A stretch of 64,000 nucleotides of DNA, from positions 1 to 64,000 of IMG/VR virus record IMGVR_UViG_3300008629_000003, one strand, 5' to 3'. The notes under the pieces were generated by a model that was given only the letters and a program-made list of their open reading frames with translations, did not search any database and had not been told where the DNA came from. This DNA is from a virus. Shown here piece by piece: positions 1 through 64,000 of this stretch; the stretch's first letter is position 1, and each line of letters starts with the position of its first letter. Made by a program: the position numbers and the translations under genes.

Positions 1-200
1 TCGAAGAGCAAGACACCCAGGTCGATTTTGTCGGCTCGGGAGATTGGCAGATCAAGCACCTTCGTACCACCGTGCCACTCAGGAGGGACGCGACACCAGC
101 TTTCGTATGCTGGCCAGTACCCCCGGCCACGACCGGTAAGGTCTTCGATGATGCCGTCAAAGACAACTGCGAGGTCACGGGTGGGGGTCGGGTCGGTCAT
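1..200 (-). CDS. hypothetical protein, runs off the left end (MTDPTPTRDL...)
   Basis: ATG at 200 preceded by ACCAAGGAG RBS and hairpin B; frame open to position 1. Confidence 0.65.
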   Translation of the reverse strand, partial: MTDPTPTRDLAVVFDGIIEDLTGRGRGYWPAYESWCRVPPEWHGGTKVLDLPISRADKIDLGVLLF

Positions 201-258
201 TGTGTCGCTCCTTGGTTTCACCCCCAAACCCCCGACGGCCGAACCGTACGGGGGGGGG
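201..258 (-). repeat. hairpin cassette B copy 1 with ACCAAGGAG RBS
   Basis: CCCCGTACGGTTCGGCCGTCGGGG at 229-254 (minus). Confidence 0.9.
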
Positions 259-283
259 TGAGGCGCGCGGGCGCCGAGGTTGA

Positions 284-682
284 TCACTGCATGATCAAGG
301 TCTCGTTCTTCGGTGGAAACCCGATCCCCGGCGTCCGTCGCTCGACGTGCAGCTTTGTGGTGAAATCCGGTATGCCGTGTTGGGCGGGCTTGCGCTCGGC
401 GGTGATGAGCAGCGATGCTTCGTCACTCCCTTCGATGGAAACGTGATCCGTGTGCTGTCTCCACAGGGAGCCATTGAGGTAGTGCTCGTCGAAGACGTAG
501 CCTCCGCACAAGGTGGTAATAATGACGGAGCCGGGGTGCGTCCGTCTCGCGCGGTATACTTGCTCCAGATGCACGAGGATCGCCTCCTCGATGGTGGCGG
601 CGTCGAGGACGCGATCCTCGGCTCGCGGCGCTTCGGCGCGAAGGGTGGCGACTGCGGCGGCGGCTTGTTCGGCGATGGTCAT
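284..682 (-). CDS. hypothetical protein
   Basis: ATG directly after cassette A RBS CTGGAGGTTCCC. Confidence 0.8.
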   Translation of the reverse strand: MTIAEQAAAAVATLRAEAPRAEDRVLDAATIEEAILVHLEQVYRARRTHPGSVIITTLCGGYVFDEHYLNGSLWRQHTDHVSIEGSDEASLLITAERKPAQHGIPDFTTKLHVERRTPGIGFPPKNETLIMQ

Positions 683-811
683 GGGAACCTCCAGATCGGG
701 AAGGGTCATCCCCCCCCTTTCTATATACATTATAGCAGAGGGATAAGCCAGGTTCAACCGTCAATATGTAAAGAGTTTGTCAAGGGATTTCGGGCGTTTA
801 ACCTGGCTTTT
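683..811 (-). promoter_or_regulatory. promoter cassette A copy 1
   Basis: TTGACA..TTTACA..TTGAAC-17 bp-TATAAT (extended -10 TGc), G-rich/C-rich leader hairpin, GGAGG RBS. Confidence 0.9.
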
Positions 812-1148
812 CGGCGGTGGGGGCGTACAGCACTAGCAGGCCGTCGCGCGGGTCGGCGGCGTACATCACCCGAGCGCCCTGCGCCGCGGCTACCTCTTCC
901 AGGTACGGGGCTAAGAACATCAAAACTACCGCGTCGTCGCGCTGGCGGCGCTTGAGCTCCCAGCCGTCGCCAACCACCGTACCCCAGGCGCTTGAGCCGG
1001 TCTGGTCGCCGGGACACACCGCGGCTATTTGGTGGGCAACGGTCGCGGTGATTTCTCCGCTGACCTCGATCACGCGTCCACAAACGTGGACCTGCGCTCG
1101 GACTTGAATTTTGTCGGCCTTCTCAATCGCTTCTGTCAGTGTCATCAT
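798..1148 (-). CDS. hypothetical protein
   Basis: ATG after TGGAGGTTCG RBS; the stop codon lies in the cassette A inverted arm. Confidence 0.8.
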   Translation of the reverse strand: MMTLTEAIEKADKIQVRAQVHVCGRVIEVSGEITATVAHQIAAVCPGDQTGSSAWGTVVGDGWELKRRQRDDAVVLMFLAPYLEEVAAAQGARVMYAADPRDGLLVLYAPTAEKPG

Positions 1149-1213
1149 TCGAACCTCCATGAGGGTGCATCCCCCTACCCGAAAGCCCCCGTCGGCCGAA
1201 CCGTACGGGGGGG
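1149..1213 (-). repeat. hairpin cassette B copy 2
   Basis: CCCCGTACGGTTCGGCCGACGGGG, second hairpin and TGGAGGTTC RBS. Confidence 0.9.
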
Positions 1214-1233
1214 AGAAAGGGAGGACGGGTAGA

Positions 1234-1455
1234 CTATTTCGGACGCCGGCCCGCCTGCCAGCCCTTGTCCCACGCGGGGCGCGCTCGACTTCCTTCCGGG
1301 TAGGGGTTTTGGTCGCGCCCCCAGCCTTGCCGGGCGGCGTCTCGCCCCCAGCTCCAAAATAGCTGTCCCATTTCCGCGGCCTCCGCAGCGGTCATGTCGT
1401 TGTTTCTAGCAAACCGACGATCGGCGCGTGTCAGTTGGAACATTGCTTTAATCAT
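1234..1455 (-). CDS. Rmf/CrpP-fold-like small protein
   Basis: GRDAARQG..NPYPEG...AWDKGWQAG resembles the G-x2-A-x3-G...PY...W-x2-GW pattern of ribosome modulation factor-like proteins. Confidence 0.6.
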   Translation of the reverse strand: MIKAMFQLTRADRRFARNNDMTAAEAAEMGQLFWSWGRDAARQGWGRDQNPYPEGSRARPAWDKGWQAGRRPK

Positions 1456-1466
1456 GCTCCCCCCCC

Positions 1467-1892
1467 CTACCACTCGGTCCACTGTGGTTCTTCTTGCTCG
1501 GAAATGTACCGATTGGCCGCGGCCAAGGCCAACCCCCTGCTTTCGTGCGACTCATACCCGGCCTCCACCTCGTACGCCTTGACGGCGTAGGCGCTGGCGC
1601 CCGCTTCTACGTCCACGTCTGCGCACCAGCGCACGCCGTCACGGTCCACCCAAATGTCCGCGCCGCTGTCGGCGTCAAAAATGAGCACGTTGCGGCCGTA
1701 GACGAACGCCGGGCGCTCGTCGGACGCGTAGCCCATGCGGGCAAGATTGCGCCGCACAGATGGGCGCTCCCAGAGCGGCAAACTAAGCGGGTCCACGGCG
1801 TTGTAGCCGGGGATCTTCACCCCGTTGACCACGCCGCGCGCAACCCACTCGCGTCCGCTTTTCCCCACCATCCTCGGGTTTTTGAATTTCAT
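1467..1892 (-). CDS. hypothetical protein
   Basis: ATG after cassette A copy 2 RBS. Confidence 0.8.
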   Translation of the reverse strand: MKFKNPRMVGKSGREWVARGVVNGVKIPGYNAVDPLSLPLWERPSVRRNLARMGYASDERPAFVYGRNVLIFDADSGADIWVDRDGVRWCADVDVEAGASAYAVKAYEVEAGYESHESRGLALAAANRYISEQEEPQWTEW

Positions 1893-1998
1893 TGGAACCT
1901 CCAGGCCGGGAGGGTCATCCCCCCGGGTCTGTACACAGTATAGCACACCCAAAACCCAGGTTCTAAGGTATAAATGTAAAGAAAACGTCAAGGGATTT
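1893..1998 (-). promoter_or_regulatory. promoter cassette A copy 2
   Basis: TTGACG..TTTACA..TAGAAC-17 bp-TATACT, leader hairpin, CTGGAGGTTCCA. Confidence 0.85.
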
Positions 1999-2004
1999 TA
2001 GGGG

Positions 2005-2058
2005 TTTGCGGGCCGGTTTCGGTGTGCTATGGTGGTTGGCGTAACTCGGAGGTTCAAG
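2005..2058 (+). promoter_or_regulatory. divergent promoter and RBS of the rightward operon
   Basis: TTTGCG-17 bp-TATGGT with a cassette-A-like spacer ending GGTGTGC; RBS GGAGGTTCAA. Confidence 0.55.
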
Positions 2059-3045
2059 GTGCTAACTACATTAAATCTAGGACTCGGGCGCGACTCCATG
2101 GCGATGCTGCTCCTGCTCATTGAGAAGGAGCTGATCGTGGACTGCGAAGCCATCGGCCCCGAGGCCGTGGACGCGATTATCTTTTCGGACACCGGCGCAG
2201 AATGGCCGCACACCTACGGCCTGATCCCCCGCGTGCGAAAGCTGTGCGCTCGCCACGGCCTACGCTTCTTGTGGCTGCGCAAGCCCCGCAAGACCGGACC
2301 CCTCGGGTGGGCTCGCAACCGCCGCGCGAAAGGCTCCCGAGAGACCCCGGCGTGGGTGATTGGCGGAAGCATCGAGGCCAAGGCCCGAAACGGCAGCTAC
2401 CACCTTCGCCTCCCGATTTTGGACGAATACGAGCGCTTCGAAAAGCTCGCGATTCGGAACAACTCTTCATGTACATCGAACCACAAGGTTGGCCCGATTC
2501 GTCGGGCGATGAATGACCTCAGCCTGGAGAAATACGGGATCAACAATCGCCAATGGTCGCACCGCATCAAGACCCAGGGATACCCTCAGCATCGGGTGTT
2601 GATTGGCATCGCCGCCGACGAGGCCGCGCGAGCTATCGACACCGGCCGACCGGCGTATGAGCGTCCCGTGTACCCCTTGGTCACTATGGGTATCGACAAA
2701 GCAGGCGAGGCCGCGATCCTCGCGCGACACGGGTTCGCACATGTCCAAAAATCCGGGTGCTACATGTGCCCTTTTCAAGGCGCTGGATGGTACTGGGTGC
2801 TTCGCGACCATCACCCCAAGCTTTGGGATCGCGTCGTGGCCTACGAGCGCACGGCGCTGGCCAAAAATCCTAAAATGAACGTCGTGGGCAAGACCCCGCT
2901 CCCCCAAGCGGTGGCGGCGTGGCGGCAGCGCAACCCCCACGCGACCGCCGAGGCCGTGATCAACAAGAGCTATTCCCGGTGCCGGTCTATTGCCCCACCT
3001 GACCCCAACCAACTGGCCATGTTTGCCGATGCCGGCGCCGAGTGA
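2059..3045 (+). CDS. PAPS reductase-family (PP-loop) protein
   Basis: LGLGRDS PP-loop, FSDTGAE, SSCT, YPLV, KSGCYMCPF motifs; GTG start after GGAGG. Confidence 0.8.
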   Translation: MLTTLNLGLGRDSMAMLLLLIEKELIVDCEAIGPEAVDAIIFSDTGAEWPHTYGLIPRVRKLCARHGLRFLWLRKPRKTGPLGWARNRRAKGSRETPAWVIGGSIEAKARNGSYHLRLPILDEYERFEKLAIRNNSSCTSNHKVGPIRRAMNDLSLEKYGINNRQWSHRIKTQGYPQHRVLIGIAADEAARAIDTGRPAYERPVYPLVTMGIDKAGEAAILARHGFAHVQKSGCYMCPFQGAGWYWVLRDHHPKLWDRVVAYERTALAKNPKMNVVGKTPLPQAVAAWRQRNPHATAEAVINKSYSRCRSIAPPDPNQLAMFADAGAE

Positions 3046-3054
3046 TTGTCCACC

Positions 3055-3116
3055 TTGCAGGGCCTTGCGGCCTCTGCTATACTGTACCCGCGGCCGGCGC
3101 GCCGCTTGGAGGTTCC
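3055..3116 (+). promoter_or_regulatory. sigma70-type promoter and RBS
   Basis: TTGCAG-17 bp-TATACT with TGc extension; TTGGAGGTTCC RBS. Confidence 0.6.
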
Positions 3117-3626
3117 ATGTTGCTTATTCGAAACTCACGCGAACGATATTTGTACCTTGAAGGCGTGCGGAGCTCGGGAGCTCCCGGGCACATCATGACT
3201 CAAGCCGAAGCCGAGGCCGACGACGCTCTCAAAGCGTGGCAAGAGTCGTCGTCCGAGGACAAGAAGAAAATCACGAAGGCTTTCGGGCCTGCCCCTCTGG
3301 CTAACCCCGCCTGGGGCATCGTTAACGCCCACCCGCGCGACGCGCTGGCGGTCTATGGAGCGCGAGCCATTGACCACGGTTCCGTTTTCGACATTCTGTG
3401 GGACCGCGCGGAATACCTAGCCCGCTCCCATTGCCGGCAAGCGTTTGGCCGGTGGCTGAATGCCGTCGGCGCCAAGCTCCTGCGCGACGCCTACGCGGAA
3501 AAATTGCCGCAAGGCCCGTACGCTGAGGAAATCTTGCGGGTCTCGACCGACGAGGGACTTGTCGTGGGCCTTGCGCGGCCGTGTGGGGGCTACGTCCATT
3601 TGGTCGTTTGGCTTGAGCCCGCGTGA
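3117..3626 (+). CDS. hypothetical protein
   Basis: ATG after RBS; ORF track. Confidence 0.75.
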   Translation: MLLIRNSRERYLYLEGVRSSGAPGHIMTQAEAEADDALKAWQESSSEDKKKITKAFGPAPLANPAWGIVNAHPRDALAVYGARAIDHGSVFDILWDRAEYLARSHCRQAFGRWLNAVGAKLLRDAYAEKLPQGPYAEEILRVSTDEGLVVGLARPCGGYVHLVVWLEPA

Positions 3627-3670
3627 TCCCTTCCTCCCTAGTCGCCACACCCTTACCACTGAGGTTCCAA

Positions 3671-3865
3671 ATGACCTATGAAGTACGATTCCAGACCGAG
3701 CGCGGACAGGACGCGCTGATTGTCCACGCCTTTACCGAGCTGGAGGCCGTGGCCATTGTCGAGCGGCATCTTCGCCTCCGCGGCGACAAGGCCACATGCC
3801 CGATGAAGGTGCAGCGCTGCACCGTCGCAGGGCGGCGCCTTTCCGGTATCGCGAAGAGCCAGTAG
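3671..3865 (+). CDS. hypothetical protein
   Basis: ATG after GAGGTTCCAA. Confidence 0.7.
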   Translation: MTYEVRFQTERGQDALIVHAFTELEAVAIVERHLRLRGDKATCPMKVQRCTVAGRRLSGIAKSQ

Positions 3866-3874
3866 CTACCCCCT

Positions 3875-3904
3875 CCCCGCACGGTGCGCCCTGCGGGGTT
3901 TTTT
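3875..3904 (+). terminator. intrinsic terminator; divergent hairpin B (copy 3)
   Basis: CCCCGC-ACGGTGCGCCCT-GCGGGG followed by T6, just before promoter A copy 3. Confidence 0.75.
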
Positions 3905-3926
3905 GTGTTTCTGGGTCCGGGCACGT

Positions 3927-4027
3927 CCTGACAAACTCTTTACATTGTTACGGTTGAACCTGGGTTTTGGGTCTGCTATATTGTATACAGATGGGGGGGG
4001 ATGAACCTCCTCAATCTGGAGGTTCAA
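3927..4027 (+). promoter_or_regulatory. promoter cassette A copy 3
   Basis: TTGAAC-17 bp-TATATT, leader hairpin, CTGGAGGTTCAAATG. Confidence 0.9.
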
Positions 4028-4390
4028 ATGAACAACTTGGAAACACTCCTCGCGCACATGGCGCGCGTGCGGCCGGACCAACGAATTGCCTGTTTTGCCA
4101 CGACCGCCCAGGCGTTCGACGCCTGCCAGGCGGGTTCGCTTGAGGACGGCGACATTATCGTCGTCGAAGCGGAAGAGGTGATCGGCGTCGCCTGGACCTG
4201 GCCCATCGCCGCAACGGCGGAAGCGGGAGGGCTGCACACCGCGTCCGACCACCCCAAGCGATATGTGCAGTTCGTCACGCTGTACCGTGAATCGGAGGAA
4301 AAGCTGAAGCGTCTTAGTAGCGCTGCCGACGCGGCGGGGGCCATGGCAGTGGTGATGAATTGGACGCCTGCGAAGTGGTGGGGAACATGA
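4028..4390 (+). CDS. hypothetical protein, paralog of 4746-5159
   Basis: IIVVEAEEVIGVAWTWPIA motif shared with 4746-5159. Confidence 0.85.
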   Translation: MNNLETLLAHMARVRPDQRIACFATTAQAFDACQAGSLEDGDIIVVEAEEVIGVAWTWPIAATAEAGGLHTASDHPKRYVQFVTLYRESEEKLKRLSSAADAAGAMAVVMNWTPAKWWGT

Positions 4391-4404
4391 GTCCGCTGGA
4401 CCTG

Positions 4405-4501
4405 CTGACAAACTCTTTACATTGTTACGGTTGAACCTGGGTTTTGGGTCTGCTATATTGTATACAGATGGGGGATGACCTTTCCCGATCTGGAGGCACT
4501 T
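4405..4501 (+). promoter_or_regulatory. promoter cassette A copy 4
   Basis: near-identical to copy 3 through the -10 box. Confidence 0.9.
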
Positions 4502-4735
4502 ATGAACCAGATACACAGAATCATTGGCAAGGCTCACGTCGAAGGCACGCAAAGGGGATTTGTCGTGTGGGTCGAGACGAACAAGCGCAAGAAAGCGCAA
4601 CTGACCGACGCGACCGAGGACTTCGCAGCCGCGCAAGCGACTGCAAACTCGATCGACCTTGGCCGGTGGGTCGGACGCCGCAAAGGCGCGACCATTCACA
4701 TTCGCGGGCGGGCTTTGACCGTCGAAAAATTCTAA
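4502..4735 (+). CDS. hypothetical protein
   Basis: ATG after CTGGAGG RBS. Confidence 0.75.
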   Translation: MNQIHRIIGKAHVEGTQRGFVVWVETNKRKKAQLTDATEDFAAAQATANSIDLGRWVGRRKGATIHIRGRALTVEKF

Positions 4736-4745
4736 GGAGGTTCAC

Positions 4746-5159
4746 ATGTCACAGCACGAAGAAATCGAGCGCCAGGAAGAAATCGAGCGCCAGGAGTTTC
4801 TCGCCCTTTTGGCGGCTATCCGCGCGGCACGACCGGAGGTCATCGTGGAGGCCGAAACGACGGCGTCGGCTTATGCGCGGTGTATGACTGGCGAGATCGA
4901 CGACGCCACGATCATCGTGGTGGAGAGCGAAAAGGTAGTCGGGGTCGCGTGGGCGTGGCCATTTGCGATGACCAAAAACTCGGGGGAGCTTCACTCCCTC
5001 CACCACCACCCAAAAGACTGGGTCGATACTGACGCCCATCCGTACGCGTTCGCCGCCGAAGGAGCCGTCCGCCTGTCCACCTCGGCTAATGTCGCGACCT
5101 GCGTGGCCATCGGTCTTGGGTGGGACTTGGCCGACTGCGCGCTGTCCGGGCTCCGATGA
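4746..5159 (+). CDS. hypothetical protein, paralog of 4028-4390
   Basis: AAGGAGGTTC RBS; IIVVESEKVVGVAWAWPFA; 18-bp tandem duplication (EEIERQ x2) at 4758-4793. Confidence 0.85.
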   Translation: MSQHEEIERQEEIERQEFLALLAAIRAARPEVIVEAETTASAYARCMTGEIDDATIIVVESEKVVGVAWAWPFAMTKNSGELHSLHHHPKDWVDTDAHPYAFAAEGAVRLSTSANVATCVAIGLGWDLADCALSGLR

Positions 5160-5713
5160 GTCCGCTGGACCTGTTTGCGCCCGACCGGCATCTGTGCAGG
5201 CTCGCGCGGGAGGCGTTGCGGGATGACCCCTTCTTCTTGGGTGACAGCTTTGTGGTCTTGGACCTCATGGGCGCAGCGGTCTACCCGCCCCGCACAATTT
5301 TGACCGAGTGGGCAGCGAAGCCATCGCCACCCTACCCCCTTGGAAGCGGTGGATGGTTGCAGACCGAGCGCGGCACCATCGCCATCGTTCACGTACAGAG
5401 CATCGAGCGCGCCGGGGATACGGAGTGCAAGTTAGTCGGGGAGGTGTTGGCGTTCAACGGATCGCGCTTGCGGCGGTGCGTCGAGGTCTGGAAAGAGCTG
5501 GCAAATAATCGGACGGCATCACAGCACTTAACGGGAATTCGGTGGGTCGCGCGGTTTTCGGATTGTATCCGCGGGCATTCGAGCATCGGCCTGTCCGTTC
5601 CGTACGACCGGCTCAGCGCGGTGGCCGGGTGGCAAGCGCCCATCGCTTTCCGCGCGCCGTTGGAGCTCTGCGAGTGGACCGAGCCGAACCACGGGGAGAA
5701 CCGAGGCCCGTAA
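5156..5713 (+). CDS. hypothetical protein
   Basis: ATGA overlap with the upstream stop. Confidence 0.75.
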   Translation: MSPLDLFAPDRHLCRLAREALRDDPFFLGDSFVVLDLMGAAVYPPRTILTEWAAKPSPPYPLGSGGWLQTERGTIAIVHVQSIERAGDTECKLVGEVLAFNGSRLRRCVEVWKELANNRTASQHLTGIRWVARFSDCIRGHSSIGLSVPYDRLSAVAGWQAPIAFRAPLELCEWTEPNHGENRGP

Positions 5714-5816
5714 TCCCTTGACAAACTCTTTACATTGTTACGGTTGAACCTGGGTTTTGGGTATGCTATATTATATACAGATGGGGGGGATGAACCTCCC
5801 CGGTCTGGAGGTTCAA
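5712..5816 (+). promoter_or_regulatory. promoter cassette A copy 5
   Basis: TCCCTTGACA..TTGAAC-17 bp-TATATT..CTGGAGGTTCAA. Confidence 0.9.
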
Positions 5817-6212
5817 ATGGAGTTTGGAAAGCTGGCAGGGATGGAGGGACCGTTCAAGTACCCCCAAGGCGTGTTGTACTACGACCCCGCGGAGGGGAGC
5901 TATTACGACCGACGCCGCGACTTGTACGTGGAGCTGGAGCCTACCCAAGACCCGCCCAAAGAGAACTACTGGGCACGTTTGGAAATGAACGATTTCAGCG
6001 AGTTTTACGACGAAGGCCCCGGGCGTTGCGCTCGCATTTTTGAGAGTCGCGCCGTTGGGACGCGTGGACAAAAGCTGGTGATTTTCGGACGCAAGCTCCG
6101 AACGACGCGGGGCTTCGGCTTCGTCAAGGCAGAGGAAAAACCGTCGAAGCGCTACGCCGACGACGAAGCCGCGCACCGCGCGGCCGTGGCCTGGGTCTAC
6201 CGCGCCCAGTAG
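5817..6212 (+). CDS. hypothetical protein
   Basis: ATG after RBS; LYYDPAEGSYYD N-terminal motif. Confidence 0.8.
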   Translation: MEFGKLAGMEGPFKYPQGVLYYDPAEGSYYDRRRDLYVELEPTQDPPKENYWARLEMNDFSEFYDEGPGRCARIFESRAVGTRGQKLVIFGRKLRTTRGFGFVKAEEKPSKRYADDEAAHRAAVAWVYRAQ

Positions 6213-6293
6213 CGCGCGCCGCGCATAGCTCGCCCCGTACGGTTCGGCCGTCGGGGCTTTCGGGGTAGGGGAATCGACCCCCTGGAGGTTCAA
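6210..6293 (+). repeat. hairpin cassette B copy 4
   Basis: near-identical to 8556-8639; identical to 6581-6641 over 61 bp. Confidence 0.9.
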
Positions 6294-6554
6294 ATGAAAA
6301 GCTCAATGTGTCCGGTCTTCGCAGGGAAAGTCAGATGGTTGATCGTTCAGTGCGAAACCCCCCACATGTTCGACGGCGGGTGCGGTGTCGCCTGCTATGT
6401 CTGGGCGACTGGCCCTGGGGTCACGGCCTCGGGGAACAAATCGCGGCGCACTTTTAAAAAGGTTTTTGGGAGTCAAAGTCTCGACGTGTCGAAGTTTCGC
6501 CGGCTTGTAAAAATGCTCGACGGATACGTCGATCACTACGTCAACTACGACTGA
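6294..6554 (+). CDS. hypothetical protein
   Basis: ATG after CTGGAGGTTCAA. Confidence 0.75.
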   Translation: MKSSMCPVFAGKVRWLIVQCETPHMFDGGCGVACYVWATGPGVTASGNKSRRTFKKVFGSQSLDVSKFRRLVKMLDGYVDHYVNYD

Positions 6555-6580
6555 GGCGCTGCCCCCCCCCGGGCGCTCCA

Positions 6581-6641
6581 CCCCGTACGGTTCGGCCGTC
6601 GGGGCTTTCGGGGTAGGGGAATCGACCCCCTGGAGGTTCAA
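6581..6641 (+). repeat. hairpin cassette B copy 5
   Basis: CCCCGTACGGTTCGGCCGTCGGGGCTTTCGGGGTAGGGGAATCGACCCCCTGGAGGTTCAA. Confidence 0.9.
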
Positions 6642-7127
6642 ATGAAATTCGATGTATTGCACTTGTGCGCTGGTTTCAGCGTCATCAACGCCACCTATGG
6701 TCCCGAGACCATTTCGAACCAGCTAAAATATGCAGGAGTCGAGCTTTCGCCGGGTGACATACGCTGGGAGCTAGAACAGCGCGCACGGCCGCGGTCGGCG
6801 TTTGGGCCACCGCCCGCGATCGTTCGGAACTCTTTCGATTTCATCGTGCGCCATCCATCGCACAAAAAGGCCCGAGCTGGAATCGACGCGGTCTACGACG
6901 TGACGGATACCTTGCCGCGGATTTCCGTGGTGACGCCCAGCGGATACGAGATAGAGCAGATTCGGCCCCGAGCTTGGGCGGTGTGCGTCGGCCATCTCCG
7001 TGCGCGTTGGATGCGCGGCAACTTCGCCACGCCGCGGGCAAGCACGATCAAACGCTGGTGTCTCACCAACCCCACGGTCATCAAGAGACTGTCCAGCGTG
7101 AACCAGGAGGCATCATGGTACAACTAA
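6642..7127 (+). CDS. hypothetical protein
   Basis: ATG after RBS. Confidence 0.8.
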   Translation: MKFDVLHLCAGFSVINATYGPETISNQLKYAGVELSPGDIRWELEQRARPRSAFGPPPAIVRNSFDFIVRHPSHKKARAGIDAVYDVTDTLPRISVVTPSGYEIEQIRPRAWAVCVGHLRARWMRGNFATPRASTIKRWCLTNPTVIKRLSSVNQEASWYN

Positions 7128-7474
7128 GCATGTGGGCGGGCCGCTCCCCGGCGCCCTGGCCCAGCGAGAGAGGAGGGCAAACGATCGACCAACGCTTTGC
7201 TGCTTTCCACTATCAAAACCCCCAAGTGTTTCGACTTTTCGAACGGTACACTTTGGACCTCATAGCGGCAGGCGCCGAGCGCGGTGGAGCCAAGAGCGTC
7301 ATCGAGCGCATTCGGTGGGACGTGGCCGTCTCGACCTGGGGAGAAAAATGGAAGGTAAACAACGACTACACGGCATGTTACGCGCGACTTTTCCATATGA
7401 CCTACCCCGAGTATGCCGGATTTTTCCGCCTACGCAAGCGACCAAGCACAGCCGAGCCAGAGCGCGTCCGATGA
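7115..7474 (+). CDS. conserved phage protein of unknown function
   Basis: AGGAGG RBS; FHxxNP...ERIRW...KVNNDY...YARLF...FFRLR pattern recalled from other phage proteins. Confidence 0.75.
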   Translation: MVQLSMWAGRSPAPWPSERGGQTIDQRFAAFHYQNPQVFRLFERYTLDLIAAGAERGGAKSVIERIRWDVAVSTWGEKWKVNNDYTACYARLFHMTYPEYAGFFRLRKRPSTAEPERVR

Positions 7475-7749
7475 CTCCACCAACCGTAAAGAAATTGGCG
7501 GAAAGACTTGCCACGCGGGAATTTATGGAGGTCATGGCGCTGGTGAAGGACCGCGTCGATTGCGTGGAGCGCGAACTAGCAGTCATCCGAAGCGCTCTCC
7601 ACCAAAAAACCGCCGATTTGGTAGAAGCACTCCTCGAAATTCAAGAGCTGAAGACGGAGCGTATGCTTCAGGGCCAGCAAATCCGCGATTTAGAGGCGAC
7701 CCTCCAGGCTCGCGACGCAATGATCTCGGAGCTTTTCGATGCTGCTTAG
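7471..7749 (+). CDS. coiled-coil hypothetical protein
   Basis: ATGA overlap; heptad-like composition. Confidence 0.7.
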   Translation: MTPPTVKKLAERLATREFMEVMALVKDRVDCVERELAVIRSALHQKTADLVEALLEIQELKTERMLQGQQIRDLEATLQARDAMISELFDAA

Positions 7750-7981
7750 AGACTCGATCCTACGAGTACAGGACCACCAGCTCGTCTACGATCCAACGCT
7801 TCGCACTATGATCACCATTCGCACCGCCGCCAGCCGACACGGGGTCGACGTGTGCTTCCAGCGTGCGAAGCGCCGCGTAGAGCTCCACGGCACCAGCGCA
7901 GCGGTGGAAGCCGTCTCCCGCGCTCTTGTTAGGCTGTGCATCGTGACGCGAAAACCCAGGAATAACCCCGGTTTTCCTTGA
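7739..7981 (+). CDS. hypothetical protein
   Basis: overlapping start; stop codon falls in the TTGACA of cassette A copy 6. Confidence 0.6.
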   Translation: MLLRDSILRVQDHQLVYDPTLRTMITIRTAASRHGVDVCFQRAKRRVELHGTSAAVEAVSRALVRLCIVTRKPRNNPGFP

Positions 7982-8076
7982 CAAACTCTTTACATTGTTG
8001 CGGTTGAACCTGGGTTTTGGGTGTGCTATATTATATACAGATGGGGGGGGATGAACCCTCCCAGTCTGGAGGCCCG
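7951..8076 (+). promoter_or_regulatory. promoter cassette A copy 6
   Basis: TTGAAC-17 bp-TATATT; upstream inverted arm AAAACCCAGG. Confidence 0.9.
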
Positions 8077-8304
8077 ATGTCTGTTCTTCCCGCGTCCCTT
8101 GCAAAGCTCGTTGACCGTCCCCTCGCTTTCTTTCAAGAGTGTGATCGCCTTGGCGCCATCCCGATGACGCGCGAGGAGCGCGCACGCTGGAAGACGCTGC
8201 GCGCCGCCGCTCGGACGGTTGGCCTGGCTGGCGCGGAGCGCGCCGAGTTTATACTTCTGAACAGCCGCCGATGCCGTAAAGTCGTTGCTTACGACAAGGG
8301 CTAA
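8077..8304 (+). CDS. hypothetical protein
   Basis: ATG after CTGGAGG. Confidence 0.7.
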   Translation: MSVLPASLAKLVDRPLAFFQECDRLGAIPMTREERARWKTLRAAARTVGLAGAERAEFILLNSRRCRKVVAYDKG

Positions 8305-8339
8305 CCGCACCCGCACCCGCTCACACCTTGGAGGTTCAA

Positions 8340-8558
8340 ATGGACAACACCACCGACATCGCCACCCTGAAGAAAATCGTTTCGATGGCCGTAGAGGCGC
8401 GCGGACACGAGGTCCGCTCGATTCGCATCGCCTTCGACGGGGCACTTGTGCAAGCGTTCAGCGTGAAGAGCGTTCCCGGCACGCTCGGCCACCCGGTAGT
8501 CATCGCCGAGCTTCGCGACAACGGCGAGGGACAGTTTGTTTTTTCGGTCGAAGAATAG
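8340..8558 (+). CDS. hypothetical protein
   Basis: ATG after TTGGAGGTTCAA. Confidence 0.75.
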   Translation: MDNTTDIATLKKIVSMAVEARGHEVRSIRIAFDGALVQAFSVKSVPGTLGHPVVIAELRDNGEGQFVFSVEE

Positions 8559-8639
8559 CGCGCCCCGCGCATAGCTCGCCCCGTACGGTTCGGCCGACGG
8601 GGCTTTGGGGGTAGGGGAACCAACCCCCTGGAGGTTCAA
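8556..8639 (+). repeat. hairpin cassette B copy 6
   Basis: CCCCGTACGGTTCGGCCGACGGGG, second hairpin and CTGGAGGTTCAA. Confidence 0.9.
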
Positions 8640-9128
8640 ATGTCCTACATGCAGCGCGCCGCGCTTGAAAACCACAACTACTGGAACGACCCCCGCGTCA
8701 TTCGCAGCCTTCAGCGCAGCGTCTACACGGTAAACGTGGAGGGTGGCTTCGTGGAACTTCGCGAGGGCATAGCAGATCAGATCGAAGACGCGGCCGAAGA
8801 GGGCGAACCGTTGCCGGCTTGGTACGAAGAGCATGGGTCAGAATTGCCCGCGCGCATCTTGCGAAGTCCATGCCAGGGTTGCGGCGGCACGCGGCGAATG
8901 GTCAACCCGTCTATCGATTGTGGGGGATTCGACCCCCAATCTGACCAAGACCTTGAAGACTACATGGGCGGCGTCTACGACGTGACTTGCTCGTACTGCG
9001 ACGGCACGGGAGCGCACTATGAGGTCATCATTCTGAACGCGGAGGCCAGGCGCTTCGTCCGGGAGTGGGAGCAGGAGGAGGCCGACTTTGCCTCCCTGTG
9101 CGCCGCTGAGCGCGCTTTCGGCTGCTAA
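8640..9128 (+). CDS. protein with DnaJ-type CxxCxGxG zinc-finger motifs
   Basis: CQGCGGTR and CSYCDGTG. Confidence 0.8.
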   Translation: MSYMQRAALENHNYWNDPRVIRSLQRSVYTVNVEGGFVELREGIADQIEDAAEEGEPLPAWYEEHGSELPARILRSPCQGCGGTRRMVNPSIDCGGFDPQSDQDLEDYMGGVYDVTCSYCDGTGAHYEVIILNAEARRFVREWEQEEADFASLCAAERAFGC

Positions 9129-9145
9129 TTCGTCACAGCGCCCCT

Positions 9146-9199
9146 CCCCCGTACGGCACGGCCGACGGGGGGTGTGGTGGTGGAACCAAGGAGCAAACC
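9146..9199 (+). repeat. hairpin cassette B copy 7 with ACCAAGGAG RBS
   Basis: CCCCCGTACGGCACGGCCGACGGGGG. Confidence 0.9.
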
Positions 9200-9421
9200 A
9201 TGAACAAGATTCTAACGATTTTCACATTCGCGGAACACACCACATGGCCGGGAGACATTGCGCTGCACGTGGAAAATCCAGACGAGACTCTAGGCGTCGA
9301 ACACCTGATCCACGTGGGAACCCGTGAACAACTGATCGCCGGCGCGCGGCGTTTGGTGGCGTCGGACTCTGCATTCCGGCGCCGCACGGGCCGCGCGCTG
9401 TTGTCCTACCTGGACGCGTAG
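9200..9421 (+). CDS. hypothetical protein
   Basis: ATG after AAGGAG. Confidence 0.75.
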   Translation: MNKILTIFTFAEHTTWPGDIALHVENPDETLGVEHLIHVGTREQLIAGARRLVASDSAFRRRTGRALLSYLDA

Positions 9422-9424
9422 CCC

Positions 9425-9622
9425 ATGCGATTCGCACCGAGACCGCACCGCGGCGACACCACGTTTCACAAGGACGGCACCGTCACCGTTTGGGACGTGT
9501 ACCGGCAAACGTGGCGCCGCGGGTCAAACCCCTGCGACGAACTTCTTGCCAGCCTTGACGAGACCACCCGCACCAAAATCATTCAGCACACAGGACAAGA
9601 CAATGACAAAGCCAACGACTGA
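9425..9622 (+). CDS. hypothetical protein
   Basis: ORF track; tightly packed with neighbours. Confidence 0.65.
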   Translation: MRFAPRPHRGDTTFHKDGTVTVWDVYRQTWRRGSNPCDELLASLDETTRTKIIQHTGQDNDKAND

Positions 9623-10457
9623 ATTTCCGAGCTGTTTTTATTGCTGCCCCACCTGTCCAGGGTGGGGTGTCTTTGAGACCGGCCGGGGAACCACTGAACT
9701 CCAGCGCTGCGACGATTGCGATCTCTACCCGACGGACGAAGACGCGTGGATCGCCGCGCTTCGCGTCGTCAAAGGCGAGACGGCGCCGGGAAAACTGTAC
9801 CCGCCACCCCGGTCCATTCGTATCGCAATCATCGGCGATTTGATGACAGGATTATTTGCCCTCCCGTCTTACGTGGCTGGGGTCCAACGTCTACTCGACG
9901 CCGACCCGTTGGCCGACGGGTCCGACTTGGAGCCGCCCACCGGCCTGACAGACCGTCAGATGCGAAAAATTGAGGCGCTAGGCTGGATCTTTGTCGAGAA
10001 CGACGGCTATGGCACGTATTTGGGGGAACCGGGATCGGACCAATGGGAAATCTTCATCCCCGCCGACGAGTACCACCAAGTCGACGACTACGTACCCGGC
10101 TACAAGCGGGATATTGCCGATTTGACTCCACTTGGGCGCCTGGTGCAGGCCGTTATTTGCAACGCGGCTGAGGGAGGCTCGACTCATTGGGGCTTGATCC
10201 GAAACTATCGCCACCATGTCGATGGCGTCGAGGTGCCCGCGTCTTTTGAGGTGAGAGACATGGAAGACCCTGCGGATCCCTGGAATACCATCACCTCCGA
10301 AAAAATCACGGAGGCTTTGAAGCGGTGCGCGGCAACCGGCCCGCGAGCTTTCCGGTACCGCCAAGCGCTACGCAATCCAGACGACGCAGACTTTGACGCC
10401 GAGGACGCCGACGTCCTTGTGCAGGTCGCGGCGTACGGATCGGTCACCTTCGCATAA
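9603..10457 (+). CDS. hypothetical protein with Cys-rich N-terminus
   Basis: CPTCPGW...RCDDC; ATG after AGGA. Confidence 0.75.
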   Translation: MTKPTTEFPSCFYCCPTCPGWGVFETGRGTTELQRCDDCDLYPTDEDAWIAALRVVKGETAPGKLYPPPRSIRIAIIGDLMTGLFALPSYVAGVQRLLDADPLADGSDLEPPTGLTDRQMRKIEALGWIFVENDGYGTYLGEPGSDQWEIFIPADEYHQVDDYVPGYKRDIADLTPLGRLVQAVICNAAEGGSTHWGLIRNYRHHVDGVEVPASFEVRDMEDPADPWNTITSEKITEALKRCAATGPRAFRYRQALRNPDDADFDAEDADVLVQVAAYGSVTFA

Positions 10458-10465
10458 TGCCCCTT

Positions 10466-10570
10466 ATCCCTTGACAATCTCTTTACATTGTTACCTTTGT
10501 AACTGGGTTTTGGGTGTGCTATAATGTATATAGAACGGGGGGGATGACCCCCCCCGGTCTGGAGGTTCAA
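10466..10570 (+). promoter_or_regulatory. promoter cassette A copy 7
   Basis: TTGACA..TTTACA..TTGTAA-17 bp-TATAAT..CTGGAGGTTCAA. Confidence 0.9.
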
Positions 10571-11044
10571 ATGAAGGCAGTGCAGAAAAAGTGGGCGGGC
10601 GTGTTCTCAACGGCGGCGGCGGGCCTGGACGTAGGCGAGCATCGGCGACTGATTGACCCCGCGGGGTCATTCATGGACCTTTCGGTAGAGAGGCTTGGAC
10701 ATAACCTTTTTTCTTTCAGCCACTACGGACTCCAGAACGGAGACCTCATGGCAGACCCGGACATGGAGTTTTTTCGGCCGGAGCCAGGGACTTCCCCGAA
10801 TGTCTGGCTCCCTATTACGTACCGCAACGACTACATGAGAAAGTTTGACCGGGCGGTAGTCGATTGGCAAAACGGAGAACCGCTGCGATACCACCGGCGC
10901 CTCCAAGCTTCCCTCGCGAAGTTTGCAAACACTTGGGCCGAAAACATCCAATTCCAACAGAGCGACGCGTTGGCCCTGCTGAAGAGCGGAAATTGCTGGA
11001 AGGGGCGCGCTCAGCCCGGCCGCAAGTTGTGGGACTTGGCGTGA
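10571..11044 (+). CDS. DUF1249/DUF6908-like protein
   Basis: SHYGLQNGDLMADPDMEF motif; ...FANTWAENIQFQ. Confidence 0.65.
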   Translation: MKAVQKKWAGVFSTAAAGLDVGEHRRLIDPAGSFMDLSVERLGHNLFSFSHYGLQNGDLMADPDMEFFRPEPGTSPNVWLPITYRNDYMRKFDRAVVDWQNGEPLRYHRRLQASLAKFANTWAENIQFQQSDALALLKSGNCWKGRAQPGRKLWDLA

Positions 11045-11310
11045 GCGCCGCCCACGACGGCAACACCGTGTGGTTTACTCGCGAGGTTGCCAAGTATGCG
11101 GAGGTATACGCGGACGCCTTCAATCGCGCGGCGTATGCGGTGCGGGGATGGGACGGAAAGGTTCCGCCCGAGACCCGGCGCGACGTGGACGAAATGGTGG
11201 AGCACTTCCGCCGATGGTACGCGCGAGCGTTTGAGGCGAACGCGAACCCGGCCCAGGTAGCCAAGGTCATGACATACCGATGGTGGCAACACTTGAGCCG
11301 CCGCCGCTGA
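11041..11310 (+). CDS. hypothetical protein
   Basis: GTGA overlap with the upstream stop. Confidence 0.65.
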   Translation: MSAAHDGNTVWFTREVAKYAEVYADAFNRAAYAVRGWDGKVPPETRRDVDEMVEHFRRWYARAFEANANPAQVAKVMTYRWWQHLSRRR

Positions 11311-11325
11311 TCGCTCTTCCCGCAT

Positions 11326-11391
11326 CCCCCCCCGTACGGTTTGGCCGTCGGGGCTTTGGGGGTAGGGGAATCACCCCCTTTGGAGGTTCAA
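11326..11391 (+). repeat. hairpin cassette B copy 8
   Basis: CCCCGTACGGTTTGGCCGTCGGGG..TTGGAGGTTCAA. Confidence 0.9.
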
Positions 11392-12360
11392 ATGGACTTA
11401 AACAACTTGCCGCGGCGCTGGCGAATGGTGGCCATCGAGGCAGTGCTTGAGCACTGCCTCAAGACGACACATGGGCCGGCAACGCCCACCGAAACACTGT
11501 CAGCGCTGCCCGGCGCGGACGTGGCCGAAGCGGCCTACACGGTGATCAAAAAGCGAGAACAAGAGATCGACAAGTTGACCAGTTTGGTGGAGGTGTACGG
11601 CCAAGACGCCGAAATGGCCACGCGACGGTGGATCGTGGCTGTCGATCAGGTGTTGGACAACTCGGTAGCCTGGGAGGACTTTGGAGGAGGCGCCCGGGTC
11701 GGTTGGATCGCTGTTACGGCTGCTGACGCCGCCCCGCGGTGGCGGCACGTTATGAACGCGATCGGTGTGGAGGAAGGCGACGCGCGGGATCTAGCGCGTG
11801 AGTTTTACAGCGTCCAAGGCGACTACGACGAGGAGGAGTTGGTGGTCGTGATTCCCGGGATCGCGCGGCCCTTGAAGCCGGCGGAGAACGACCCGGGACA
11901 ACGCGGGAGCCTCTTGTGGGATCACACGCTTAACTCCATGAAAAAGGCGGTGCAATATCACCTCCGCGAAATCTCCAACACCAACGGGGTTTCGTGTCGA
12001 TTCGACAACCTGGATAACCCGATATCCAACGACGCCGCCCTGGCGCAGTCGCTAATCACGCATTGGATTGAATGGTGGGACTATAACCAAAAGGGGTGGC
12101 GGTACACCTACCTCTTTCTGAAGACCGACGCCGAGGCCCGATCGATCGTGTCGTCGTTTTCGGTCGCCGATTATTCGGACTGCCACCACATTGCCGAGGT
12201 GAAGGTGGTTTCGGGACGTTTCGGCACCTACTACCGCACGGGAGCCGCCGACACGCCCAAAGTTGTCAAACACCTACGTCCCCTCGACGAACATATCAGC
12301 CTTTTGGCAATCGACGGGACGCACATTGTGACATTGTCCTACTATGGGCCTGGCCAATGA
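11392..12360 (+). CDS. hypothetical protein
   Basis: ATG after RBS; long ORF. Confidence 0.8.
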   Translation: MDLNNLPRRWRMVAIEAVLEHCLKTTHGPATPTETLSALPGADVAEAAYTVIKKREQEIDKLTSLVEVYGQDAEMATRRWIVAVDQVLDNSVAWEDFGGGARVGWIAVTAADAAPRWRHVMNAIGVEEGDARDLAREFYSVQGDYDEEELVVVIPGIARPLKPAENDPGQRGSLLWDHTLNSMKKAVQYHLREISNTNGVSCRFDNLDNPISNDAALAQSLITHWIEWWDYNQKGWRYTYLFLKTDAEARSIVSSFSVADYSDCHHIAEVKVVSGRFGTYYRTGAADTPKVVKHLRPLDEHISLLAIDGTHIVTLSYYGPGQ

Positions 12361-12791
12361 GCCGCACGTGTGGCGACTGCACGCGATGCTGCACCATGCT
12401 GTCAGTGCATGGGGACGGGTGGTACAAGCCGCCCGGGGTGCCTTGCGCTTCACAGGCCGACGGTGGGTGCAGCATCTACGCACAGCGGCCGGCAGCGTGC
12501 CACGCTTACCGTTGCATGTGGCTGGGCGGGTTCGGCACCCTTGACGACCGCCCCGACCGCGGACGGGCAATTTTTGAGCTCCAGAAGACGCATCTCAGCA
12601 CAAAGCCCACCGTCCTGATTCGTATGCACCGCGCAACGCTAGAGCAGATCGAGCGCGTGATGGCGCTGGCAAAGGTCGCAGGACGCAAGCGGCTGGTCAT
12701 TCTCATGACCGACAACGCCCGGCAAATCGTGGGCGGCCCCCCGAAAGTCGTAAAACAAGCCCGCAAAAAATTGGCCAGCGTCAACGAGTAG
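12357..12791 (+). CDS. YkgJ-like CxxCxxCC cysteine-cluster protein
   Basis: CGDCTRCC...C...GCSIYAQRPAAC..YRC. Confidence 0.85.
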   Translation: MSRTCGDCTRCCTMLSVHGDGWYKPPGVPCASQADGGCSIYAQRPAACHAYRCMWLGGFGTLDDRPDRGRAIFELQKTHLSTKPTVLIRMHRATLEQIERVMALAKVAGRKRLVILMTDNARQIVGGPPKVVKQARKKLASVNE

Positions 12792-12815
12792 CGCGGCGGC
12801 GCGCTCCTCACCTCA

Positions 12816-12869
12816 CCCCCGTACGGCACGGCCGACGGGGGCTTTTGGGTGTCACCAAGGAGAAACGAC
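12816..12869 (+). repeat. hairpin cassette B copy 9 with ACCAAGGAG RBS
   Basis: CCCCCGTACGGCACGGCCGACGGGGG. Confidence 0.9.
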
Positions 12870-13286
12870 ATGACCACCAAACCATCCACCGACCGTTATT
12901 TCGCTTTACGCGCTTTGATCACTGAGGCCAAAAACAATTGGGAGGACGCTTGCGCTGAACTGCATTTAGACTGTCTAGACAGCGCGGTAGACGACTTGTT
13001 GAACTTTGAAAACATCGCTAATCGCGTGCGATACATCGCAGCGATTTCCGATCTCGACCCTCACGATTATACGGACGCGGCCGACGCGCTTTATCTTGTG
13101 GTCGACGAATCCAACGACGCATTACAAGAGATCGCCGACGCAACCGAAGATCAGCCGACGGCGGAAAGGATCACGGCCGTTTTGGAAATCATGGAAAACG
13201 AAATCCTGCCCAACCTGGAGCAAGCGTTCGTCGACTTCGAACAAACGTGGGACGACACGTTGGCACTGGCCCAAAACCCAGGTTAA
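12870..13286 (+). CDS. acidic helical hypothetical protein
   Basis: ATG after AAGGAG; D/E-rich; stop lies in the cassette A inverted arm. Confidence 0.8.
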   Translation: MTTKPSTDRYFALRALITEAKNNWEDACAELHLDCLDSAVDDLLNFENIANRVRYIAAISDLDPHDYTDAADALYLVVDESNDALQEIADATEDQPTAERITAVLEIMENEILPNLEQAFVDFEQTWDDTLALAQNPG

Positions 13287-13399
13287 ACCCGCCGAATCCC
13301 TTGACAAACTCTTTACATTGTTACCTTTGTAACTGGGTTTTGGGTGTGCTATAATGTATACAGATGGGGGGGATGAACCCCTCCACTCTGGAGGTTCCA
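13270..13399 (+). promoter_or_regulatory. promoter cassette A copy 8
   Basis: TTGTAA-17 bp-TATAAT; upstream inverted arm CCCAAAACCCAGGTTA. Confidence 0.9.
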
Positions 13400-13675
13400 A
13401 TGAAACTCAGACTCACACGGACGACCGCACGCAGCATCATTTTAATGGGCTTGGACCACAGTGAGAAAGCGTTTGTACCAGGCCGAGACGCCAAAACCCG
13501 CACCGAGGCCCGCGCGTACATGCGCGCGGCATACGACGCGGCCGTGTCGTCGCTGGCTAGGATGTACGAAATCTCGCCGCGCGAGGTCCGCAAAATTACC
13601 GGCGCCATGCTGCGGAGCGCACAAGACGATTTCATCGCCTACGTGGGCGCCGAGCTCGACGGGGGTGCCCGATGA
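13400..13675 (+). CDS. hypothetical protein
   Basis: ATG after CTGGAGGTTCCA. Confidence 0.8.
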   Translation: MKLRLTRTTARSIILMGLDHSEKAFVPGRDAKTRTEARAYMRAAYDAAVSSLARMYEISPREVRKITGAMLRSAQDDFIAYVGAELDGGAR

Positions 13676-14595
13676 ACCGGATCGAATTGATGATCGAGGC
13701 CGCCGTTCGACGGTCATTTGGCGAATTCTTCAAGGCAGAGAGAAACCATCGGGTTGAGTCTGCAATCTCCTGGGCCATCGACGAGGCGTCACACATGGCG
13801 CTCGACCACTTCGACCCCGACGTCGTCATGGACGTTTTGGAATTCTACAGCGACTTTGAGATGTCATCTGGGGAGCTCGTAGAGTACATCGAAGACAACA
13901 GCACGGGCCCGGGTGATACGACTGCCCTGTGCACCGTTGCACGCTCGATGGTCTACCACGTCCTGGCTTACCAGATTACCAAGCGCGTTCGATTTTTGGC
14001 GACGGAGTACGAGAAGATCGAAGCTGCGGCGACACATTGGCACTACTACCGCAACCGTACAGTCGAGCGTCGCGAAAGCTGCCCAACGGCATGGGATACA
14101 CTCGTCCACAACGCCCACACCGACGCGGCAATCACCAACACGACCAAGCCGGTTTGGTCCATCCCACGCAGTCACGATGCGCTGGTGTTCTTTTTGGCCG
14201 GTACGGCTCTTCGATCGGATACCGCAGACATCTCGCCAACATCCAGTCCTATGGATTGTGCGAACAAGGCGGTGGAGAATCTTTTGCCAAGCTTGACGCA
14301 GGCGGAAGCTGCGCACATCTTGGAAAAAACAGAGCACCTACCAGAGGCCGCGGCGGCCTTCGCAAAGAGCGCCACGTCGGATGGAGCCTATGGCAATCCA
14401 CGAGCTGGACGCGCGGTGGGACTCTTGGCCCGCTTTGCCCTATTCGAGGATGTTTTTGATTATGTGCGGTTGGCACAGGAATTGGCCAAGGACGAACCCA
14501 TTACGTTCGGACATCTCGACGCCGATGGCAAGCTGATCAACTTTGGACCACAGACTCGCGTTCATAACGTGCCTGTTGTCCTTGTGGACGTGTAG
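13672..14595 (+). CDS. hypothetical protein
   Basis: ATGA overlap; 307 aa ORF. Confidence 0.8.
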   Translation: MNRIELMIEAAVRRSFGEFFKAERNHRVESAISWAIDEASHMALDHFDPDVVMDVLEFYSDFEMSSGELVEYIEDNSTGPGDTTALCTVARSMVYHVLAYQITKRVRFLATEYEKIEAAATHWHYYRNRTVERRESCPTAWDTLVHNAHTDAAITNTTKPVWSIPRSHDALVFFLAGTALRSDTADISPTSSPMDCANKAVENLLPSLTQAEAAHILEKTEHLPEAAAAFAKSATSDGAYGNPRAGRAVGLLARFALFEDVFDYVRLAQELAKDEPITFGHLDADGKLINFGPQTRVHNVPVVLVDV

Positions 14596-14604
14596 GACCG
14601 CGAT

Positions 14605-14634
14605 GGCCCCCGTACGGCGCGGCCGTCGGGGGCC
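14605..14634 (+). repeat. hairpin cassette B copy 10
   Basis: GGCCCCCGTACGGCGCGGCCGTCGGGGGCC. Confidence 0.9.
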
Positions 14635-14661
14635 TTAACCATCCCACCCCCCCGAGGTGAT

Positions 14662-14850
14662 ATGAGTAAAGTCATGCGAGGCCGTTCCAAGGCCGGCAAA
14701 AAACTATTGTCCATCTGGCTTAGTCCAGAAGAGATCGAAACACTGGACGAGTTAGCACTCCAAAATTTGCGAAGTCGTTCCTCTCAAGCCGCTTGGATCA
14801 TTTTGCAAGCACTGTCCGCGGCAGCCACCGCGGCCGATAACAAAACTTGA
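14662..14850 (+). CDS. ribbon-helix-helix (CopG/Arc-like) DNA-binding protein
   Basis: 62 aa; LLSIWLS strand, EEIETLDELA helix, RSRSSQAAWII helix; GAGGTG RBS. Confidence 0.8.
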   Translation: MSKVMRGRSKAGKKLLSIWLSPEEIETLDELALQNLRSRSSQAAWIILQALSAAATAADNKT

Positions 14851-14858
14851 CTTCGGGT

Positions 14859-14907
14859 GAGCTCGGACGGGCGATGGGTTGAACCTCCAGCAAGCCCGGC
14901 CGAGCTC
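14859..14907 (+). ncRNA. candidate anti-RBS hairpin sRNA
   Basis: stem GAGCTCGG/CCGAGCTC plus CGGGC/GCCCG; the loop holds TTGAACCTCCAG, the reverse complement of CTGGAGGTTCAA. Confidence 0.5.
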
Positions 14908-14924
14908 TCCCCTTTGGGAGGACT

Positions 14925-15410
14925 ATGCGAGTGTTGACCATTGAAGGGCGCGTCGTCGTACCCGTAAAAAACGACAACGGATACCGGTTCAGTTTTGTGG
15001 ACATACAACAAGTAGCGCCCGGCCGATTGGCCGATCTAGCCGAGCGGACGACTTCTCCTTTCGAGATTGCGCAAGCGCTAGGCAACGAAGACCTCGCCCC
15101 CGTTATCTTGCAAGACGTGGCCTGGCTCCAACCCCTTCCCGTCGGGACGAAAGTTAGAGTCTGCCAAACTGGTGAGCTTGTCACCTACGTTTACGATCGA
15201 GACTGGTATGCGGCCGACGTGAGCTCATGGGCTGCTGAAAAACGCGCCGAGGGTTTGGCTCCCCTGATCATCCGTATGCCCAAGACAGGGTGGAAAGCGG
15301 TAGCCATTGGGGCGAACATTCCGCCGCCACCGGTGGACTACTCCGTTCTGCTTGATGTGGTGCGAGGCTACGACGGAATGAAATCGGCCCGGGAGGTTAT
15401 GCTGTTGTGA
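14925..15410 (+). CDS. hypothetical protein, last rightward gene
   Basis: GGGAGG RBS; ORF track. Confidence 0.8.
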   Translation: MRVLTIEGRVVVPVKNDNGYRFSFVDIQQVAPGRLADLAERTTSPFEIAQALGNEDLAPVILQDVAWLQPLPVGTKVRVCQTGELVTYVYDRDWYAADVSSWAAEKRAEGLAPLIIRMPKTGWKAVAIGANIPPPPVDYSVLLDVVRGYDGMKSAREVMLL

Positions 15411-15634
15411 TATTTGACCGGCTGTGCGGGCATTTCACACGCCAGCGGCTCCCCGGGAGCGCCACACGCCGGGCACTCCAGCGGCCCGTCGTAGACGTTC
15501 GGGCAATCCATGCACGCGCGACGCGGGATCGGCTGCTTGCGCCTTTCCTCAAGAACCGCGCGCATTTTGGCGGCATTATCCCCGCCAAGCTCGGTCAACA
15601 CAAGCATAGCCATAGCCGAAACTAATTGATTCAC
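15368..15634 (-). CDS. small zinc-ribbon protein
   Basis: GTG start just after the tail protein stop; CMDC...CPACG. Confidence 0.55.
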   Translation of the reverse strand: MNQLVSAMAMLVLTELGGDNAAKMRAVLEERRKQPIPRRACMDCPNVYDGPLECPACGAPGEPLACEMPAQPVKYHNSITSRADFIPS

Positions 15635-15642
15635 GGTGCCCC

Positions 15643-17514
15643 CTAGAAATCTGCGTCGTGGTGCGGTGCGGCCATCGCCGCGGTGAACGAGTGATGGCAC
15701 ACCTTAGACGTCGAGGTGTTGAAGGGGAAAACAAGGTGATATCCGCCCGGCTTGGCCTGACAGATTCCGATTTGCTCTTCAAGCTGAGCCATCGTGCCGG
15801 TGTAGGCGGCGACGAATTCAGTACCTACAGCAACGACCGGAGATTGCGACACGTCGAGGCGCGTTGTGACGATTTGGCCGCCAACGCTGATCACCTGCAA
15901 GTCTCCATCAGGCGAGACCACCGCCGCTAAGTTTTCCTTCCCGGTTGTCGATAGCGTAAAGACGGCCAAGTTTGGGTCAGACGTTGGGCTCGACGGCGCC
16001 GGTTCTAGCTCCGTCTGCCCCTTGGCCACACCTACAGTCCCGCCCGTCGAGGTGTCGAGGAAAATGGTGTAGATGCTGCCGTCTGGAAGCTGACAGAGCT
16101 TCGCGCCATGATACCGAATTCCAGATCCGCCCGCGGGCGTTGCTATGGCATAACCTGCGGTCGTGTTGTGGTTCCATGTGGCGCCGTAGTCGTCGCTGTA
16201 GATGTACCGCACCTCACACGGCACCGTGACCCCGCTCATCGCATGATACCCGCCGACCAACACTAGGCGACCCTTCTTGAGAAGGACGAAGTCGTGGACG
16301 GCATCAATTCGGGCGGTGCCAGCCGGATCCCACACGGTCGAAATGAACACCCAGCTCGCGCCGTTGTTCGTGCTCCCGTACAGTTTGATCGCTTGGCCGT
16401 CGGTGCTTGGCGACGTGCGGAAGGCCGCTAAATGTGTGTGGGTAGACGCATTGGCGGGCAGCCGCACAACAGCGCACGAAGGGTATGTAGTGTCCCCCGA
16501 GTCAATCGTCACCGGAGACCCCCACTGGCCCGTCGGGGGGATGGCGTCGTACACGGCCGCCCGTAGCTCCCCGTTTGTTTCGTCTCCGTAGACACACACG
16601 ACCTTTTTGGCAGTCGGGGCCACGTCCGCACAAAGAGAATTGATCGAGCCAGCCACGGTCATCTCTCGCGACGGCACCAAATTCATGAGCGGAGCGTTTA
16701 GAGCTCTCCGACGGAGCCGGCTTGCCTGGCGTAAGTCAATGACATCCACCTTTGGACTTGTCGCGTCGTTGCGGCGAACATCGGCCAACAGCATGTACCC
16801 GGTTGCGGGGTTGCGGGTCCGCGTCACGACGGTGATTTCTGCGTACGCTCGCGCGTGGATGTCGGGGTCGGCTGGCGGTGTGCTCAAGAAGTCACCCGCG
16901 GCGGTGAACTTCACGCCGCTTTCGGCCGCAGGTGGAACCGACGTTAACGTCAACGAGGTGTCGGAGGCGACGCTGGTTACCTCATAGGTGCCGGCGTTGC
17001 CCGCGCTTGTGTCGGCCGCATCGACCCGGATCTTGGTACCGCGATTAAATCCGTCGGTAGTCTTGCCCGCATAGCGGGTAAATTTGCTTTGTGCGCTTCC
17101 AACGACCACCGCCGAAACTCCGTCGAATGTCAGCGTCCCGGGTTCGTAATCCGTAACCACCCGCCGCATGACAACGGTTCGCCAGGTGTTGTCGTTCGCC
17201 AGCGCGATGTCCTGAAAAAGAACCTCGTTCGCGGTTAAAACAAAGGGGTTTCCGTGTTGATCGACGGCATACGCAACACCATCATCGGCCCCGCCCTTAA
17301 CCCCGATACTTCCGTCGTCGTTGTCGTCGTGCACCTTCCACGCATCGCCGCGCGCATTGCCGGAAATCCGGGTGTAAACGATGCCCGGGAAGCCTTCAAA
17401 AAGCTGCCGCACGATATACCGGACCTGTTCTTGTCGATCCTCTTGGAGCCACTGTAGTTCGTCGACGCCCAACTGAAGGTCGAGCAGGTATTTCAAGCCG
17501 GTGGATGTGATCAT
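15643..17514 (-). CDS. tail fibre/receptor-binding protein with Asp-box (BNR) beta-propeller
   Basis: YGSTNNGASW and YSDDYGATW Asp-boxes; last gene of the baseplate cluster. Confidence 0.7.
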   Translation of the reverse strand: MITSTGLKYLLDLQLGVDELQWLQEDRQEQVRYIVRQLFEGFPGIVYTRISGNARGDAWKVHDDNDDGSIGVKGGADDGVAYAVDQHGNPFVLTANEVLFQDIALANDNTWRTVVMRRVVTDYEPGTLTFDGVSAVVVGSAQSKFTRYAGKTTDGFNRGTKIRVDAADTSAGNAGTYEVTSVASDTSLTLTSVPPAAESGVKFTAAGDFLSTPPADPDIHARAYAEITVVTRTRNPATGYMLLADVRRNDATSPKVDVIDLRQASRLRRRALNAPLMNLVPSREMTVAGSINSLCADVAPTAKKVVCVYGDETNGELRAAVYDAIPPTGQWGSPVTIDSGDTTYPSCAVVRLPANASTHTHLAAFRTSPSTDGQAIKLYGSTNNGASWVFISTVWDPAGTARIDAVHDFVLLKKGRLVLVGGYHAMSGVTVPCEVRYIYSDDYGATWNHNTTAGYAIATPAGGSGIRYHGAKLCQLPDGSIYTIFLDTSTGGTVGVAKGQTELEPAPSSPTSDPNLAVFTLSTTGKENLAAVVSPDGDLQVISVGGQIVTTRLDVSQSPVVAVGTEFVAAYTGTMAQLEEQIGICQAKPGGYHLVFPFNTSTSKVCHHSFTAAMAAPHHDADF

Positions 17515-17521
17515 TGTTTCC

Positions 17522-19525
17522 CTACGATTTAGCTAGAACCTTGCGCAAAACATCGGTCGCGACCCAACTGTTGACGGTCAATTGGACATCGATCTGAGTA
17601 GCAGAGACAACCCCCACCACCGTCGTCTCTTCTAGCACAGTGTTGGCCGCGTTACGCACCTCTACCGTGTCACCGGTACCAAACCCCTTCGTCGTCGCTA
17701 CGGTCAAGCGCGTGGACGTTGGGATCGGGTTTGTATCGGGTCCAGTCATTGCTGACGCCAGCGCGATCTCGTACTGCATGTCCACAGTCGAGATCGGGAG
17801 CAAGTTTTTCGCCGCCCAATACGCGATCTGTTCAGGTGTCAAAAGGGGCGCGGTGTTCGGAAACTCCAGGCAAAGGTCCAGAAGTGTCTGAGCGCTGTCT
17901 AGGTACACCGGGCTGACTTGTGGCCAAGTCTTCTCAAGGTTCCATCCGGCCAATGTTGCGACCTGTTGGTACGCTGGCAACTCCGAACAGCAAATCCGTT
18001 GGAGCTCTATCTCTGCGCCTCGTTTGGTTCCGCGCATTTCGGCGACGGCATATTGGTGGCGCATCCATAGGTCTTTTTCGTCGTTGAGACTGCACCCGCC
18101 GTCGATGAAGTTGGCCTCTACCCACGCCTGTAAAAATAACGGTCGGCGGCTGTTGTCCGACATCCGGTACCCTGCCGACGCGTGGCTTACGTATAGGGTG
18201 GTCGTGGTGTCCTGTGCCGCACCAATCCGCACCAAATCGGTACCCAAAGCGCCGGTGAAAACGCTGTATAGAACGCGATCGACAATGTACCCGTCGACAA
18301 CGAGGTACACAACCGACCGCCCGAACACGAGGACTTCGACCGTGTGTTCTGCTCCAACATCGACCCTCCACCCTTGGCCCACCTCCCCAAAGGTCGCCGC
18401 CGAGTCCGCATTCTTTGATAGTCGCCATTCGTATTGGCTGCCGGCCACGACTTCACGCAGGTACGCGTAGACCCCGCGGTGGCCGTTGTGGAGCTCTAGC
18501 ATTGGCCCGACTCGCTTCTCGGCGTCGGCCGTGAAGCTTTCCACCAAAAAAGTCGCACGCGCAACATACTGGACACGATTTGGCTTTGGCGTCGCCGGCG
18601 TCGTCGCCTGCATGTAATGAGGCGACGCACCGCCCGAGGGTGACATCTTGATCCGTTGACGCGTGACCGCTATGGTACCGCCAACCTGTGTCCATGCCGG
18701 CACCTCAGCCGAGGGCAAGCGATCGCCTAGAGCGTGCAACGCAAACACGTCTACCGTTGCCGCGGTGATAGCCGAGGGCACCTCTTCAAAGTCACTTTGT
18801 ACGCTCTCGAATACTCCGAGGGTGGCACGCGCCCCCGCTTCCGCAATTTCGGTCCATTGATCTCGGAGAGCTTTTGGCACCGTATTTTTGAGGCGTTCAA
18901 TTTGCCACGGTCTCGGGATCGGGCGGTTTAGGCCCGCCTCAACATCAAAGAGGCGCACCTTGCCCGCGCTGGCCCGCAAAATCCCAAGGCCGTACACGGG
19001 CTTGGACACCGACGGCGCAACCCCGAGGCCGTAAGGGATCGCGGCTTTCCATTCGTCATCAACGAACAACACCCAGCGCCTTGCGCGATCTTTCCTCAAC
19101 TTGTACCGGTGGCGCTGGTTCCACGACCAGCCGGTGGCGACTTCTGAAATCACCGTCCCCGCGGTGGGGTCAATGAATTGCAGCGTCGCCCCTACGGACA
19201 CACCGATTTCTCTCATCCCGTCAGAAATCGCCAAGACAATAGCCGACGCACCCGTTGAATAGGTCGGCTGGCTTACCCCCTGGAGGCTTACCTGAATCTC
19301 TGCCGCGTCTTGAGTCCTGACTACTCCGTTGGAGTCCACCTCGTGCAGCTTGTGAACAAACGCCGCAAGTGTAGCGCCCGAGGACTCGACAACGACCTCC
19401 GTGTCGTCATTGGCCAACAACGGCGCAACGCCCCCCGTATATGTCCACGGGTCTGGGGACGCCGCGGCGTTTGGAAGGTACCCCTTGGTCGGGCTGTAGT
19501 ATACGGTTCGGCGGTTGCTCGGCAC
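17522..19525 (-). CDS. baseplate wedge/tail-associated protein
   Basis: follows baseplate J; RGTKRGAE motif typical of tail-protein-I-like wedge proteins. Confidence 0.55.
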   Translation of the reverse strand: MPSNRRTVYYSPTKGYLPNAAASPDPWTYTGGVAPLLANDDTEVVVESSGATLAAFVHKLHEVDSNGVVRTQDAAEIQVSLQGVSQPTYSTGASAIVLAISDGMREIGVSVGATLQFIDPTAGTVISEVATGWSWNQRHRYKLRKDRARRWVLFVDDEWKAAIPYGLGVAPSVSKPVYGLGILRASAGKVRLFDVEAGLNRPIPRPWQIERLKNTVPKALRDQWTEIAEAGARATLGVFESVQSDFEEVPSAITAATVDVFALHALGDRLPSAEVPAWTQVGGTIAVTRQRIKMSPSGGASPHYMQATTPATPKPNRVQYVARATFLVESFTADAEKRVGPMLELHNGHRGVYAYLREVVAGSQYEWRLSKNADSAATFGEVGQGWRVDVGAEHTVEVLVFGRSVVYLVVDGYIVDRVLYSVFTGALGTDLVRIGAAQDTTTTLYVSHASAGYRMSDNSRRPLFLQAWVEANFIDGGCSLNDEKDLWMRHQYAVAEMRGTKRGAEIELQRICCSELPAYQQVATLAGWNLEKTWPQVSPVYLDSAQTLLDLCLEFPNTAPLLTPEQIAYWAAKNLLPISTVDMQYEIALASAMTGPDTNPIPTSTRLTVATTKGFGTGDTVEVRNAANTVLEETTVVGVVSATQIDVQLTVNSWVATDVLRKVLAKS

Positions 19526-20908
19526 TTAGAAGCTCTGGGAGAGGGATGCGTTGACTGTCGTTGCCGTGGCGGTGTCCAGCAAAGACAACCGGACAAGGTG
19601 TGGGAGGCTATCGGCGGCCACGACGACGTTAGCCGCGGGAAGAAATGCCGCGGTGTCTACAGACGAAACCCCCGGCGTATCGACCAGCAAAGACAACAGC
19701 TTGGCCTCGTCAACGTCGGCACCAAAGTCCCATTTTCGGTAATCCAGATAATCGGCCAACCTACCCGACGCCGACTTCCAGACAGCCTCCAGGGTGGTGT
19801 CTGTGTCGATCGTGATTTGGGCCTCGACTTCCACCGCCGTCAAAGTGATGTTTTGGAGGCTGACAGTCATGTGAGACCGTGAGCGTTGGCCGATGTAGAG
19901 CTCCAGCGCATCTAAGGCCGCGGTGGTAAAGACGTTACCCGACCGATGGAGTACCTTGGCCTCCATTTGCCCAGAAACCGTCGACGCTACTTGCACAACG
20001 CGTAGCACGTCGATGTTCCCGAGCTTGGCTATTGACTCCAACCAACTACGCGTCTCTTGAGACAGACCGGAAGGGCCGTGCACCGCGCGGTACTTCAGAT
20101 CAAAGTCGGTTTCTGTATCGGCGCCGCCTGTTGCCCGCTCGGGGTTTGAAACCGACAACAGGCCAGCGACCGACGGCGCCAAGTCTTCCGCGCTTAGCGC
20201 GTCCACATTTCCCGACGCCCCCGCCACCACCGCCTCAGCCCAGACCTTGTCGGCTAGAGATAGGGACGAGCTTTCGCCATCCAGCACGGCGTTCGCGTCG
20301 CCCGTCGTAACACTTGCCAACGTCTCGAAATTTACCCCGGCCGATGTGCTCAGCGTGGAGCCTATCGGGATCGTTTTTCGCAGAAGTATGTCCACATCAT
20401 CCGTCGACGGCGCATAGGTTCCCGACAAGGTGGCCACCTCGATCTCATCCCCCCCACCTGGCCCGGTGCCAGAGGTCACCGCAATGATGGTCGCCGTCTC
20501 GGTAACCGTTCCCGCCCCGTTGCGAATTCTGATCGAATTCGTTGCCGTAAAGCCCGCGCTATCGTCTACCTCAATCTTGTCGGTGCCCGCGCTGGTTATC
20601 GCTTGTACGTTTGCGCTGGTTGGCGTAAAAATGACCAACATCTTGGCGCGCTGAGCTCCAAACCGCTCCGCGCCGCGCTCGGCGGCGACCTCTGTTGCAA
20701 CGTCATCGCTGGCAGACAACAGCGTAAACCGGCGCAGCAATGCAGTATATAAGAGGTGTGAGTTGTAGGCCAAACCCGCCGTCGCGCCTGCCCATGCCCG
20801 CGCGACCGAGTTGCGGCCAAACCAAGTCACTTGGTCGGTGTATCGCCGAAACCTCTTGATCCACTCTTCCGTGTATTGCTCGGGCTTTCTAAGCTCTGGG
20901 ATTGACAC
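19526..20908 (-). CDS. baseplate J-like protein
   Basis: NSVARA...IPIGSTLST...AVVAGASGNV...NPERATGGADTETD motifs. Confidence 0.9.
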   Translation of the reverse strand: MSIPELRKPEQYTEEWIKRFRRYTDQVTWFGRNSVARAWAGATAGLAYNSHLLYTALLRRFTLLSASDDVATEVAAERGAERFGAQRAKMLVIFTPTSANVQAITSAGTDKIEVDDSAGFTATNSIRIRNGAGTVTETATIIAVTSGTGPGGGDEIEVATLSGTYAPSTDDVDILLRKTIPIGSTLSTSAGVNFETLASVTTGDANAVLDGESSSLSLADKVWAEAVVAGASGNVDALSAEDLAPSVAGLLSVSNPERATGGADTETDFDLKYRAVHGPSGLSQETRSWLESIAKLGNIDVLRVVQVASTVSGQMEAKVLHRSGNVFTTAALDALELYIGQRSRSHMTVSLQNITLTAVEVEAQITIDTDTTLEAVWKSASGRLADYLDYRKWDFGADVDEAKLLSLLVDTPGVSSVDTAAFLPAANVVVAADSLPHLVRLSLLDTATATTVNASLSQSF

Positions 20909-22656
20909 TAGGCGCCCCCGCTGCGGATTGTCCCGCCGTTGATCGTAGATGCTGAAACGGACACGTCGAACGCCCCGTCAACAACCTGGACACCAATCTT
21001 TTGGATGTTCGTAAGACGCGGATCAGTAGACAACACGCCGGTCAGACGATCGGCAATATATGCCTCCCGCACTTCTGGCGGGATCTCGCTTATTCCATCC
21101 ATGACGTACTCCGAAAACTCGGCAATGATGACCTCCACGCCTTGCAGTATACAGTCGCCGCCGCTCACCACGTCGATGTCCCCCGACGCGGTTTGAGTCA
21201 TGTCTATACGCATGTCGACCCCCCACGCACTCTTCCCAACGTGCGAACCAAACGTCGGCAACCCTTCGACGGGTGAAGGACGTGGTCGCAGGCTCGGTAT
21301 TTTCAGCACACGGCCCGCGCGGAGCGCCTCTTGTGGCGTTAGGCGATTTCCCTCCAAGATCGTCGCCCATGCCACCCCAAAGATTCCCTCAATCGACTGC
21401 GCCGTGTCGGTGTCGAGCACGGTGTGATCGACTGAGCCAGTGTACGGCCCCACCCCCTGCCCACCGCTCGATAAATACGCCTGGAAATCGCGGTCGGACA
21501 TGCCAAAAAACATCCCGCCCACCGCTTGCTGAGCCGCCTCGGCTTCGATCTCCGCAAACATTGCCACCGTGTCGGCCACCTTGAGGGCCGCAAGCCCCCC
21601 CGCCTGTGAGCTCCAATCAACGCGCCCCCGGTCGATTGCTATTTCTTCGACATGGACCGCCGCGATCACTTCCCGGGCCGTGTTGGAGAGGCTCTCGGCC
21701 GTCGTCAGGAAATCCGCAGCGCTTGACGCGACCCCAATGTCGGCACCCTGCGCCCCGGCGCCTGTAGGTAGCGTTGCGGTTGCGCTGGCGGCGTCCGTGG
21801 TGTTGGATGTCGTTGGACCGCTGTTCGCTGTTTTGCCCACGGCTTGGTTAGTGCGTTTTGCAGCGCCACCGGCCATCACATTCGCCGCGCTGTTCTTCTG
21901 TGCTTGAAACGCCGCCACGCTGCCCTCGGCTTGGCTGGCCAAGATTCCTACCGGTTGACCAACTAGCGCGTCGGCCAAGGTTTCCAGGGTCAGCGACGAA
22001 ATCAGAGAGTTGGCGTTGCTCCAGGCGTTAAGCCCTGCCATCAAGCCCGATAATAGAGCTTGCATAAGGCCACCGGTAACGAGCGGTCCAACTTCGCGAG
22101 CTGTAATCGAGTACCACACGGCCCCAGACGCCGACGATCGGCGCGCGGATCGCTCGTACCGCACGTCGGCGATCAGCGCCTCAAATTTGTTGTTATTCCA
22201 AAAATCGTAGAAGTTAAGGAAAAACGTGGATTTTTCGGGGTCGAAGTCTGTAAGCTTCAAAGCCAACAACGGCGTGCCGGTCAGCCAATTGATGCACGCG
22301 TCCACATCTTCGCGGCTGATAGCTTCCGATAGTCTAACGATTTCGTCGTCAAACCGCTGGAAGCGCATACTCCCATCCCCAAAAAACAAGCCAAGGCCGC
22401 GCGGCGCTACTCCGAATGTTCCCTGAAACGAATACGCGACAAGAGCCCGGCCACCACGGGTCAGAAGGGTGCCACCCGTCGTCCGATCGACCGCTGAACG
22501 ACTCCCCCCAGATATCGCAATGGTATTCGGAACGACGACCAACGGGTGCACCGCCAAGCTTTTAACTACGACGTCCCCGTTGGATTGCGTTGTCCGCATT
22601 CCAAGCTCAAACAGAAAGAGGCTTAGCTGGCCCCCGGCGTTATTTGCGGCAGGCAT
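20908..22656 (-). CDS. baseplate protein with LysM and gp25-like C-terminus
   Basis: HTVLDTDTAQSI...ILEGNRL...GRVLKIP LysM; WGVD...GDIDVVSG...TDPR gp25-like. Confidence 0.7.
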   Translation of the reverse strand: MPAANNAGGQLSLFLFELGMRTTQSNGDVVVKSLAVHPLVVVPNTIAISGGSRSAVDRTTGGTLLTRGGRALVAYSFQGTFGVAPRGLGLFFGDGSMRFQRFDDEIVRLSEAISREDVDACINWLTGTPLLALKLTDFDPEKSTFFLNFYDFWNNNKFEALIADVRYERSARRSSASGAVWYSITAREVGPLVTGGLMQALLSGLMAGLNAWSNANSLISSLTLETLADALVGQPVGILASQAEGSVAAFQAQKNSAANVMAGGAAKRTNQAVGKTANSGPTTSNTTDAASATATLPTGAGAQGADIGVASSAADFLTTAESLSNTAREVIAAVHVEEIAIDRGRVDWSSQAGGLAALKVADTVAMFAEIEAEAAQQAVGGMFFGMSDRDFQAYLSSGGQGVGPYTGSVDHTVLDTDTAQSIEGIFGVAWATILEGNRLTPQEALRAGRVLKIPSLRPRPSPVEGLPTFGSHVGKSAWGVDMRIDMTQTASGDIDVVSGGDCILQGVEVIIAEFSEYVMDGISEIPPEVREAYIADRLTGVLSTDPRLTNIQKIGVQVVDGAFDVSVSASTINGGTIRSGGA

Positions 22657-22659
22657 GAG

Positions 22660-23031
22660 TCAGTCCAGAGGGCAAAAGAGATCGACGGAAAACGTGGGGA
22701 GCTCGGGCAAAGCTGGAAGCGGTGGCACCGGCAAGGCCACCGGAAACGACGGAAGTGGGATCGGAGGGATGGCGCAATTTCCCGCCCCGAGCGGACACGA
22801 CAAATCGATGGAAAAAAACGGGAGCTCTGGCAAGGCCGGCAACGGGGGAACGGACACCGCAAGCGGAAACGCGGGAAGCGGGATCGGGGGAATGGCACAA
22901 TTCCCCGCCCCGAGCGGACACGACAAATCGACGGAAAAGGACGGGAGCTCGGGCAAGGCCGGTAACGGGGGCAACGGTAACGACACCGGGAACGCGGGAA
23001 GCGGAATCGGAGGAATGGCACAACGAGTCAT
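22660..23031 (-). CDS. Pro-rich, Cys-flanked triple-repeat protein
   Basis: 3 x 41 aa CAIPPIPLP...CPL; many repeat differences are synonymous in this frame. Confidence 0.75.
   Translation of the reverse strand: MTRCAIPPIPLPAFPVSLPLPPLPALPELPSFSVDLSCPLGAGNCAIPPIPLPAFPLAVSVPPLPALPELPFFSIDLSCPLGAGNCAIPPIPLPSFPVALPVPPLPALPELPTFSVDLFCPLD
22666..23022. repeat. 123-bp tandem repeat x3 (coding)
   Basis: units begin at 23022, 22899 and 22776 on the minus strand. Confidence 0.9.
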
Positions 23032-23070
23032 CTACGCGTCCCTTGTTTCCCCCACTATCGCACATTTCGG

Positions 23071-24012
23071 TCAATGCCCCGCGATGACTTTGGAGAGGTA
23101 GATGTTGGCGGCGGTTGGGAGGGTTAGTTTTGTCGCCATTGCCGTCGCAAGAGGAGCGACCCCGGAGGGTGCCGTAGCAACGCCCACGGCCAGCTCTGAA
23201 AGAACCGCGGCAAGGTCAGAGAAAAACTGCCCCGACAAGATGTACGGATCGCCCGGTGCTGCGTTCCCGTTGCCAAGCTGCACCTCAGACCCGAACACCT
23301 GAGCTTTGGCTGCCATCGTTGTCGCCTTGCCATCCGACAATCGAAACATTTCCGCCCCCCCTTGGCGAATCATCGTGATGCCCGAGGCTTTGTCGGCCTG
23401 CATCGTAAACCAATCACCCCCCGAGGTATTGATCGCGACGTCCGTTTTGCCAACGACAAGTCTCGATCCCGAGCTTGTGGAAATCGAAAGCTCGTCCCGG
23501 TCAGCGTCCAGACTGACGTAGAACCGCGCGGCCGTGTCCATGTCGCGACCGATGGACAAACGAAACGTCCCACGGTCATCATAGGCAGCCTCCCACTCGA
23601 TCACGGCTTGCTGTTCACCGGCTGCATTCAACGGTCTCAGACGTCCTGCTAAGCGATTGGGTGATGATCCTGCGCTGTCGTTGCGCGGCTTCAAGAAATC
23701 CGTAGAGCTCAACGAGCGCACGCCCCCGCGTACGATTGGGAGCTTCGGATTCCCGTGGAGAAAATCGATCAAGACGTGATCGCCTTTGACGATTTCCTTG
23801 CCAATGTCGTCGTACACCGCGGGACGCGGGAGCTTTTGGATCCCCTCGTCGTTGAAGCCCCACGACCCCTGACAGATTTGTACCCACTCGATCGGCCACG
23901 TCTCCCCAGAAAAATCCGTCAACACAACCACGTCGCCGACCTGTACGAATCGGCCGGCGCGCGTCGCCGTACTTCGGCCGTGTGGTGCAGCGCTGATCGG
24001 GATTGAGCTCAT
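23071..24012 (-). CDS. baseplate central spike (gp5/gpV-like)
   Basis: KGDHVLIDFLHGNPKLPIVRG OB-fold motif followed by a beta-rich C-terminus; located after the hub. Confidence 0.7.
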   Translation of the reverse strand: MSSIPISAAPHGRSTATRAGRFVQVGDVVVLTDFSGETWPIEWVQICQGSWGFNDEGIQKLPRPAVYDDIGKEIVKGDHVLIDFLHGNPKLPIVRGGVRSLSSTDFLKPRNDSAGSSPNRLAGRLRPLNAAGEQQAVIEWEAAYDDRGTFRLSIGRDMDTAARFYVSLDADRDELSISTSSGSRLVVGKTDVAINTSGGDWFTMQADKASGITMIRQGGAEMFRLSDGKATTMAAKAQVFGSEVQLGNGNAAPGDPYILSGQFFSDLAAVLSELAVGVATAPSGVAPLATAMATKLTLPTAANIYLSKVIAGH

Positions 24013-25532
24013 GGGTCCACAAACGTGTAGTTTTGAGGGTTCAAGGTTGGCGCTGTCGCTTTGATCTCTGCTTTCAAGGTTTCTACCATGCTGTCGTTGT
24101 GGCCGCGCTCAAGGCGTAGGGTGGTGAGATAGTGTTGCCCGTAGCTCCAACGGTGCGTGACCCCGGTGCAGTAGAACCTAACGCCATCGGCGCGCTCCCC
24201 GCGGGAAGGGGTGGCCCATGGAAGCAAGACCGGATCCCCGACGCGGTAATGGTCGGCACCAACGACGGTCATCGAGCCGCTTTCGAAAAATGGATTTAAT
24301 CGGTACCAGTTAAAAAGCCGATTCCGAAACTCGCGAACCTCGCCGCCTACGTCGTCGGCCGATACTCCGTCAACTTTGGACGCAACATCCCCACCAATAA
24401 GGGTCAGACCGCTCTGGTACGAACGCATTCCGAACTTTCCCGCGGCCCAGAGGTCAAGCAACGGAAAAAAGATCCCCTCCTCCAACATGGCCTCATTTCC
24501 GACGAGCGCGTGCTGACTTGTGGTCAGGTAGTAGGACAACGCCTCAGAATCGCCATAGCCTAGATCGTCGCTCACAACATGGCGCTCCTCGATCACGTGG
24601 TTTTTGTCTGGGTGCGTGACAAATGTGGTCAAGCCATCCCATCCCGCAGACTGTTCAACTACCGGGGCAAAGTCGAGCGCGGGTTCATCAAAAGGCTTGG
24701 GCCTGAGAATTAGGTGAATCTCAGGAATTGGATCATCATCTCTAGGCTTCGTGTCGATCCGTACTTCGTAAAAATCGGAATCGACGATCGAATTGAGAAA
24801 CCCCCATATGGTACCCTGGAAGTTTCGCGGCGTTTCCGAATAGATGCGCTGGTCACCCCACCCACCAACGACGTTCACGGTCGAAATGATCTCTCGCACC
24901 TCGCCGGTTTGACCCGCAAATGGCCCCTTTAGCAACGGAAAGCGCATCGATGGGCAAGCATCCAAGATCCAGTCAGCCACATCTTTCAGCGTCGCGCCCG
25001 AGAACAGGTTGGAGGCTTGCTCGCCGACGCCTGTTGCCGGCCCCCATGTGCCGGGAAGGTTCATCAAGAGAGGATGACCCGGCCCGAACGCTTCCTCCAC
25101 GTCCGAGCGAAACACCCGCTCCCCGTTGACGGTCAAAAACGCTTTGACGATGTGATCATTCACCAGGATTTTACCCATATCCATGCCGCTTAGCTTGATC
25201 GTTTTTCTGATTCGTTGACCGATACGGGACCGAGACCGAGACACGCGCGAAACAAATCCAAAGGTGATCCCTCCAGGTACATCGAAACCAATAGAGATCG
25301 GCGTGTTGGGGCCTATGGCTTGATAGATCGACTCGTACCGATTGAGGTTAGCGGCTTGCTTGTGATCGGGCGTGTCGCGCGGCAGCAACACAACCGACCA
25401 AGAGCCGGCCCCGCCCTGGATCCCCTTATCCGCTGTGAACGACACACATTCAGCACTTAAATCGTACACATCGGAACGATCGTCCGTCACCCAAACGAAA
25501 ACCCGCGGCGTCGCGTTTCGAACCGTGGTCAC
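24009..25532 (-). CDS. baseplate hub (gp27-like) protein
   Basis: follows tape measure; AGSWSVVL, SGMDMGKIL, SGSMTVVG..YRVG, FYCTGVTHRW...TTLRLERG. Confidence 0.75.
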   Translation of the reverse strand: MTTVRNATPRVFVWVTDDRSDVYDLSAECVSFTADKGIQGGAGSWSVVLLPRDTPDHKQAANLNRYESIYQAIGPNTPISIGFDVPGGITFGFVSRVSRSRSRIGQRIRKTIKLSGMDMGKILVNDHIVKAFLTVNGERVFRSDVEEAFGPGHPLLMNLPGTWGPATGVGEQASNLFSGATLKDVADWILDACPSMRFPLLKGPFAGQTGEVREIISTVNVVGGWGDQRIYSETPRNFQGTIWGFLNSIVDSDFYEVRIDTKPRDDDPIPEIHLILRPKPFDEPALDFAPVVEQSAGWDGLTTFVTHPDKNHVIEERHVVSDDLGYGDSEALSYYLTTSQHALVGNEAMLEEGIFFPLLDLWAAGKFGMRSYQSGLTLIGGDVASKVDGVSADDVGGEVREFRNRLFNWYRLNPFFESGSMTVVGADHYRVGDPVLLPWATPSRGERADGVRFYCTGVTHRWSYGQHYLTTLRLERGHNDSMVETLKAEIKATAPTLNPQNYTFVDP

Positions 25533-27298
25533 AGTCCCGTCCCCCCGCCATACCTCTGAATAATCAAATCTCTTTTGGCTTCCTTTGCTTGTTCATTAGC
25601 CTCCCACCGAGCCCTCTCTGCCGGGGTGGCCGTGCCCATATGCACTTTCCCAGATAGACCGTCACCCAATACGGTGTCCATGGCGTTCTGTATGCCCCCG
25701 ACGGTTTTAATGGCCCCCGACGCCTCCTTGAACGTCGCCGTCAGCTCGACCAGGCTTTCGGCTATGTCTTCTGTTGACTTCTGCCAATCGATATTTACCA
25801 GCAACCCCATCCCTTCGGCTAGGTTTTGGAAGCTTTTCTGTAAACCGCTCATAACCGTGGAAACGGTTCGGCCGACGCCCATCATCATTTCCTCAGACGT
25901 CAACCCGTAGCCTTCGCCCCTGCTCACGGTAGCCGCCCCGGTAGCAACGAAGCCGCCGCGTTTGTACGCGCTCTGCTCCCCGCGGTTTTTCCGCGCTTGC
26001 AAAGCCGCCGCCGCGCTACGGTCGCCACCCGCGCCGACCTCCGCTTTGTATGCCGCCAGCCCTTCGGCCGAGCCAAGGTTCTGGACCAGCGCCTCCAACT
26101 CATGGGCTTTTAGCTGCCCCCCGCTTACGGACTCCAGGCCCATAAACATCTGAGTGTTTGAATACCCGGCCGCTTGAAACTCTCCGAACAGATCGCCGAT
26201 GTTGTCGGGGTTGTAGATCCCCTCCTCCAGGCGTTTGCGCATGTCGATGTACGACGGCCCGCCCTTGCGGCCAAAACCCATCACCCGCATCATATACGAT
26301 TTCATCGGGCCACCCCCCGTCATCGTTCCCTGAAGCCGGTGCAAGAACCCCGTCGCCGCTTGCCCGCGGCCCCGTTCATCATCCGACCCGTTCAACGTGC
26401 CGAAAACAAGGCCCGGCAGCGCTTGAGCTACCCGGAGCCCTTGACGGTCAACGTGGCCAGTCGACGCGAACATATCGCTCACTAGCCCCGTCCGTTGCTC
26501 CATGAATTCGCCGTGGCGCCCTTCGCTCATCCCTAGCCGCGCCGCAAGGCCGGACATTTCCTCCATGTAAGCCGTCCGCGCCGGGGCTCTGCGTAGAGCT
26601 CCAATCAGCTTGCGGGCCGTCCCCATGCTTCGCATCGTGGTGGACGGGTCAATGCCAAACGTCCGTCCGTACCCAAGGAATTCCTGAGCCTCACCTCGCC
26701 CCACGGTGTTGGTCTGACCGCCTAAAATCTCCATAAATTGCCCGGTTTGCGCGATGGTATAGCCAAGCGCACTCCCATAATTGGTCACGGACCCCGCGGC
26801 CGATGCAAACCTCGCGTCGAGTTGCGCGATTATTTTGCTGAGCTCCATGTACTTGTGGCCCGACTGAAGCAAAAAACCGGTAATCGACGAACCAAGCCCC
26901 ACACCAAGCGCCGTCGAGGCCGCGCGGCTTACGAAGGATCCCCCCATCCGGTTGGCTTGACCAAAGGCCGCCCCAATTTGAGACCGGTCCCGCTCTTTTG
27001 TATGAGCCTTGGCTCGGTCCGCGTTCGCTTGGACAACACCCGCCGCCCTGTTCTCTTCGTTTCGCCCTCGATCAGCGTCTAGCCGTTGCTGATAGCGCAG
27101 ATGCGCCCCGAGCCCGGGCGAGCTTGTGGTCTGGGCGGCGTGGTGTGTTTTCGCGTCCCGCCCGAACGTATCGGGCGACCAGACGACGACATCTTGAAAC
27201 TCACGTACGGCGGCCGTGGCGTCCCTCACCTTTCGCGAGTAATCGACAATGGCTTGCACGTCGGCCTGCGCGCGGACTCGGATTGTTTGTTCGCTCAT
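25529..27298 (-). CDS. tape measure protein
   Basis: Ala/Gly-rich helical protein directly after the frameshifted chaperone. Confidence 0.75.
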   Translation of the reverse strand: MSEQTIRVRAQADVQAIVDYSRKVRDATAAVREFQDVVVWSPDTFGRDAKTHHAAQTTSSPGLGAHLRYQQRLDADRGRNEENRAAGVVQANADRAKAHTKERDRSQIGAAFGQANRMGGSFVSRAASTALGVGLGSSITGFLLQSGHKYMELSKIIAQLDARFASAAGSVTNYGSALGYTIAQTGQFMEILGGQTNTVGRGEAQEFLGYGRTFGIDPSTTMRSMGTARKLIGALRRAPARTAYMEEMSGLAARLGMSEGRHGEFMEQRTGLVSDMFASTGHVDRQGLRVAQALPGLVFGTLNGSDDERGRGQAATGFLHRLQGTMTGGGPMKSYMMRVMGFGRKGGPSYIDMRKRLEEGIYNPDNIGDLFGEFQAAGYSNTQMFMGLESVSGGQLKAHELEALVQNLGSAEGLAAYKAEVGAGGDRSAAAALQARKNRGEQSAYKRGGFVATGAATVSRGEGYGLTSEEMMMGVGRTVSTVMSGLQKSFQNLAEGMGLLVNIDWQKSTEDIAESLVELTATFKEASGAIKTVGGIQNAMDTVLGDGLSGKVHMGTATPAERARWEANEQAKEAKRDLIIQRYGGGTGL

Positions 27299-27732
27299 TT
27301 GTCGGCCTGTGATTTAGGAGAAATCGATCCCATTCGTAGAGTCATGGGCGCGCTTCGCTCCTGCTTTTTCTTGTGGATGTACTTGAGGCGTTTCTGTACG
27401 TCTGCACTGTTCAAGAAATCCAGATTCCGCGTCGTCATCTTCTCACCCAGGGACGGATCCGCTTGGACATCGCTGGCAAACACCGCGGTCGGGTTTGATC
27501 GTTCGTGCAGTCGTCGCTCTTGGTATGCCGACATGAGGAGGTCTCTTAGAATTTCGGGGTCTGTAGCGCTGAGGTATCGTTCGTCCCGAACTGAATAGCC
27601 ATAGCGCTGGCGCCATACCTCTCGAAAGTTGCTTGATTCGTGCCACGCCTGAACGATGACAGGGTGATCACTGTGTCGCGGGATTTGCGCAACGCCCTCC
27701 ACATTCAAGACGTGGAGGGCCGCTCGTTTCCC
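27295..27732 (-). CDS. tail assembly chaperone C-terminal extension (gpT-like, -1 frameshift product)
   Basis: the -1 frame is open from the slippery site to a TGA that overlaps the tape measure ATG. Confidence 0.75.
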   Translation of the reverse strand, partial: GKRAALHVLNVEGVAQIPRHSDHPVIVQAWHESSNFREVWRQRYGYSVRDERYLSATDPEILRDLLMSAYQERRLHERSNPTAVFASDVQADPSLGEKMTTRNLDFLNSADVQKRLKYIHKKKQERSAPMTLRMGSISPKSQADK

Positions 27733-28193
27733 GGCACTTCGGCCTCGCTTGCCCCATCCATAGCGGCCTGAAATGCGGCGGTGATCGTTCGGTATGTATC
27801 GTTGGATACCACGCGGTCGGCGATAGACCGCCAACCTTCTGGTCCCGACACAAAAAGAACGGTCCAGCGCGCCTGGAACTCTAGGGAACGGTTCAAGTCG
27901 TGGAGCTCGGACCAACACGCGCGAAGATCGGCGGGAAGATCGAGCCATGCCGCGTCTAGCGTGGACGCATACACCTCGTTTTCCACCTCGGGGACGAGGC
28001 TGTAAATCATCGCCGTGATCTGATCGATTTCTGTGCGAAGATCGGCGTATGCTTTGACCCCGCCCGCTAACTCGTGGAGCTTGCGTTGGAGCTGTAGCCG
28101 TTCGCGGATTGTGGGTTCCACGTGGAACACAAACACGGCCTCCGCATCGGTTTCTAACTCCACGCGGACGTCTATTGTTTTTCGCTGGTCCAT
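27705..28193 (-). CDS. tail assembly chaperone (gpG-like)
   Basis: lies between tube and tape measure; carries the slippery site. Confidence 0.8.
   Translation of the reverse strand: MDQRKTIDVRVELETDAEAVFVFHVEPTIRERLQLQRKLHELAGGVKAYADLRTEIDQITAMIYSLVPEVENEVYASTLDAAWLDLPADLRACWSELHDLNRSLEFQARWTVLFVSGPEGWRSIADRVVSNDTYRTITAAFQAAMDGASEAEVPGNERPSTS
27726..27732 (-). other. programmed -1 ribosomal frameshift site G GGA AAC
   Basis: X XXY YYZ heptamer in frame (CCG GGA AAC) near the chaperone 3' end. Confidence 0.8.
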
Positions 28194-28228
28194 ATTCTCT
28201 CCGGTTGGTTACTGCCGGAGACATAGTA

Positions 28229-28708
28229 TCAGACGCCGCCGAGCTCGGCCCATTGCTTCCCGTTGTAGCGGGTGCCATAGACAAAGCCGAGATCAATGGT
28301 CTTGTTCCCTCGTGCTCCCTGGCTCTGCGCGTGTCGATTGATCTTACACCCGGTGTAAGCATTCAAAATCGTACCCGCTCCAGGCCGATGCTCGGCTACG
28401 CGCTCCAAAATCGTGTATTCTTTTCCGAGAAAGGTGTCCGCCGATGGTAGGGAATCGTTCCACGCTGGGGTGAAAAACGCCGGCACGTTGCACCCGCCGT
28501 CGTGGCGGCCTTGCACGTGCTCATTCACTTTGTGGTCGCCGGCCTCTTCGACCGGGTTGGTTTCGAAGTTGTCGGTCATGTTTATGCCGGTTGTCGCTCC
28601 GATAACCACATCCGACGGATCGTCCGCATTGAGAATAATTACCTCTACAGCCGCCCCCGCCACCTTGCTGACGTAGGCGTCTTGGCCTTGGAAAGTTGCG
28701 TAAGACAT
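28229..28708 (-). CDS. tail tube protein
   Basis: 159 aa beta-rich protein directly after the sheath. Confidence 0.8.
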   Translation of the reverse strand: MSYATFQGQDAYVSKVAGAAVEVIILNADDPSDVVIGATTGINMTDNFETNPVEEAGDHKVNEHVQGRHDGGCNVPAFFTPAWNDSLPSADTFLGKEYTILERVAEHRPGAGTILNAYTGCKINRHAQSQGARGNKTIDLGFVYGTRYNGKQWAELGGV

Positions 28709-28711
28709 TGT

Positions 28712-30493
28712 CTATTCTCCGATATTCACATAGGTGGTCACGGTTATGAAATCCGTGGTTGTGGGCAACTTGACACCCCACACGACGTTGTACCCGTTGC
28801 CGCTTGCGTCAAGCGTGATCGAGCTGATGCTGAAATCTTCAATCAGGCCACGCTTATCCTTCAAGAATAGGGCGCGCTTTATGATGACTGCCGAGATCGT
28901 GGACGGGTCGACCTTGTCTGCTCCGAGCTGGGAACCGTCCAGATCCTCCTTCAGCACACGATCGACAAAATCGGCCTGATCTCGCTGCATGATCAAACAA
29001 GTATCGGCGGTGTCCACATTCCAACTCTGGGTATTTGCTTGTAGCGTGTTCAAGCCCTGGCTCACGACAAAGCGATAGGGCCGACTTCCCGAAAGCCTGT
29101 AGACACCGACGCCAGCCTTGTGAAGGGTGGTCAGGTTGCCGCTTACGCGCTCGTCCCATTTGATTTCGAGCGTAGAGTAGGAGAGCGCGTCGTTGGTCAG
29201 GTTGTGCGCGATGCCCCCGGCAATACGCATCCCGAACACCGCGGGCGCCAACGACTTGTAAGCATCCAGGTAATCCATACCACCGGCCCAAAGGTCGATG
29301 TCTTGGTTGTCGAGCGCCGTTGCGCGCACCTTCGGATTGGTACTTCCGGCGCCGGCCAAATTGGTGTCGCCCCAATCACAGCCCGTCGTGATGCTGACAG
29401 GATAGCCCGCCGCGCGCTTGGTGATCGCCCAATCGCGCCAAGCTGCGTGAACGGTCGTCAGGCTTTCCACCAAAAGAAACGCACGGGGTACGATTTGCTC
29501 ACGAAGCAAAAACGCGTCCCACTCTTTCGAGTCCAGATCAGAAATAAAATCGTTGTGTTCGGTAAGCGTGCCAGCGGGCGATGCGCCGGGGACAACGGTG
29601 CCCCACGCGCTAACCTCTTTCATAGGCTTTTCAGCCTGAGTCAAGAGCGCCGCGTTGCTGAATGTTGCGGCCTTGGAGGCGCCGATGTGCTTCGATGTGT
29701 CATTGAGCCAATCGACCAAAGCCTGGCCATTTGCTAGGGTGCCGCTCGTCTCTTGTCGCGTGGTGTCGTACTCCACGATCATCCCGTAGCCGCTCGCCGC
29801 GGTTTCCGCGGCAGAAACCGCGGCGCTGGCGGTGGTGGTGATGTCCACCCAGAACACCTCTTGACCGTTGGCGTCAAACTCCGTCCCTTTGCCGTCCGTG
29901 GCTTTGACCAAATAGGCGACGTTGGCGCTGTTGTTATCTCCAAGCTCAATAGCTTGGCCGTCTTTGACCCAGGTGTTGTCACGCACATAGATACGCGTGT
30001 CGCCAACGCTCACGTCCTGGGCCAAGCGTGCAAAATGCTTCAGCGGGGTGACCACCACACCCGAACCGCTCACAGCAATTTTAATGTGCCCCCCGGGTGC
30101 GCCGAACTTCTTGGAGTAAATGTTCATTTCAACCACTGGGCCGGTGGAGTGAGCGGGGACCGAACACCGAACAAGCGCAGAACAGGACACGTAATAAGCA
30201 AACGGCAATCCGTGACGCTTCGCGTACTTGGCCGCGATCGCAATGTCGGACGCTGGGCCGTATTCATCGGCGACGGCACTGGCCGTCCCAAGCGCAACGA
30301 ACGGCGAAAATTCCGCCTCATCGCTATACTTCAAGTCGTTGGCGTTGTATGGCACCCCCCAATCCGCGTCACCGATGACCACGGGGACGTGGAATTCGGG
30401 CAAGGGTCCGGGGAGACTGCTGCGCACACGGATATCCGTGTAGACACCGGGTATATACTTCGTGGTCCCGTCGGGGGCGGTAACGGAAGGCAT
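28712..30493 (-). CDS. tail sheath protein
   Basis: YIPGVY N-terminus, VIGDADWG, LTND..L, QGLNT, DFITVT C-terminus. Confidence 0.9.
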   Translation of the reverse strand: MPSVTAPDGTTKYIPGVYTDIRVRSSLPGPLPEFHVPVVIGDADWGVPYNANDLKYSDEAEFSPFVALGTASAVADEYGPASDIAIAAKYAKRHGLPFAYYVSCSALVRCSVPAHSTGPVVEMNIYSKKFGAPGGHIKIAVSGSGVVVTPLKHFARLAQDVSVGDTRIYVRDNTWVKDGQAIELGDNNSANVAYLVKATDGKGTEFDANGQEVFWVDITTTASAAVSAAETAASGYGMIVEYDTTRQETSGTLANGQALVDWLNDTSKHIGASKAATFSNAALLTQAEKPMKEVSAWGTVVPGASPAGTLTEHNDFISDLDSKEWDAFLLREQIVPRAFLLVESLTTVHAAWRDWAITKRAAGYPVSITTGCDWGDTNLAGAGSTNPKVRATALDNQDIDLWAGGMDYLDAYKSLAPAVFGMRIAGGIAHNLTNDALSYSTLEIKWDERVSGNLTTLHKAGVGVYRLSGSRPYRFVVSQGLNTLQANTQSWNVDTADTCLIMQRDQADFVDRVLKEDLDGSQLGADKVDPSTISAVIIKRALFLKDKRGLIEDFSISSITLDASGNGYNVVWGVKLPTTTDFITVTTYVNIGE

Positions 30494-30496
30494 ATG

Positions 30497-30766
30497 TTAC
30501 TCCTTGATCTTCTTAGTCGGCTTGGATTTTTTTGGAAGCACTAGCGCCACCGGGTTGTCGCTGTCGCGCGCTGCTTTCCATTGCTTGCGATTCCACGCCC
30601 TGATCCGGTCTATGACCTTGGGCCAGTCTTTGGCGCTGAACTGGACCGCCTGGGGCGCACAGCAATCGAACAACAGATCAACACAACGCGCGTCGCCTGT
30701 TCTTTGTTTTGCTTCGGTCGCATCCGTGGCGGGTGGCATTTGGGCGATGTATTCCAAAAAGGTCAT
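30497..30766 (-). CDS. hypothetical protein
   Basis: fits between neighbours; GAGG RBS. Confidence 0.65.
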   Translation of the reverse strand: MTFLEYIAQMPPATDATEAKQRTGDARCVDLLFDCCAPQAVQFSAKDWPKVIDRIRAWNRKQWKAARDSDNPVALVLPKKSKPTKKIKE

Positions 30767-30773
30767 GGGATCC

Positions 30774-31460
30774 TCAGTTGCTATATGTCACGCTCTGCGA
30801 CATTTTGAAAGCTACCCGCTCTCTTTGGGACGTTTGGTGTTGGGTCCATTCCATGGACATGGACATTACCGGCACATAGGCAACATGTGGCGTCAAGTCA
30901 GAGGATACCTCAAACCCGCCGTCCGATAGGGTGATGTTGAGAACCCCGGCGCTCTGGAGGCGTCCCTTGTCACGCATTAGAACATTTCGGACAGCTTCAT
31001 GCAGTAACAGAGACCCCTCCGGGGCGATCGCCCATGATCCGATCTGAATTTGGGTCGTTTGGTCTGAGCCAATGATCGTGTGCTCGACATGTCGGAGCTT
31101 TTCGCCTGCTCCGAGCTTTTCGACGCGCCGGTGCATGACATCCCCCATGGTCGCCTGGCCCACATCTTCGCTACCCGAGGCAACCAAAACCGAGACCCAG
31201 GGCAATGACAACTCTGTCCGTGGATAGGTCACCCCAACGCGCACCGCGCCGGCGCTGCCATAGGAGACCAATCGCTTGAGGTGATCCTTCAAGTCTTGGG
31301 TCCATTGGTCTTGCGTCCCGTCTCGCAAGTCATCAAAGCGCTGGTAGAGCTCGGAGAGTCGAACGTCATCAGACGCGAGCTCTACCAGTCCCTTGATCAA
31401 CACCTCGCGCACCAACAGGCTCGGAACAATGCCCGCACCAGACCCGAGCGGCTTTGGCAT
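30774..31460 (-). CDS. tail terminator/completion protein
   Basis: position before the sheath; YPRTELSLPWVSVLV motif. Confidence 0.6.
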   Translation of the reverse strand: MPKPLGSGAGIVPSLLVREVLIKGLVELASDDVRLSELYQRFDDLRDGTQDQWTQDLKDHLKRLVSYGSAGAVRVGVTYPRTELSLPWVSVLVASGSEDVGQATMGDVMHRRVEKLGAGEKLRHVEHTIIGSDQTTQIQIGSWAIAPEGSLLLHEAVRNVLMRDKGRLQSAGVLNITLSDGGFEVSSDLTPHVAYVPVMSMSMEWTQHQTSQRERVAFKMSQSVTYSN

Positions 31461-32432
31461 CTAGCCCCCCCCGATTACGGCATTTACACCGGCCATTATG
31501 TGAGCCTCTAGGCGGCCGTTGCGCATTGTCGCTTGCATGACGCGACGCGCGACGTACTTTCCTTGGCGCGCTGGGATGTTCCAGCCCTGAGAGTTTTCGG
31601 TCATTGTTCGAATGGTCATATAAGTGGTGTGCCTTCGCGTTCCCGTCTTAAACATGCCGTGAAATTTTGAAGCACTCCAGGCCGGGTTAACCATCGGGCC
31701 GTGTTTGTTTTTGCCCACTAGCCGCGCTGTACGCCTTTCATCGACCGACATGTTGTGGGCGCCTTGCCCGCCGCCCAGAGCGATCCCCGTTCGAACGTGG
31801 GATCGGTCCAGCGCTCGGCGGTGGGGGGTTTTCGGTCTCACATATCGATCGGCTTGAACATACTGGCGCTTGCCGGATGGCATCGTGCGATATACCGGCC
31901 CAACACCGAGGCGCTTGTGATGGGAAAGCTGCCGCTTGGCCGTCAAGTAAATGTCCCGGGGCATCATATTACGAAGAGCCGTCCGAGTTTGGCCGCCATC
32001 CCGCCGCGCCCCGGGCTCTTTAAATGCATAATGCCGAAACGGGACGTGCATGTATCGCACACCATCGGCAGATTTTTTAATTCTGCCGGTGGCCTTCCCC
32101 CAATTTACGACCGATGGTAAGTGGAACGCGGGGTGTCCATCTTCAACGATCGACGCATGTTTCGCCGTATTCGTAACCGAAAACACAACAGACCAGACGC
32201 TTCCGCTCATAGCCACCTGTTCGACTTCAAGCCGGCCCTCGGCTTGAATGCCGTTGATGTATCCCCCGCGGTCGCTGATCTGCATTGCGTGGGCGGCGGA
32301 AATCCACGTCCCTTGGATGTATTGTGCCGCGCGCAAAGCCCCGCGGTTAAATGCTCGTTTCATGGTGTCGAGATCGGGGGTCATATCGTCCCACGACGCC
32401 CCCTCGATTTGCAAGCTGAACTCCAAGGTCAT
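31461..32432 (-). CDS. neck/virion morphogenesis protein
   Basis: HASIVEDG, YMHVPFRH, YMTIRTMTENS..WNIP motifs; ATGA overlap. Confidence 0.6.
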   Translation of the reverse strand: MTLEFSLQIEGASWDDMTPDLDTMKRAFNRGALRAAQYIQGTWISAAHAMQISDRGGYINGIQAEGRLEVEQVAMSGSVWSVVFSVTNTAKHASIVEDGHPAFHLPSVVNWGKATGRIKKSADGVRYMHVPFRHYAFKEPGARRDGGQTRTALRNMMPRDIYLTAKRQLSHHKRLGVGPVYRTMPSGKRQYVQADRYVRPKTPHRRALDRSHVRTGIALGGGQGAHNMSVDERRTARLVGKNKHGPMVNPAWSASKFHGMFKTGTRRHTTYMTIRTMTENSQGWNIPARQGKYVARRVMQATMRNGRLEAHIMAGVNAVIGGG

Positions 32433-33214
32433 CGCCGCTCTTCCTCCCCGCGCGTCCATTGGTCCAGCCGACTGACCGAACACCGGTAGGGGTAAGCCGT
32501 CCCGGCTTCCGCTCGAAACATACCGGGGTCATACTCCACAACATAGGCCGCGGGAGCTCGATATCGCACCGTGTACCCCCGGGCCGGGGATGGCCCGCAC
32601 CCCTCGCGCCATTCAATCCTCTGGCCGGTGCGGGTGTATTCTACGCCCTCCACGGCCTCCAGAATTGCACGCGTCCCGGCCTGTTCGTAAAACACCGCCT
32701 CCACTTCCGAGACGCGTGGATACTTCAACCGATCCGGGGTTGGTGATTGCTCGGGGACGCGGTAGTCGCCAATCGAATCGCGGAACCGTATGTCAGAGCC
32801 GCTGAGCTGTTGATGCGCGCGATAGATCACCTCCTGAACGATGTGGGTCTCGTTGTCGGGTAAAATCATGTCACCAGGCGCCGCAATAATCGGCCGGGGA
32901 AACGTCGCCTGAGCATCACCGTGGATCAATTGGCCCGCGGCTTGGTCCTCTCGTTTGTTGCTGCGATTCTGCAACAACACGACAATCGGCTCCCGGTGCT
33001 TTTGTGGGTGTAAATACCCGCGACCGAAACAGCTTGGACAACCAATAGCCGGGAGGCCGGTTTCGAGGCGCAAGCATGGGCATTTGATGCCCCTCCTCAA
33101 CTCGGCACTTTGCCCGTGTTGCTCGATCAAATCGTCGAGCTCGGCCGGGTCCACGTGAATCAGGGGAAACCTATCGGTCCCGACCACCTGGAGGCTTTTC
33201 CTTCGGGCGGCCAT
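32429..33214 (-). CDS. neck (head closure) protein with CPC...CxxCxGxG
   Basis: KCPC...CPSCFGRG as in SPO1/Twort-like neck proteins; ATG overlaps the upstream TGA. Confidence 0.65.
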   Translation of the reverse strand: MAARRKSLQVVGTDRFPLIHVDPAELDDLIEQHGQSAELRRGIKCPCLRLETGLPAIGCPSCFGRGYLHPQKHREPIVVLLQNRSNKREDQAAGQLIHGDAQATFPRPIIAAPGDMILPDNETHIVQEVIYRAHQQLSGSDIRFRDSIGDYRVPEQSPTPDRLKYPRVSEVEAVFYEQAGTRAILEAVEGVEYTRTGQRIEWREGCGPSPARGYTVRYRAPAAYVVEYDPGMFRAEAGTAYPYRCSVSRLDQWTRGEEERR

Positions 33215-34131
33215 CAATAGCCGTACATCATGACCGGGAGGCCACGCTTGTACGATCGCAGGCTTTTCCAATTGATCCGCTTGGTCGCTTCATCCAAGAC
33301 GTGCTCAAGTGCTGAATTCAAACCGTAGATCGCCGACGCCTGAAGACCAACGGATCGACTCACGCCGTCCATGCTTATCGACGCACTTGTTAGCCCTTGC
33401 GACTGCGCCAAACCACCAATCGACAAGAGGGTGATCCCTGCCACGCAATAGCACCAATGCGCCAAAACCGCCTCGATCTCACCCGTCGCGCCGCCCTGTT
33501 TCGAAATCGGCCCGCGCGTAAAATCGACGGCCCAAAAATCCGGCACCGGGCTCTGGTGGATGTTGATCGTATGCCACACGCCGTAATTCGAACCGCCACC
33601 GTCGGCGTTGTTGGTGATCACTACCGACAACAGATCGGTCGGAATGATGTGGAGCGTTCCCTGCTCCCCCCACTCCAATTTCACAAAATTCATATTTCCG
33701 TTGGCTTCGGAAAACTCCCAAACCAACACGTCGAAATAATACGCGCGGATCCGGTCAACCGATATGACAGAAGCCGAGGGCAAGTCAATCCGAAACCACG
33801 TATTTGTCGCCGCCCGATTGTACGGCAAGCGTGACACCAGGCGGTCAAAATGGACTCCCTGAATCAAGCCGTCGTCAGCGGGGCGAGCCTTGCAAACCTC
33901 GATCCCCATAGGGACGCCAAGCTTGGCCTCCAGCTCGGAGATCGCCGCGCGCATGTGCCACCGAATCGTCTCGTCTGGTATCGCCCCTAGAACACCGGTC
34001 AGATCATCTTGTGAACTTGGGTCGAGCCCAGCCGCCAAACCCGGCGCGTACCTCCTTCTCCATAAATCTGGATCAAGAAGCTCCGCAACAGGGACACTCA
34101 GACCGAGTGTGCGATAAGACGGCCGACTCAT
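33214..34131 (-). CDS. head-tail adaptor (neck) protein
   Basis: AAISELEAKLG...SASISMDGVSRS...SAIYG motifs. Confidence 0.7.
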   Translation of the reverse strand: MSRPSYRTLGLSVPVAELLDPDLWRRRYAPGLAAGLDPSSQDDLTGVLGAIPDETIRWHMRAAISELEAKLGVPMGIEVCKARPADDGLIQGVHFDRLVSRLPYNRAATNTWFRIDLPSASVISVDRIRAYYFDVLVWEFSEANGNMNFVKLEWGEQGTLHIIPTDLLSVVITNNADGGGSNYGVWHTINIHQSPVPDFWAVDFTRGPISKQGGATGEIEAVLAHWCYCVAGITLLSIGGLAQSQGLTSASISMDGVSRSVGLQASAIYGLNSALEHVLDEATKRINWKSLRSYKRGLPVMMYGY

Positions 34132-34142
34132 ATCCCCTCACG

Positions 34143-34619
34143 TTATCGGCGCTGACAGTACAGGTAAGCGCTGGCGCCGACCACATCACCGGAACCTGTA
34201 CCAACGACGGACAACGCGATGGTCGCGTTGTAGTCTACGTCGGCCTTGCCCGTTTCTGGAGCGACACGTTGACCGGTGCCCGCGCCCGTCTTGATGTCTT
34301 CTGGCGCGTCCAAGATCGTGGCGCCCGCCACCAAAACGTCGGCAGTCGCCGCCGAACCCGCCGCCGACTCACAACCAAGATCCGCGGCCCAGATGGTAAG
34401 CGGCCAAGGCGCCTTCACTGCGAGGCTGACCTTCGTGTTGTTGTTGGCCGCGGTATGCAGCATCAACGGAATGACAAAGAACGAAGCCGGAAACTCGTGC
34501 AAACGAGCATGGCCGGCATAGCCGAGGGCCTTGTCGTAGCGCCGCAAGTCGAAAAGTTGGTCACTAGTAGGGCGAACACTGAACGCCCCAACTACGGCAG
34601 AGTTGCTAATTTCAGCCAT
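34143..34619 (-). CDS. virion structural protein
   Basis: beta-rich; lies in the head/neck cluster; AGGAG RBS. Confidence 0.6.
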   Translation of the reverse strand: MAEISNSAVVGAFSVRPTSDQLFDLRRYDKALGYAGHARLHEFPASFFVIPLMLHTAANNNTKVSLAVKAPWPLTIWAADLGCESAAGSAATADVLVAGATILDAPEDIKTGAGTGQRVAPETGKADVDYNATIALSVVGTGSGDVVGASAYLYCQRR

Positions 34620-35460
34620 TGGTGGCTCCTTCTGTCAGTCGAATGATCGCGTCTCGTTGGGCTACCGAAACAGTCGGAAGACCTTCTCGACGCAAATAGT
34701 AATTGATACGATTTGGGTGCGGGTGACTCTCTTGGGTCTTTTTTCGCAGATCGCTGATGATTTTCTGCGCGGACTCTAAGTCTTCCGCCGATCCCCATTC
34801 TTGCAGTAGTTCTACCGCGTCGGCCGCGGTGACGATCGGATCCAAATGCACAGGATCGGCCACGTCCGAGCCGGCCGCCTCGGTGCTCGGGCTATGCTCG
34901 GGCTCCTCTTCCACAGGCTCGACAACAGGAGGCGCCTTGCGCTTCTTTTTGCTAGGGGGTCGTGGCGGGCGCCATCCGTCGGCCGGCGTCTTCCATCCCG
35001 TAACTTCCCACGGGTACGCCTTCCCTCGCATTTTCGCCCAATCCACCGGAGGAACGGACAATAGCATTTCTGCCAGCGTTAGGCCGGTAGCCAAACTTCG
35101 CCCACCCGCTTCTCCTGGGTTGCCGTGGTTGAATACTCCAACCAAGTCGTCGGTCGACCATCCGAGCTCTATAGCTCGATCCAGAGGCGTGGTGGCCGTG
35201 GGTGGTACGGGCCGCAATGTTGGACGAGATTTAGGGGCAGTGGAGAGAACCTCGTCCTCCCGTACCACCCGAAACCGGCCATCCGACTGCACCACAGCCG
35301 CCCGAACCGCCGCCAACGCCGGCGCGTCCTCCGGCATGGTGGCCACCATCACATACTCCCCGGATACAAGCTCGCGTTTAACGAACTCCACCGGTTCCCC
35401 CCCCATCCAGAAGATCGAAGAGTCGCGTAGGCGGCCACCATGTCGGACGATCCACACCAT
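34612..35460 (-). CDS. hypothetical protein downstream of the capsid gene
   Basis: ATG 7 nt after the capsid stop. Confidence 0.7.
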   Translation of the reverse strand: MVWIVRHGGRLRDSSIFWMGGEPVEFVKRELVSGEYVMVATMPEDAPALAAVRAAVVQSDGRFRVVREDEVLSTAPKSRPTLRPVPPTATTPLDRAIELGWSTDDLVGVFNHGNPGEAGGRSLATGLTLAEMLLSVPPVDWAKMRGKAYPWEVTGWKTPADGWRPPRPPSKKKRKAPPVVEPVEEEPEHSPSTEAAGSDVADPVHLDPIVTAADAVELLQEWGSAEDLESAQKIISDLRKKTQESHPHPNRINYYLRREGLPTVSVAQRDAIIRLTEGATNG

Positions 35461-35467
35461 CGACGGC

Positions 35468-36979
35468 TTAGGCCCGGCCGATGTTGTAGAAATACACATT
35501 CTGGAGGGCGTTGCGCACCTCGGGAACGCAAGCCGAATACATCAGAGGCCGGTCCACTTCAGCCAGAATCGACGCCAGCGCCATGATCCCCATTGATGGC
35601 CCCAGGCTTGCGACGGCCACGGTGTTCGTCGGCGTGTCACCACCGGTCAAGAAGCTGGCCGCATTGTCACGCGCCGCCCAGTATGCCCCGGGCTGCCCAT
35701 TGTGCAGAGCGCGCTCGGAAGCGGAAGTCACCCGCAGACCAAAGGCGTGCGAGGTGTTCGGACGGTAATGGTTCAGATCGTAGGATGTTACTGCGCCACC
35801 GCCCCCGGTGTTCGCTACCTCGAAAATGAACCACGCATCGGTCGAAGCCGAGTCCGCGTCCGTGCCGCGGTAAACCTTGAACGAGTCGGCCAAGGGGTTG
35901 CCCGGGGTGATCGTCAGAGTCACCTCTTGAGTCGCCGCGACGGTCGTGTAGCCCGTTGAAGGCGCACGCGTCCCGAGACTTTCGAGCTCTTCGACGGTCT
36001 CTGTGATCACCCAGAAAATCTCCCCGGCGCTTGCTGCATCCCACTTGGATACCCGGCTACCGCCCGGTGAGCCCGCGGAAGGCGCCGCAACCGTTGGACT
36101 CGTTGTCGGTGCACCAGTAATCAGCGCGCTGCTGTACTGCGGCGCTGCATAGATGGGGGACAAGGTGTTGTCCGACTCAAACCAAATTACCCGGCCCTGG
36201 GTCTGGATGCCTGCAATCTGCTGACCGACCATGTATGGCTTCGCAGAGATCGGCATCGGGAGACGCTGGGCGCCGTCCATAGAGCTCTCAAAGGTCTCGC
36301 GAGTCATCGGATCCATACAAAAGCAATTGAACACACCAAACAGCGTCGCGCTCTTGGCGGCCCGTTCGCGGATCGTGTCAATGGTCAGGGGTGATCCCTG
36401 CATGTCGATTGCGTGGGAGCCATAGGGAGACGTGCCCGTCGTTCCGTCTGTGCCTTCGCGGATCTGCTGTGCCAGTCCTTCGAATCGCAGTCCACTCGCT
36501 CCGAGGCGCGTCTGCGACGTGTCGGAAAAATAGAGGTTCCGGTTCTTCTTGAACAACATATTTTTGCGCAAGGCTACGCGCTCAATGTTCTGAGCGCCCG
36601 TGGTGCCGAGGGCGCGCTGCGTCTTCTCAAGCGCCGCCAAGAGAAAGGTCGGCCCAATCTCGCCCATGAGCTTGATGTTCTTGATCACGCGCTCGGTGCC
36701 GAAGTTGGTCTCAGGGGGCAAGCTCCGCTCCCCAAAAAAACCACTATTCCGGCTGAAGCCATAGGAGGTCACCTTGGTGAATTCGTGCTTGATGCTTGTG
36801 GCGGGCACGGACGGCAGCAACTTCATGAGCGTGAGCTCACCCGGGTCGCTTTCGTTCCAAAGTGTATTGTGGGCCTCGATTTCGAGGTCCTCTGGAACGA
36901 TATCCGTAATGTTTCCGCTGTGAACCGCCTTTTCCAGTGCTTGAAGCAGTTGGGCGGTCTGGGCTCCGTTGATTGACAT
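35468..36979 (-). CDS. major capsid protein
   Basis: 503 aa after protease and scaffold; PEDLE, ATSIKHEF, EGLAQQI, IDMQGSPL, VYFYNIG match the SPO1/Twort-like capsid pattern. Confidence 0.9.
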   Translation of the reverse strand: MSINGAQTAQLLQALEKAVHSGNITDIVPEDLEIEAHNTLWNESDPGELTLMKLLPSVPATSIKHEFTKVTSYGFSRNSGFFGERSLPPETNFGTERVIKNIKLMGEIGPTFLLAALEKTQRALGTTGAQNIERVALRKNMLFKKNRNLYFSDTSQTRLGASGLRFEGLAQQIREGTDGTTGTSPYGSHAIDMQGSPLTIDTIRERAAKSATLFGVFNCFCMDPMTRETFESSMDGAQRLPMPISAKPYMVGQQIAGIQTQGRVIWFESDNTLSPIYAAPQYSSALITGAPTTSPTVAAPSAGSPGGSRVSKWDAASAGEIFWVITETVEELESLGTRAPSTGYTTVAATQEVTLTITPGNPLADSFKVYRGTDADSASTDAWFIFEVANTGGGGAVTSYDLNHYRPNTSHAFGLRVTSASERALHNGQPGAYWAARDNAASFLTGGDTPTNTVAVASLGPSMGIMALASILAEVDRPLMYSACVPEVRNALQNVYFYNIGRA

Positions 36980-37038
36980 TTTTCGGTCCTTCTAAAGTAA
37001 GGTTTAGAGATTCGCTAACGCTACAAACGCTATAGCGG

Positions 37039-37806
37039 TTAGGCTTGAAGAGTCTTCACCGCCTCAATGATTCGCGTGTTGTTGGCGTCGTCGTATGCGT
37101 CGAACTTGCCCGTGTGCTGGTAGCTGCGCAGCTCGTCAGTTGATACGACATGACCCATCCGAGCCTTCGCTAGAACGTCCTTCGGAAACCCTGGCCCTTC
37201 GGCACGCTTGATCTCCTGACGCCGCCGATTCGACACGCGCGGGCGAGCGGGAGCAGTGAAACCCGTGTCCGGTACCGACATGAGAGCCTCATGCGTAGCG
37301 ACCACCGCTTTCCCCATGGGTGCCAGCGTTCCAGCCAACCCGCGGGCGAGCTGTTGATTGCTCTTGACCAGTCCCTTGATCAGCTTGCGGTCGAGCGCGC
37401 GGCCCTTCTCCAGTCGCTCGATTCGCTTGGACATAGCCGTCAGAAATTCCGTAGCGTCGATCGCGCCTTGATCGTAGTCGTTGAACTGACGAGACATTTG
37501 CATGTCTTCGAAGCCTGGCTCGTCGTCCTCTTCGTCTTCGTCGATCTCCTCTTCGTCTTCGTCGATCTCCTCTTCGTCTTCGTCGATCTCCTCTTCGTCT
37601 TCGTCGATCTCCTCTTTGGCCTTGGCCATGGGCTTAACAACCACGCCGAGCAAAGTGTTGAGGCCATCGACCAAGCCCTTCGCCATGGTTTGCATAGCTC
37701 CGTCGGTGTCGTCGGCGAGCTTGCCGATCTCTTCGATTTCGGCCGCTAGGGTGTCGGGATTGATTTTATCCAAGTTAGGCACTTTGGCGCTCCTTGTGGT
37801 TTGCAT
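37039..37806 (-). CDS. capsid scaffolding protein
   Basis: between protease and capsid; acidic and coiled-coil; many [LM]xK[AGS] motifs. Confidence 0.75.
   Translation of the reverse strand: MQTTRSAKVPNLDKINPDTLAAEIEEIGKLADDTDGAMQTMAKGLVDGLNTLLGVVVKPMAKAKEEIDEDEEEIDEDEEEIDEDEEEIDEDEEDDEPGFEDMQMSRQFNDYDQGAIDATEFLTAMSKRIERLEKGRALDRKLIKGLVKSNQQLARGLAGTLAPMGKAVVATHEALMSVPDTGFTAPARPRVSNRRRQEIKRAEGPGFPKDVLAKARMGHVVSTDELRSYQHTGKFDAYDDANNTRIIEAVKTLQA
37526..37616. repeat. 21-bp perfect tandem repeat x4 (EEIDEDE)
   Basis: TCCTCTTCGTCTTCGTCGATC x4. Confidence 0.95.
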
Positions 37807-38653
37807 ATTGAAGGCACCAGCGAATCGCCTCCCGTCGGGAGATTTTAAATCTTCGCCGTACCTGTCGGATCAAGTGTTCCATCTTTTCGGTTTTGGTGTC
37901 GCCTGATACGCCTTCCAAATCTTCCTTAACGACTGCGCCGGTTCCCGCGCCACCCGCGGTAACCGCTTTGGCGAGTGTGCACCGCGCACCTTTGGGGCAT
38001 TTGCAGTTGCGGCAGGCATCGGCGCCGACCATCCCCTTGCGCAGAAAGGCTAACTCCATCGGCTCCAAGGTCGTGTCTGGATTGACCGGAACCTCGCACA
38101 CGGCCGCACAGGTCACCTTAGCGTAGAGGACACGCTTTCGACATGGCGACAACGCCATAGAACCCTCAGCGCTCAAGCCTAGAGGCCGCGGGGTGCCCTT
38201 GAGAAGCTGTGACAAGCTCCAGAAATGATCCGCACGATCAAGCTCGCCCGGGCTAGGCCATTTGTCGGGGGGCAGAAACTTCTGCCATGATTGGGGGTCC
38301 GTCCGGTCAAACAGGTGACCCGTAGTCCAAAATCCGACTTTGCCGTGCGACTTGCTCAACTCTGTGTCGCCGGCGTGAAACTCCAAGGTTGTCGGAACGC
38401 CAACAATGATCGGCTTTCCATCTGGGCCGACTATGTGGGTGTCGTTCCAGAATCCGCCTTTTATGTACTCTTCCCAATTGATATGTCCGAGCTCGCGCGC
38501 TGCGTCCATGATCTGATCGTCGCGATCGACGGTGGGTACCACGCCACCATCTGGGCCGATCTTCCCATAGGTCATCAGCCAACCCCCGAGCGGGCGCGTT
38601 GGTCGCCATCCGGCGCCGCGGCTTTTGACCAAGGGTACAACTTCGCCTTTCAT
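37775..38653 (-). CDS. prohead protease
   Basis: DRDDQIM...WNDTH...IVGVP...LGLSAEG...PVNPDT (HK97-type protease of SPO1/Twort-like phages); start codon uncertain. Confidence 0.8.
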   Translation of the reverse strand: MKGEVVPLVKSRGAGWRPTRPLGGWLMTYGKIGPDGGVVPTVDRDDQIMDAARELGHINWEEYIKGGFWNDTHIVGPDGKPIIVGVPTTLEFHAGDTELSKSHGKVGFWTTGHLFDRTDPQSWQKFLPPDKWPSPGELDRADHFWSLSQLLKGTPRPLGLSAEGSMALSPCRKRVLYAKVTCAAVCEVPVNPDTTLEPMELAFLRKGMVGADACRNCKCPKGARCTLAKAVTAGGAGTGAVVKEDLEGVSGDTKTEKMEHLIRQVRRRFKISRREAIRWCLQYANHKERQSA

Positions 38654-38704
38654 GCGAAAACTGTGTTTGTGGATTGGCGGATTCTGTGACGCTTCACACC
38701 TCAA

Positions 38705-38748
38705 ACAAAAAAAGACCCACCATCCGAGAGCGAAAAAGGATGGTGGGC
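38705..38748 (-). terminator. intrinsic terminator upstream of the protease gene
   Basis: 10-bp stem CCCACCATCC/GGATGGTGGG followed by TCTTTTTTTG. Confidence 0.75.
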
Positions 38749-38796
38749 CGTAGCTGTCGAGAGCCCGCACTCTCATAGCCGCACGCCTACATGTGA

Positions 38797-39072
38797 TCAC
38801 GTTTGTGGAGGATTGTCAACAACTCGGCGCACAATTACCCTTCTGCGGGCTTTGGGCGTGGCGGCGGCGGGCTCTTTTAGCGGCGCGGAGCTCAACAGCG
38901 GAACCTCTATGTCTGCGCCACAGCCACCGGGGCACAGCGCCACCACCCGGCCGTCGCTTCCAACCTTGATGATCCTGTTGGCCAACGTCCACTCCCCGCG
39001 TCGCTTTTTCCACAGCGATTTGTCGCAGGTGTGGCATTTCACCTCCACCGCGGCCGGATCAATCGCGGCCAA
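38797..39072 (-). CDS. zinc-ribbon protein
   Basis: KCHTC...LCPGGC. Confidence 0.7.
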   Translation of the reverse strand: MAAIDPAAVEVKCHTCDKSLWKKRRGEWTLANRIIKVGSDGRVVALCPGGCGADIEVPLLSSAPLKEPAAATPKARRRVIVRRVVDNPPQT

Positions 39073-39301
39073 TGATTGCCTCTAGTCGAGCGCGCTCCGC
39101 TAGAAGAGCCCTGAGACGGCGGTGCGTAAAGATGCCGCCGACGTCTTTGCTCAGGGCTTCTTGGGCCTTCTGTATTGCTGGCCCCATCGTGTCGAGCTGG
39201 GCCTTCGCTCGGGCGATCAGCTTCTTGCGCTGCGCGTCCGACTGAAGCCGGTGGGTTTTAAGGCGTACCAGATGACCGACTGCTTGTTGGTGCTGACTCA
39301 T
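39059..39301 (-). CDS. hypothetical protein
   Basis: ATGA overlap. Confidence 0.7.
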   Translation of the reverse strand: MSQHQQAVGHLVRLKTHRLQSDAQRKKLIARAKAQLDTMGPAIQKAQEALSKDVGGIFTHRRLRALLAERARLEAIIGRD

Positions 39302-42300
39302 GCTGCCCCTTTGTGCTTTTCTTGGAGGGCCTTTTGGTACGCGAAGGCGACCCCGTGCTCGTCTAGGTTAGCGAGCGGGCTTTGGAATACATCGGCAAGC
39401 CCGCTTTTACGGCGCAATCTGCGGCGCGCGGACGTGTCGAATTCTGTGTCTGTGTGCCAATCGTGGACGTCCACATTTCCCGTTTGGCCTTGCCGGTACG
39501 CACGGCCGGATCTCTGGGCGTGACTCTTCATCGTTTGCGGGACGTCGTAGTGGTGGATCGCTTTCCCTCGCTGAAGATTGAGCCCCGCCTCTCCCGACGC
39601 CGTGGATACAATGACGTCGTGCTTCGGCGGGCCGCTCCCCTTCGGGTCGAATCCAAGCCTCACCGAATCGCGAGCCGACGCGGTGAGTCCCCCATGGTAC
39701 AGCGCGGAACGTAGACCGCGGCGGCGAAGCTCTTCGTGGATAAGTTTCGCGCCTGCCAGAGAATCGGAGAACACAATCGAAGGTTTCCCCTTTTGGCTGT
39801 TGCCGTCACGGTCCACATAGAGCCCGTGGTTTACGTCGTGCTCCAGCACGTCGGCCATTTGCTTGAGTTTTTGGTTGTGCTCTACCGGGGCCAGGTTTAC
39901 CGCGCGGCGCATAGCGGACTCTCGAATGATTCCGAGGCTCCGCGACAAGTCACGCGCTACGCGTTCGTGGTCGGCGGCGGGAATATCGAACTTTCCAGGC
40001 GCCGCCAAGAACTTCATCGCTTCCACATCTACGCCCCCACGTTGCCGGGCGGCCCTTGCTCGCTCGTACATTTTTTTGGTCTTGTCTACCAACGCCGCGT
40101 GCTTTCCCGTTAGCTTGATCGGTCCTTCGCCGGGCACCTTCCGTCCCTCTACGATCCGCGGGTTGGAGCTATCCAGACGCTTGACCCCTTCTGGCTTCAC
40201 GTGGGCCGTGTAAGTCATGTGGGCCATCTCGCGGCGGATCGCGTCTGGATTGTGCGCGAGGTCTTGTCCATATGCCTGCATGAATTCGTGAGCGTCTTGG
40301 TACTTCACGGGATCGAGCTTCGATGCCATGGCGAAGACTTCGCGCTCATCGTTTTTGTGCGGCGTAGCCGTCCCGGCCAAGTAGTGTGTACGATTGATCG
40401 GGTGACTTACGGCGCTATTCATCATCGCGACCCCGCTTGGGTTGTCTCTCCACGTCCCAAGGTGCGCCTCATCCTCATACACCATGTGCTTTGGGATCCC
40501 GTGGGCATCGAAAGCCTCACGCATCCACCGGGCGCGGGTCTCGGGCGTGGCGCTTTCCATGTCGGTCCTCATTTGCTTGGGTGTTCGGCCATGGTGTTCG
40601 CTCATGAGCTGGAGGGCAGTGTCGCGGAATGCCTGGTGTGTCATCACCCGCATGTGCAACGAATCGTCTTTGAGCATTGCCACGCGGTCGGCGTGCTTTT
40701 TGCCAACGCCTGTGCTCCAATTGTATTGGCCCGGCTCGGTAAATTGAAGCATTGCGCTATCAAATTGCGATTGGACGGCAGCGGGCACCAGAAACAAACC
40801 GTGCTTTGTGTCGCCAGCGCTGTGTAGGTGTGTGAATCCCCCGATCCCGATCGCCGTCTTACCCGTACCAGTCCCAAGGAACGCTCCAACCGATCCAGAT
40901 TCCTGCAACATCTTGATCACGCGCTGGCCGTGGACACGCTCTTTATCCATGCGGATACCAAACAGCGGCACTTTTTGGCCAGCTTTGAAGCCCTTGCCGA
41001 CCTTGCTTACCATGGATGTTAGCTGCTCTTCGGCTTGTTTGCCGAGCGTGTGGCGCTCGCCTTTGCCGGGGTCCGGTAGCTTCCGCGCTTCTTTTTGGGG
41101 CGGCGGTTTTGCGCTGAACATCGCCATTTGGTTTTGCCTGTCGATCTCCTCGTGAACCAAATGCTCAGACGCTTTGCGCTTTGCCGCGCCCTTTCCGCCC
41201 ATATCCGCGAATCCGCCGCGCTCACGTTTTTGCACCTTGGCGTACATGCTTCGTTGTTCCGATAGATACTGGTCCAGCTCATCCGGCGTCGACGTGCCTT
41301 TTATGTGCCGCTCTTTGTTCGGGATTTCTTGAACGCCAACGCGCAACGATCGGCCCGTGAGCTGACCGTGGTGGCGCTGCATCGTTTTTGCGAAGTCGCC
41401 GCGGATCTCGTGCTGCATAGCGGTCTGGGCGAGCTCCAGAGACGTGTGCGCGTTTACAAACTTCCCCCACGCGGTTGGCTGCTTGGCGACCTCGTCTTTG
41501 ATTTCACGAACCCGAGCGGGATCTGGGTTGTCTCCGAGCGCGGAGATCGCATCTTGCAAGCTGGCGCGGCGGTATTTTTTGAGAACTTCGTCACGGTCGC
41601 GCGCCCAGTCCTTCCACTCTGGGGACGGCCCCGGCGCCATGAAGGACATACTCAGCGTCCCCCGATCCGGGTTTGGCTCGGGGCCTAGCTTTTGCATTTC
41701 GGCCATGTATCGGGTTTCATCGACCTTTGTTTTCTTGTCGATCCCCATTCGGTCATAGTAAAAATCTCGGAGCGCGGCCTTGTCGTCGTGCGTCATTTCC
41801 GCCAACGGCTTGAAGGCTGCGACCGCGGTTGGGTGTTCCGCAAGCGACCGAAATACCGCCTCGTGGGTATTTGGGTCGTTCACCTGCAAATCTTGGGAGT
41901 GGATAGCCCCGGCCGTTTTGCCGTAGGTCTTCTCCATGAACCGATCCGAAAGCCCCTCGAAATGTTCCGACACCTCCTCATACTTGACCTTTTTCCCGTC
42001 CTCCCCTCTCATCGGAAAGAGCTCACGCACGTGATCGATGTATTGCTGACGGTCGGGTGCTCGTTCTATGTTCTGCGGGCTCAACAGGTCGGTCATTACG
42101 GCCGACGGGTGCTCGCCCTCTGCCAGCCTAGATCCAATGTGGTCCTCTAAGCCTTGCCGCACGTCTGAACCCAGGTCCAAATCCTGATACAACGGAGGCG
42201 ACTCGGGGACCGGGTCATTAAACGACGAATTTGCACGGCGCGCGATTCCCGTTGGTAACCAGCCCTCCTCGTCGTGTTCGCCGTTACGAATCGCAACGGC

Positions 42301-45300
42301 ACGCGCCCGCTTTTCCATTTCGGCCTTCGGCGTCTTTGTGATCAAATTATCCCAGGAACCGCTCGGGATACTGACCTTTTTCTGCTTGTGGTCGACTTGG
42401 TAATGCTCGGGCCGCAATCCAACGGAATGAAGCCACTGGAGCGTCGTTGCTGTGTCGCCCTTGACTTCTAGTTGGTCGGGTAGACGCGTACGAAATGCGT
42501 GGCCCATGGTTGCCGTCGCTTCCATCTTGCCAATTGCCGCCCCGACGGCCGACTGTGCGTCGTCGATGTCTTGGTTGTAGGCGTCAAGCTGCAACAACGC
42601 CGTCTCAATATCCCCGGCCGTCTCCACCGCTGTTGACAGGTCGGGGACGATCTTGTTTGCGGTGGCGATGGCATCGGCCGCCACCGGTTCCAATCGGTCG
42701 GCGTGATACCCCTCCAGCGCGTGCAAGACCGTGGATCCGTCGTGGCCGTCGGACTCCAGCGCAAACCGAGTCAGAATCGCCGCATTTTTCAATCCTATGG
42801 CCTCGACTGTGCTTCGGTCTAGATAGCGTTGACCACCAATACCAAGAGACACATCGGCGATTTCTGAATAATGCGCCTGGGCCACGGAGTTTAACGCCAC
42901 CGAGCTACCCGTATCGTGCAGACCCAAAAGCTGATTAGTGAGCGACCGCTGGGTCTGCTCTCGTATGGATTCGGTTGTTTTAGTGTCTAGCGCCTCGCTC
43001 ACGTCGATCTTGAAAGCCGACCGAGCCGCTAGATAGTCGCCCTTCTCGATCTCCTTGTTGAGCTTGCGGAACTCTTTCGACTTCTGGGCGAGCTCCACCG
43101 CGTCCGACAACACCTCGCGCATTTCTGCGAGCTCCACCGGCTGGGGGGGGGCTTTTTCTGCCTCAAGCAACCCCAGACGTTTGGCCGTCCCGGCCGCGCG
43201 GGCAAATGACCCGACCATGTCTCCATGCGCCAGGGCCTTCATTGCGGTGTGAGGCGATTCTTCTTTTTCAATTTCTGCAAAACGCTTTGCGCGCGACTTC
43301 TCCACCTCAAACCGGCGCAGCTTGGCGGCGGCGGCGCGCTGGAGCTCTTCTTTGCCGTCGTCGGCCGTTTCTTCCAACCCTCGCCGCTTCATTTCCTCAC
43401 GTACGGCCGGGTGCTTTAGCGCCGCGGCGTCGCCTTCTGATGCGGCCTTTAGCAGTCGCGCGTCTTGCAGGGCTTGAAGCGACCGTCGGGTCACCTCGTC
43501 GCTGGCTTTTGGTGGCGTCGAAGGTATTCCGCCTTTGTCATCCCGACCGCCTAATCGCTCCAGCTTTTTGTCGGGGCTTGGTTGAGAGTCGATGATCTCC
43601 AGCGCAGCCTCAGCCGCTTTGGACCCAACTTCCGACTTTCCCGCTGATCGACGTTGCTTGCGTTTTCGCCGGTCGATTTTTCTCTCTTCTCGTTCGCGGT
43701 TATCTAGTTGCAACGCCAACGTCGCCAACTCTTGCGCCTTTGCCGCTACGGCCGGCGTTTCTTTCATCGCTTGCGCGACGTTGGCTTTCCAACCCGCTTG
43801 CTGGCCTTTTGCTTCGGCCACCTTCTCGGCAATCTCGCGCGCTTGCGCCTTTGCTTCTCGTAGCTGTTTGGCATGGTGCCGCGAAAGCACCAGATTTTTG
43901 GCACCCTTCGGCATGTGGATCAAGTTGGATTCGTCTAGATCCTCGGATACGTTGCCAGCTTTGGCGCGAACCTTTTCGATAAAATCCCGCTCGGCGCCGC
44001 GCTTGGCATCTTTGACCTTTTGCTTGGCCTGCTTTTCGTCCTCAATAGCCGCCGCGCTCATTTTGCTTTTGCGCTTTTTCTCTTCGACGGCCTTCTTCTT
44101 TCGCCGGCCTTTGGCCTCTTTCTTGTACTCCTCCTCCGATTTAATGTCCTTGAGTTTGAGGTAGCTTAGCTTTCCACCGGCGCCGCCGACAATACGGTGA
44201 ACCCCTTCGCCGGCCGGCTCAATGATCACCGGCACCCCGCGCTCATCTTTGCCATTCGGGTGCACGGTGATCCACCGCTGGCCAGGCTTGAGAGGGAGTG
44301 AAGCTTTTCGCATGGGTTGCGGCAACAGACCCGAAAGCTTGTCATAAGTCGCCTGGTATTTCTCGGTCTCCTCTTCGGACGCAAGAAACCACATGACGCT
44401 GGACAGGTGGTCAGCCCACAAACGCCACCGACGCGACGCTCTTTCGATCCGCCCCGGGTCTCTTGACTCCAACGCGCTCTCTAGGATTTTTCGGCGGGGT
44501 CGCTCTTGCTTCTGTAGCTCTTGGACGTTTTCTGGAAACAGGGCGTGGTCGTGGCGATAGTAGAACGAAGAGAGCTCCTCCACGTCGGTGGCTTCGTCGC
44601 CCCCCTCAACTGCTTGGCCTAGATCCATCATCTGGAGGTGACCGTTTGCATCTCGGCCGACCTGGATCTGATCGTTGATTGTCCAGCCGTGGTCGTGCAT
44701 GTGCAACACAGCGTCGCGGACGTGGTCTAGCTCGTCGGGGGTCAGGTCTTTGGCTTCGTCCAAATACGGCCGAATCATCCAAAACCGGCCGTCGTAGACG
44801 CCGCCGCTTGCCTTTTGCACCATCGGCAAATCTTGCAACGCTTTGCGAGCGAGGTATTCGTTGCGCAAATGATCGATCGCTTCGGCTGGCGTTCGGTGGC
44901 CGTCGCTTTCGGCCTGAAACGGCGTCGTGGTTGAAACCTTAACGACGTGGCCGCCCACCCGATACACGACCCCGTCCTGCCCTTTTCCTAGATACTTGCC
45001 GCCACCGCTCAACAGCTTTTTGATTACGGGGTGTGGAGCTCCCTCGGGGTCGTGGTGGAGCTCTTTACGCATGTCGTGAATATGGTGCGGGACCGATTGT
45101 GTCGGCACCTTGTACGGCCGGCTAGTGTGCTCCCCGCCGTGGGTAAACGAGCGCTTACGGGTGAGCCATGTATGATTTTCGTCCTGCTTGTGAACATGAA
45201 TCGACCCGCCGCCGTACGCGTTCGGAGTTTCCCACGACGCGCCGGGCTTGACGTCATTTTCGTGGACCTTTTGCCAGCGCTTGACGCCCGTCTTGGTGGT

Positions 45301-45705
45301 CTTGAGTACAAGCCCCGGCCGGTTTTTTAGGCGCTGGCCTTTCTGCAACGCCTTTGGCACCCACGCCCGCCAATTCTTGATCGCCGACACTGGGAACCGC
45401 TTTTCCCCCTTTGGCGAATGTGCGTCGTGGACCGTGTATTGGCCGTGTTCGATCCGGTGGGATGACCCATCCTCGGCAATGGCCCGCACGCCCGCGGCGC
45501 CCGACGATTGGCTCAGGCCACGGTACGCGTTCCCGTTTGCATCGGCCCAGCGTAGATAAGCGCGACGGCCCCAGCCAACTGACGCATAGCGGTGCTTGTG
45601 GGGCACCTTGACCGAAAACGATTCTCCGCTATCTCCGCAGGTTATGTCCAGCTCGACGTGGCTTGGCCTTGCTGTCGTGCAACACCTACAAGGACGAAAG
45701 GGCAT
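39298..45705 (-). CDS. giant multidomain protein: kinase-like domain plus C-terminal SNF2/SF2 helicase
   Basis: LGKGQDGVVY..VVK..E..MDLG; GTGTGKT, DEAH, TATP, GEAGLNLQ, QRSGRAYR. Confidence 0.85.
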   Translation of the reverse strand: MPFRPCRCCTTARPSHVELDITCGDSGESFSVKVPHKHRYASVGWGRRAYLRWADANGNAYRGLSQSSGAAGVRAIAEDGSSHRIEHGQYTVHDAHSPKGEKRFPVSAIKNWRAWVPKALQKGQRLKNRPGLVLKTTKTGVKRWQKVHENDVKPGASWETPNAYGGGSIHVHKQDENHTWLTRKRSFTHGGEHTSRPYKVPTQSVPHHIHDMRKELHHDPEGAPHPVIKKLLSGGGKYLGKGQDGVVYRVGGHVVKVSTTTPFQAESDGHRTPAEAIDHLRNEYLARKALQDLPMVQKASGGVYDGRFWMIRPYLDEAKDLTPDELDHVRDAVLHMHDHGWTINDQIQVGRDANGHLQMMDLGQAVEGGDEATDVEELSSFYYRHDHALFPENVQELQKQERPRRKILESALESRDPGRIERASRRWRLWADHLSSVMWFLASEEETEKYQATYDKLSGLLPQPMRKASLPLKPGQRWITVHPNGKDERGVPVIIEPAGEGVHRIVGGAGGKLSYLKLKDIKSEEEYKKEAKGRRKKKAVEEKKRKSKMSAAAIEDEKQAKQKVKDAKRGAERDFIEKVRAKAGNVSEDLDESNLIHMPKGAKNLVLSRHHAKQLREAKAQAREIAEKVAEAKGQQAGWKANVAQAMKETPAVAAKAQELATLALQLDNREREERKIDRRKRKQRRSAGKSEVGSKAAEAALEIIDSQPSPDKKLERLGGRDDKGGIPSTPPKASDEVTRRSLQALQDARLLKAASEGDAAALKHPAVREEMKRRGLEETADDGKEELQRAAAAKLRRFEVEKSRAKRFAEIEKEESPHTAMKALAHGDMVGSFARAAGTAKRLGLLEAEKAPPQPVELAEMREVLSDAVELAQKSKEFRKLNKEIEKGDYLAARSAFKIDVSEALDTKTTESIREQTQRSLTNQLLGLHDTGSSVALNSVAQAHYSEIADVSLGIGGQRYLDRSTVEAIGLKNAAILTRFALESDGHDGSTVLHALEGYHADRLEPVAADAIATANKIVPDLSTAVETAGDIETALLQLDAYNQDIDDAQSAVGAAIGKMEATATMGHAFRTRLPDQLEVKGDTATTLQWLHSVGLRPEHYQVDHKQKKVSIPSGSWDNLITKTPKAEMEKRARAVAIRNGEHDEEGWLPTGIARRANSSFNDPVPESPPLYQDLDLGSDVRQGLEDHIGSRLAEGEHPSAVMTDLLSPQNIERAPDRQQYIDHVRELFPMRGEDGKKVKYEEVSEHFEGLSDRFMEKTYGKTAGAIHSQDLQVNDPNTHEAVFRSLAEHPTAVAAFKPLAEMTHDDKAALRDFYYDRMGIDKKTKVDETRYMAEMQKLGPEPNPDRGTLSMSFMAPGPSPEWKDWARDRDEVLKKYRRASLQDAISALGDNPDPARVREIKDEVAKQPTAWGKFVNAHTSLELAQTAMQHEIRGDFAKTMQRHHGQLTGRSLRVGVQEIPNKERHIKGTSTPDELDQYLSEQRSMYAKVQKRERGGFADMGGKGAAKRKASEHLVHEEIDRQNQMAMFSAKPPPQKEARKLPDPGKGERHTLGKQAEEQLTSMVSKVGKGFKAGQKVPLFGIRMDKERVHGQRVIKMLQESGSVGAFLGTGTGKTAIGIGGFTHLHSAGDTKHGLFLVPAAVQSQFDSAMLQFTEPGQYNWSTGVGKKHADRVAMLKDDSLHMRVMTHQAFRDTALQLMSEHHGRTPKQMRTDMESATPETRARWMREAFDAHGIPKHMVYEDEAHLGTWRDNPSGVAMMNSAVSHPINRTHYLAGTATPHKNDEREVFAMASKLDPVKYQDAHEFMQAYGQDLAHNPDAIRREMAHMTYTAHVKPEGVKRLDSSNPRIVEGRKVPGEGPIKLTGKHAALVDKTKKMYERARAARQRGGVDVEAMKFLAAPGKFDIPAADHERVARDLSRSLGIIRESAMRRAVNLAPVEHNQKLKQMADVLEHDVNHGLYVDRDGNSQKGKPSIVFSDSLAGAKLIHEELRRRGLRSALYHGGLTASARDSVRLGFDPKGSGPPKHDVIVSTASGEAGLNLQRGKAIHHYDVPQTMKSHAQRSGRAYRQGQTGNVDVHDWHTDTEFDTSARRRLRRKSGLADVFQSPLANLDEHGVAFAYQKALQEKHKGAA

Positions 45706-45708
45706 GTG

Positions 45709-45933
45709 TCACCTTGGGAGATCAGACGCATCATGGCCGGTCACGGGGCTATATCGGATCGCGCCGGCTGTTTCTTTCAAGTCGTGCAGGAGCTTCCGGT
45801 AGCGTTCCCGCTCTAGCGGAGAGCTAGAAGACTGGATCGCTTTTTCGACGCGACCAACCGCCGCCTCTAGTTTTCCGCTCGATTTTTGAAGCTTGATCTC
45901 TGCCAAAATCGACTCAGCATGTAGCGCTTTCAT
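45709..45933 (-). CDS. hypothetical protein
   Basis: fills the gap between two giant genes. Confidence 0.65.
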   Translation of the reverse strand: MKALHAESILAEIKLQKSSGKLEAAVGRVEKAIQSSSSPLERERYRKLLHDLKETAGAIRYSPVTGHDASDLPR

Positions 45934-45936
45934 ATT

Positions 45937-48900
45937 CTACCCCCGAAACCAAAACGTCCCCACACGGCGCAGCGGGCGGGCCTCCCGAGTGGGACGCGCC
46001 GGTGCAGCTTTTACGAATACAAGGCGCCGCCCCTTGGCCATTTTCTTGGCCCCCTCCACAAACATCCCGGGCGCGGTCGCCTTCAACACCTTGAGTTGCC
46101 TGTGCAGGCCGTTCCAATGGTGATGCTCAAACGGGCTGTCACCATATCGATAGGTGTGGATCTTGAAATCGCCGACGCGGTTTGACCGACCAAGCCGGCC
46201 GTGCGCTTGTAGCATTTGCGCGGCGTCGTCGGGATTGCCCAAGACGTGAAGGTGGTCTCCTTCCGCCAAGTTGTGGCCGCTGGCGCTTGTTCGGTCGATC
46301 AAGAGATAGCCGCCCTTTGTCCCTTTCCACGCGCGCTTACGCTCCTCGATAGCAGCGACCGGCTTTCCATCTCGCTTGACCGTTGCACCCTTCGCGCTCT
46401 GGGTGATGTTTCGCACGTTCGCGCGGTCCACACCCATCCCGTGAAGCATAGCCGTAACCGACCGACGCTGATCTGCGCTGTCCACAAAAATGACGTGTCG
46501 TTCGTCTTTCTTCGCGCCCTGTATCTTTTTTTGCAGGGTGGAAAGCTTTGGATTGTGGCTCACATCGCCACCCCCTAGATTTGCCCGATGCTCTTTTTCC
46601 ATTTGAGCCATCGCCTTCTCTGTTGCTTTCTTGCGTAGAGCTCCAAAGGAGGTCTCGGCATACCCCCGCACGCCTGCACGCTTCTTGTCGTAAAACTGAT
46701 CGATCGTTGCTTGAACGTGCGCCCCGACGCGCGCCTCGATCCGTTTCTGCGCCCGTAGCTGCGGTTTCGACATTTTGACCGGGTTGTCCGTGTGCTCGAT
46801 GTTGTAGTGCGGCGCGACCTGTCGATCTGCGGACATGTGCGGCTTTAGCTCGTCGTACATCATTCGTTGGATCGCGGCGTCCTGTGCGTTCGTTCCGCCA
46901 CCAAACCCACTGAACGCCCGTTCGAACCGCGTTCGATAGCCAAGAACGCCCGGGCGAGCCCAGTTGACAATATCGTAAGCCTCAACCGGGTGCTCGGTCG
47001 CCGGCGTGGCGGTCAAGGCGTGGCGGTTCTTTGCTGGGATTTTAAAAATCCGTTTCGCACCCGCTGACATTTTGCCGCTTCCGCTTTTGCTGCGAAGCTC
47101 TTGCGGCTCGTCAATCCCTACGCTGTCCCACTCGTGAGCCTCCGCTAGGGCTGCGTGGTCGTACCTGCCGGCGTGCGTGTGGCCTACGATCACAGTTGAC
47201 CCCTCTGGGGCTGCCGCTAAAATGGCGTGCCTTTCTGCTTTGGTGCTTTTCGCAGGCAAAACGACGACCGGGATATTGGTAAACGATTCGATCTCTGCTT
47301 TCCATTGTGCTTGACGTCCATCTGGGACGATCCGTAAATGGCGGCCTTTCGGGTTGTCTTTCAGCATTTTGCCCGCGACGCCGACCGACACCAGCGTTTT
47401 CCCACCGCCCGTCCTCATGGTCAACAGGCCACCGCCCGAGCCATGTAGCCACTCGGTGTTGTTGCGCTGGTCGGCCATCAGGCTGATCTTTTTCCCGGCC
47501 ATGTGCTTGAGGTCACTTGGCAACATTGAAGCGTCTGGGAACGTGTCTCGAAACCCGTGGACCTTGTAGTCGTGGACCCACTCTCGCCCCTCCGCGTCTT
47601 TGGCGATCCCGTCTGTGTTTCGCTTTACCGAGTCCCATTTTGCGTTATCCGCTCGGTCGGCCTCTGTGCGCGTCACGAACTTTCGGAGCGCTTGACTGTC
47701 GGTGTGAATCTCGTGCATTCCCGTTTGCAGATTATACCGGACTTTCTTCTTAAATCGGCCAAGCCGCGCCAACTTATCCTCTAGGGCTATCTTCGACGCG
47801 ACCTTGATCACCACCGGGTGATGCTTTCGCCAACCCTCGCCCAAGGCCATCTCACCAAAGTGATACATCGACGCGGACACCTGCATACTCCCGAGCGCAC
47901 CCCCAAGGTTTTCGCGCTGCTCCATGAGGTTGCGCGCTCGGAGCATTTCGATCGTTATTTCGGATTGTAGGTCGCCCTTCTCGACCTGCCTTTCTAGATC
48001 GTCCGCTTGGTTTTGTAGCTCTGCGTGGCGGGCTAGGGCTTTCTTCTCGGTGTCGCGCTGGCCTTTTACGTTGTCGCTTCCCAGCTTCGACACCCATTGC
48101 GCGAAATCACGATCGGACATCTCGCTGCGCATCCGTTGTACCACCGCCACAGATGCGGCCTCGGGGCCTAGCGCGTCGATCAGCTTTTTGACATCGTATC
48201 GGACGGCCAACTCGTCGCCGATCAAGCCCGCGATCGCCGTGGACGCTCCATTGGTGACCGCGCCGTTCAGCTTGTTGCCGATGTGCTCGTTCCAATGTGG
48301 CATGATCGCTTGGTAAAACGCACCATCTGACCCCGCGGACATCGCTTGCTCTCGAAAGTCGATCGCGAAATTTTCGAGCTCTTCGTCGGTTAGGGACCGC
48401 GCCTCGATTTTGAGAGCCTCAAGCGCTGTCGGTGAGGCGTTCTCAGCTTCGGGCAACGCTTCCAAGGTTGCGGCGATTTCCTTTGAGTCCCGGCGAGCTA
48501 CAACGAGCTCCCGAAACCTCTCGACGGCCTCTTCTGCGGCCTCGTGCGACATGATCGGGCGCGTCTCGGGCTCGGGCTCGGCGTCCTCTCCAGCGTCATC
48601 CTCGGCGGCACCATCCTGAATCGGGCCATCTTCGCCGCCGATCGTTATCATCGGCGGCGAAGATGTATCTCCCGGGTCTCCCTCCTGATCCTCGGGTGCG
48701 CCATCGGGCGCGTGCTCCTTGGCCCAGGAGGCCGGGTCGGCGTCGGGGTCGCTTTCGCTTTCGACTTCGTCTTCAGTGCTTCCCACTGTATCAGGACCGC
48801 CGGTTGTTGTCGGCGTGGTTTCTACTTCCGCCTCTGCGGGGACAAAAGGGGCGCCGTCGTCTGGTACGTCGTTCTCCTCAAACCGACTGTCCTCTCGGGC

Positions 48901-49758
48901 TTCTTGGTCGGCCTTGGCCTCTTGGTCGTCGAGCCAATTTTGGATCTCATTCTCTTGTTCGGCGGGCGCCATTTCCGACAAGCCGGGGATGTCGTTCTCG
49001 TCGGGGAGCCGAACTTGGAACGGCGCAACTTCTGGGCCGGCTTCCGCGTGCGCCTGCTCTGGGGTGAGACCTAAGTTGAGCAACTTTGCGCGATCAAACG
49101 CCGCCGCCACTTTCTTTTTCTTTCTTTCGCGCTCTTTCCGAGCAATACCCCGGGCAATGTTGCGGCCGTACTGCTTCGCCTGTTTTTCGTCCATACCCAT
49201 CGCCTCACCATGAGCGACGGCCGTGTTTTGAACGATTTGCCTATCTTCTTGGGATAGCCCCCGCTTTTTGATGCCCACCGCCTCCATAAAGCGGTTTTCG
49301 GCATCTTTTCGGATCTTCCGCTCCTTCCGGCGCTTTTCTTTGAGCGCGGCCTTCTTGGGCGCGTTGCGCTTTTCGACTTCTTTTCGCTCGGCCAACGCGG
49401 CCTCGTCCACTTCGCTGGCCTTGACGCGACCGGTATTCATCACCATATGACGCCGGCCTTGGATGTGCTTGGCCCCACTTCCCCCCGTCAATGCAAACGA
49501 ATGGTCGGGCCGTTTTGTGATCTTAATCGGCCGCCCATGCAGCGGGCTGGTCTCTTTTGTCACCGTGACCCAAATGGTGGCACCAATCGGGACCGAATCA
49601 TAATCGACCGATCCGTCTTTCATCGGTGTGCTGATCGTGGCTTTCGATAGAGATCGACTCAATCGGGACCGCGGCCGACTCTTTTTCAGTACCACAACGC
49701 TCGGGGTCCACGGTCGCGTGTGACGCTCTAGCCAGGGCTGGCTCAGTGTGATGTTCAT
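45937..49758 (-). CDS. large multidomain protein with C-terminal SNF2/SF2 helicase
   Basis: RTGGGKT, DEPQ, TATP, SGHNL, QAHGRLGR. Confidence 0.85.
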   Translation of the reverse strand: MNITLSQPWLERHTRPWTPSVVVLKKSRPRSRLSRSLSKATISTPMKDGSVDYDSVPIGATIWVTVTKETSPLHGRPIKITKRPDHSFALTGGSGAKHIQGRRHMVMNTGRVKASEVDEAALAERKEVEKRNAPKKAALKEKRRKERKIRKDAENRFMEAVGIKKRGLSQEDRQIVQNTAVAHGEAMGMDEKQAKQYGRNIARGIARKERERKKKKVAAAFDRAKLLNLGLTPEQAHAEAGPEVAPFQVRLPDENDIPGLSEMAPAEQENEIQNWLDDQEAKADQEAREDSRFEENDVPDDGAPFVPAEAEVETTPTTTGGPDTVGSTEDEVESESDPDADPASWAKEHAPDGAPEDQEGDPGDTSSPPMITIGGEDGPIQDGAAEDDAGEDAEPEPETRPIMSHEAAEEAVERFRELVVARRDSKEIAATLEALPEAENASPTALEALKIEARSLTDEELENFAIDFREQAMSAGSDGAFYQAIMPHWNEHIGNKLNGAVTNGASTAIAGLIGDELAVRYDVKKLIDALGPEAASVAVVQRMRSEMSDRDFAQWVSKLGSDNVKGQRDTEKKALARHAELQNQADDLERQVEKGDLQSEITIEMLRARNLMEQRENLGGALGSMQVSASMYHFGEMALGEGWRKHHPVVIKVASKIALEDKLARLGRFKKKVRYNLQTGMHEIHTDSQALRKFVTRTEADRADNAKWDSVKRNTDGIAKDAEGREWVHDYKVHGFRDTFPDASMLPSDLKHMAGKKISLMADQRNNTEWLHGSGGGLLTMRTGGGKTLVSVGVAGKMLKDNPKGRHLRIVPDGRQAQWKAEIESFTNIPVVVLPAKSTKAERHAILAAAPEGSTVIVGHTHAGRYDHAALAEAHEWDSVGIDEPQELRSKSGSGKMSAGAKRIFKIPAKNRHALTATPATEHPVEAYDIVNWARPGVLGYRTRFERAFSGFGGGTNAQDAAIQRMMYDELKPHMSADRQVAPHYNIEHTDNPVKMSKPQLRAQKRIEARVGAHVQATIDQFYDKKRAGVRGYAETSFGALRKKATEKAMAQMEKEHRANLGGGDVSHNPKLSTLQKKIQGAKKDERHVIFVDSADQRRSVTAMLHGMGVDRANVRNITQSAKGATVKRDGKPVAAIEERKRAWKGTKGGYLLIDRTSASGHNLAEGDHLHVLGNPDDAAQMLQAHGRLGRSNRVGDFKIHTYRYGDSPFEHHHWNGLHRQLKVLKATAPGMFVEGAKKMAKGRRLVFVKAAPARPTREARPLRRVGTFWFRG

Positions 49759-50132
49759 AGTTTAAACGTCCCAGGGTACCGGGTGACGGGGGCAGCATAG
49801 GACCGAAAGACTCCGCGGTCGGGAACCTTGCCCTCTCGGAATTGTGCCACAAGTTGAGGCGCTAGAGCTCGGGCCGCTTTCATCGTTGGGCAAATGATAT
49901 GGTAGGGGAGCGCGTGGTTCGGTGTTTCAACCGACAAAACGCCGACACCCGCCGCGGACTTCACGAACCGAAACATCAACCCGTCAACGCGGAACGAACG
50001 CCCACCCTGCGACGCTCCGGCCCCGCCCGTTGGAGACCAAACCGTCTCCACCGCTTTGGCGAGCTTGGCCAAGCCGATGCGGCGTCGAATGGTCAGCCTT
50101 ACCGGAATCCCGTATCCATCAACTAGCTTCAT
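49755..50132 (-). CDS. hypothetical protein
   Basis: ATGA overlaps on both sides. Confidence 0.7.
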   Translation of the reverse strand: MKLVDGYGIPVRLTIRRRIGLAKLAKAVETVWSPTGGAGASQGGRSFRVDGLMFRFVKSAAGVGVLSVETPNHALPYHIICPTMKAARALAPQLVAQFREGKVPDRGVFRSYAAPVTRYPGTFKL

Positions 50133-53100
50133 TTTTTGCCTCGTTTAAACGGGTTGTGCTTTTTGAGCTTTTCCAGGTATTTGGCGAACGCGCTCTCCTC
50201 TTTGGACAATACCCCGCGCGCCTTTTCCATAGTCTTGCTCCCTGATATCGTGAGACCTTGCCGGTAAGCTTCCACCACGGTGGGGTCGATGTAATTGTCG
50301 AGCGCGGTCTTTACTATGTGGCCCCATTCCGTCTTAACTTTCGGGCCATCTTTGGCCGCTACGACCTTGTGGTCGGTGTCTCCCAGAGCCTTCTGGTACG
50401 CCTTGCGCTCCTTTGCCGAGTGAAACCCCACGTGGCCGCCCGCGTAGACCTTGCCCCCGTGCTTCTTTGCCATTGCTCGATCTGGCTCTGCGTGCTTGAC
50501 GAAGTGCTTCCGCGTTTTCCCTTTTTTGTGCCCTAGCGCTTTCGCTGCTGCCATTGCGGCCTTCTCGATCTTGACCTCTGCGTCTTTGGCGCTTGTTGGC
50601 GGTCCAAGCTTGTCGGCTGCTTGCGCGAACAAATTCGACGCATGGAACGTCCGAAAGTCTTTGACTGTGCCGCCGTTGGTGTGAGCTCGGACATAATTTC
50701 GAAGAACCGCCGCGCTAACCGGCGCGGATGTGCCGTTCGCCCGAACATATTGGAACAGGTTTTTAGACGCGCCTGGCTGCTTTAGAAGGTGCGCCACGAT
50801 CCGCGCCACCTTTGGGTCTTTCATCGTTTTAACCTGCGGCACGCCTGCCTTGCCGGCGTATCGCATGGTCACCGTGTCACCATTGACCCGCACATGCGAG
50901 GATTTTAGGGTCGTCACCCCATACGATCCCTTGGCGGCGCTCGACGTGTTTCCCGCGCGAATTAGGGTCGCATCAACCAGCGCCACCATCGCCGCCGAAA
51001 CGGCATCTCTCGACGTTGGCGCTAGGTCTAGGTGGTCCTGTATGATGCCCCTCGCGTGCCCGAGACCCGTGGTGAAACGGGCCATTTTACGGAACTTTTC
51101 CTCCGCATTTTTTACTAGGTACGCATTCCGATAGCTGTTGACCTTTTTCCCCTGGGCGTTGCGCCAACTCATAGAGCTGTTCTCTTCCGGCTTAGAGATC
51201 GTGACCTTTGTTCCGAGGGGTGGATACTTGCTGTGCTCTGGAAATCGCTTTTGCAGATCGGCAAGGTACTTCTTGTCGGCGCTCTTTTTCTTCGCGGCGC
51301 GACGCTCGGCCGGCGTCGCCTCTTTTTCACCGGTGGCGGCTTTTCGCGCCGCGACGGCCGGGTGGCTGTCTTGGTGCTTCGCGTAGTGCCCATGGTCGAC
51401 CTGCTCTTGCTGGCCGGTTTTTTTGTCGATGACCGTGACGCCCTTTTCGCCGGAGCTCATGGTCACGCCGCGGCGCACCTTACCAGATTTGGAGCGGTAC
51501 TTTACGACTTCGCCCTTTGGTTTTCTCGGCTCTTTTTTTTTTTCAGTCTTGGGCGGGCGCGCTTGTGCTTGTGGGTCTTGCCCCGTCTTTTGCCACCGAC
51601 GGACGCCCGGGTTTTTCTTTGATGCGACAAGCTGTTGGCCCTGGTGCTTACCTGCGCCGGCCTGGGCCGGGTCCACCTTGGGCTGACCGTTGCCGACGGC
51701 CTTTCTCATTACAAGCCGGAGCCCAAACCGGATCCGCGCTTTGTTGAGCTCTTCCCAAGCATCGTGTTTAGCCCACGCGCGAGACTCCGCGGCCGTTTGC
51801 CTTTTTTCGCCGCGCCTGTAATCTGCCTCCTTCACTTCTTGGCGCATCTTTTTGTAATGTTTGGTTTCCAGTGCTTTGAGGCGCTTCTTTTCAGCGGGAC
51901 TCAACACGCGCTCGGTTTTCACGCGGGTGATGACGGTTTGCTTGTCGCCTCGCCATTCGTCGTGTTTCTTGATCGTGCCGTGCAGCTTGTACGAATGGCC
52001 GACTTTGAACGGCGCTCGGCCTTTGGGTGCGTTTTCATATGGCTGGGCGGACGGAGCGTGATCGTAGGTGGGCGAGCTTGAGAAGTATTTTAACGTTTGC
52101 CCGCTTTTCGTCTTGAAGGTCAACAGGGTGGTCGTGCCATATTGCCCGTGGATGTCGCGCGTTGACACCAGCGTCGCCTGTTGTGCCGGTGTGGGCGGCT
52201 TGACCCCTTTCTTGCGCTGTGCCTGGGTCATTGCCAACTCCCCAAACTTTTCGCCGGGCTTCCCTATGTGCTTTTGCGGTGGCGGGGCCTTCTTTGCGGG
52301 CGCGGCTTTTTCTGTTGCCTTCTTTTCGGCCTCTCTCTTTAGGTGGTTGTCGTACGCGTTAACCGCTGACACCGCCACGCCCATGTGGTTCTCGGGCACG
52401 CCCGTGTTGCCTGCTCCATGGTTTTCGCCCAAGGCGCGTAATTTTTGATAGTACCCAGAACGGCTATATGCCGGGATCTTTTTCATCCACGCGATCACCT
52501 TTTTGGCTTTCTCGGCGGCTTTCTTGTCTGTTCGGGCCGATGACCATACTCCGACGCTCTGCTGGCTTTTCAGGAAACTACTTGTGCTCTTGACTTCCGA
52601 TCCCGGCCGGGAATTCGCATCCGCGCGGGCGGCCGACATATACCCATCGTGCGGGTTTCCTGGGTGGTCCAACCAGTGAGCCGTCGCCTGTATGATTGCA
52701 GGAAGGGCAACCTCTAGTTTCCCGCGCGGCTCCTTCGCGTAACTGTCAAACTCTTTTGTGTCCCAACTGGATAACCACTCCGCAGCCGTCGCGGCGGTTT
52801 TGGGGTCTTGACCGAAAAAATCACCTAGACACGTTCGGCCGACTTGGACGTGCTTGTTGTGGTCATCCTTTAGGACGTGCAGCTTGGACCGTTGGCGGTT
52901 TTTTCCGCAAAAATCACAATGTGAGCCCGACTTGTGAAATTGGTGCGGCACTTTTTGGCCGCGGTGGTGGTTGACCATGTTTCGCTTCGCGCCGGGCTCA
53001 AAGCTTCCCACGTAAGCCCAGCCGTGGGACTTCATTTCCGGCCCGGTGATTTTGACCGCCACGACCGGCACCTTTTGTCGCACCTGTTTCGTGTCGCGTT

Positions 53101-53950
53101 CGCCCATCATGGAGTAGCTACCCTCCACGGGTTCCCCGGGATGCTCCCACGGCACCGTCCGCAACATCGTGGCCATTTTCTTGCCCAAGATTTCCATATG
53201 CGGCGGCTGTAGTCCTAGCTTGATCGCTCGCTTTTGCATTCGAGCAAATTTCTTTTTAACCGTCGCTAAGTTTTCTTGTGGAATAGCGTGCAGGCTAGAG
53301 CGCGGCCCTTCATTAGCCGCCTGGATCGCCTTCTCTTTGGCGTCTTTTAACTTCCCGTGGCCAACGCTGACCCACTCCACATGATCGTCGTCGAAGACGT
53401 GGCCGACCTTCCACTTCTTCCCGGCCTTCTCAATGACCGTCGTGTTGTCGCCGACGGTGACTAGGTAGCCCCCTTTGCCGTCGCGCTTCGTTTTCGACTT
53501 GATCGGCGCCGGCTCCTCTACATCACCCTCAGTGTACCGCTGCCTAGCCTGGGCACGCTGGGCCTTAATCTTGGCCCAGACGTCGTCTTCCTTTTTCTCG
53601 GGCGCTGTCTTTTTGGCCGGTGCCTTTTTCTTCGCCGCGGCTTTCTTCTTCGCCGCGGCTTTCTTCTTTACCGGTGCTTTCTTCTTCGCCGGCGTGGCGG
53701 CTTTGGGCTCGTCGTCGAAAATCTCGGGAAACAGAATCCGAAAAGGATCCATCTCTTCCGGCTTCTCGGCCGGCTTCTCGGCCGGCTTCTTCTTGGGCTT
53801 CTTCTTGGCGGCTGGCTTGACCTTGTCTGGATACTCGTAGCGCCATTTTCCGCTCGGGAGCTTTTTCTTCCACCCGCCTTTGTTGCCGCGGGTGACGCGT
53901 TGCCAGCCAACGCCCGGGGGCTTTGCCGATTTCAGGAGAATGATCTTCAT
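50129..53950 (-). CDS. large multidomain protein with C-terminal DNA topoisomerase IB domain
   Basis: start MKIILLKS by ATGA overlap; IRAG, YGVTTL, GKAG, KDFRT, GH, NYIDP catalytic motifs; PAKKK repeats; CDFC..C zinc module. Confidence 0.85.
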   Translation of the reverse strand: MKIILLKSAKPPGVGWQRVTRGNKGGWKKKLPSGKWRYEYPDKVKPAAKKKPKKKPAEKPAEKPEEMDPFRILFPEIFDDEPKAATPAKKKAPVKKKAAAKKKAAAKKKAPAKKTAPEKKEDDVWAKIKAQRAQARQRYTEGDVEEPAPIKSKTKRDGKGGYLVTVGDNTTVIEKAGKKWKVGHVFDDDHVEWVSVGHGKLKDAKEKAIQAANEGPRSSLHAIPQENLATVKKKFARMQKRAIKLGLQPPHMEILGKKMATMLRTVPWEHPGEPVEGSYSMMGERDTKQVRQKVPVVAVKITGPEMKSHGWAYVGSFEPGAKRNMVNHHRGQKVPHQFHKSGSHCDFCGKNRQRSKLHVLKDDHNKHVQVGRTCLGDFFGQDPKTAATAAEWLSSWDTKEFDSYAKEPRGKLEVALPAIIQATAHWLDHPGNPHDGYMSAARADANSRPGSEVKSTSSFLKSQQSVGVWSSARTDKKAAEKAKKVIAWMKKIPAYSRSGYYQKLRALGENHGAGNTGVPENHMGVAVSAVNAYDNHLKREAEKKATEKAAPAKKAPPPQKHIGKPGEKFGELAMTQAQRKKGVKPPTPAQQATLVSTRDIHGQYGTTTLLTFKTKSGQTLKYFSSSPTYDHAPSAQPYENAPKGRAPFKVGHSYKLHGTIKKHDEWRGDKQTVITRVKTERVLSPAEKKRLKALETKHYKKMRQEVKEADYRRGEKRQTAAESRAWAKHDAWEELNKARIRFGLRLVMRKAVGNGQPKVDPAQAGAGKHQGQQLVASKKNPGVRRWQKTGQDPQAQARPPKTEKKKEPRKPKGEVVKYRSKSGKVRRGVTMSSGEKGVTVIDKKTGQQEQVDHGHYAKHQDSHPAVAARKAATGEKEATPAERRAAKKKSADKKYLADLQKRFPEHSKYPPLGTKVTISKPEENSSMSWRNAQGKKVNSYRNAYLVKNAEEKFRKMARFTTGLGHARGIIQDHLDLAPTSRDAVSAAMVALVDATLIRAGNTSSAAKGSYGVTTLKSSHVRVNGDTVTMRYAGKAGVPQVKTMKDPKVARIVAHLLKQPGASKNLFQYVRANGTSAPVSAAVLRNYVRAHTNGGTVKDFRTFHASNLFAQAADKLGPPTSAKDAEVKIEKAAMAAAKALGHKKGKTRKHFVKHAEPDRAMAKKHGGKVYAGGHVGFHSAKERKAYQKALGDTDHKVVAAKDGPKVKTEWGHIVKTALDNYIDPTVVEAYRQGLTISGSKTMEKARGVLSKEESAFAKYLEKLKKHNPFKRGKK

Positions 53951-56900
53951 GCTTCGTCCCCAATGTGGACATAGTGTCCATGTTCGACCCGGTGGAGCTC
54001 TCCGGTCTTGTGGTCCATAACCGACACGCCGTCCAATCCTGACGCGTGCAGGTCGCCCGTACAGGGCTCTCCGGTCTTGGGGTGGCGGTACCTCACCCCC
54101 TTGCCCTTGGAACCCCCTGGGGTGCCGCGGTGCGCCTTGCGCAGCATGACACGGGCTTTCTGTAGACTGCTTGGGCCAAGCTTTTTGTTTTTCGCCAGGT
54201 ATTTCAACACCGCGGCGCGATCGCTCCACTTGGCTTTGGGCAGGTGAATCTGAAAGAAACTTGCCCCCGAGTCTTTGTCCACCGCCGAAACAAACCACTT
54301 GTCGGGCTTGTCCACAACGTACGCGTGGATCTCTCCGTCGGCAAACGTCCCCAACAACTCCATGCCGGCCACATTTGGCACGTTGGGCGCTGGCGGGTGG
54401 GCGGACATAGGCCCGTGGTACTGCGGCGTTACTTTTGGCTTGGCGTGCCCGCTCGTTTCCTTCCACGGCCTCGTATGCTCCGCGTCGGCCCATTTACCCC
54501 CGCGGGGTCCGAGGAAGGGTCCAGCGCTGGCCTTACGCAGCATGACACGGGCTTTCCGTAAACCGTGCTCATACTCGTAATCTTCGCGGGCATCTTTTGC
54601 GTCTCGGTATGCGTTGACGTTCGCTAGTAGCGATTTCCTGCTAAACGCGACGACCTCAGACGCTTTTGAGGTAGCAGCGCCCGGGTTCTTTACGATGATC
54701 CCGTCGTGCCCCTGACTTATCAGCTTGCGAACGTCGGCGTGCGTTAGGTCTTTTGGGCTGATTTCTCCCTTGTTTTCTACTACCTTGGGGTTGCTTAGGG
54801 CTACGTGGGTTTTGTGTAGGTTGGGTCCGTATCGGTTGGCATATTTCCGGCGTGGAGACAGGTAAATGCCGGCCTCGGACCCAGCGTCCGCTCCGTGAAT
54901 AGTTCGACCGTGGTTCGCCTGATAGACCGTCAACGGCCCGCCGTCTTGACCCGTTAAAGGGATCGGCGGTCCATGTTGTTTATAGACGCTCGACAAGTCG
55001 TGATCGGCGGCGGGGTGTGACGCAGCGGCGGTGGATTCCTTCCACGGCCTTGTGTGCTCCGCGTCGGCCCACTTACCACCGCGGGGTCCGAGGAAGGGTC
55101 CAGCGCTGGCCTTACGCAGCACAAACCGAGCGCGGCGCCCCTTGGTCCGCATTCGCTTGTCGAGCTCTGCGTCTAGAGCGGTCTGGAGTAGGCTGTGCGC
55201 TTTTCTCATGTTGCCACCGCCCACGGCCTTGACCCTCACTTCGTACGTCCCGTCTTTTCGCCGCTTGACCTTTTCCACCTGAATTTTTCCGCCGACCACC
55301 ACCTCATGCTCGGCGTGGAACGTGGACAGCCCGCTAATGTCCGTCCCTCGTTTTGTCTTCATGGTCAGGATAACCGGGTGACGTTTTGTCGGTTTGGTGT
55401 GGCCCTCGTCCTTTTGCTCGGTTGCTGCGAAGGTTTCGGCGGCGGATCTCTGCTTAGACCAACTCGACATCTCGCGCAAGTCTATCTCTGCCCCTTTGGC
55501 TAGGCCCTTTATTGCCCCGGGTGGTAAGCGCACGCCGCGGTGGAGCTCTACGGCGTAATCACCCTCCACCTTGGCCAGCGTCTTGAGCACTTTGTAAGCT
55601 TGCTGGTGTAATTGCTTCGTGCTTTCGGCTTTCCATTGAAGGGTCTGGACTGGCTTTGCAAGCTTTTTTTGCCATTGCTTCGGGTCGCGCACGGACTTCA
55701 CATTGCCGGCCGTCCATAGCGTTAGCGCATCGAGCAAGGCCGCGTGCGTAGCAGGCAACGCGGCGCGGTGCCATTGAAATTTGAGCGCCTCTTCGCCGCC
55801 GTGGTACCTCGCGAGGCTAAACAGCTTCCACACGGTGTCGGGGTCTTTTCCTGACTTGCGCGCGGCCTCTTTGACCGATTTTCTTCCTGCGGCAACACAG
55901 TCGTCAAATGTCGCGCCCCCGGCGTTCTGCGCTCTCTTAAACGCCATCCGATAATGGAGACTCAACCCATGAAAATCATATCCAACATGCTTGAGGGCTT
56001 GTTTTGCTTCCTCGTTGGGAACGTGCGACATATTCGAAACAGGGTGATATTTCTTTTCCTCTTCAAGCTCGAAATAGGCTGCCTCTAGTCCTTTGGTGGT
56101 CCAGTTTACGGCGCCCCCCGGGGGCATGGTTCGCACCCGAATCTCTTGGTCTGGATACCAGACCTGCGTGTGCGTGCTCCACTTGCCCTGGAAGACTCGA
56201 CTATAGCCAAGCCCATCACCTAACGGCTTCCATTCGCTTGCGGCTCCCGTGCGTTGGGCTTCATCGGCCGGGGGTCGGGCAAGGTCGGCGGCTTCTTTTA
56301 GGTCCGACGCGCGGACTTTTTCGTGGTGAGCTTTATACTTTTCGAGGAATTCGGCCTCTGTCAGCTTGAGCTTTTCCCGGTATGGCTTGAGAAATCCATG
56401 GTCCTGCGCGTCTTTGTAGTGTCGCCACAACCCGACGGACATACTGTCCAGACCATTCCCTTCGTAATCGTGGTAGGCGTCTTGTATCCATTCGTTTAGC
56501 GCTGCCTCGTGGGCGGCTGGGCCGGCTTCTAGCGCGGCCTGGCGCTTTGCTTCCGTCTGCTTGTCGCGCGCAGTCTTCCACGCGCCACGCATCGCCTTTA
56601 GGATGTCACTCCGCGCCACCCCCTTGATCTCCTTTCCGATGACAGGCAAAAGATCGGCAATCTTGCCACCCCGCAGGAGCAACATTTGCGTTTTGCCCTC
56701 GTTCAAATCTGGCACCAACTTTTCCATTTCGGGCCATTTCTTTACTAAGAACATCTCAAGGCGTCGGCGGGCCTCTACGTCTTCTTTGTGGTGGTGGTGG
56801 TGGCTTTTGTAATAGGCGAGCGCATGTTTCCAAGCCCCCGCGGCGTCGTCCCCCCATTCTTCGGGGAGGCTTGGCTTCATGTCGTCGAAACGCATGTGAA

Positions 56901-57096
56901 AGTCTTTGCGGTTGCTATCTTCCGACCAGAACTGTCTATATTTCCATTTCTGCGCCCATTTTCTAGCCGCTTTGGGCGCCGGCTTAAACGACTTGTCGCC
57001 GACGCGGGTGTGTTCCTTCACTCTCACCACCTTGCCGCTCGGCAGGGTGCGAAAGTGAGACTTTACTTGGTGGGCTTTACCAAGAACAATCCGCAT
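53947..57096 (-). CDS. polyvalent protein with two ADP-ribosyltransferase domains
   Basis: LHRG..SSWS..EHEV (R-S-E type) and GIYLS..YANRYG..NP..GHDGII..EVVAF (ART-PolyVal-like). Confidence 0.8.
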   Translation of the reverse strand: MRIVLGKAHQVKSHFRTLPSGKVVRVKEHTRVGDKSFKPAPKAARKWAQKWKYRQFWSEDSNRKDFHMRFDDMKPSLPEEWGDDAAGAWKHALAYYKSHHHHHKEDVEARRRLEMFLVKKWPEMEKLVPDLNEGKTQMLLLRGGKIADLLPVIGKEIKGVARSDILKAMRGAWKTARDKQTEAKRQAALEAGPAAHEAALNEWIQDAYHDYEGNGLDSMSVGLWRHYKDAQDHGFLKPYREKLKLTEAEFLEKYKAHHEKVRASDLKEAADLARPPADEAQRTGAASEWKPLGDGLGYSRVFQGKWSTHTQVWYPDQEIRVRTMPPGGAVNWTTKGLEAAYFELEEEKKYHPVSNMSHVPNEEAKQALKHVGYDFHGLSLHYRMAFKRAQNAGGATFDDCVAAGRKSVKEAARKSGKDPDTVWKLFSLARYHGGEEALKFQWHRAALPATHAALLDALTLWTAGNVKSVRDPKQWQKKLAKPVQTLQWKAESTKQLHQQAYKVLKTLAKVEGDYAVELHRGVRLPPGAIKGLAKGAEIDLREMSSWSKQRSAAETFAATEQKDEGHTKPTKRHPVILTMKTKRGTDISGLSTFHAEHEVVVGGKIQVEKVKRRKDGTYEVRVKAVGGGNMRKAHSLLQTALDAELDKRMRTKGRRARFVLRKASAGPFLGPRGGKWADAEHTRPWKESTAAASHPAADHDLSSVYKQHGPPIPLTGQDGGPLTVYQANHGRTIHGADAGSEAGIYLSPRRKYANRYGPNLHKTHVALSNPKVVENKGEISPKDLTHADVRKLISQGHDGIIVKNPGAATSKASEVVAFSRKSLLANVNAYRDAKDAREDYEYEHGLRKARVMLRKASAGPFLGPRGGKWADAEHTRPWKETSGHAKPKVTPQYHGPMSAHPPAPNVPNVAGMELLGTFADGEIHAYVVDKPDKWFVSAVDKDSGASFFQIHLPKAKWSDRAAVLKYLAKNKKLGPSSLQKARVMLRKAHRGTPGGSKGKGVRYRHPKTGEPCTGDLHASGLDGVSVMDHKTGELHRVEHGHYVHIGDEA
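54457..55121. repeat. 86-bp direct repeats (54457-54542 and 55036-55121) flanking one ART module
   Basis: both encode LRKASAGPFLGPRGGKWADAEHTRPWKE and differ only at synonymous sites. Confidence 0.9.
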
Positions 57097-57103
57097 CGAT
57101 CAC

Positions 57104-57475
57104 CTATCGCGCGTCGGCCCACACGTTAACCGTCGTGGTCTCACCACCGCCCGGGGCAGCGTTGAGCGTTACGACAACCCCGCCAGATGCGTTCGCGTCG
57201 GCGGCCGAGACGACGTAGCCCGTGGACGATCCGCCCGACTTCGCCGCAATTGATGCGACACACTTTGCTCCCGCAAATGTGGTCCCCAGCGCAAGCGTGC
57301 CGCTCGTGTTGCTTTCACCGATTACAATCGTGCCGGTCGTGACCTTGGCCACCTCGTTGAGGCGTGTTCCGAGGCCGACCGCCGTTGCCTTGTACTGAGG
57401 TACGATTGGCGATCCGGCGCGGGCGCCGTTGAGAAATGCGAGATTTTCTGACGAAAGGGTGGGTAGCTGAGCCAA
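57104..57475 (-). CDS. small structural (decoration-like) protein
   Basis: TTG start after AAGGAGG; G/A/T-rich beta protein. Confidence 0.65.
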   Translation of the reverse strand: MAQLPTLSSENLAFLNGARAGSPIVPQYKATAVGLGTRLNEVAKVTTGTIVIGESNTSGTLALGTTFAGAKCVASIAAKSGGSSTGYVVSAADANASGGVVVTLNAAPGGGETTTVNVWADAR

Positions 57476-57487
57476 CTTGGCCTCCTT

Positions 57488-57859
57488 CTATGGTTTCTCT
57501 ATGATCCAGATTTCTAGATCGCTGGGTGTGACAGTGTTTCCGCTTAGCAAAACAGACGTAGCCAATACACCATCAACGGTATCATCGGCCAAAATCTCAA
57601 ACTTTCGCAGGTTGGCCATTAAGGTCTCCCCGGCCGCTAGGCGAAGTTTAAACGGGTTGTCGTGGCTGTAGATGAACAAGCCGATCGCGCTTGTGAAGCT
57701 GATCGCAACATCTGAGCCGGCCGCCGCTAGGAGCATTTTCTTCACCGTGTACCCGGTGAGGCTTGCTAAAGAGAGCGCCGCCTCGTCGAATTCTTTGCTA
57801 GGCTGCTCCCCGGCTTCGTTCGTATACTCGATCGTCGTTTTGCTCGTAAATGTCGCCAT
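57488..57859 (-). CDS. small structural protein
   Basis: ORF track; in the head cluster. Confidence 0.65.
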   Translation of the reverse strand: MATFTSKTTIEYTNEAGEQPSKEFDEAALSLASLTGYTVKKMLLAAAGSDVAISFTSAIGLFIYSHDNPFKLRLAAGETLMANLRKFEILADDTVDGVLATSVLLSGNTVTPSDLEIWIIEKP

Positions 57860-57860
57860 T

Positions 57861-59021
57861 TTACCCTCTATAGTGCTGCATAATTTCCGCGACGGTCTCG
57901 TCGATCGATTCTACCAGACCCTCGGCCCAATACTGAAGTGGACCACACGTACAGTTTGGATGTATCGGTCCCACCGTCGGCCCCCACGCCGCGCGGGGCT
58001 TTTTGAAGTTGCCGCCCCCCGCCTCGCGTTTCTCTATAGTAGACAGACGATACCGCTTGGAGGCGCCGGTCTCGCCCCAGATGCGCCGACACTCTTTGCA
58101 GCTCTGCGGGCTCGCCATCTTGAACACCCACGGGTCATCCTCCCCAGCGGCACGCGCGTCTGTCTTGAGCTTTTCATAGGCGCCGTGGTTATGCGCGAAC
58201 ACTAGCTCAGTTCGGGCCACCCGGTCGAAATCATTTTGTAGACTCGGGCCTTTGGTGACGGCCCTTAGCTCTTGAGCTAACCGCCCCGCACCCCATCGTT
58301 TTTCGACCGCCTTCTCGGTGGCGCCGCGGATCGCGGAATGTTCCGCCTCCGTTAAAATGCGCTGGATTTCCGTGGTAACGCCCTCCGCAGGGCGGCGCAT
58401 ATAGACCGCGGCTTTTCGCTTCGCGTAGTCCATGCTGGCCAGGTCTGTGTCGGACAACTCGGTGGACATTGCCTGCTCTATGATCTTCGCAAGGGGGGGC
58501 GTTTTCCGTATCTGATACGCCTTCAATTGCTCCAATCCCCGTCCAACGCGATAGCTCAAATCAATGAGGGAGCGATGCTTGACGTTTGGTTGGACCAGAC
58601 CCTTGCGAACAAGCTCGTCGAACCGCGGATAATTGGGCGGCACGCGCCCGGTAATTTTTGCGACTAGCGCCACCTCATGATCTTGGAGTAGCTCTAGCAG
58701 AGCGCCCTCTGTCGTCGTGGACATAGGCAACAGGCGCCCGCCGTCCAACAAGGTACGCACCTCTTCGACAAGGCGCGTACCCCACTCGCTCCAAGACTTG
58801 CGCGCGAGACCGATCAGGCGGTGGAGCTCGGGGAATCGTGGATCCTCGCCCTCACCAGTAGGGACCAACGCCTTGCGTAACGGCGACGGATCAAATCCTA
58901 GATGAACACCGATCGCAGAAATGACGGCCGGGTGGTGGGCCGAGTCGATTTCGCTCAAGCCGTTTGTTGTGATGTGGAGGCGCCCCTTCCGCATCTTTAC
59001 CTGGCACTGGACGCACGCCAT
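57861..59021 (-). CDS. MuF-like minor head protein
   Basis: RVARTEL...CKECRR...PIHPNCTC; located after the portal. Confidence 0.85.
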   Translation of the reverse strand: MACVQCQVKMRKGRLHITTNGLSEIDSAHHPAVISAIGVHLGFDPSPLRKALVPTGEGEDPRFPELHRLIGLARKSWSEWGTRLVEEVRTLLDGGRLLPMSTTTEGALLELLQDHEVALVAKITGRVPPNYPRFDELVRKGLVQPNVKHRSLIDLSYRVGRGLEQLKAYQIRKTPPLAKIIEQAMSTELSDTDLASMDYAKRKAAVYMRRPAEGVTTEIQRILTEAEHSAIRGATEKAVEKRWGAGRLAQELRAVTKGPSLQNDFDRVARTELVFAHNHGAYEKLKTDARAAGEDDPWVFKMASPQSCKECRRIWGETGASKRYRLSTIEKREAGGGNFKKPRAAWGPTVGPIHPNCTCGPLQYWAEGLVESIDETVAEIMQHYRG

Positions 59022-59443
59022 TAGCCTGCCGGTGGGGGATCGTTTCGGAACTGATAATAGAGCTCCACAGGCGTCCCCGAGCCAATACCCGCCGCCGTTG
59101 ACACATACGCCCCCACATCTCCGTCGCCCCGCATAAGCTTGGGCACGATCACATTGCCGGAAGGAACAACCAGCTCCCCCTCTTCAACCCACCCGTCAAG
59201 CGTTGTCATCCCTTTGCCGGGTGATGACTGAACCCACCGACCAAACTTGACGGTCACGCCTGTTACACCTGCGGGCACCTTGACTATCCACATAAGCGAA
59301 GAGCGCCTCCACGATTTTATGCAATGGAGCACGTCTGTTGGCGGTGACTCCACGGCCACCACCTTCTTGTACGGTTCGGCCACGTCGGCCGCTGACTGCC
59401 CCTGATAGCGGGGAAACTGTGTGCCTGATTGTGCGCTACCCAT
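59021..59443 (-). CDS. hypothetical protein
   Basis: overlaps the portal stop; GAGGA RBS. Confidence 0.7.
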   Translation of the reverse strand: MGSAQSGTQFPRYQGQSAADVAEPYKKVVAVESPPTDVLHCIKSWRRSSLMWIVKVPAGVTGVTVKFGRWVQSSPGKGMTTLDGWVEEGELVVPSGNVIVPKLMRGDGDVGAYVSTAAGIGSGTPVELYYQFRNDPPPAG

Positions 59444-61286
59444 GGATGTCCTCTACGTAGATTGTGATCGGTCGGGCCTTTGTCATACCCGGGTCTTCGC
59501 CGAAAGGGTACGACGGCGCCGACTGGCCATAGCCGTCGTCCTCTTGCCCGCCCGCTGGCTGGCCATAGCCGTCGTCCTCGGGCGGCGGCCCTTGCGCGGC
59601 GTCCTCTTGCCCGGCCGCTGGCTGGCCATAGCCGTCGTCCTCGGGTGGCTGGCCTTGCTCTTGCTGCTCTTGCTGCATCGCCTCTTGCTGCTCTTGCTGC
59701 TCTTGCATCGCCTTCTGTTGCTGATAATTCACGAAGGTGGGATCCGTTGGCATGTTCCACACGTTCGCGTCGAACTTCGCTTGATCTTTTTCCGAAAGGC
59801 TATCCATCTTTTCGGGCTCAACCCAGAACCCCATCGGGCTTAACCCTTCCAACAACCTGACCTCGTTTCGGGTGATCGACGTTCGCGCACGCGTGGACAG
59901 AAGGTTGGCCTGGCTGGCCTGATCGTCCTCTGGATAAACGAATTCAAACAGAAGATCGGGGTGGCAACGCTGGACCAGGGGAGTGAGCACTGTTTGACCA
60001 AGGTGTTCCAAATCACCCTTGAGCCCCTCCTCCTTCGCGCTGGCTATTTCGTCCCCGCGGCTGGCCTCGCCAAGACGGCTACCCTGCCCGCCGTCCCACG
60101 GTTTCGCGTTGACTGTGCTTGGGTCCATTCGGTAGATAGCCGTAGAGAGCGCGATCAATAGACTGAGCCAAACCTCGTACATCATGTCTTTGTTCGGCGC
60201 CTTGAGGTCAATCTTCTGGATGGCTCCAGTGTCGGGCAGCGGCATGATCGGCGGCTGGTGGGCGCGTCGTACGCCTTGCGTAGACTCTCGAAACATATCG
60301 ACGAACGCGGCCATATCATCCGGGTGCACGTCGCCCGACACGCCGAGAATGAACTCTGACAACATGCCCTTGGTAAAAAATGATTCGTTGTAGTCCCACG
60401 CATTGATGAAGGCCAAAATCACTTGGATCGCCATTTCGACGCGGCTGGGCGGATAGCCCGCGAGGTCTATACTCGTGCGATTGACGATCGGCGCAACGAT
60501 TAGCCGGTGCCTTGGGTACACCTGCTCAAGCACGCCCTCACGCACCAAACAGAACTCCGATCCGTGCAGGTCAAAGTCTAGGGTCTCGCACGCAAGATCC
60601 AGCACGTCGGCCGTCGTGAGCTCGTTCGGGTCGTAGTGCTTGAACCATTTTGGATTATCCTCGCGCCATTTTTCCACCCATTCAAGGGTCGGCCAAATCA
60701 TCTCACCGTCAACCGCGCGGACACCAACGACGCGACGCTGGTCAAACATGCTGTGTAGCACCTCCACGACCGGCCTGTTGATCGTCAACAGGTCGTCTTC
60801 TAGCTGCATCATCAACTGAGTGAACGTCGGACAATACGTTGCGCTAGGCCGTTCAATGATCCTCTCGGCCTTTTTAATAAATCGCTTGATCTCCTCTGGC
60901 GGTTCGCGGCGGTGATCGGTATGGTCTCGGTGGATGACGCGCCAACCAACCCCGCCCGGTACGCCCCGAAATTTTCCCGACATGGCGCGAACCTGCGTCG
61001 CTCGCGCCTCGTGAATGGCTTGCAAGATCGGCGCACGCTCGCGCACACTTCGCAGCATTTTCAACGAGAAGGTCTCGAAACGGCCGTGGCCCTTTCGAAC
61101 GCCAACGCCACCGCCGTCCCTCATCATATGCCGCGGGGTGGATGGCACTGCGCTAACGGTCATATTCCGCGCGGCTTCCGAGCGAATTCGGCGCATAGCA
61201 TCGGGGGGGATAGAATACCCCCCGTCCGGGGTGCGCTCTACCCCCAGCTTGACCAGCGCATCGAGCGGGCTCTGCTTACCTGCCAC
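59436..61286 (-). CDS. portal protein
   Basis: GYPPSRVEMA...YNESFFTKG...KDMMYEVWL...YRMDPSTVN...TRNEVR, SPO1/Twort-like. Confidence 0.9.
   Translation of the reverse strand: MAGKQSPLDALVKLGVERTPDGGYSIPPDAMRRIRSEAARNMTVSAVPSTPRHMMRDGGGVGVRKGHGRFETFSLKMLRSVRERAPILQAIHEARATQVRAMSGKFRGVPGGVGWRVIHRDHTDHRREPPEEIKRFIKKAERIIERPSATYCPTFTQLMMQLEDDLLTINRPVVEVLHSMFDQRRVVGVRAVDGEMIWPTLEWVEKWREDNPKWFKHYDPNELTTADVLDLACETLDFDLHGSEFCLVREGVLEQVYPRHRLIVAPIVNRTSIDLAGYPPSRVEMAIQVILAFINAWDYNESFFTKGMLSEFILGVSGDVHPDDMAAFVDMFRESTQGVRRAHQPPIMPLPDTGAIQKIDLKAPNKDMMYEVWLSLLIALSTAIYRMDPSTVNAKPWDGGQGSRLGEASRGDEIASAKEEGLKGDLEHLGQTVLTPLVQRCHPDLLFEFVYPEDDQASQANLLSTRARTSITRNEVRLLEGLSPMGFWVEPEKMDSLSEKDQAKFDANVWNMPTDPTFVNYQQQKAMQEQQEQQEAMQQEQQEQGQPPEDDGYGQPAAGQEDAAQGPPPEDDGYGQPAGGQEDDGYGQSAPSYPFGEDPGMTKARPITIYVEDIHG
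59520..59715. repeat. low-complexity coding repeats in the portal C-terminus (EDDGYGQ x3, AMQ-QQEQQE x2)
   Basis: CTGGCCATAGCCGTCGTCCTC x3. Confidence 0.85.
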
Positions 61287-61668
61287 GGATCTCCCCCTTG
61301 ACGCGCTGCTCTACTGACCATGTTGTACCGCACTCTGGGCACTCATGCCTAGACGGAAGTGAGAGCAAGTGCAGCCTCCGGTCAAGCGTTTGCAGGAATA
61401 AAACACAGCATAACCGACCGTCAACAGTAGGGACGCGTCGACCGAGACCCGCGGCCCCTTGACGTTGCGCCTTGAGCCAAGCGTTCGGGGGGCGCTCCAC
61501 TGGTCCGTCCTGTATGACATTCGCCAGCGCCATCAGGTCGGATAGCGGATCCTCAACCTGGACCGCGACCGGGCGCGATTGTGCTTTTGTGATCCTTGTG
61601 TCACTGGCTCCGCGCGGCGCCTCAAGCGATTGAAGTTGTCGCCGGCTGGCGTCCGAAAGTCTGTCCAT
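61276..61668 (-). CDS. hypothetical zinc-ribbon protein
   Basis: CC...CPECG; between terminase and portal. Confidence 0.65.
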   Translation of the reverse strand: MDRLSDASRRQLQSLEAPRGASDTRITKAQSRPVAVQVEDPLSDLMALANVIQDGPVERPPNAWLKAQRQGAAGLGRRVPTVDGRLCCVLFLQTLDRRLHLLSLPSRHECPECGTTWSVEQRVKGEIRGR

Positions 61669-61677
61669 GTCTTCTCC

Positions 61678-63552
61678 CTACAGTCGGGGGCGGCCGACGC
61701 GCGCCACCGCCACGTCGGCGTACAGGTTCGCGTGTGCGAAATGTGGGTCGAGCCCAACGTGTTCGGCTATGATCTTTTTCTTTCCTTCGCGCTTCTTTTG
61801 CTCGTTGTCCTCGTATTCGTCGCGAAATGCCACCTTGGTCTGGTGGACCCAGTATACGTCGCGGCAAATGGGCACCGGTACCATTTCCCCGACTCGCAGA
61901 CCCGACGTGAGCGCTACCTTGCCCCCCTGAACTGGTAGCGTCTGAATGAGCGTTCGCGGATCTGGGGTCTCGTTGCCCCGCTTGACCCATCGCCCCAAGC
62001 TCCACATCAACCCTTTGGTCCGGTGGATGGAGACCGACCATTTAAACCGCGTCTCTTCTCCTTTCTGGTTTGGCTTTTTACCCGTGTCGTGCCACGTGAC
62101 CATCGGCTTTTGTTCATCCCCGCCGACGTAGCCAGCCAAAAACACACGGCCGCGAAACGCCAACGCGAATCGGTGGGCCTCGTTCCAATGGGGCAAACAG
62201 TCAATCACGGCATAGCGGACGTCGTATTCGTACATGAGCTTTCCAACCCGCTTCCACGGATCGACCGACGTACCTTCTCCGTCGTGCGCTACCTCTATGT
62301 GGATCGTCCGGTGCTTTCCGTTTGGCGCCATTTCTTTGATCACGACGCAGTTGTATCCCGCTTGAGCATCCATCCCGAGCGCCGTGTTCTTGACGTTGCG
62401 CTTGCGCCATCGGTGCGACATGTTTGCGGGCCACGGCAACGACTTGTCGACGCAACTGTGTAAATGATCCAGCGTTACCGGTTGCCGCGTCGCGTCGAGG
62501 TATGGCAACCCAAAAACGGAATTATGAACCTCTTGGATATTCACCGGCTCGGTTGGCTTGTCGATCTTTGCGATCACCCGTGACGCGGGGTAGGTGGGAC
62601 TCAAAAGCTGCGGCATCTGCCAACTATGCGCGTAATTTCCGGGGCGCTCCGGCTCCCACCATCCGTCGCGCGGCCGGGTGATGATCTCCCCGCACTTAGG
62701 GCAATAGTAGCAGGCCGGGGTCGTCCTGTATTGCTCGATCGCCCTGCCCACTAAGCCCAGGTATGGGACGCGGTCTCGGTGAAACGCGTGCTCCACTTTT
62801 CTCTTCATCATGGGCGTCGCGTTTGCCAGCTTCAAGATGCAGTCCTCGGCCTTCCGGCTTAAAACAATACCCTCGGGGCACCCGCATCCCGTATGGAACC
62901 ATCGTTGATCGCCCCTTAAAAAGTACAGATGGATGTCACTGTCGGGGTAGTTGGCGGTGCTCACCTTGATGTCGATCGGGTCTGTCTGGGCGCTGTACCG
63001 CTCCTCAGCTAGTTGAATGCTATGGTACGACATGCGGCGCACCTCATCGAACAAACACCCCCTCAACGGTAGGCCCTCTGTTGAGGTCTTGCCTTCAATG
63101 GTCAAGAAGTAGGTCGTCGACGCTCCGAGCGAGCGAGCCAATACGCGGTCGGTTCCCTTGCCGTCCCTCATGTCTTTGCCGACCCACTGTCGCAATGCTT
63201 CCGAGCCTTTGAGGAACGGGGCGTAGCGCTGCGCTGAAAACGCGGCCGGTAGACGCTCGTCTGGGAAGTAGTAGCCGAACAATGAGCCCCAATGAGCGAT
63301 GTTTGCTCGCGCTAGATAAGCCAACAACCGGCCGGTTTTACCTGTTTGGGCGCCGGCCATAAACACCTGGAATGGATGTTCGTCTTGGTACATTGGCACC
63401 ATGTGACTGTACCGCACCCAATCAAAGGGCTGACGATCGAGCCGGAGGTTGTAGTGCTGCACGAATTCGTAGCTATTCGCGCGGGGGTCTATTGGTGAAC
63501 TGCCGCCGCCCATCCCTCCGAACGCAGCGCGAGCCATTGGACCGAGGTTCAT
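61678..63552 (-). CDS. terL: terminase large subunit (GpA-like)
   Basis: AGAQTGKT Walker A, LFDEV Walker B, VSTA coupling motif, LGMD nuclease motif, DPHFAHA. Confidence 0.9.
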   Translation of the reverse strand: MNLGPMARAAFGGMGGGSSPIDPRANSYEFVQHYNLRLDRQPFDWVRYSHMVPMYQDEHPFQVFMAGAQTGKTGRLLAYLARANIAHWGSLFGYYFPDERLPAAFSAQRYAPFLKGSEALRQWVGKDMRDGKGTDRVLARSLGASTTYFLTIEGKTSTEGLPLRGCLFDEVRRMSYHSIQLAEERYSAQTDPIDIKVSTANYPDSDIHLYFLRGDQRWFHTGCGCPEGIVLSRKAEDCILKLANATPMMKRKVEHAFHRDRVPYLGLVGRAIEQYRTTPACYYCPKCGEIITRPRDGWWEPERPGNYAHSWQMPQLLSPTYPASRVIAKIDKPTEPVNIQEVHNSVFGLPYLDATRQPVTLDHLHSCVDKSLPWPANMSHRWRKRNVKNTALGMDAQAGYNCVVIKEMAPNGKHRTIHIEVAHDGEGTSVDPWKRVGKLMYEYDVRYAVIDCLPHWNEAHRFALAFRGRVFLAGYVGGDEQKPMVTWHDTGKKPNQKGEETRFKWSVSIHRTKGLMWSLGRWVKRGNETPDPRTLIQTLPVQGGKVALTSGLRVGEMVPVPICRDVYWVHQTKVAFRDEYEDNEQKKREGKKKIIAEHVGLDPHFAHANLYADVAVARVGRPRL

Positions 63553-64000
63553 TCCGAATCCACCACGGACGTCTGAATTTCTCCAATGGACGCGCGGACT
63601 CTAGCCTCAACCATTTTCAAAAACTCGCGCCGCGCGGCCTCGTCTGGAATGTACCGCAGGCTCAAATCTGTGATCGCTTGCCCAAATCGTTCGAACACTG
63701 GCAGAGCATACGCAGTCAAGAGCTCCCCGCGGGCGGCCTGACGGTGCGCCGCGTGCTGCTGCTTTCCTAGCATGTCGGCGATCTTGGCCGTGTCGTTGAC
63801 TAGGCGCTGCCGAGCAACGATCAATCCCTCCGCGTCCACTGGCTGACCGGCCGGCACTTGTTCTTGGGCCAACTCCCAAATCTCCTCGGCCGTTGGAGTG
63901 AGCGGTTGTTGTTGCAACATGTACGTCAAGACCGCCACCGGCCGGCGTGCGTCCAAGAGCTCGGGGTCATCGAGTAGATGTCCGATCGCCTGTTGACCGT
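63549..64000 (-). CDS. probable terminase small subunit, runs off the right end
   Basis: frame open to the window end; helical; ATGA overlap with terL. Confidence 0.5.
   Translation of the reverse strand, partial: GQQAIGHLLDDPELLDARRPVAVLTYMLQQQPLTPTAEEIWELAQEQVPAGQPVDAEGLIVARQRLVNDTAKIADMLGKQQHAAHRQAARGELLTAYALPVFERFGQAITDLSLRYIPDEAARREFLKMVEARVRASIGEIQTSVVDSE

What the first reader, a model, noticed from the sequence alone, without database searches (positions are those of the whole stretch)
14859..14907. Candidate anti-RBS sRNA able to silence the whole cassette regulon in trans
Seen: between the RHH gene and the next gene lies a 13-bp stem (GAGCTCGG-a-CGGGC / GCCCG-g-CCGAGCTC) whose 21-nt loop contains TTGAACCTCCAG (14879-14890). 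This is the exact reverse complement of CTGGAGGTTCAA, which precedes the start codons at 4028, 5817, 6294, 6642, 8640 and 10571. The leaders of 8340 and 11392 (TTGGAGGTTCAA) would pair through a G-U wobble. About eight more leaders carry a (G)GAGGTTC core. On the minus strand the motif has no start codon at RBS distance, so it is not simply another RBS. Known: the canonical 16S anti-SD explains GGAGG(TG) but not the TTCAA extension, and loop-displayed antisense RNAs such as P1 c4 exist. Inference: one small RNA could shut off translation of about 15 early genes through their shared initiation sequence, while the adjacent RHH protein controls transcription. The RHH gene (GAGGTG) and the 14925 gene (GGGAGGAC) lack the extension and would escape. 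Alternative: TGAACCT is a DNA operator, since it also forms part of the cassette -35 box.
Basis: partly seen in the sequence, partly recalled or inferred. Interest (0 to 1): 0.88.

Follow-up and report, generated by a model that had tools for sequence, protein, structure and literature searches.

The report
Hairpin loop complementary to shared RBS
A strong hairpin between two genes of an uncultured marine phage carries in its loop the exact complement of the ribosome-binding sequence shared by about fifteen of the phage's small genes; it could silence their translation, but it also looks like a recycled piece of the phage's own promoter cassette, and there are no expression data.

Summary
A 13-bp stem (18-nt arms if extended, 14855-14911) encloses a 21-nt loop containing TTGAACCTCCAG (14879-14890). 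This is the exact reverse complement of the 12-mer that abuts six start codons, and abuts four more with one mismatch. By my curation, 15 of 27 module start sites pair with the loop over 9 or more contiguous bases. None of 27 late-gene starts reaches 7, and the RHH gene and the 14925 gene reach only 5.

The silencer reading is feasible but unproven, and two results weaken it. First, the loop is a shortened copy of the leader mini-hairpin of the phage's promoter cassettes (GATGGG..TGAACCTCC), so 9 of the 12 bases can come from ancestry. Second, no promoter lies nearby, and the hairpin sits where the phage puts its other post-stop-codon hairpins, with the same CTTT tail.

No RNA data and no informative relatives could be found.

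- **Best reading (0.45):** a cis-acting intercistronic hairpin derived from a cassette.
- **Trans-acting anti-RBS RNA:** 0.30.
- **DNA operator:** 0.12.
- **Minus-strand RNA:** 0.06.

The parts
13327..13355 (+). Nearest upstream sigma-70-like promoter (TTGTAA-17-TATAAT) in cassette A13295. It is the only candidate source of plus-strand transcripts through the hairpin.
   Evidence: no promoter scoring 9/12 or better on either strand in 14600-15150
14607..14636 (+). Member of the family hairpin CCCCGTACGG..CCGTCGGGG, 12 nt after the stop of gene 13672-14595. RHH transcripts must read through it.
   Evidence: (families D4/D5)
14662..14850 (+). Ribbon-helix-helix (Arc-like) gene, 62 aa
   Evidence: phrog_3431 Arc-like repressor, E 1e-8. 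Pfam RHH_5 at 19.5 bits, below its cutoff of 26.
14855..14872 (+). 5' arm of the hairpin (core 14859-14872). It begins 4 nt after the RHH stop codon.
14873..14893 (+). 21-nt loop, GATGGGTTGAACCTCCAGCAA. Inner 4-bp helix 14875-14878 / 14886-14889; apical heptaloop TTGAACC at 14879-14885.
   Evidence: pairing probabilities; resemblance to cassette leaders
14879..14890 (+). 12-mer TTGAACCTCCAG, the exact complement of the shared start-site core CTGGAGGTTCAA. It overlaps the 9-bp palindrome GGTTGAACC (14877-14885).
14894..14911 (+). 3' arm of the hairpin (core 14894-14907)
14912..14924 (+). CTTT tail followed by the SD GGGAGGA (14916-14922) of the next gene. The tail resembles those of the family hairpins (CTTTC/CTTTG/CTTTT + GGG).
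14925..15410 (+). Downstream ORFan gene, 161 aa, the last plus-strand gene of the module
   Evidence: no family; only a 99% identical copy found; nothing usable
4016..4027 (+). Exact CTGGAGGTTCAA before an ATG, given as the example target. The other exact copies are at 5805-5816, 6282-6293, 6630-6641, 8628-8639 and 10559-10570. One-mismatch copies are at 8328-8339, 11380-11391, 13388-13399 and 1893-1904 (minus strand).
3990..4010 (+). Cassette leader mini-hairpin GATGGGGGGGGATGAACCTCC, the closest sequence relative of the loop. A second copy with the same 9-mer lies at 5780-5799.

Best explanation
The element at 14855-14911 is a cis-acting intercistronic RNA hairpin of the plus-strand ORFan module, built from the phage's own regulatory-cassette material. 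It occupies the slot where the phage otherwise places its post-stop-codon hairpins. It starts 4 nt after the RHH stop codon, is followed by CUUU, and then comes the next gene's SD. Its inferred roles are to form or attenuate the 3' end of the RHH message, to protect that message from 3' decay, and to keep the next SD unpaired. The loop is a shortened copy of the 5' leader mini-hairpin of the promoter cassettes: GAUGGG, then UGAA, then CCUCC, in which the G-run pairs with the C-run. That ancestry supplies 9 of the 12 bases complementary to the shared start-site core. On this reading the complementarity is mainly a by-product of descent, though the phage may exploit it. What is shown: the structure, its position, the leader likeness and the absence of a promoter. 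What is inferred: termination, stabilisation and insulation.
For: Position and tail. The family hairpins lie 12-20 nt after stop codons and are followed by CTTT(C/G/T)GGG. This hairpin lies 4-8 nt after the RHH stop and is followed by CTTTGGG.

The MFE leaves the SD GGGAGG of gene 14925 unpaired.

Leader likeness. A pattern for 'GATG-type start, G-run, A/T, TGA, A/C, CC' hits 5 cassette leaders plus the loop and nothing else in 72.7 kb on both strands; block shuffles give a mean of 0.03 and a maximum of 1 over 200 shuffles. I wrote this pattern after seeing the sequences. GATGGG alone occurs 39 times in about 145 kb of both strands combined, so finding it directly in front of the 12-mer is roughly a 1-in-1000 event (my estimate).

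All 8 of 8 cassette leaders fold into a 5'-terminal G-run/C-run hairpin. The loop's inner helix UGGG/UCCA is a miniature of that hairpin.

TGAACCTCC occurs in sense orientation only three times: in leaders A3922 and A5712, and in the loop.

No sigma-70-like promoter scoring 9/12 or better lies in 14600-15150, so the hairpin is made only as part of the operon transcript.
Against: The loop matches the start-site core over 12 bases, three more than any leader. Given descent, that is about 1/64 by chance, and the match ends exactly at the boundaries of the conserved core.

A 21-nt loop is unusual for a terminator. The consensus scan flagged neither this hairpin nor the family hairpins, because none has 5 T in the 8 bases after the stem. 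'Terminator-like' therefore rests on position alone.

A scored local alignment of 14840-14927 against the 12 cassettes finds nothing beyond the 12-mer on the minus strand (score 24) and scores of 20-21 on the plus strand. The null maximum has mean 18, sd 2.4 and a largest value of 29. The leader likeness therefore depends on allowing a free-length G-run.

No RNA data exist.
Confidence: 0.45

Rival explanations
1. Trans-acting (or long-range cis) anti-RBS RNA. The RHH message ends or is processed at the hairpin. The stable 3' stem-loop presents UUGAACC in an apical heptaloop, which nucleates pairing with GGUUCAA of the shared start-site core. Pairing then spreads to 12 bp by opening the weak inner helix and blocks 30S binding on about 15 module messages. 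The RHH protein acts on transcription in parallel.
For: Exact 12-nt complement on the co-transcribed strand.

By my curation, 15 of 27 module starts pair over 9 or more contiguous bases and 18 of 27 over 7 or more. None of 27 late starts reaches 7. The RHH gene and gene 14925 reach 5. Over 500 shuffled loops, the mean number of genes reaching 9 bp is 0.02 and the maximum is 2.

Estimated net energies are -7.2 to -14.6 kcal/mol for the ten starts with the exact or one-mismatch 12-mer.

The apical UUGAACC has unpaired probabilities of about 0.7-1.0.

The start-site core is specific to this phage. Other phages share the type-B intergenic element but use GGAAGGAG. The 16S tail of a candidate host-class MAG is the canonical GGATCACCTCCTTTCT. 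The 15-mer occurs at chance level in 401 Polyangia-class genomes.

The core is also kept at starts that lie outside cassettes, namely 2059, 3117, 3671, 4746 and 8340.

Mechanistic precedent: unpaired C-rich loop motifs of S. aureus RNAIII and RsaE bind SD sequences of several mRNAs (PMC2790875, passages read). The 6C sRNA binds multiple targets through C-rich loops without a chaperone (PMC6486639, abstract read).
Against: No promoter was found, and neither processing nor a proven terminator is shown.

The transcript must first pass the hairpin at 14607.

One RNA from one promoter would have to titrate messages from at least 8 promoters of the same family (inference).

Forcing the 12-mer open costs about 4.2 kcal/mol. 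A 12-bp helix inside a closed 21-nt loop is strained (established RNA topology, not computed here).

9 of the 12 bases, plus the GATGGG prefix, are explained by descent from a cassette leader.

Two abundant leaders carry the same 9-mer, apparently without silencing the module (inference).

The complementarity counts are true by construction once the 12-mer is known.
Confidence: 0.3
2. DNA operator. The 9-bp palindrome GGTTGAACC in the loop is a binding site for a phage repressor, perhaps the adjacent RHH protein. The same site overlaps the -35 hexamer of five cassette promoters. The copy downstream of the RHH gene would serve autoregulation or act as a roadblock before gene 14925.
For: GGTTGAACC occurs 6 times in the window against 0.60 expected, and 0 of 100 shuffles reach 6. 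Five copies sit at cassette -35 boxes (751 on the minus strand, then 3952, 4429, 5742, 8002) and one sits in the loop.

Cassettes also carry an upstream inverted copy of the -35/spacer element (pairs I8, I14 and I21), which suggests a protein that binds paired sites.

The RHH gene is adjacent.

A double-stranded DNA site works in either orientation (general knowledge).
Against: The five promoter copies are repeats of one cassette, so they are not independent.

The match to the -35 context is 10 nt (GGTTGAACCT), while the match to the start-site core is 12 nt. The extra CCAG would be chance at about 1/256 on this model.

The palindrome is 2 bp off the centre of the large inverted repeat (coordinates).

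Nothing explains why the start-site core is conserved at genes with no promoter nearby.
Confidence: 0.12
3. The minus-strand RNA is the functional form. Either it is a P22 sar-like antisense RNA that starts inside gene 14925, covers that gene's start site and ends at the hairpin, or read-through from the late operon produces a hairpin that displays CUGGAGGUUCAA as a decoy for whatever factor recognises the shared start site.
For: An Arc-like gene lies immediately upstream, as in P22 immI, where arc, the antisense RNA sar and ant lie together (PMC2629481, passages read).

The minus-strand fold is as good as the plus-strand fold: -35.4 kcal/mol, z = -3.14.

A weak minus-strand promoter candidate exists at 14968 to 14940, TTTACG-17-TTCAAT.

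The minus-strand late unit appears to run at least to 15368 and converges on gene 14925 (ORF read by eye).
Against: The promoter candidate scores only 8 of 12 and fails the -10 rule used.

The downstream gene has no antirepressor family hit.

No U-tract follows the minus-strand stem.

The decoy idea has no identified factor.
Confidence: 0.06

Closest known systems
PeSL mobile regulatory cassettes of T4-type phages (Arbiol et al. 2010, PMC2839356, seen as search listing and start of abstract only; Comeau et al. 2014, PMC4122927, passages read)
   Same: This comparison concerns the surroundings of the hairpin. Both have repeated intergenic composites of a sigma-70-like promoter, a G-run/loop/C-run stem-loop, an SD and a start codon, flanking small ORFan genes in a variable region. 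This phage has 8 promoter cassettes and at least 4 hairpin-plus-RBS cassettes within 15 kb.
   Different: In PeSLs the stem-loop lies upstream of the promoter (PMC4122927, legend of Fig. 3). Here the G-run/C-run hairpin lies in the transcribed leader. This phage was not shown to be T4-like. The 14859 hairpin is not a full cassette, because it has no promoter. No PeSL is described there as carrying a complement of the shared SD.
C-rich-loop sRNAs that bind SD sequences: S. aureus RNAIII and RsaE (PMC2790875, passages read) and the mycobacterial 6C sRNA (PMC6486639, abstract read)
   Same: An unpaired C-containing motif in a hairpin loop, complementary to the SD region of many mRNAs, and G-C-rich pairing that may need no chaperone.
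   Different: Those are discrete, promoter-driven, experimentally detected RNAs with short UCCC/C-rich seeds against generic SDs. Here there is one loop with a 12-nt match to a phage-specific, homogenised start-site core. It has no promoter of its own, no expression data, and sits inside an operon.
P22 immI (arc, sar RNA, ant) and the P1 c4 antisense RNA. The P22 arrangement is from PMC2629481 passages. Details of sar and of c4 are recalled, not read.
   Same: A small repressor gene of the Arc type with an RNA regulator in the adjoining intercistronic space, giving control at both transcription and translation.
   Different: sar is transcribed from the opposite strand and targets the single neighbouring gene. 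Here the complementarity is on the sense strand and is directed at distant genes. The neighbouring gene's own SD is not matched (5 bp only).
T4 RegA (translational repressor of many early mRNAs) and RegB (endonuclease cutting GGAG in early SDs). Both are recalled; no paper was read.
   Same: The logic of shutting off a class of early genes through a signature in their translation initiation regions.
   Different: Those effectors are proteins. No homologue was looked for or found here.

Membership tests
Trans-acting base-pairing sRNA with an anti-SD loop (RNAIII/RsaE/6C type) | Made as a discrete, stable RNA | not testable with these tools
   No RNA holder was listed among the 4 runs found, all DNA from one study. 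Contigs cannot show RNA ends.
Trans-acting base-pairing sRNA with an anti-SD loop (RNAIII/RsaE/6C type) | Own promoter, or a defined processing or termination site | tested here: not met
   No sigma-70-like site scoring 9/12 or better in 14600-15150. The tail has only three T, so termination is not established.
Trans-acting base-pairing sRNA with an anti-SD loop (RNAIII/RsaE/6C type) | Unpaired C-containing seed in a loop | tested here: inconclusive
   The apical UUGAACC is mostly unpaired, but the UCC of CCUCC is largely paired to GGG. Opening all 12 nt costs about 4.2 kcal/mol.
Trans-acting base-pairing sRNA with an anti-SD loop (RNAIII/RsaE/6C type) | Complementarity to the SD/start region of several mRNAs, above controls | tested here: met
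   15 of 27 module starts pair over 9 bp or more, against 0 of 27 late starts at 7 bp or more. Shuffled loops give a mean of 0.02 genes.
Trans-acting base-pairing sRNA with an anti-SD loop (RNAIII/RsaE/6C type) | Conservation or covariation of seed and targets in relatives | not testable with these tools
   No relative carrying the module was found. The region is identical in three runs of one study.
Intrinsic (Rho-independent) terminator | G+C-rich stem | tested here: met
   13-18 bp stem, -38.6 kcal/mol
Intrinsic (Rho-independent) terminator | Short loop and a U-tract directly after the stem | tested here: not met
   The loop is 21 nt and the tail is CUUU. The scan did not flag it. The phage's family hairpins also fail the U-tract rule.
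PeSL-type regulatory cassette | Promoter plus stem-loop plus SD plus start codon as one repeated unit | tested here: not met
   This applies to the hairpin itself. It has leader-like loop sequence but no promoter and no similarity to the rest of a cassette. The surrounding 8 cassettes do meet the feature.
P22 immI-type arc/sar/ant module | Arc-like repressor gene directly upstream | tested here: met
   phrog_3431, E 1e-8; Pfam RHH_5 below its cutoff
P22 immI-type arc/sar/ant module | Antisense promoter at the start of the downstream gene, and an antirepressor gene downstream | tested here: not met
   The best minus-strand candidate scores 8/12. The 161-aa protein has no family.
RHH-repressor DNA operator | Symmetric or repeated subsites at regulated promoters | tested here: inconclusive
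   The palindrome GGTTGAACC occurs 6 times, 5 of them at -35 boxes, but those five are copies of one cassette. Binding cannot be tested here.

The most novel reading that the evidence does not exclude
A phage has homogenised the translation initiation region of about 15 accessory genes to one signature, (C)TGGAGGTTC(A)A. It also encodes, at the 3' end of its Arc-like repressor message, a stem-loop whose apical loop is the exact complement of that signature. A single anti-RBS RNA would then switch off translation of the whole gene class while the repressor switches off its promoters. This would be an RNA counterpart of T4 RegA/RegB-type class-wide shut-off.
Probability: 0.3. Interest if true: 0.75.

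Novelty: new member of a known kind. Interest (0 to 1): 0.5.

Why it matters
If the loop acts on the shared start site, this would be the first case I am aware of in which a phage controls a whole class of its own genes through one anti-RBS RNA aimed at a deliberately uniform initiation sequence. That statement is limited to my four literature searches, none of which listed such a case. It would also make the function of PeSL-like cassettes testable at the level of translation.

If it does not act in trans, the locus still shows how cassette fragments are recycled into new intercistronic structures. It sits in a previously undescribed marine phage lineage that is probably linked to Polyangia/Nannocystales hosts. 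That phage has an unusually sharp contrast between strong, uniform SDs in its accessory module and weak SDs in its structural genes.

Tried and rejected
**Chance.** Rejected. An exact reverse copy of the 12-mer is expected about 0.004-0.008 times in 64 kb (my arithmetic; one search gives 0.22 for up to 1 mismatch on both strands).

**A hidden minus-strand gene start.** Rejected. No start codon follows the motif. The 128-aa minus-strand ORF through the hairpin (14798-15184) is antisense to gene 14925 and did not pass my GC3/SD filter.

**A promoter inside the hairpin using TTGAAC as -35.** Rejected. No -10 hexamer lies at 16-18 nt spacing.

**Cis anti-SD sequestration in the cassette leaders.** Largely rejected. 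In all 8 of 8 leaders the C-run pairs with the G-run in the MFE, and the SD lies 3' of that hairpin. The probability that GGAGG is unpaired ranges from 0.01 to 0.88.

**The host 16S tail explaining TTCAA.** Rejected for one Polyangia MAG.

**Known RNA families and tRNAs.** No Rfam family reached its gathering score and no tRNA was found in the window.

**Searches for relatives, all uninformative:**
- Phage database, megablast of 1-20000: none.
- IMG/VR searched with the 161-aa and 307-aa proteins and with a cassette pattern: none.
- TerL relatives of 52-54% identity exist only as fragments of 6.4, 7.0 and 28 kb, and none holds the 12-mer.
- GTDB genomes searched with TerL: none.
- JGI metagenomes searched with a 20-nt promoter pattern: one hit with no further similarity, taken as chance.
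- The 161-aa protein has only a 99% identical copy, seen on 3 contigs, the longest 81,701 bp.

**Sequencing runs.** No RNA holder was listed. The four DNA runs of one marine study hold the phage, and contigs from X1, X2 and X3 covering the hairpin showed no differences.

**The 161-aa protein.** The ESM Atlas gave nothing usable; its own model has pLDDT 0.39.

**Lysogeny.** No integrase was seen among the 10 ORFs I scanned from 63.4-72.7 kb. The record is estimated to be 81% complete.

**Tools and files not used.** I did not need supplementary files of papers and did not ask for any. I did not use structure prediction, complex prediction or the RNA-model tools, because with no homologues they could not decide the question.

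Full report
**What the window is.** The window is the first 64 kb of a 72,693-bp IMG/VR virus record, estimated 81% complete.
- The minus strand from 63552 down to about 15643 carries a myovirus-type structural module: large terminase, portal, major head protein, sheath, baseplate wedge and tail fibre.
- The plus strand from about 2030 to 15410 carries small genes almost all without a family, as do a few minus-strand genes left of 1990.
- DNA runs that hold the phage are marine metagenomes from one study.
- No Rfam family and no tRNA was found.

**The observation.**
- The stem has 13 bp with one A/G mismatch. It can extend to 18-nt arms, 14855-14872 and 14894-14911.
- The plus-strand RNA folds at -38.6 kcal/mol with z = -2.69.
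- CTGGAGGTTCAA occurs exactly six times on the plus strand, each time abutting an ATG, and once on the minus strand, in the loop. Four further copies have one mismatch. Shuffles give 0.22 matches, against 11 observed.
- In my table of candidate starts, 16 module starts carry GAGGTTC. The 26 late starts have weak or varied SDs and none carries it. The RHH gene and gene 14925 have different SDs.

**The surroundings.** The module is organised by two repeated intergenic cassettes.
- *Type A*, 8 copies: plus strand at 3922, 4399, 5712, 7972, 10465 and 13295; minus strand near 680-800 and 1883-2007. Each has a highly conserved upstream block, a sigma-70-like promoter (TTGAAC-17-TATATT or TTGTAA-17-TATAAT) and a leader of about 38 nt ending in the start-site core.
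- All eight type A leaders fold in the MFE into a 5'-terminal hairpin in which a G-run pairs with a C/U-run across a loop containing AUGA. Compensating variants occur: CGGGGGGG/CCCCCCCG in A10465 and CCGGGGGG/CCCUCCCGG in A1883-. The SD follows directly after this hairpin.
- *Type B*, 4 plus-strand copies: a family hairpin CCCCGTACGG..CCGTCGGGG, then CTTT, a second small G/C hairpin and the same start-site core.
- The family hairpin occurs 8 times on the plus strand, always shortly after a stop codon. One copy lies at 14607, just before the RHH gene.
- The overall arrangement resembles the PeSL cassettes of T4-type phages (PMC4122927, passages read).

**What the loop resembles.**
- The sense-strand 9-mer TGAACCTCC occurs only three times: in leaders A3922 and A5712, and in the loop. 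In the leaders it forms the loop and 3' arm of the 5' hairpin.
- The loop begins with GATGGG, as those leaders do.
- A pattern for a GATG-type start, a G-run, A/T, then TGA(A/C)CC finds five leaders, the loop and nothing else in the record. Block shuffles give a mean of 0.03. I wrote this pattern after seeing the sequences.
- The inner helix of the loop (UGGG with UCCA) is a miniature of the leader's G-run/C-run pairing.
- The loop is therefore most simply a shortened leader mini-hairpin, which accounts for 9 of the 12 complementary bases.
- A scored local alignment with ordinary gap costs does not detect this likeness. It gives plus-strand scores of 20-21 and 24 for the minus-strand 12-mer, against a null maximum of mean 18, sd 2.4 and largest value 29. 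The likeness depends on treating the length of the G-run as free, which it is among the cassettes (5 to 8 G).

**What speaks for an anti-RBS function.**
- The loop extends the complement by three bases beyond any leader. Given descent, that is about 1/64 by chance.
- The match ends exactly where conservation among start sites ends.
- The apical heptaloop UUGAACC is largely unpaired and complements GGUUCAA, the phage-specific part of the core.
- By my curation, 15 of 27 module starts pair over 9 bp or more, none of 27 late starts reaches 7 bp, and shuffled loops almost never do.
- Rough net energies after opening costs are -7.2 to -14.6 kcal/mol for the ten starts with the exact or one-mismatch 12-mer, -4.0 for the RHH gene and -1.8 for gene 14925.
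- The core is a property of this phage, not of the cassette or the host. Two other viral contigs share the whole type-B element but use GGAAGGAG.
- The family hairpin also occurs in three Myxococcota MAGs. One of them has the canonical 16S tail, which pairs with GGAGGT only.
- The 15-mer CTGGAGGTTCAAATG gives 2 single hits in 401 sampled Polyangia-class genomes, against 3 hits for the reversed control.

**What speaks against it.**
- No sigma-70-like promoter scoring 9/12 or better lies within 14600-15150 on either strand. The hairpin can only be made from the promoter at 13327, after passing the hairpin at 14607.
- It would have to act on messages from at least eight promoters of the same family (inference).
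- Neither termination nor processing at the hairpin is shown. Its tail has three T, like the family hairpins, and the consensus scan flagged none of them.
- Two leaders carry the same 9-mer at the 5' ends of presumably abundant messages.
- The complementarity statistics are true by construction once the 12-mer has been seen.

**Other readings.**
- *DNA operator.* The loop contains the 9-bp palindrome GGTTGAACC, which otherwise occurs only at the -35 boxes of five cassettes. Several cassettes also carry an inverted upstream copy of the -35/spacer element. A DNA operator for the adjacent Arc-like protein is therefore possible. However, the loop matches the start-site core over more bases than it matches the -35 context.
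- *Minus-strand RNA.* The arrangement is reminiscent of P22 immI (arc, sar, ant; PMC2629481, passages read). The only minus-strand promoter candidate scores 8/12, and the downstream protein has no family.

**What could not be done.**
- No RNA run holds the phage.
- The hairpin region is identical in contigs of three runs of one study.
- No relative with the module was found in the phage, IMG/VR, JGI or GTDB collections.
- The tool that could have fetched the near-identical 81.7-kb contig is closed.

**Verdict.**
- The best-supported reading is a cassette-derived, cis-acting intercistronic hairpin (0.45).
- The trans-acting anti-RBS RNA remains a live and testable hypothesis (0.30).
- A DNA operator (0.12) and a minus-strand RNA (0.06) follow.
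- If the anti-RBS reading is right, it is a new variant of known loop-to-SD antisense control. Otherwise the hairpin is an ordinary structural element in an unusual, PeSL-like phage module.

Noticed in passing
window 3922-4030, 4399-4504, 5712-5819, 7972-8079, 10465-10573, 13295-13402 (+); about 680-800 and 1883-2007 (-): Eight copies of a promoter cassette of about 108 nt: a conserved upstream block, a sigma-70-like promoter, a 5' G-run/C-run leader hairpin and a uniform SD. They flank ORFan genes, an organisation like the PeSL cassettes of T4-type phages.
   Followed up: partly
window 3874, 6232, 6580, 8578, 9146, 11329, 12816, 14607 (+); 220-263 and 1177-1220 (-); loci L013-L020: The family hairpin CCCCGTACGG..CCGTCGGGG, found after stop codons, also occurs in five viral contigs whose fetched stretches show no protein similarity to this phage. 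Two of these share the adjoining small hairpin. It also occurs in three Myxococcota MAGs titled Polyangia, Nannocystales and 'bacterium'. This is a clue to the host and points to an intergenic element shared among phages.
   Followed up: partly
window 742-812, 7951-8018, 13270-13344: An inverted copy of the -35/spacer element (AAAACCCAGG..AACC facing GGTTGAACCTGGGTTTT) brackets the conserved upstream block of three cassettes. This could be a pair of protein-binding sites.
   Followed up: no
window 15368-15634 (-): An 88-aa minus-strand ORF with two CxxC pairs (zinc-ribbon-like, read by eye) follows the last late gene. It overlaps the 3' end of plus-strand gene 14925-15410, so the two transcription units converge and overlap.
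   Followed up: no
window 15643-63552 (-) compared with 1-15410: Structural genes have weak or no SD sequences, while the accessory module has a strong, nearly uniform one. This points to two translation regimes in one genome.
   Followed up: partly
window 4406 / 5718; also 260 / 1146 and 817 / 1146: Logan contigs break at the cassettes. One contig of run X4 joins 5718 back to 4406, which equals the 1313-nt spacing of two cassettes. This reflects either cassette-mediated recombination or assembly ambiguity at repeats.
   Followed up: no
window 39298-45705 and 45937-49758 (-): Two very large proteins (2135 and 1273 aa) lie within the minus-strand module. Only their C-terminal parts match a phage DNA helicase family (phrog_62).
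   Followed up: no
window 2029-3045 (+): A protein related to phosphoadenosine phosphosulfate reductase (phrog_424, E 2e-22) is the first plus-strand gene of the module.
   Followed up: no

What the first reader, a model, noticed from the sequence alone, without database searches (positions are those of the whole stretch)
39298..57096. About 18 kb of giant enzyme polyproteins punctuated by putative prohead-protease sites ([LM]xK-A/G/S)
Seen: four huge ORFs lie between MuF and the prohead protease and carry two ART domains, topoisomerase IB, a kinase-like domain and two SNF2 helicases. Their termini and domain borders repeatedly show hydrophobic-x-K-small motifs: MRIVLGKA, NMRKA, FVLRKA, GLRKARVMLRKA, SLQKARVMLRKA; MKIILLKS, LVMRKA, TMEKA; VLKKS, SLSKA, KMAKG, VFVKA; ALQKG, PMRKA. 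The same motif marks the capsid N-terminus (ALEKA), the protease (LVKS, LRKG, LAKA), the scaffold (MAKG, MAKA, LEKG, LVKS, MGKA, LAKA), the portal tail (MTKA) and MuF (MRKG, LRKA). Known: the capsid of the related-type phage A511 is matured by cleavage after Lys at a K-S bond, and MuF-linked polyvalent proteins are proposed to be packaged and injected. Inference: these are head-packaged polyproteins cut into separate effector enzymes that are injected with the DNA to take over the host or counter its defences.
Basis: partly seen in the sequence, partly recalled or inferred. Interest (0 to 1): 0.85.

Follow-up and report, generated by a model that had tools for sequence, protein, structure and literature searches.

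The report
Lysine cut-site junctions in phage cargo
An uncultured phage encodes four giant multi-enzyme proteins among its head genes, and their starts and module joints carry the same short lysine motif that saturates its scaffold and head protease, so they are probably loaded into the capsid and cut into separate enzymes, although no cut has been shown.

Summary
The window is an IMG/VR phage record. The four ORFs lie between a MuF-like gene and an assemblin/T4-gp21-like protease.

Hydrophobic-x-Lys followed by Ala/Gly/Ser is far above chance in the scaffold and the protease of this phage and of all 8 other relatives' loci examined. It is conserved at the capsid N-terminus in 8 of 9 phages.

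In the giant proteins the motif is not enriched overall. G1 is marginal and G2-G4 show nothing. Several listed sites are therefore probably chance.

The real signal is positional:
- A 7-residue leader (MRIVLGK|A, MKIILLK|S) also recurs at internal module borders.
- The borders defined by homology coincide with these sites.
- The same site precedes the same modules in relatives, including cultured Bordetella phage PHB04.

The best reading is head-packaged polyvalent cargo processed in trans by the prohead protease. Packaging and cleavage are inferred, not shown. I found no description of this junction cassette in print. This scan has noted similar findings on other DNA.

The parts
53947..57096 (-). 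G1, 1049 aa. Order: 7-residue leader; helical N-region; weak R-S-E ART (about 440-625); junction; ART-PolyVal/PARP-like ART (about 700-845); junction; small beta domain (about 905-977); junction; C-terminal HGHY module.
57076..57096 (-). G1 N-terminal leader MRIVLGK|A
   Evidence: pLDDT <50
55111..55212 (-). G1 junction 1 (residues 629-662): NMRK|A ... RFVLRK|A, followed by the GPRGGKW tag
   Evidence: (72 alignment starts at 650-669)
54532..54564 (-). G1 junction 2 (residues 845-855): GLRK|ARVMLRK|A
   Evidence: repeat D6; 97 alignment starts at 840-859
54136..54168 (-). G1 junction 3 (residues 977-987): SLQK|ARVMLRK|A
   Evidence: (repeat D6)
54450..54542 (-). Copy 1 of a 93-nt direct repeat (92% identical) encoding LRKASAGPFLGPRGGKWADAEHTRPWKE. 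With copy 2 it flanks the ART-PolyVal cassette.
   Evidence: D2
55029..55121 (-). Copy 2 of the 93-nt junction repeat
   Evidence: D2
50129..53950 (-). G2, 1273 aa. Order: leader MKIILLK|S; Lys/Ala-rich tract; phrog_2319 domain with a Cys cluster; junction; HGHY-like module; topoisomerase IB.
51701..51751 (-). G2 junction (residues 734-750): ELNK|ARIRFGLRLVMRK|A, lying between the phrog_2319 domain and topoisomerase IB
49755..50132 (-). Small ORF (125 aa), translationally coupled between G2 and G3. Function unknown.
45937..49758 (-). G3, 1273 aa. Sites VVVLKK|S and SLSK|A near the N-terminus, an acidic linker, an SNF2 helicase (713-1194) and a C-terminal KMAK|GRRLVFVK|A.
   Evidence: the sites have no comparative support
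39298..45705 (-). G4, 2135 aa. Order: Cys-rich N-domain (a separate gene in L016); VPK|ALQK|G; kinase-like region; PMRK|A; RWITVHPNG module; coiled region; Lvh-like SNF2 helicase.
44305..44316 (-). G4 site PMRK|A (K467) in front of the RWITVHPNG module
   Evidence: the same site type precedes this module in 7 of 7 homologues
37775..38800 (-). Prohead protease, assemblin/T4 gp21-like. The start is uncertain (GTG at 38800 or ATG at 38653).
37039..37806 (-). Scaffold protein, 255 aa, with 7 motif sites and acidic EEIDEDE repeats
35468..36979 (-). Major capsid protein, with the candidate maturation site ALEK|A after residue 17 (nt 36929-36940)
57861..59021 (-). MuF-like head morphogenesis protein. 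The site SPLRK|A (K50) aligns with PDLEK|A in G001.
59436..61286 (-). Portal protein. The C-terminal site GMTK|A matches PMQK|A in G001.

Best explanation
The four giant ORFs are phage polyvalent (multi-effector) proteins encoded inside the head-assembly module.

Proposed mechanism:
1. They are made late, together with portal, MuF-like protein, protease, scaffold and capsid protein, and are built into the prohead.
2. Each protein starts with a short leader (M-R/K-h-h-h-x-K) that ends in the protease site [L/M]-x-K | [A/G/S]. The same leader plus site, often preceded by a second site, recurs at internal joints between modules.
3. The assemblin/T4-gp21-like serine protease then acts. It degrades the scaffold at 6-7 such sites, trims 17 residues from the capsid protein and trims itself on both sides of its core.
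4. It also cuts the giants at these joints.

Predicted products:
- two ADP-ribosyltransferases
- a topoisomerase IB
- a kinase-like protein
- two SNF2 helicases
- several small modules

Many fragments would start with a short Gly/Pro-rich tag such as AGPFLGPRGGKW..HT.PW. The fragments stay in the head and enter the host with the DNA.

Shown here: the gene order, the domain content, the motif statistics, the conservation of sites and the fold of the protease. Inferred: packaging, cleavage, injection and any role in the host.
For: (1) Protease identity.
- The AF2 model has mean pLDDT 84 with a confident core at 14-205.
- The best structural match is T4 gp21 (Z 8.5, rmsd 3.2, 130 residues), followed by about 30 herpesvirus assemblins at Z 5.4-8.4.
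- His73 and Ser161 are invariant in 68 family members.

(2) Specificity.
- In 7 scaffolds, 50 of 112 lysines have a hydrophobic P3 and a small P1'. In this phage's tail proteins and TerL the figure is 17 of 237 (odds ratio 10.4, p 1e-15).
- Scaffold and/or protease ORFs are enriched in this phage and in G001 (= G002), PHB04, L014, L015, L016, L019, L020 and L021. Neighbouring tail ORFs are not.
- The MCP N-terminal site falls in one alignment column in 8 of 9 phages.
- The protease's own sites at K10 and K229 are conserved in 58 and 63 of 68 relatives. They lie in stretches with pLDDT <50 on either side of the core.

(3) Giants, positional evidence.
- Of 1497 candidate start codons in the whole record, 12 fit the leader pattern. 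The ones that are real gene starts are G1, G2 and possibly the protease.
- In G1, local alignments to 149 database proteins start in piles at 650-669 (72 starts) and 840-859 (97 starts). Coverage drops at 620-640, 830-840 and 980-990, which is where K632, K662, K848, K855, K980 and K987 lie.
- AF2 puts the stretches right after these sites at pLDDT <50: 652-696, 861-898 and 991-1029.
- Relative G001 has seven giants. Three have the leader at the very N-terminus (MRLYILLK|A, MIRFLLK|S, MSGPRFLVK|A), and there are many double-site joints.
- PHB04's annotated methylase, helicase, 169-aa protein and ppGpp-synthetase-like protein all start with the leader.
- The site precedes the RWITVHPNG module in 7 of 7 homologues, whether the module is N-terminal or internal.
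- Of 195 GPRGG-type tags in 81 of 149 proteins, 158 are preceded by the site at a distance of 4-6 residues. Among all lysines in those proteins, 10% are in this context.

(4) No alternative processing enzyme. None of the four giants has an HExxH motif.

(5) Packaging precedent. G4 residues 946-2121 are 30% identical (2e-104) to Lalka27a gp41. The preprint reports that protein as virion-associated (passages seen).

(6) Analogy. T4 Alt, an ART, loses a 7-residue N-terminal propeptide to gp21, and IPIII has a 10-residue capsid targeting sequence (passages of PMC9026906).
Against: - No call shows a cleaved product, a virion protein of this phage, or injection.
- By count the motif is not enriched in G2 (6 vs 7.47), G3 (5 vs 4.57) or G4 (10 vs 8.03).
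- A weight matrix trained only on the scaffolds of the other six phages puts 7 of 109 G1 lysines above the tail proteins' 99th percentile. Four of those 7 are inside domains. For G2, G3 and G4 the figures are 2 of 185, 2 of 95 and 1 of 168. The matrix does not rank K467 or K122 of G4, or K26, K39 and K1250 of G3, near the top.
- In the G1 model, K848/K855 and K980/K987 sit in predicted helices at the ends of folded domains (block pLDDT 90/77 and 85/72), not in the disordered stretches themselves.
- The three strongest G1 joints are not independent. They are 91-92% identical DNA repeats.
- The fixed 4-6 residue spacing between the site and the GPRGG tag would also fit a single conserved structural or recognition element.
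- Motif positions 101 and 152 of the protease are conserved in 51 of 68 relatives yet lie inside its folded core. A conserved motif is therefore not always a cut site.
- The MuF label rests on one weak PHROG hit.
- One search used the 90%-cluster representative P0001, which differs from the window's G1 at a few residues.
Confidence: 0.55

Rival explanations
1. The leader and junction motif is a packaging or recognition element, or simply the conserved N-terminal cap of short tags such as GPRGGKW, and it is not cut. The giants are packaged whole, as reported for N4 virion RNA polymerase. The resemblance to scaffold sites reflects shared binding to the protease or scaffold core, not cleavage.
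For: - The spacing between the site and the GPRGG tag is fixed at 4-6 residues in 158 of 195 modules.
- K848/K855 and K980/K987 lie in predicted helices with pLDDT 72-90.
- Iyer et al. note that the N4 vRNAP is packaged unprocessed (passage seen).
- Conserved motif positions 101 and 152 lie inside the protease core.
Against: - Three unrelated downstream modules (GPRGGKW, LFGG..VKAH and RWITVHPNG) all follow the same tripeptide pattern.
- That pattern is the one that saturates scaffolds, which are classic degradation substrates.
- Double sites spaced 7-13 residues apart (79 of 158 sites) are hard to explain as a structural cap.
Confidence: 0.25
2. The giants are late-expressed cytoplasmic enzymes for replication, recombination or host modification that merely sit in the head operon. 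They are neither packaged nor cut by the head protease. The motifs in them are chance in Lys- and Ala-rich sequence.
For: - There is no count enrichment in G2-G4.
- These proteins are rich in lysine, at 7.5-14.8%.
- Topoisomerase and helicases have obvious cytoplasmic roles.
Against: - The leader occurs at the exact N-terminus of G1 and G2 and of several relatives' giants.
- Sites coincide with homology borders.
- The site is conserved before the RWITVHPNG module in 7 of 7 homologues.
- A G4 homologue is reported in Lalka27a virions.
- The genes are chained to each other by ATGA overlaps inside the head module.
Confidence: 0.1
3. The joints are mainly recombination scars. Conserved linker DNA is used to shuffle effector cassettes, and the peptide motif is a by-product.
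For: - 93-nt (92% identical) and 34-nt (91% identical) direct repeats flank the ART-PolyVal cassette and the next module in G1.
- P0002 shares that cassette at 68% identity but with a different joint.
Against: DNA repeats explain recent duplication within G1. They do not explain conservation of only the h-x-K-small pattern across joints whose other residues and DNA differ, nor its presence in scaffold, MCP and protease. Shuffling and cleavage are compatible with each other.
Confidence: 0.1

Closest known systems
Polyvalent proteins of phages and conjugative elements (Iyer, Burroughs, Anand, de Souza, Aravind 2017, PMC5512222; abstract and passages seen)
   Same: These are large polypeptides that string together unrelated effector domains (ART, kinase, SNF2 helicase and others). 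They are encoded next to head genes such as MuF and portal, and are predicted to be packaged and injected. Homologues of G1 carry that paper's signature Pfam domains: ART-PolyVal, InPase, ddrB-ParB, LPD1 and DarA_C.
   Different: In the passages I saw, that paper proposes release by embedded zincin-like metallopeptidase domains, or by a C-terminally fused assemblin-like peptidase. Here the four giants have no HExxH motif. The candidate enzyme is the separate prohead protease acting in trans at a repeated leader-plus-site cassette. 'GPRGG' and 'interdomain' do not occur in that paper's main text. Its FTP supplements were not available to me.
Phage T4 gp21 prohead protease with the capsid targeting sequences of IPI-III and the propeptides of Alt (review PMC9026906; passages seen)
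   Same: A gp21/assemblin-fold protease is the best structural match. The site has the P3-hydrophobic, x, P1 architecture. A very short N-terminal propeptide sits on packaged, injected proteins: 7 residues on the ART Alt and 10 on IPIII. The scaffold is cut into pieces, and the protease trims itself.
   Different: P1 is Lys here and Glu in T4. T4 cargo proteins are separate small genes, whereas here the leader-plus-site unit is repeated inside polyproteins of 115-235 kDa. Sequence similarity to gp21 is undetectable (no Pfam or PDB sequence hit).
phiKZ / SPN3US head proteolysis (SPN3US gp245, PMC10052503; passages seen)
   Same: Many internal head and ejection proteins are processed by the prohead protease at a short motif. 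Propeptides are cut at several sites, and a logo was derived from proteomics.
   Different: Those cuts remove N-terminal propeptides of 20-254 residues at x-x-E type sites. Release of several enzymes from one chain is not described in the passages I saw.
Phage P1 Dar antirestriction system (DarB, DdrB, DarA), as described in passages of PMC5512222, and the Lalka27a DarB homologue and Lvh (bioRxiv 10.64898/2026.04.20.719267; passages seen)
   Same: Very large helicase- or methylase-bearing proteins are carried in the virion. Lalka27a Lvh (gp41) is a true homologue of G4 residues 946-2121. It has PALLAK|A in front of its RWITLKPHG module.
   Different: Lvh is encoded among the tail genes of Lalka27a. 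The preprint's virion protein table (Supplementary Table S4) could not be read, and the passages seen do not say whether Lvh is processed.
HK97 gp4 protease cutting gp5 after Lys103 (K|S), and the Listeria phage A511 capsid K|S cut (both recalled, not checked in any call; a search for A511 gave nothing usable)
   Same: Maturation cleavage occurs after Lys with a small P1' residue.
   Different: There is no cargo polyprotein. Family membership of this protease with HK97 gp4 (S78) was not tested.

Membership tests
Polyvalent proteins (Iyer et al. 2017) | Two or more unrelated effector or enzymatic domains in one polypeptide | tested here: met
   G1 has two ART-type regions. G2 has a phrog_2319 domain plus Topoisom_I. 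G4 has a kinase-like region plus an SNF2 helicase.
Polyvalent proteins (Iyer et al. 2017) | Presence of signature polyvalent-protein domains (for example ART-PolyVal PF18760) | tested here: inconclusive
   G1 itself gives no Pfam hit at E<=0.01. However, 24 of 46 aligned homologues hit PF18760, and the model matches PARP domains.
Polyvalent proteins (Iyer et al. 2017) | Encoded with head/packaging genes (portal, MuF, terminase) | tested here: met
   The gene order is TerL, portal, MuF-like, G1-G4, protease, scaffold, MCP.
Polyvalent proteins (Iyer et al. 2017) | Carried in the virion and delivered to the host | not testable with these tools
   The only support is a homologue of part of G4 reported in Lalka27a virions.
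Assemblin / T4 gp21-like prohead serine protease | Assemblin fold | tested here: met
   T4 gp21 5jbl_B gives Z 8.5, rmsd 3.2 over 130 residues. About 30 herpesvirus proteases give Z 5.4-8.4. Unrelated folds start at Z 5.4. In Foldseek the top rows are all assemblins, but at E of only 0.01.
Assemblin / T4 gp21-like prohead serine protease | Catalytic His and Ser | tested here: inconclusive
   His73 and Ser161 are invariant in 68 sequences. Their superposition on the catalytic residues of gp21 was not examined.
Assemblin / T4 gp21-like prohead serine protease | Gene next to scaffold and major capsid genes | tested here: met
Assemblin / T4 gp21-like prohead serine protease | Cleaves scaffold, capsid and cargo at a defined motif | not testable with these tools
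   The only evidence is motif statistics.
T4-type capsid targeting sequence (CTS) | Short N-terminal peptide ending in the head protease's site, on otherwise unrelated head-module proteins | tested here: met
   This holds for G1, G2, three G001 giants, five PHB04 CDSs and one L021 giant.
T4-type capsid targeting sequence (CTS) | Needed for loading into the prohead and removed afterwards | not testable with these tools
   There is no experiment. The complex-prediction job gave no verdict.
Topoisomerase IB (PF01028) | Profile match above the curated cut-off | tested here: met
   88.3 bits against a cut-off of 23.7, E 6.4e-25.
SNF2 helicase (PF00176) | Profile match above the curated cut-off | tested here: met
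   G3 scores 53.1 bits against 24.9. In G4, SNF2-rel is below the cut-off (17.7), but Helicase_C scores 50.2 against 23.5 and phrog_62 gives 5e-58.
MuF (Phage_Mu_F, PF04233) | Profile match | tested here: not met
   There is no Pfam hit at E<=5. The only hit is phrog_2468 'head morphogenesis' at 1e-4. I therefore call the protein MuF-like on position and that weak hit.

The most novel reading that the evidence does not exclude
Phages with a Lys-specific gp21/assemblin-type head protease share a portable 'cleavable junction cassette'. It consists of a first site, a 7-residue leader, a second site [L/M]-x-K|[A/G/S], and then a short Gly/Pro-rich tag (GPRGGKW..HTIPW, LFGG..VKAHxRK, or RWITVHPNG).

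The cassette would let any effector gene be appended to a head-packaged polyprotein. It would be released inside the capsid, carrying at its new N-terminus a tag that serves retention on DNA or exit through the tail. Near-identical DNA copies of the cassette would drive shuffling of effector modules between phages.

This would be a general assembly and delivery grammar for injected phage effectors, testable in the cultured Bordetella phage PHB04.
Probability: 0.35. Interest if true: 0.85.

Novelty: new variant of a known kind. Interest (0 to 1): 0.68.

Why it matters
Polyvalent proteins are thought to be a main way in which phages deliver anti-defence and take-over enzymes. How a 100-250 kDa chain is loaded and turned into working enzymes is open.

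A shared leader-plus-site cassette read by the head protease would give:
- a rule for predicting which phage proteins are capsid cargo
- a rule for predicting the mature enzyme boundaries, which helps expression and structural work
- a possible handle for loading foreign proteins into capsids, as the T4 CTS allows

The pattern is present in a cultured phage (PHB04), so ordinary virion proteomics can test it.

Tried and rejected
- Sequence searches that gave nothing. G1 and the protease have no usable Pfam, PHROG or PDB sequence matches.
- G1 has only one near-length relative in the word-indexed search and no IMG/VR locus by peptide patterns.
- tblastn of the 51-aa junction module against cultured phages and against plasmids found nothing at E<=1e-3. 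This is a short query with the low-complexity filter on, so it does not show whether plasmid polyvalent proteins lack the cassette.
- Complex prediction of the protease core with G1 residues 836-870 gave no verdict: score 0.00, controls not run.
- The first G1 alignment (A2) placed the ART1 homologues on the ART2 region, so I did not fold it. The folded alignment A3 leaves ART1 effectively as a single sequence, and that region is poorly modelled.
- The scaffold-trained weight matrix did not separate the claimed sites of G2-G4 from background.
- A literature search for the A511 capsid cut returned nothing usable.
- Searches for the junction idea in print found only Iyer et al. and a Thermus phage preprint: 'GPRGGKW' anywhere gave 0 papers; 'polyvalent protein' with 'prohead protease' gave 2 papers; searches added nothing further.
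K167, K534 and K954 of G1 lie inside domains.

Full report
**What the window is.** The window is the first 64 kb of a 72.7-kb IMG/VR virus record with estimated completeness of 81%. A head module runs on the minus strand. Its order is large terminase (61678-63552), portal (59436-61286), a MuF-like protein (57861-59021), two small ORFs, four giant ORFs with two small ORFs between them, two more small ORFs, a protease (37775-38800), a scaffold (37039-37806) and the major capsid protein (35468-36979). Tail genes follow. The nearest cultured phages by TerL are only 25-32% identical: Pseudomonas phage Touem01, Aeromonas phage ST4, Bordetella phage PHB04 and the Thermus phages Cumys, phiMa and Lalka.

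**The four ORFs.**
- G1 is 53947-57096 (1049 aa).
- G2 most likely starts at the ATG at 53950. This overlaps the G1 stop as ATGA and gives 1273 aa beginning MKIILLKS.
- G3 is 45937-49758 (1273 aa).
- G4 is 39298-45705 (2135 aa).
- G1, G2, a 125-aa ORF and G3 are chained by ATGA overlaps.

**Domains.**
- Pfam gives topoisomerase IB in G2 (6.4e-25), SNF2 in G3 (3.2e-14) and Helicase_C in G4 (3.5e-13).
- PHROGs gives DNA helicase phrog_62 for G3 and G4, and an unknown family, phrog_2319, in G2.
- G1 has no direct Pfam hit. However, 24 of 46 aligned homologues hit ART-PolyVal PF18760. The AF2 model's confident domain at about 700-860 matches tankyrase PARP catalytic domains (probability 1.00, E about 5e-3, about 158 columns).
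- The first ART region has only a sub-threshold PF01129 hit (E 0.0012).
- The kinase-like region of G4 is a lead from the protein atlas only, at 0.91-0.93 to OspG, T7-kinase and Kinase-PolyVal clusters.
- The MuF label is weak: phrog_2468 at 1e-4 and no Pfam hit at E<=5.

I ran 2000 residue shuffles per protein for [LMIV]xK[AGS].
- The scaffold has 7 sites against 0.80 expected; no shuffle reaches this.
- The protease has 5 against 1.03 (p 0.002).
- The MuF-like protein has 4 against 1.14 (p 0.021).
- G1 has 10 against 4.98 (p 0.03).
- G2 (6 vs 7.47), G3 (5 vs 4.57), G4 (10 vs 8.03), MCP, TerL and all 16 tail-region proteins are not enriched.

**The motif as the head protease's specificity.** Two IMG/VR relatives with 61% MCP identity (G001 and G002), six more loci found with a protease-family alignment and PHB04 were analysed in the same way. 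In every one, the ORFs at the protease and/or scaffold position are enriched:
- G001: 6 vs 0.95 and 7 vs 1.24.
- PHB04: 8 vs 1.56 and 8 vs 1.71.
- L014: 6 vs 1.6 and 8 vs 1.1.
- L015: 6 vs 1.6 in one fused ORF call.
- L016: 5 vs 1.0 and 5 vs 0.6.
- L019: 9 vs 1.0.
- L020: 6 vs 1.1 and 6 vs 1.5.
- L021: 4 vs 1.0 and 11 vs 1.9.

Downstream tail ORFs are not enriched.

Pooling 7 scaffolds, 50 of 112 lysines have a hydrophobic P3 (mostly Leu or Met) and a small P1'. In this phage's tail proteins and TerL the figure is 17 of 237 (odds ratio 10.4, p 1e-15).

The candidate MCP maturation site falls in one alignment column in 8 of 9 phages. L016 has Gln in place of Lys there. Portal C-terminal and MuF-like N-terminal sites are shared with G001.

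**The protease.** It belongs to a family of 84 clusters with no Pfam annotation but one.
- In a 68-sequence alignment His73 and Ser161 are invariant.
- The motif is conserved near the N-terminus in 58 of 68 sequences and at position 229 in 63 of 68. It is also conserved at 101 and 152 (51 of 68 each), which lie inside the core.
- AF2 gives mean pLDDT 84, a confident core at 14-205, stretches below 50 at 1-12, 207-213 and 224-250, and a C-terminal helical hairpin.
- Foldseek's top rows are herpesvirus assemblins, at weak E-values.
- On the second look the best match is T4 gp21 (Z 8.5, rmsd 3.2, 130 residues), followed by about 30 assemblins.

The P3-hydrophobic, x, P1 layout matches what is known for gp21 (L/I-x-E) and for assemblin. 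That comparison is recalled, apart from the gp21 passages.

**The giants: position rather than count.**

*Leaders at the N-terminus.* G1 and G2 start with MRIVLGK|A and MKIILLK|S. Of 1497 candidate start codons in all six frames of the whole record, 12 fit a leader pattern. The ones that are real gene starts are G1, G2 and the short form of the protease, whose true start is uncertain.

*Leaders at internal joints.* The same heptapeptide recurs inside the proteins after another site: GLRK|ARVMLRK|A, SLQK|ARVMLRK|A, ELNK|ARIRFGLRLVMRK|A and KMAK|GRRLVFVK|A.

*Coincidence with homology borders in G1.* An exhaustive HMMER search with G1 found 374 proteins at E<=0.001; the best 150 rows, P0001 itself among them, were listed, which leaves 149 other proteins. 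Local alignments to those 149 start in piles at 650-669 (72 starts) and 840-859 (97 starts), and end at 610-619, 680-699, 820-829 and 880-899. K632, K662, K848, K855, K980 and K987 therefore sit at borders. K167, K505, K534, K762, K803 and K954 are internal.

*AF2 of G1* (30-row alignment, mean pLDDT 62). The model is confident for residues 700-860 and 905-980. It falls below 50 at 1-19, 652-696, 861-898 and 991-1029. K848/K855 and K980/K987 lie in short terminal helices just before the disordered stretches, not within them.

*Non-independence.* The three strongest joints of G1 are not independent. Direct repeats of 93 nt (92% identical) and 34 nt (91% identical) flank the ART-PolyVal cassette and the next module. 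A related protein, P0002, shares that cassette at 68% identity with a single site where G1 has the double site.

**Comparative support.**
- G001 has seven giants over about 25 kb (29321-54797) inside the roughly 28 kb between its MuF-like gene and its protease. Three start MRLYILLK|A, MIRFLLK|S and MSGPRFLVK|A. Their internal joints repeat the double-site layout in front of an LFGG..VKAHxRK tag.
- In PHB04, the annotated N6-methylase (2097 aa), the SF2 helicase (1518 aa), a 169-aa protein and a ppGpp-synthetase-like protein all lie between portal and protease. One hypothetical protein lies elsewhere. All five start with the leader.
- The RWITVHPNG module is preceded by the site in 7 of 7 homologues, whether N-terminal (PHB04) or internal. 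An eighth regex match was an unrelated antisense frame.
- Among the 149 best HMMER hits, 81 proteins carry 195 GPRGG-type tags. Of these, 158 are preceded at 4-6 residues by [LIVMF]xK[AGS], with P3 Leu in 109 and P1' Ala in 101. Of 30 N-terminal tags, 23 have the site. Of the 158, 79 have a second K-small 3-16 residues upstream. Among all lysines in these proteins, 1056 of 10551 are in this context.
- Twelve of these proteins were scanned with Pfam. Ten carry known domains, among them the polyvalent-protein domains InPase, ddrB-ParB, LPD1 and DarA_C. No family covers the tag.

**Packaging.**
- No call shows packaging for this phage.
- G4 residues 946-2121 are homologous to Lalka27a gp41 (30% identity, 2e-104). 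The preprint calls gp41 a large virion-associated helicase identified by peptide mass fingerprinting. I saw main-text passages only; its supplementary table could not be read.
- None of the four giants has an HExxH motif. The embedded metallopeptidase route proposed by Iyer et al. (passages) is therefore not available here.

**Limits.**
- A weight matrix trained only on the scaffolds of the other six phages does not single out the claimed sites of G2-G4. Lysines above the tail 99th percentile number 7 of 109 in G1, 2 of 185 in G2, 2 of 95 in G3 and 1 of 168 in G4.
- The complex-prediction job gave no verdict.
- The junction module was not found in cultured phages or plasmids by tblastn at E<=1e-3. 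That search is insensitive for so short a query.
- One search used the cluster representative P0001, which differs from the window's G1 at a few residues.

**Comparison and novelty.** The proteins fit the polyvalent-protein concept. The processing idea parallels T4 (a 7-residue Alt propeptide and the 10-residue IPIII CTS) and phiKZ/SPN3US. The new element is a repeated leader-plus-site cassette at module joints, read by a separate Lys-specific gp21-like protease and followed by short conserved tags. I found no description of it: 0 papers for 'GPRGGKW', 2 papers for 'polyvalent protein' with 'prohead protease', neither describing it, and nothing further. This scan's own index holds several AI notes of the same theme on other genomes. 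They are not independent evidence.

**Verdict.**
- I put the motif as protease specificity at about 0.75, the giants as head cargo at about 0.7, and cleavage at the joints at about 0.55.

Noticed in passing
window 53947-53950, 50129-50132, 49755-49758, 39298-39301, 38797-38800: ATGA (or GTGA) start/stop overlaps chain G1, G2, the 125-aa ORF and G3. G4 is chained in the same way to the next small ORF. The GTG at 38800 overlaps the stop of the upstream ORF, so the protease may start 49 codons before the ATG at 38653.
   Followed up: partly
window 53584-53691: An 18-nt periodic tract in G2 encodes an AKKK/AAKK-type Lys/Ala-rich low-complexity stretch, possibly DNA-binding.
   Followed up: no
window 37039-37806 and 59436-59760: The scaffold has four acidic EEIDEDE repeats. 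The portal C-terminal tail has PPEDDGYGQPA-type repeats just before the candidate GMTK|A site.
   Followed up: no
window 45331-45705; L016 8958-9521: The Cys-rich N-terminal domain of G4 (about 110 aa) is a separate 187-aa gene in relative L016. The first G4 site (VPK|ALQK|G) therefore sits at what is a gene boundary in another phage.
   Followed up: partly
L016 11704-13254: The capsid protein of this relative has Gln where the others have the P1 Lys (RLEQ|AVVAG), although its scaffold is still Lys-motif rich.
   Followed up: no
window 54127-54459 and 51101-51703; G001 A1700 C-terminus: A small 'G..V.V.D..TG....V.HGHY' module ends G1, precedes the topoisomerase in G2, and ends a G001 giant. 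Its function is unknown.
   Followed up: no
L008/L007 (G001 38198-54797): The G001 giants contain HExxH motifs (HELTH, HEWGH), probably the zincin-like peptidases of polyvalent proteins. The four giants of this window have none.
   Followed up: partly
L003 38786-40059 (PHB04): PHB04 encodes a ppGpp-synthetase/hydrolase-like protein and a Ser/Thr phosphatase between portal and protease. The former starts with the leader MIVFLK|A.
   Followed up: partly
window 1-15400: The first 15 kb hold short ORFs on both strands, of early or accessory type. They were not examined.
   Followed up: no
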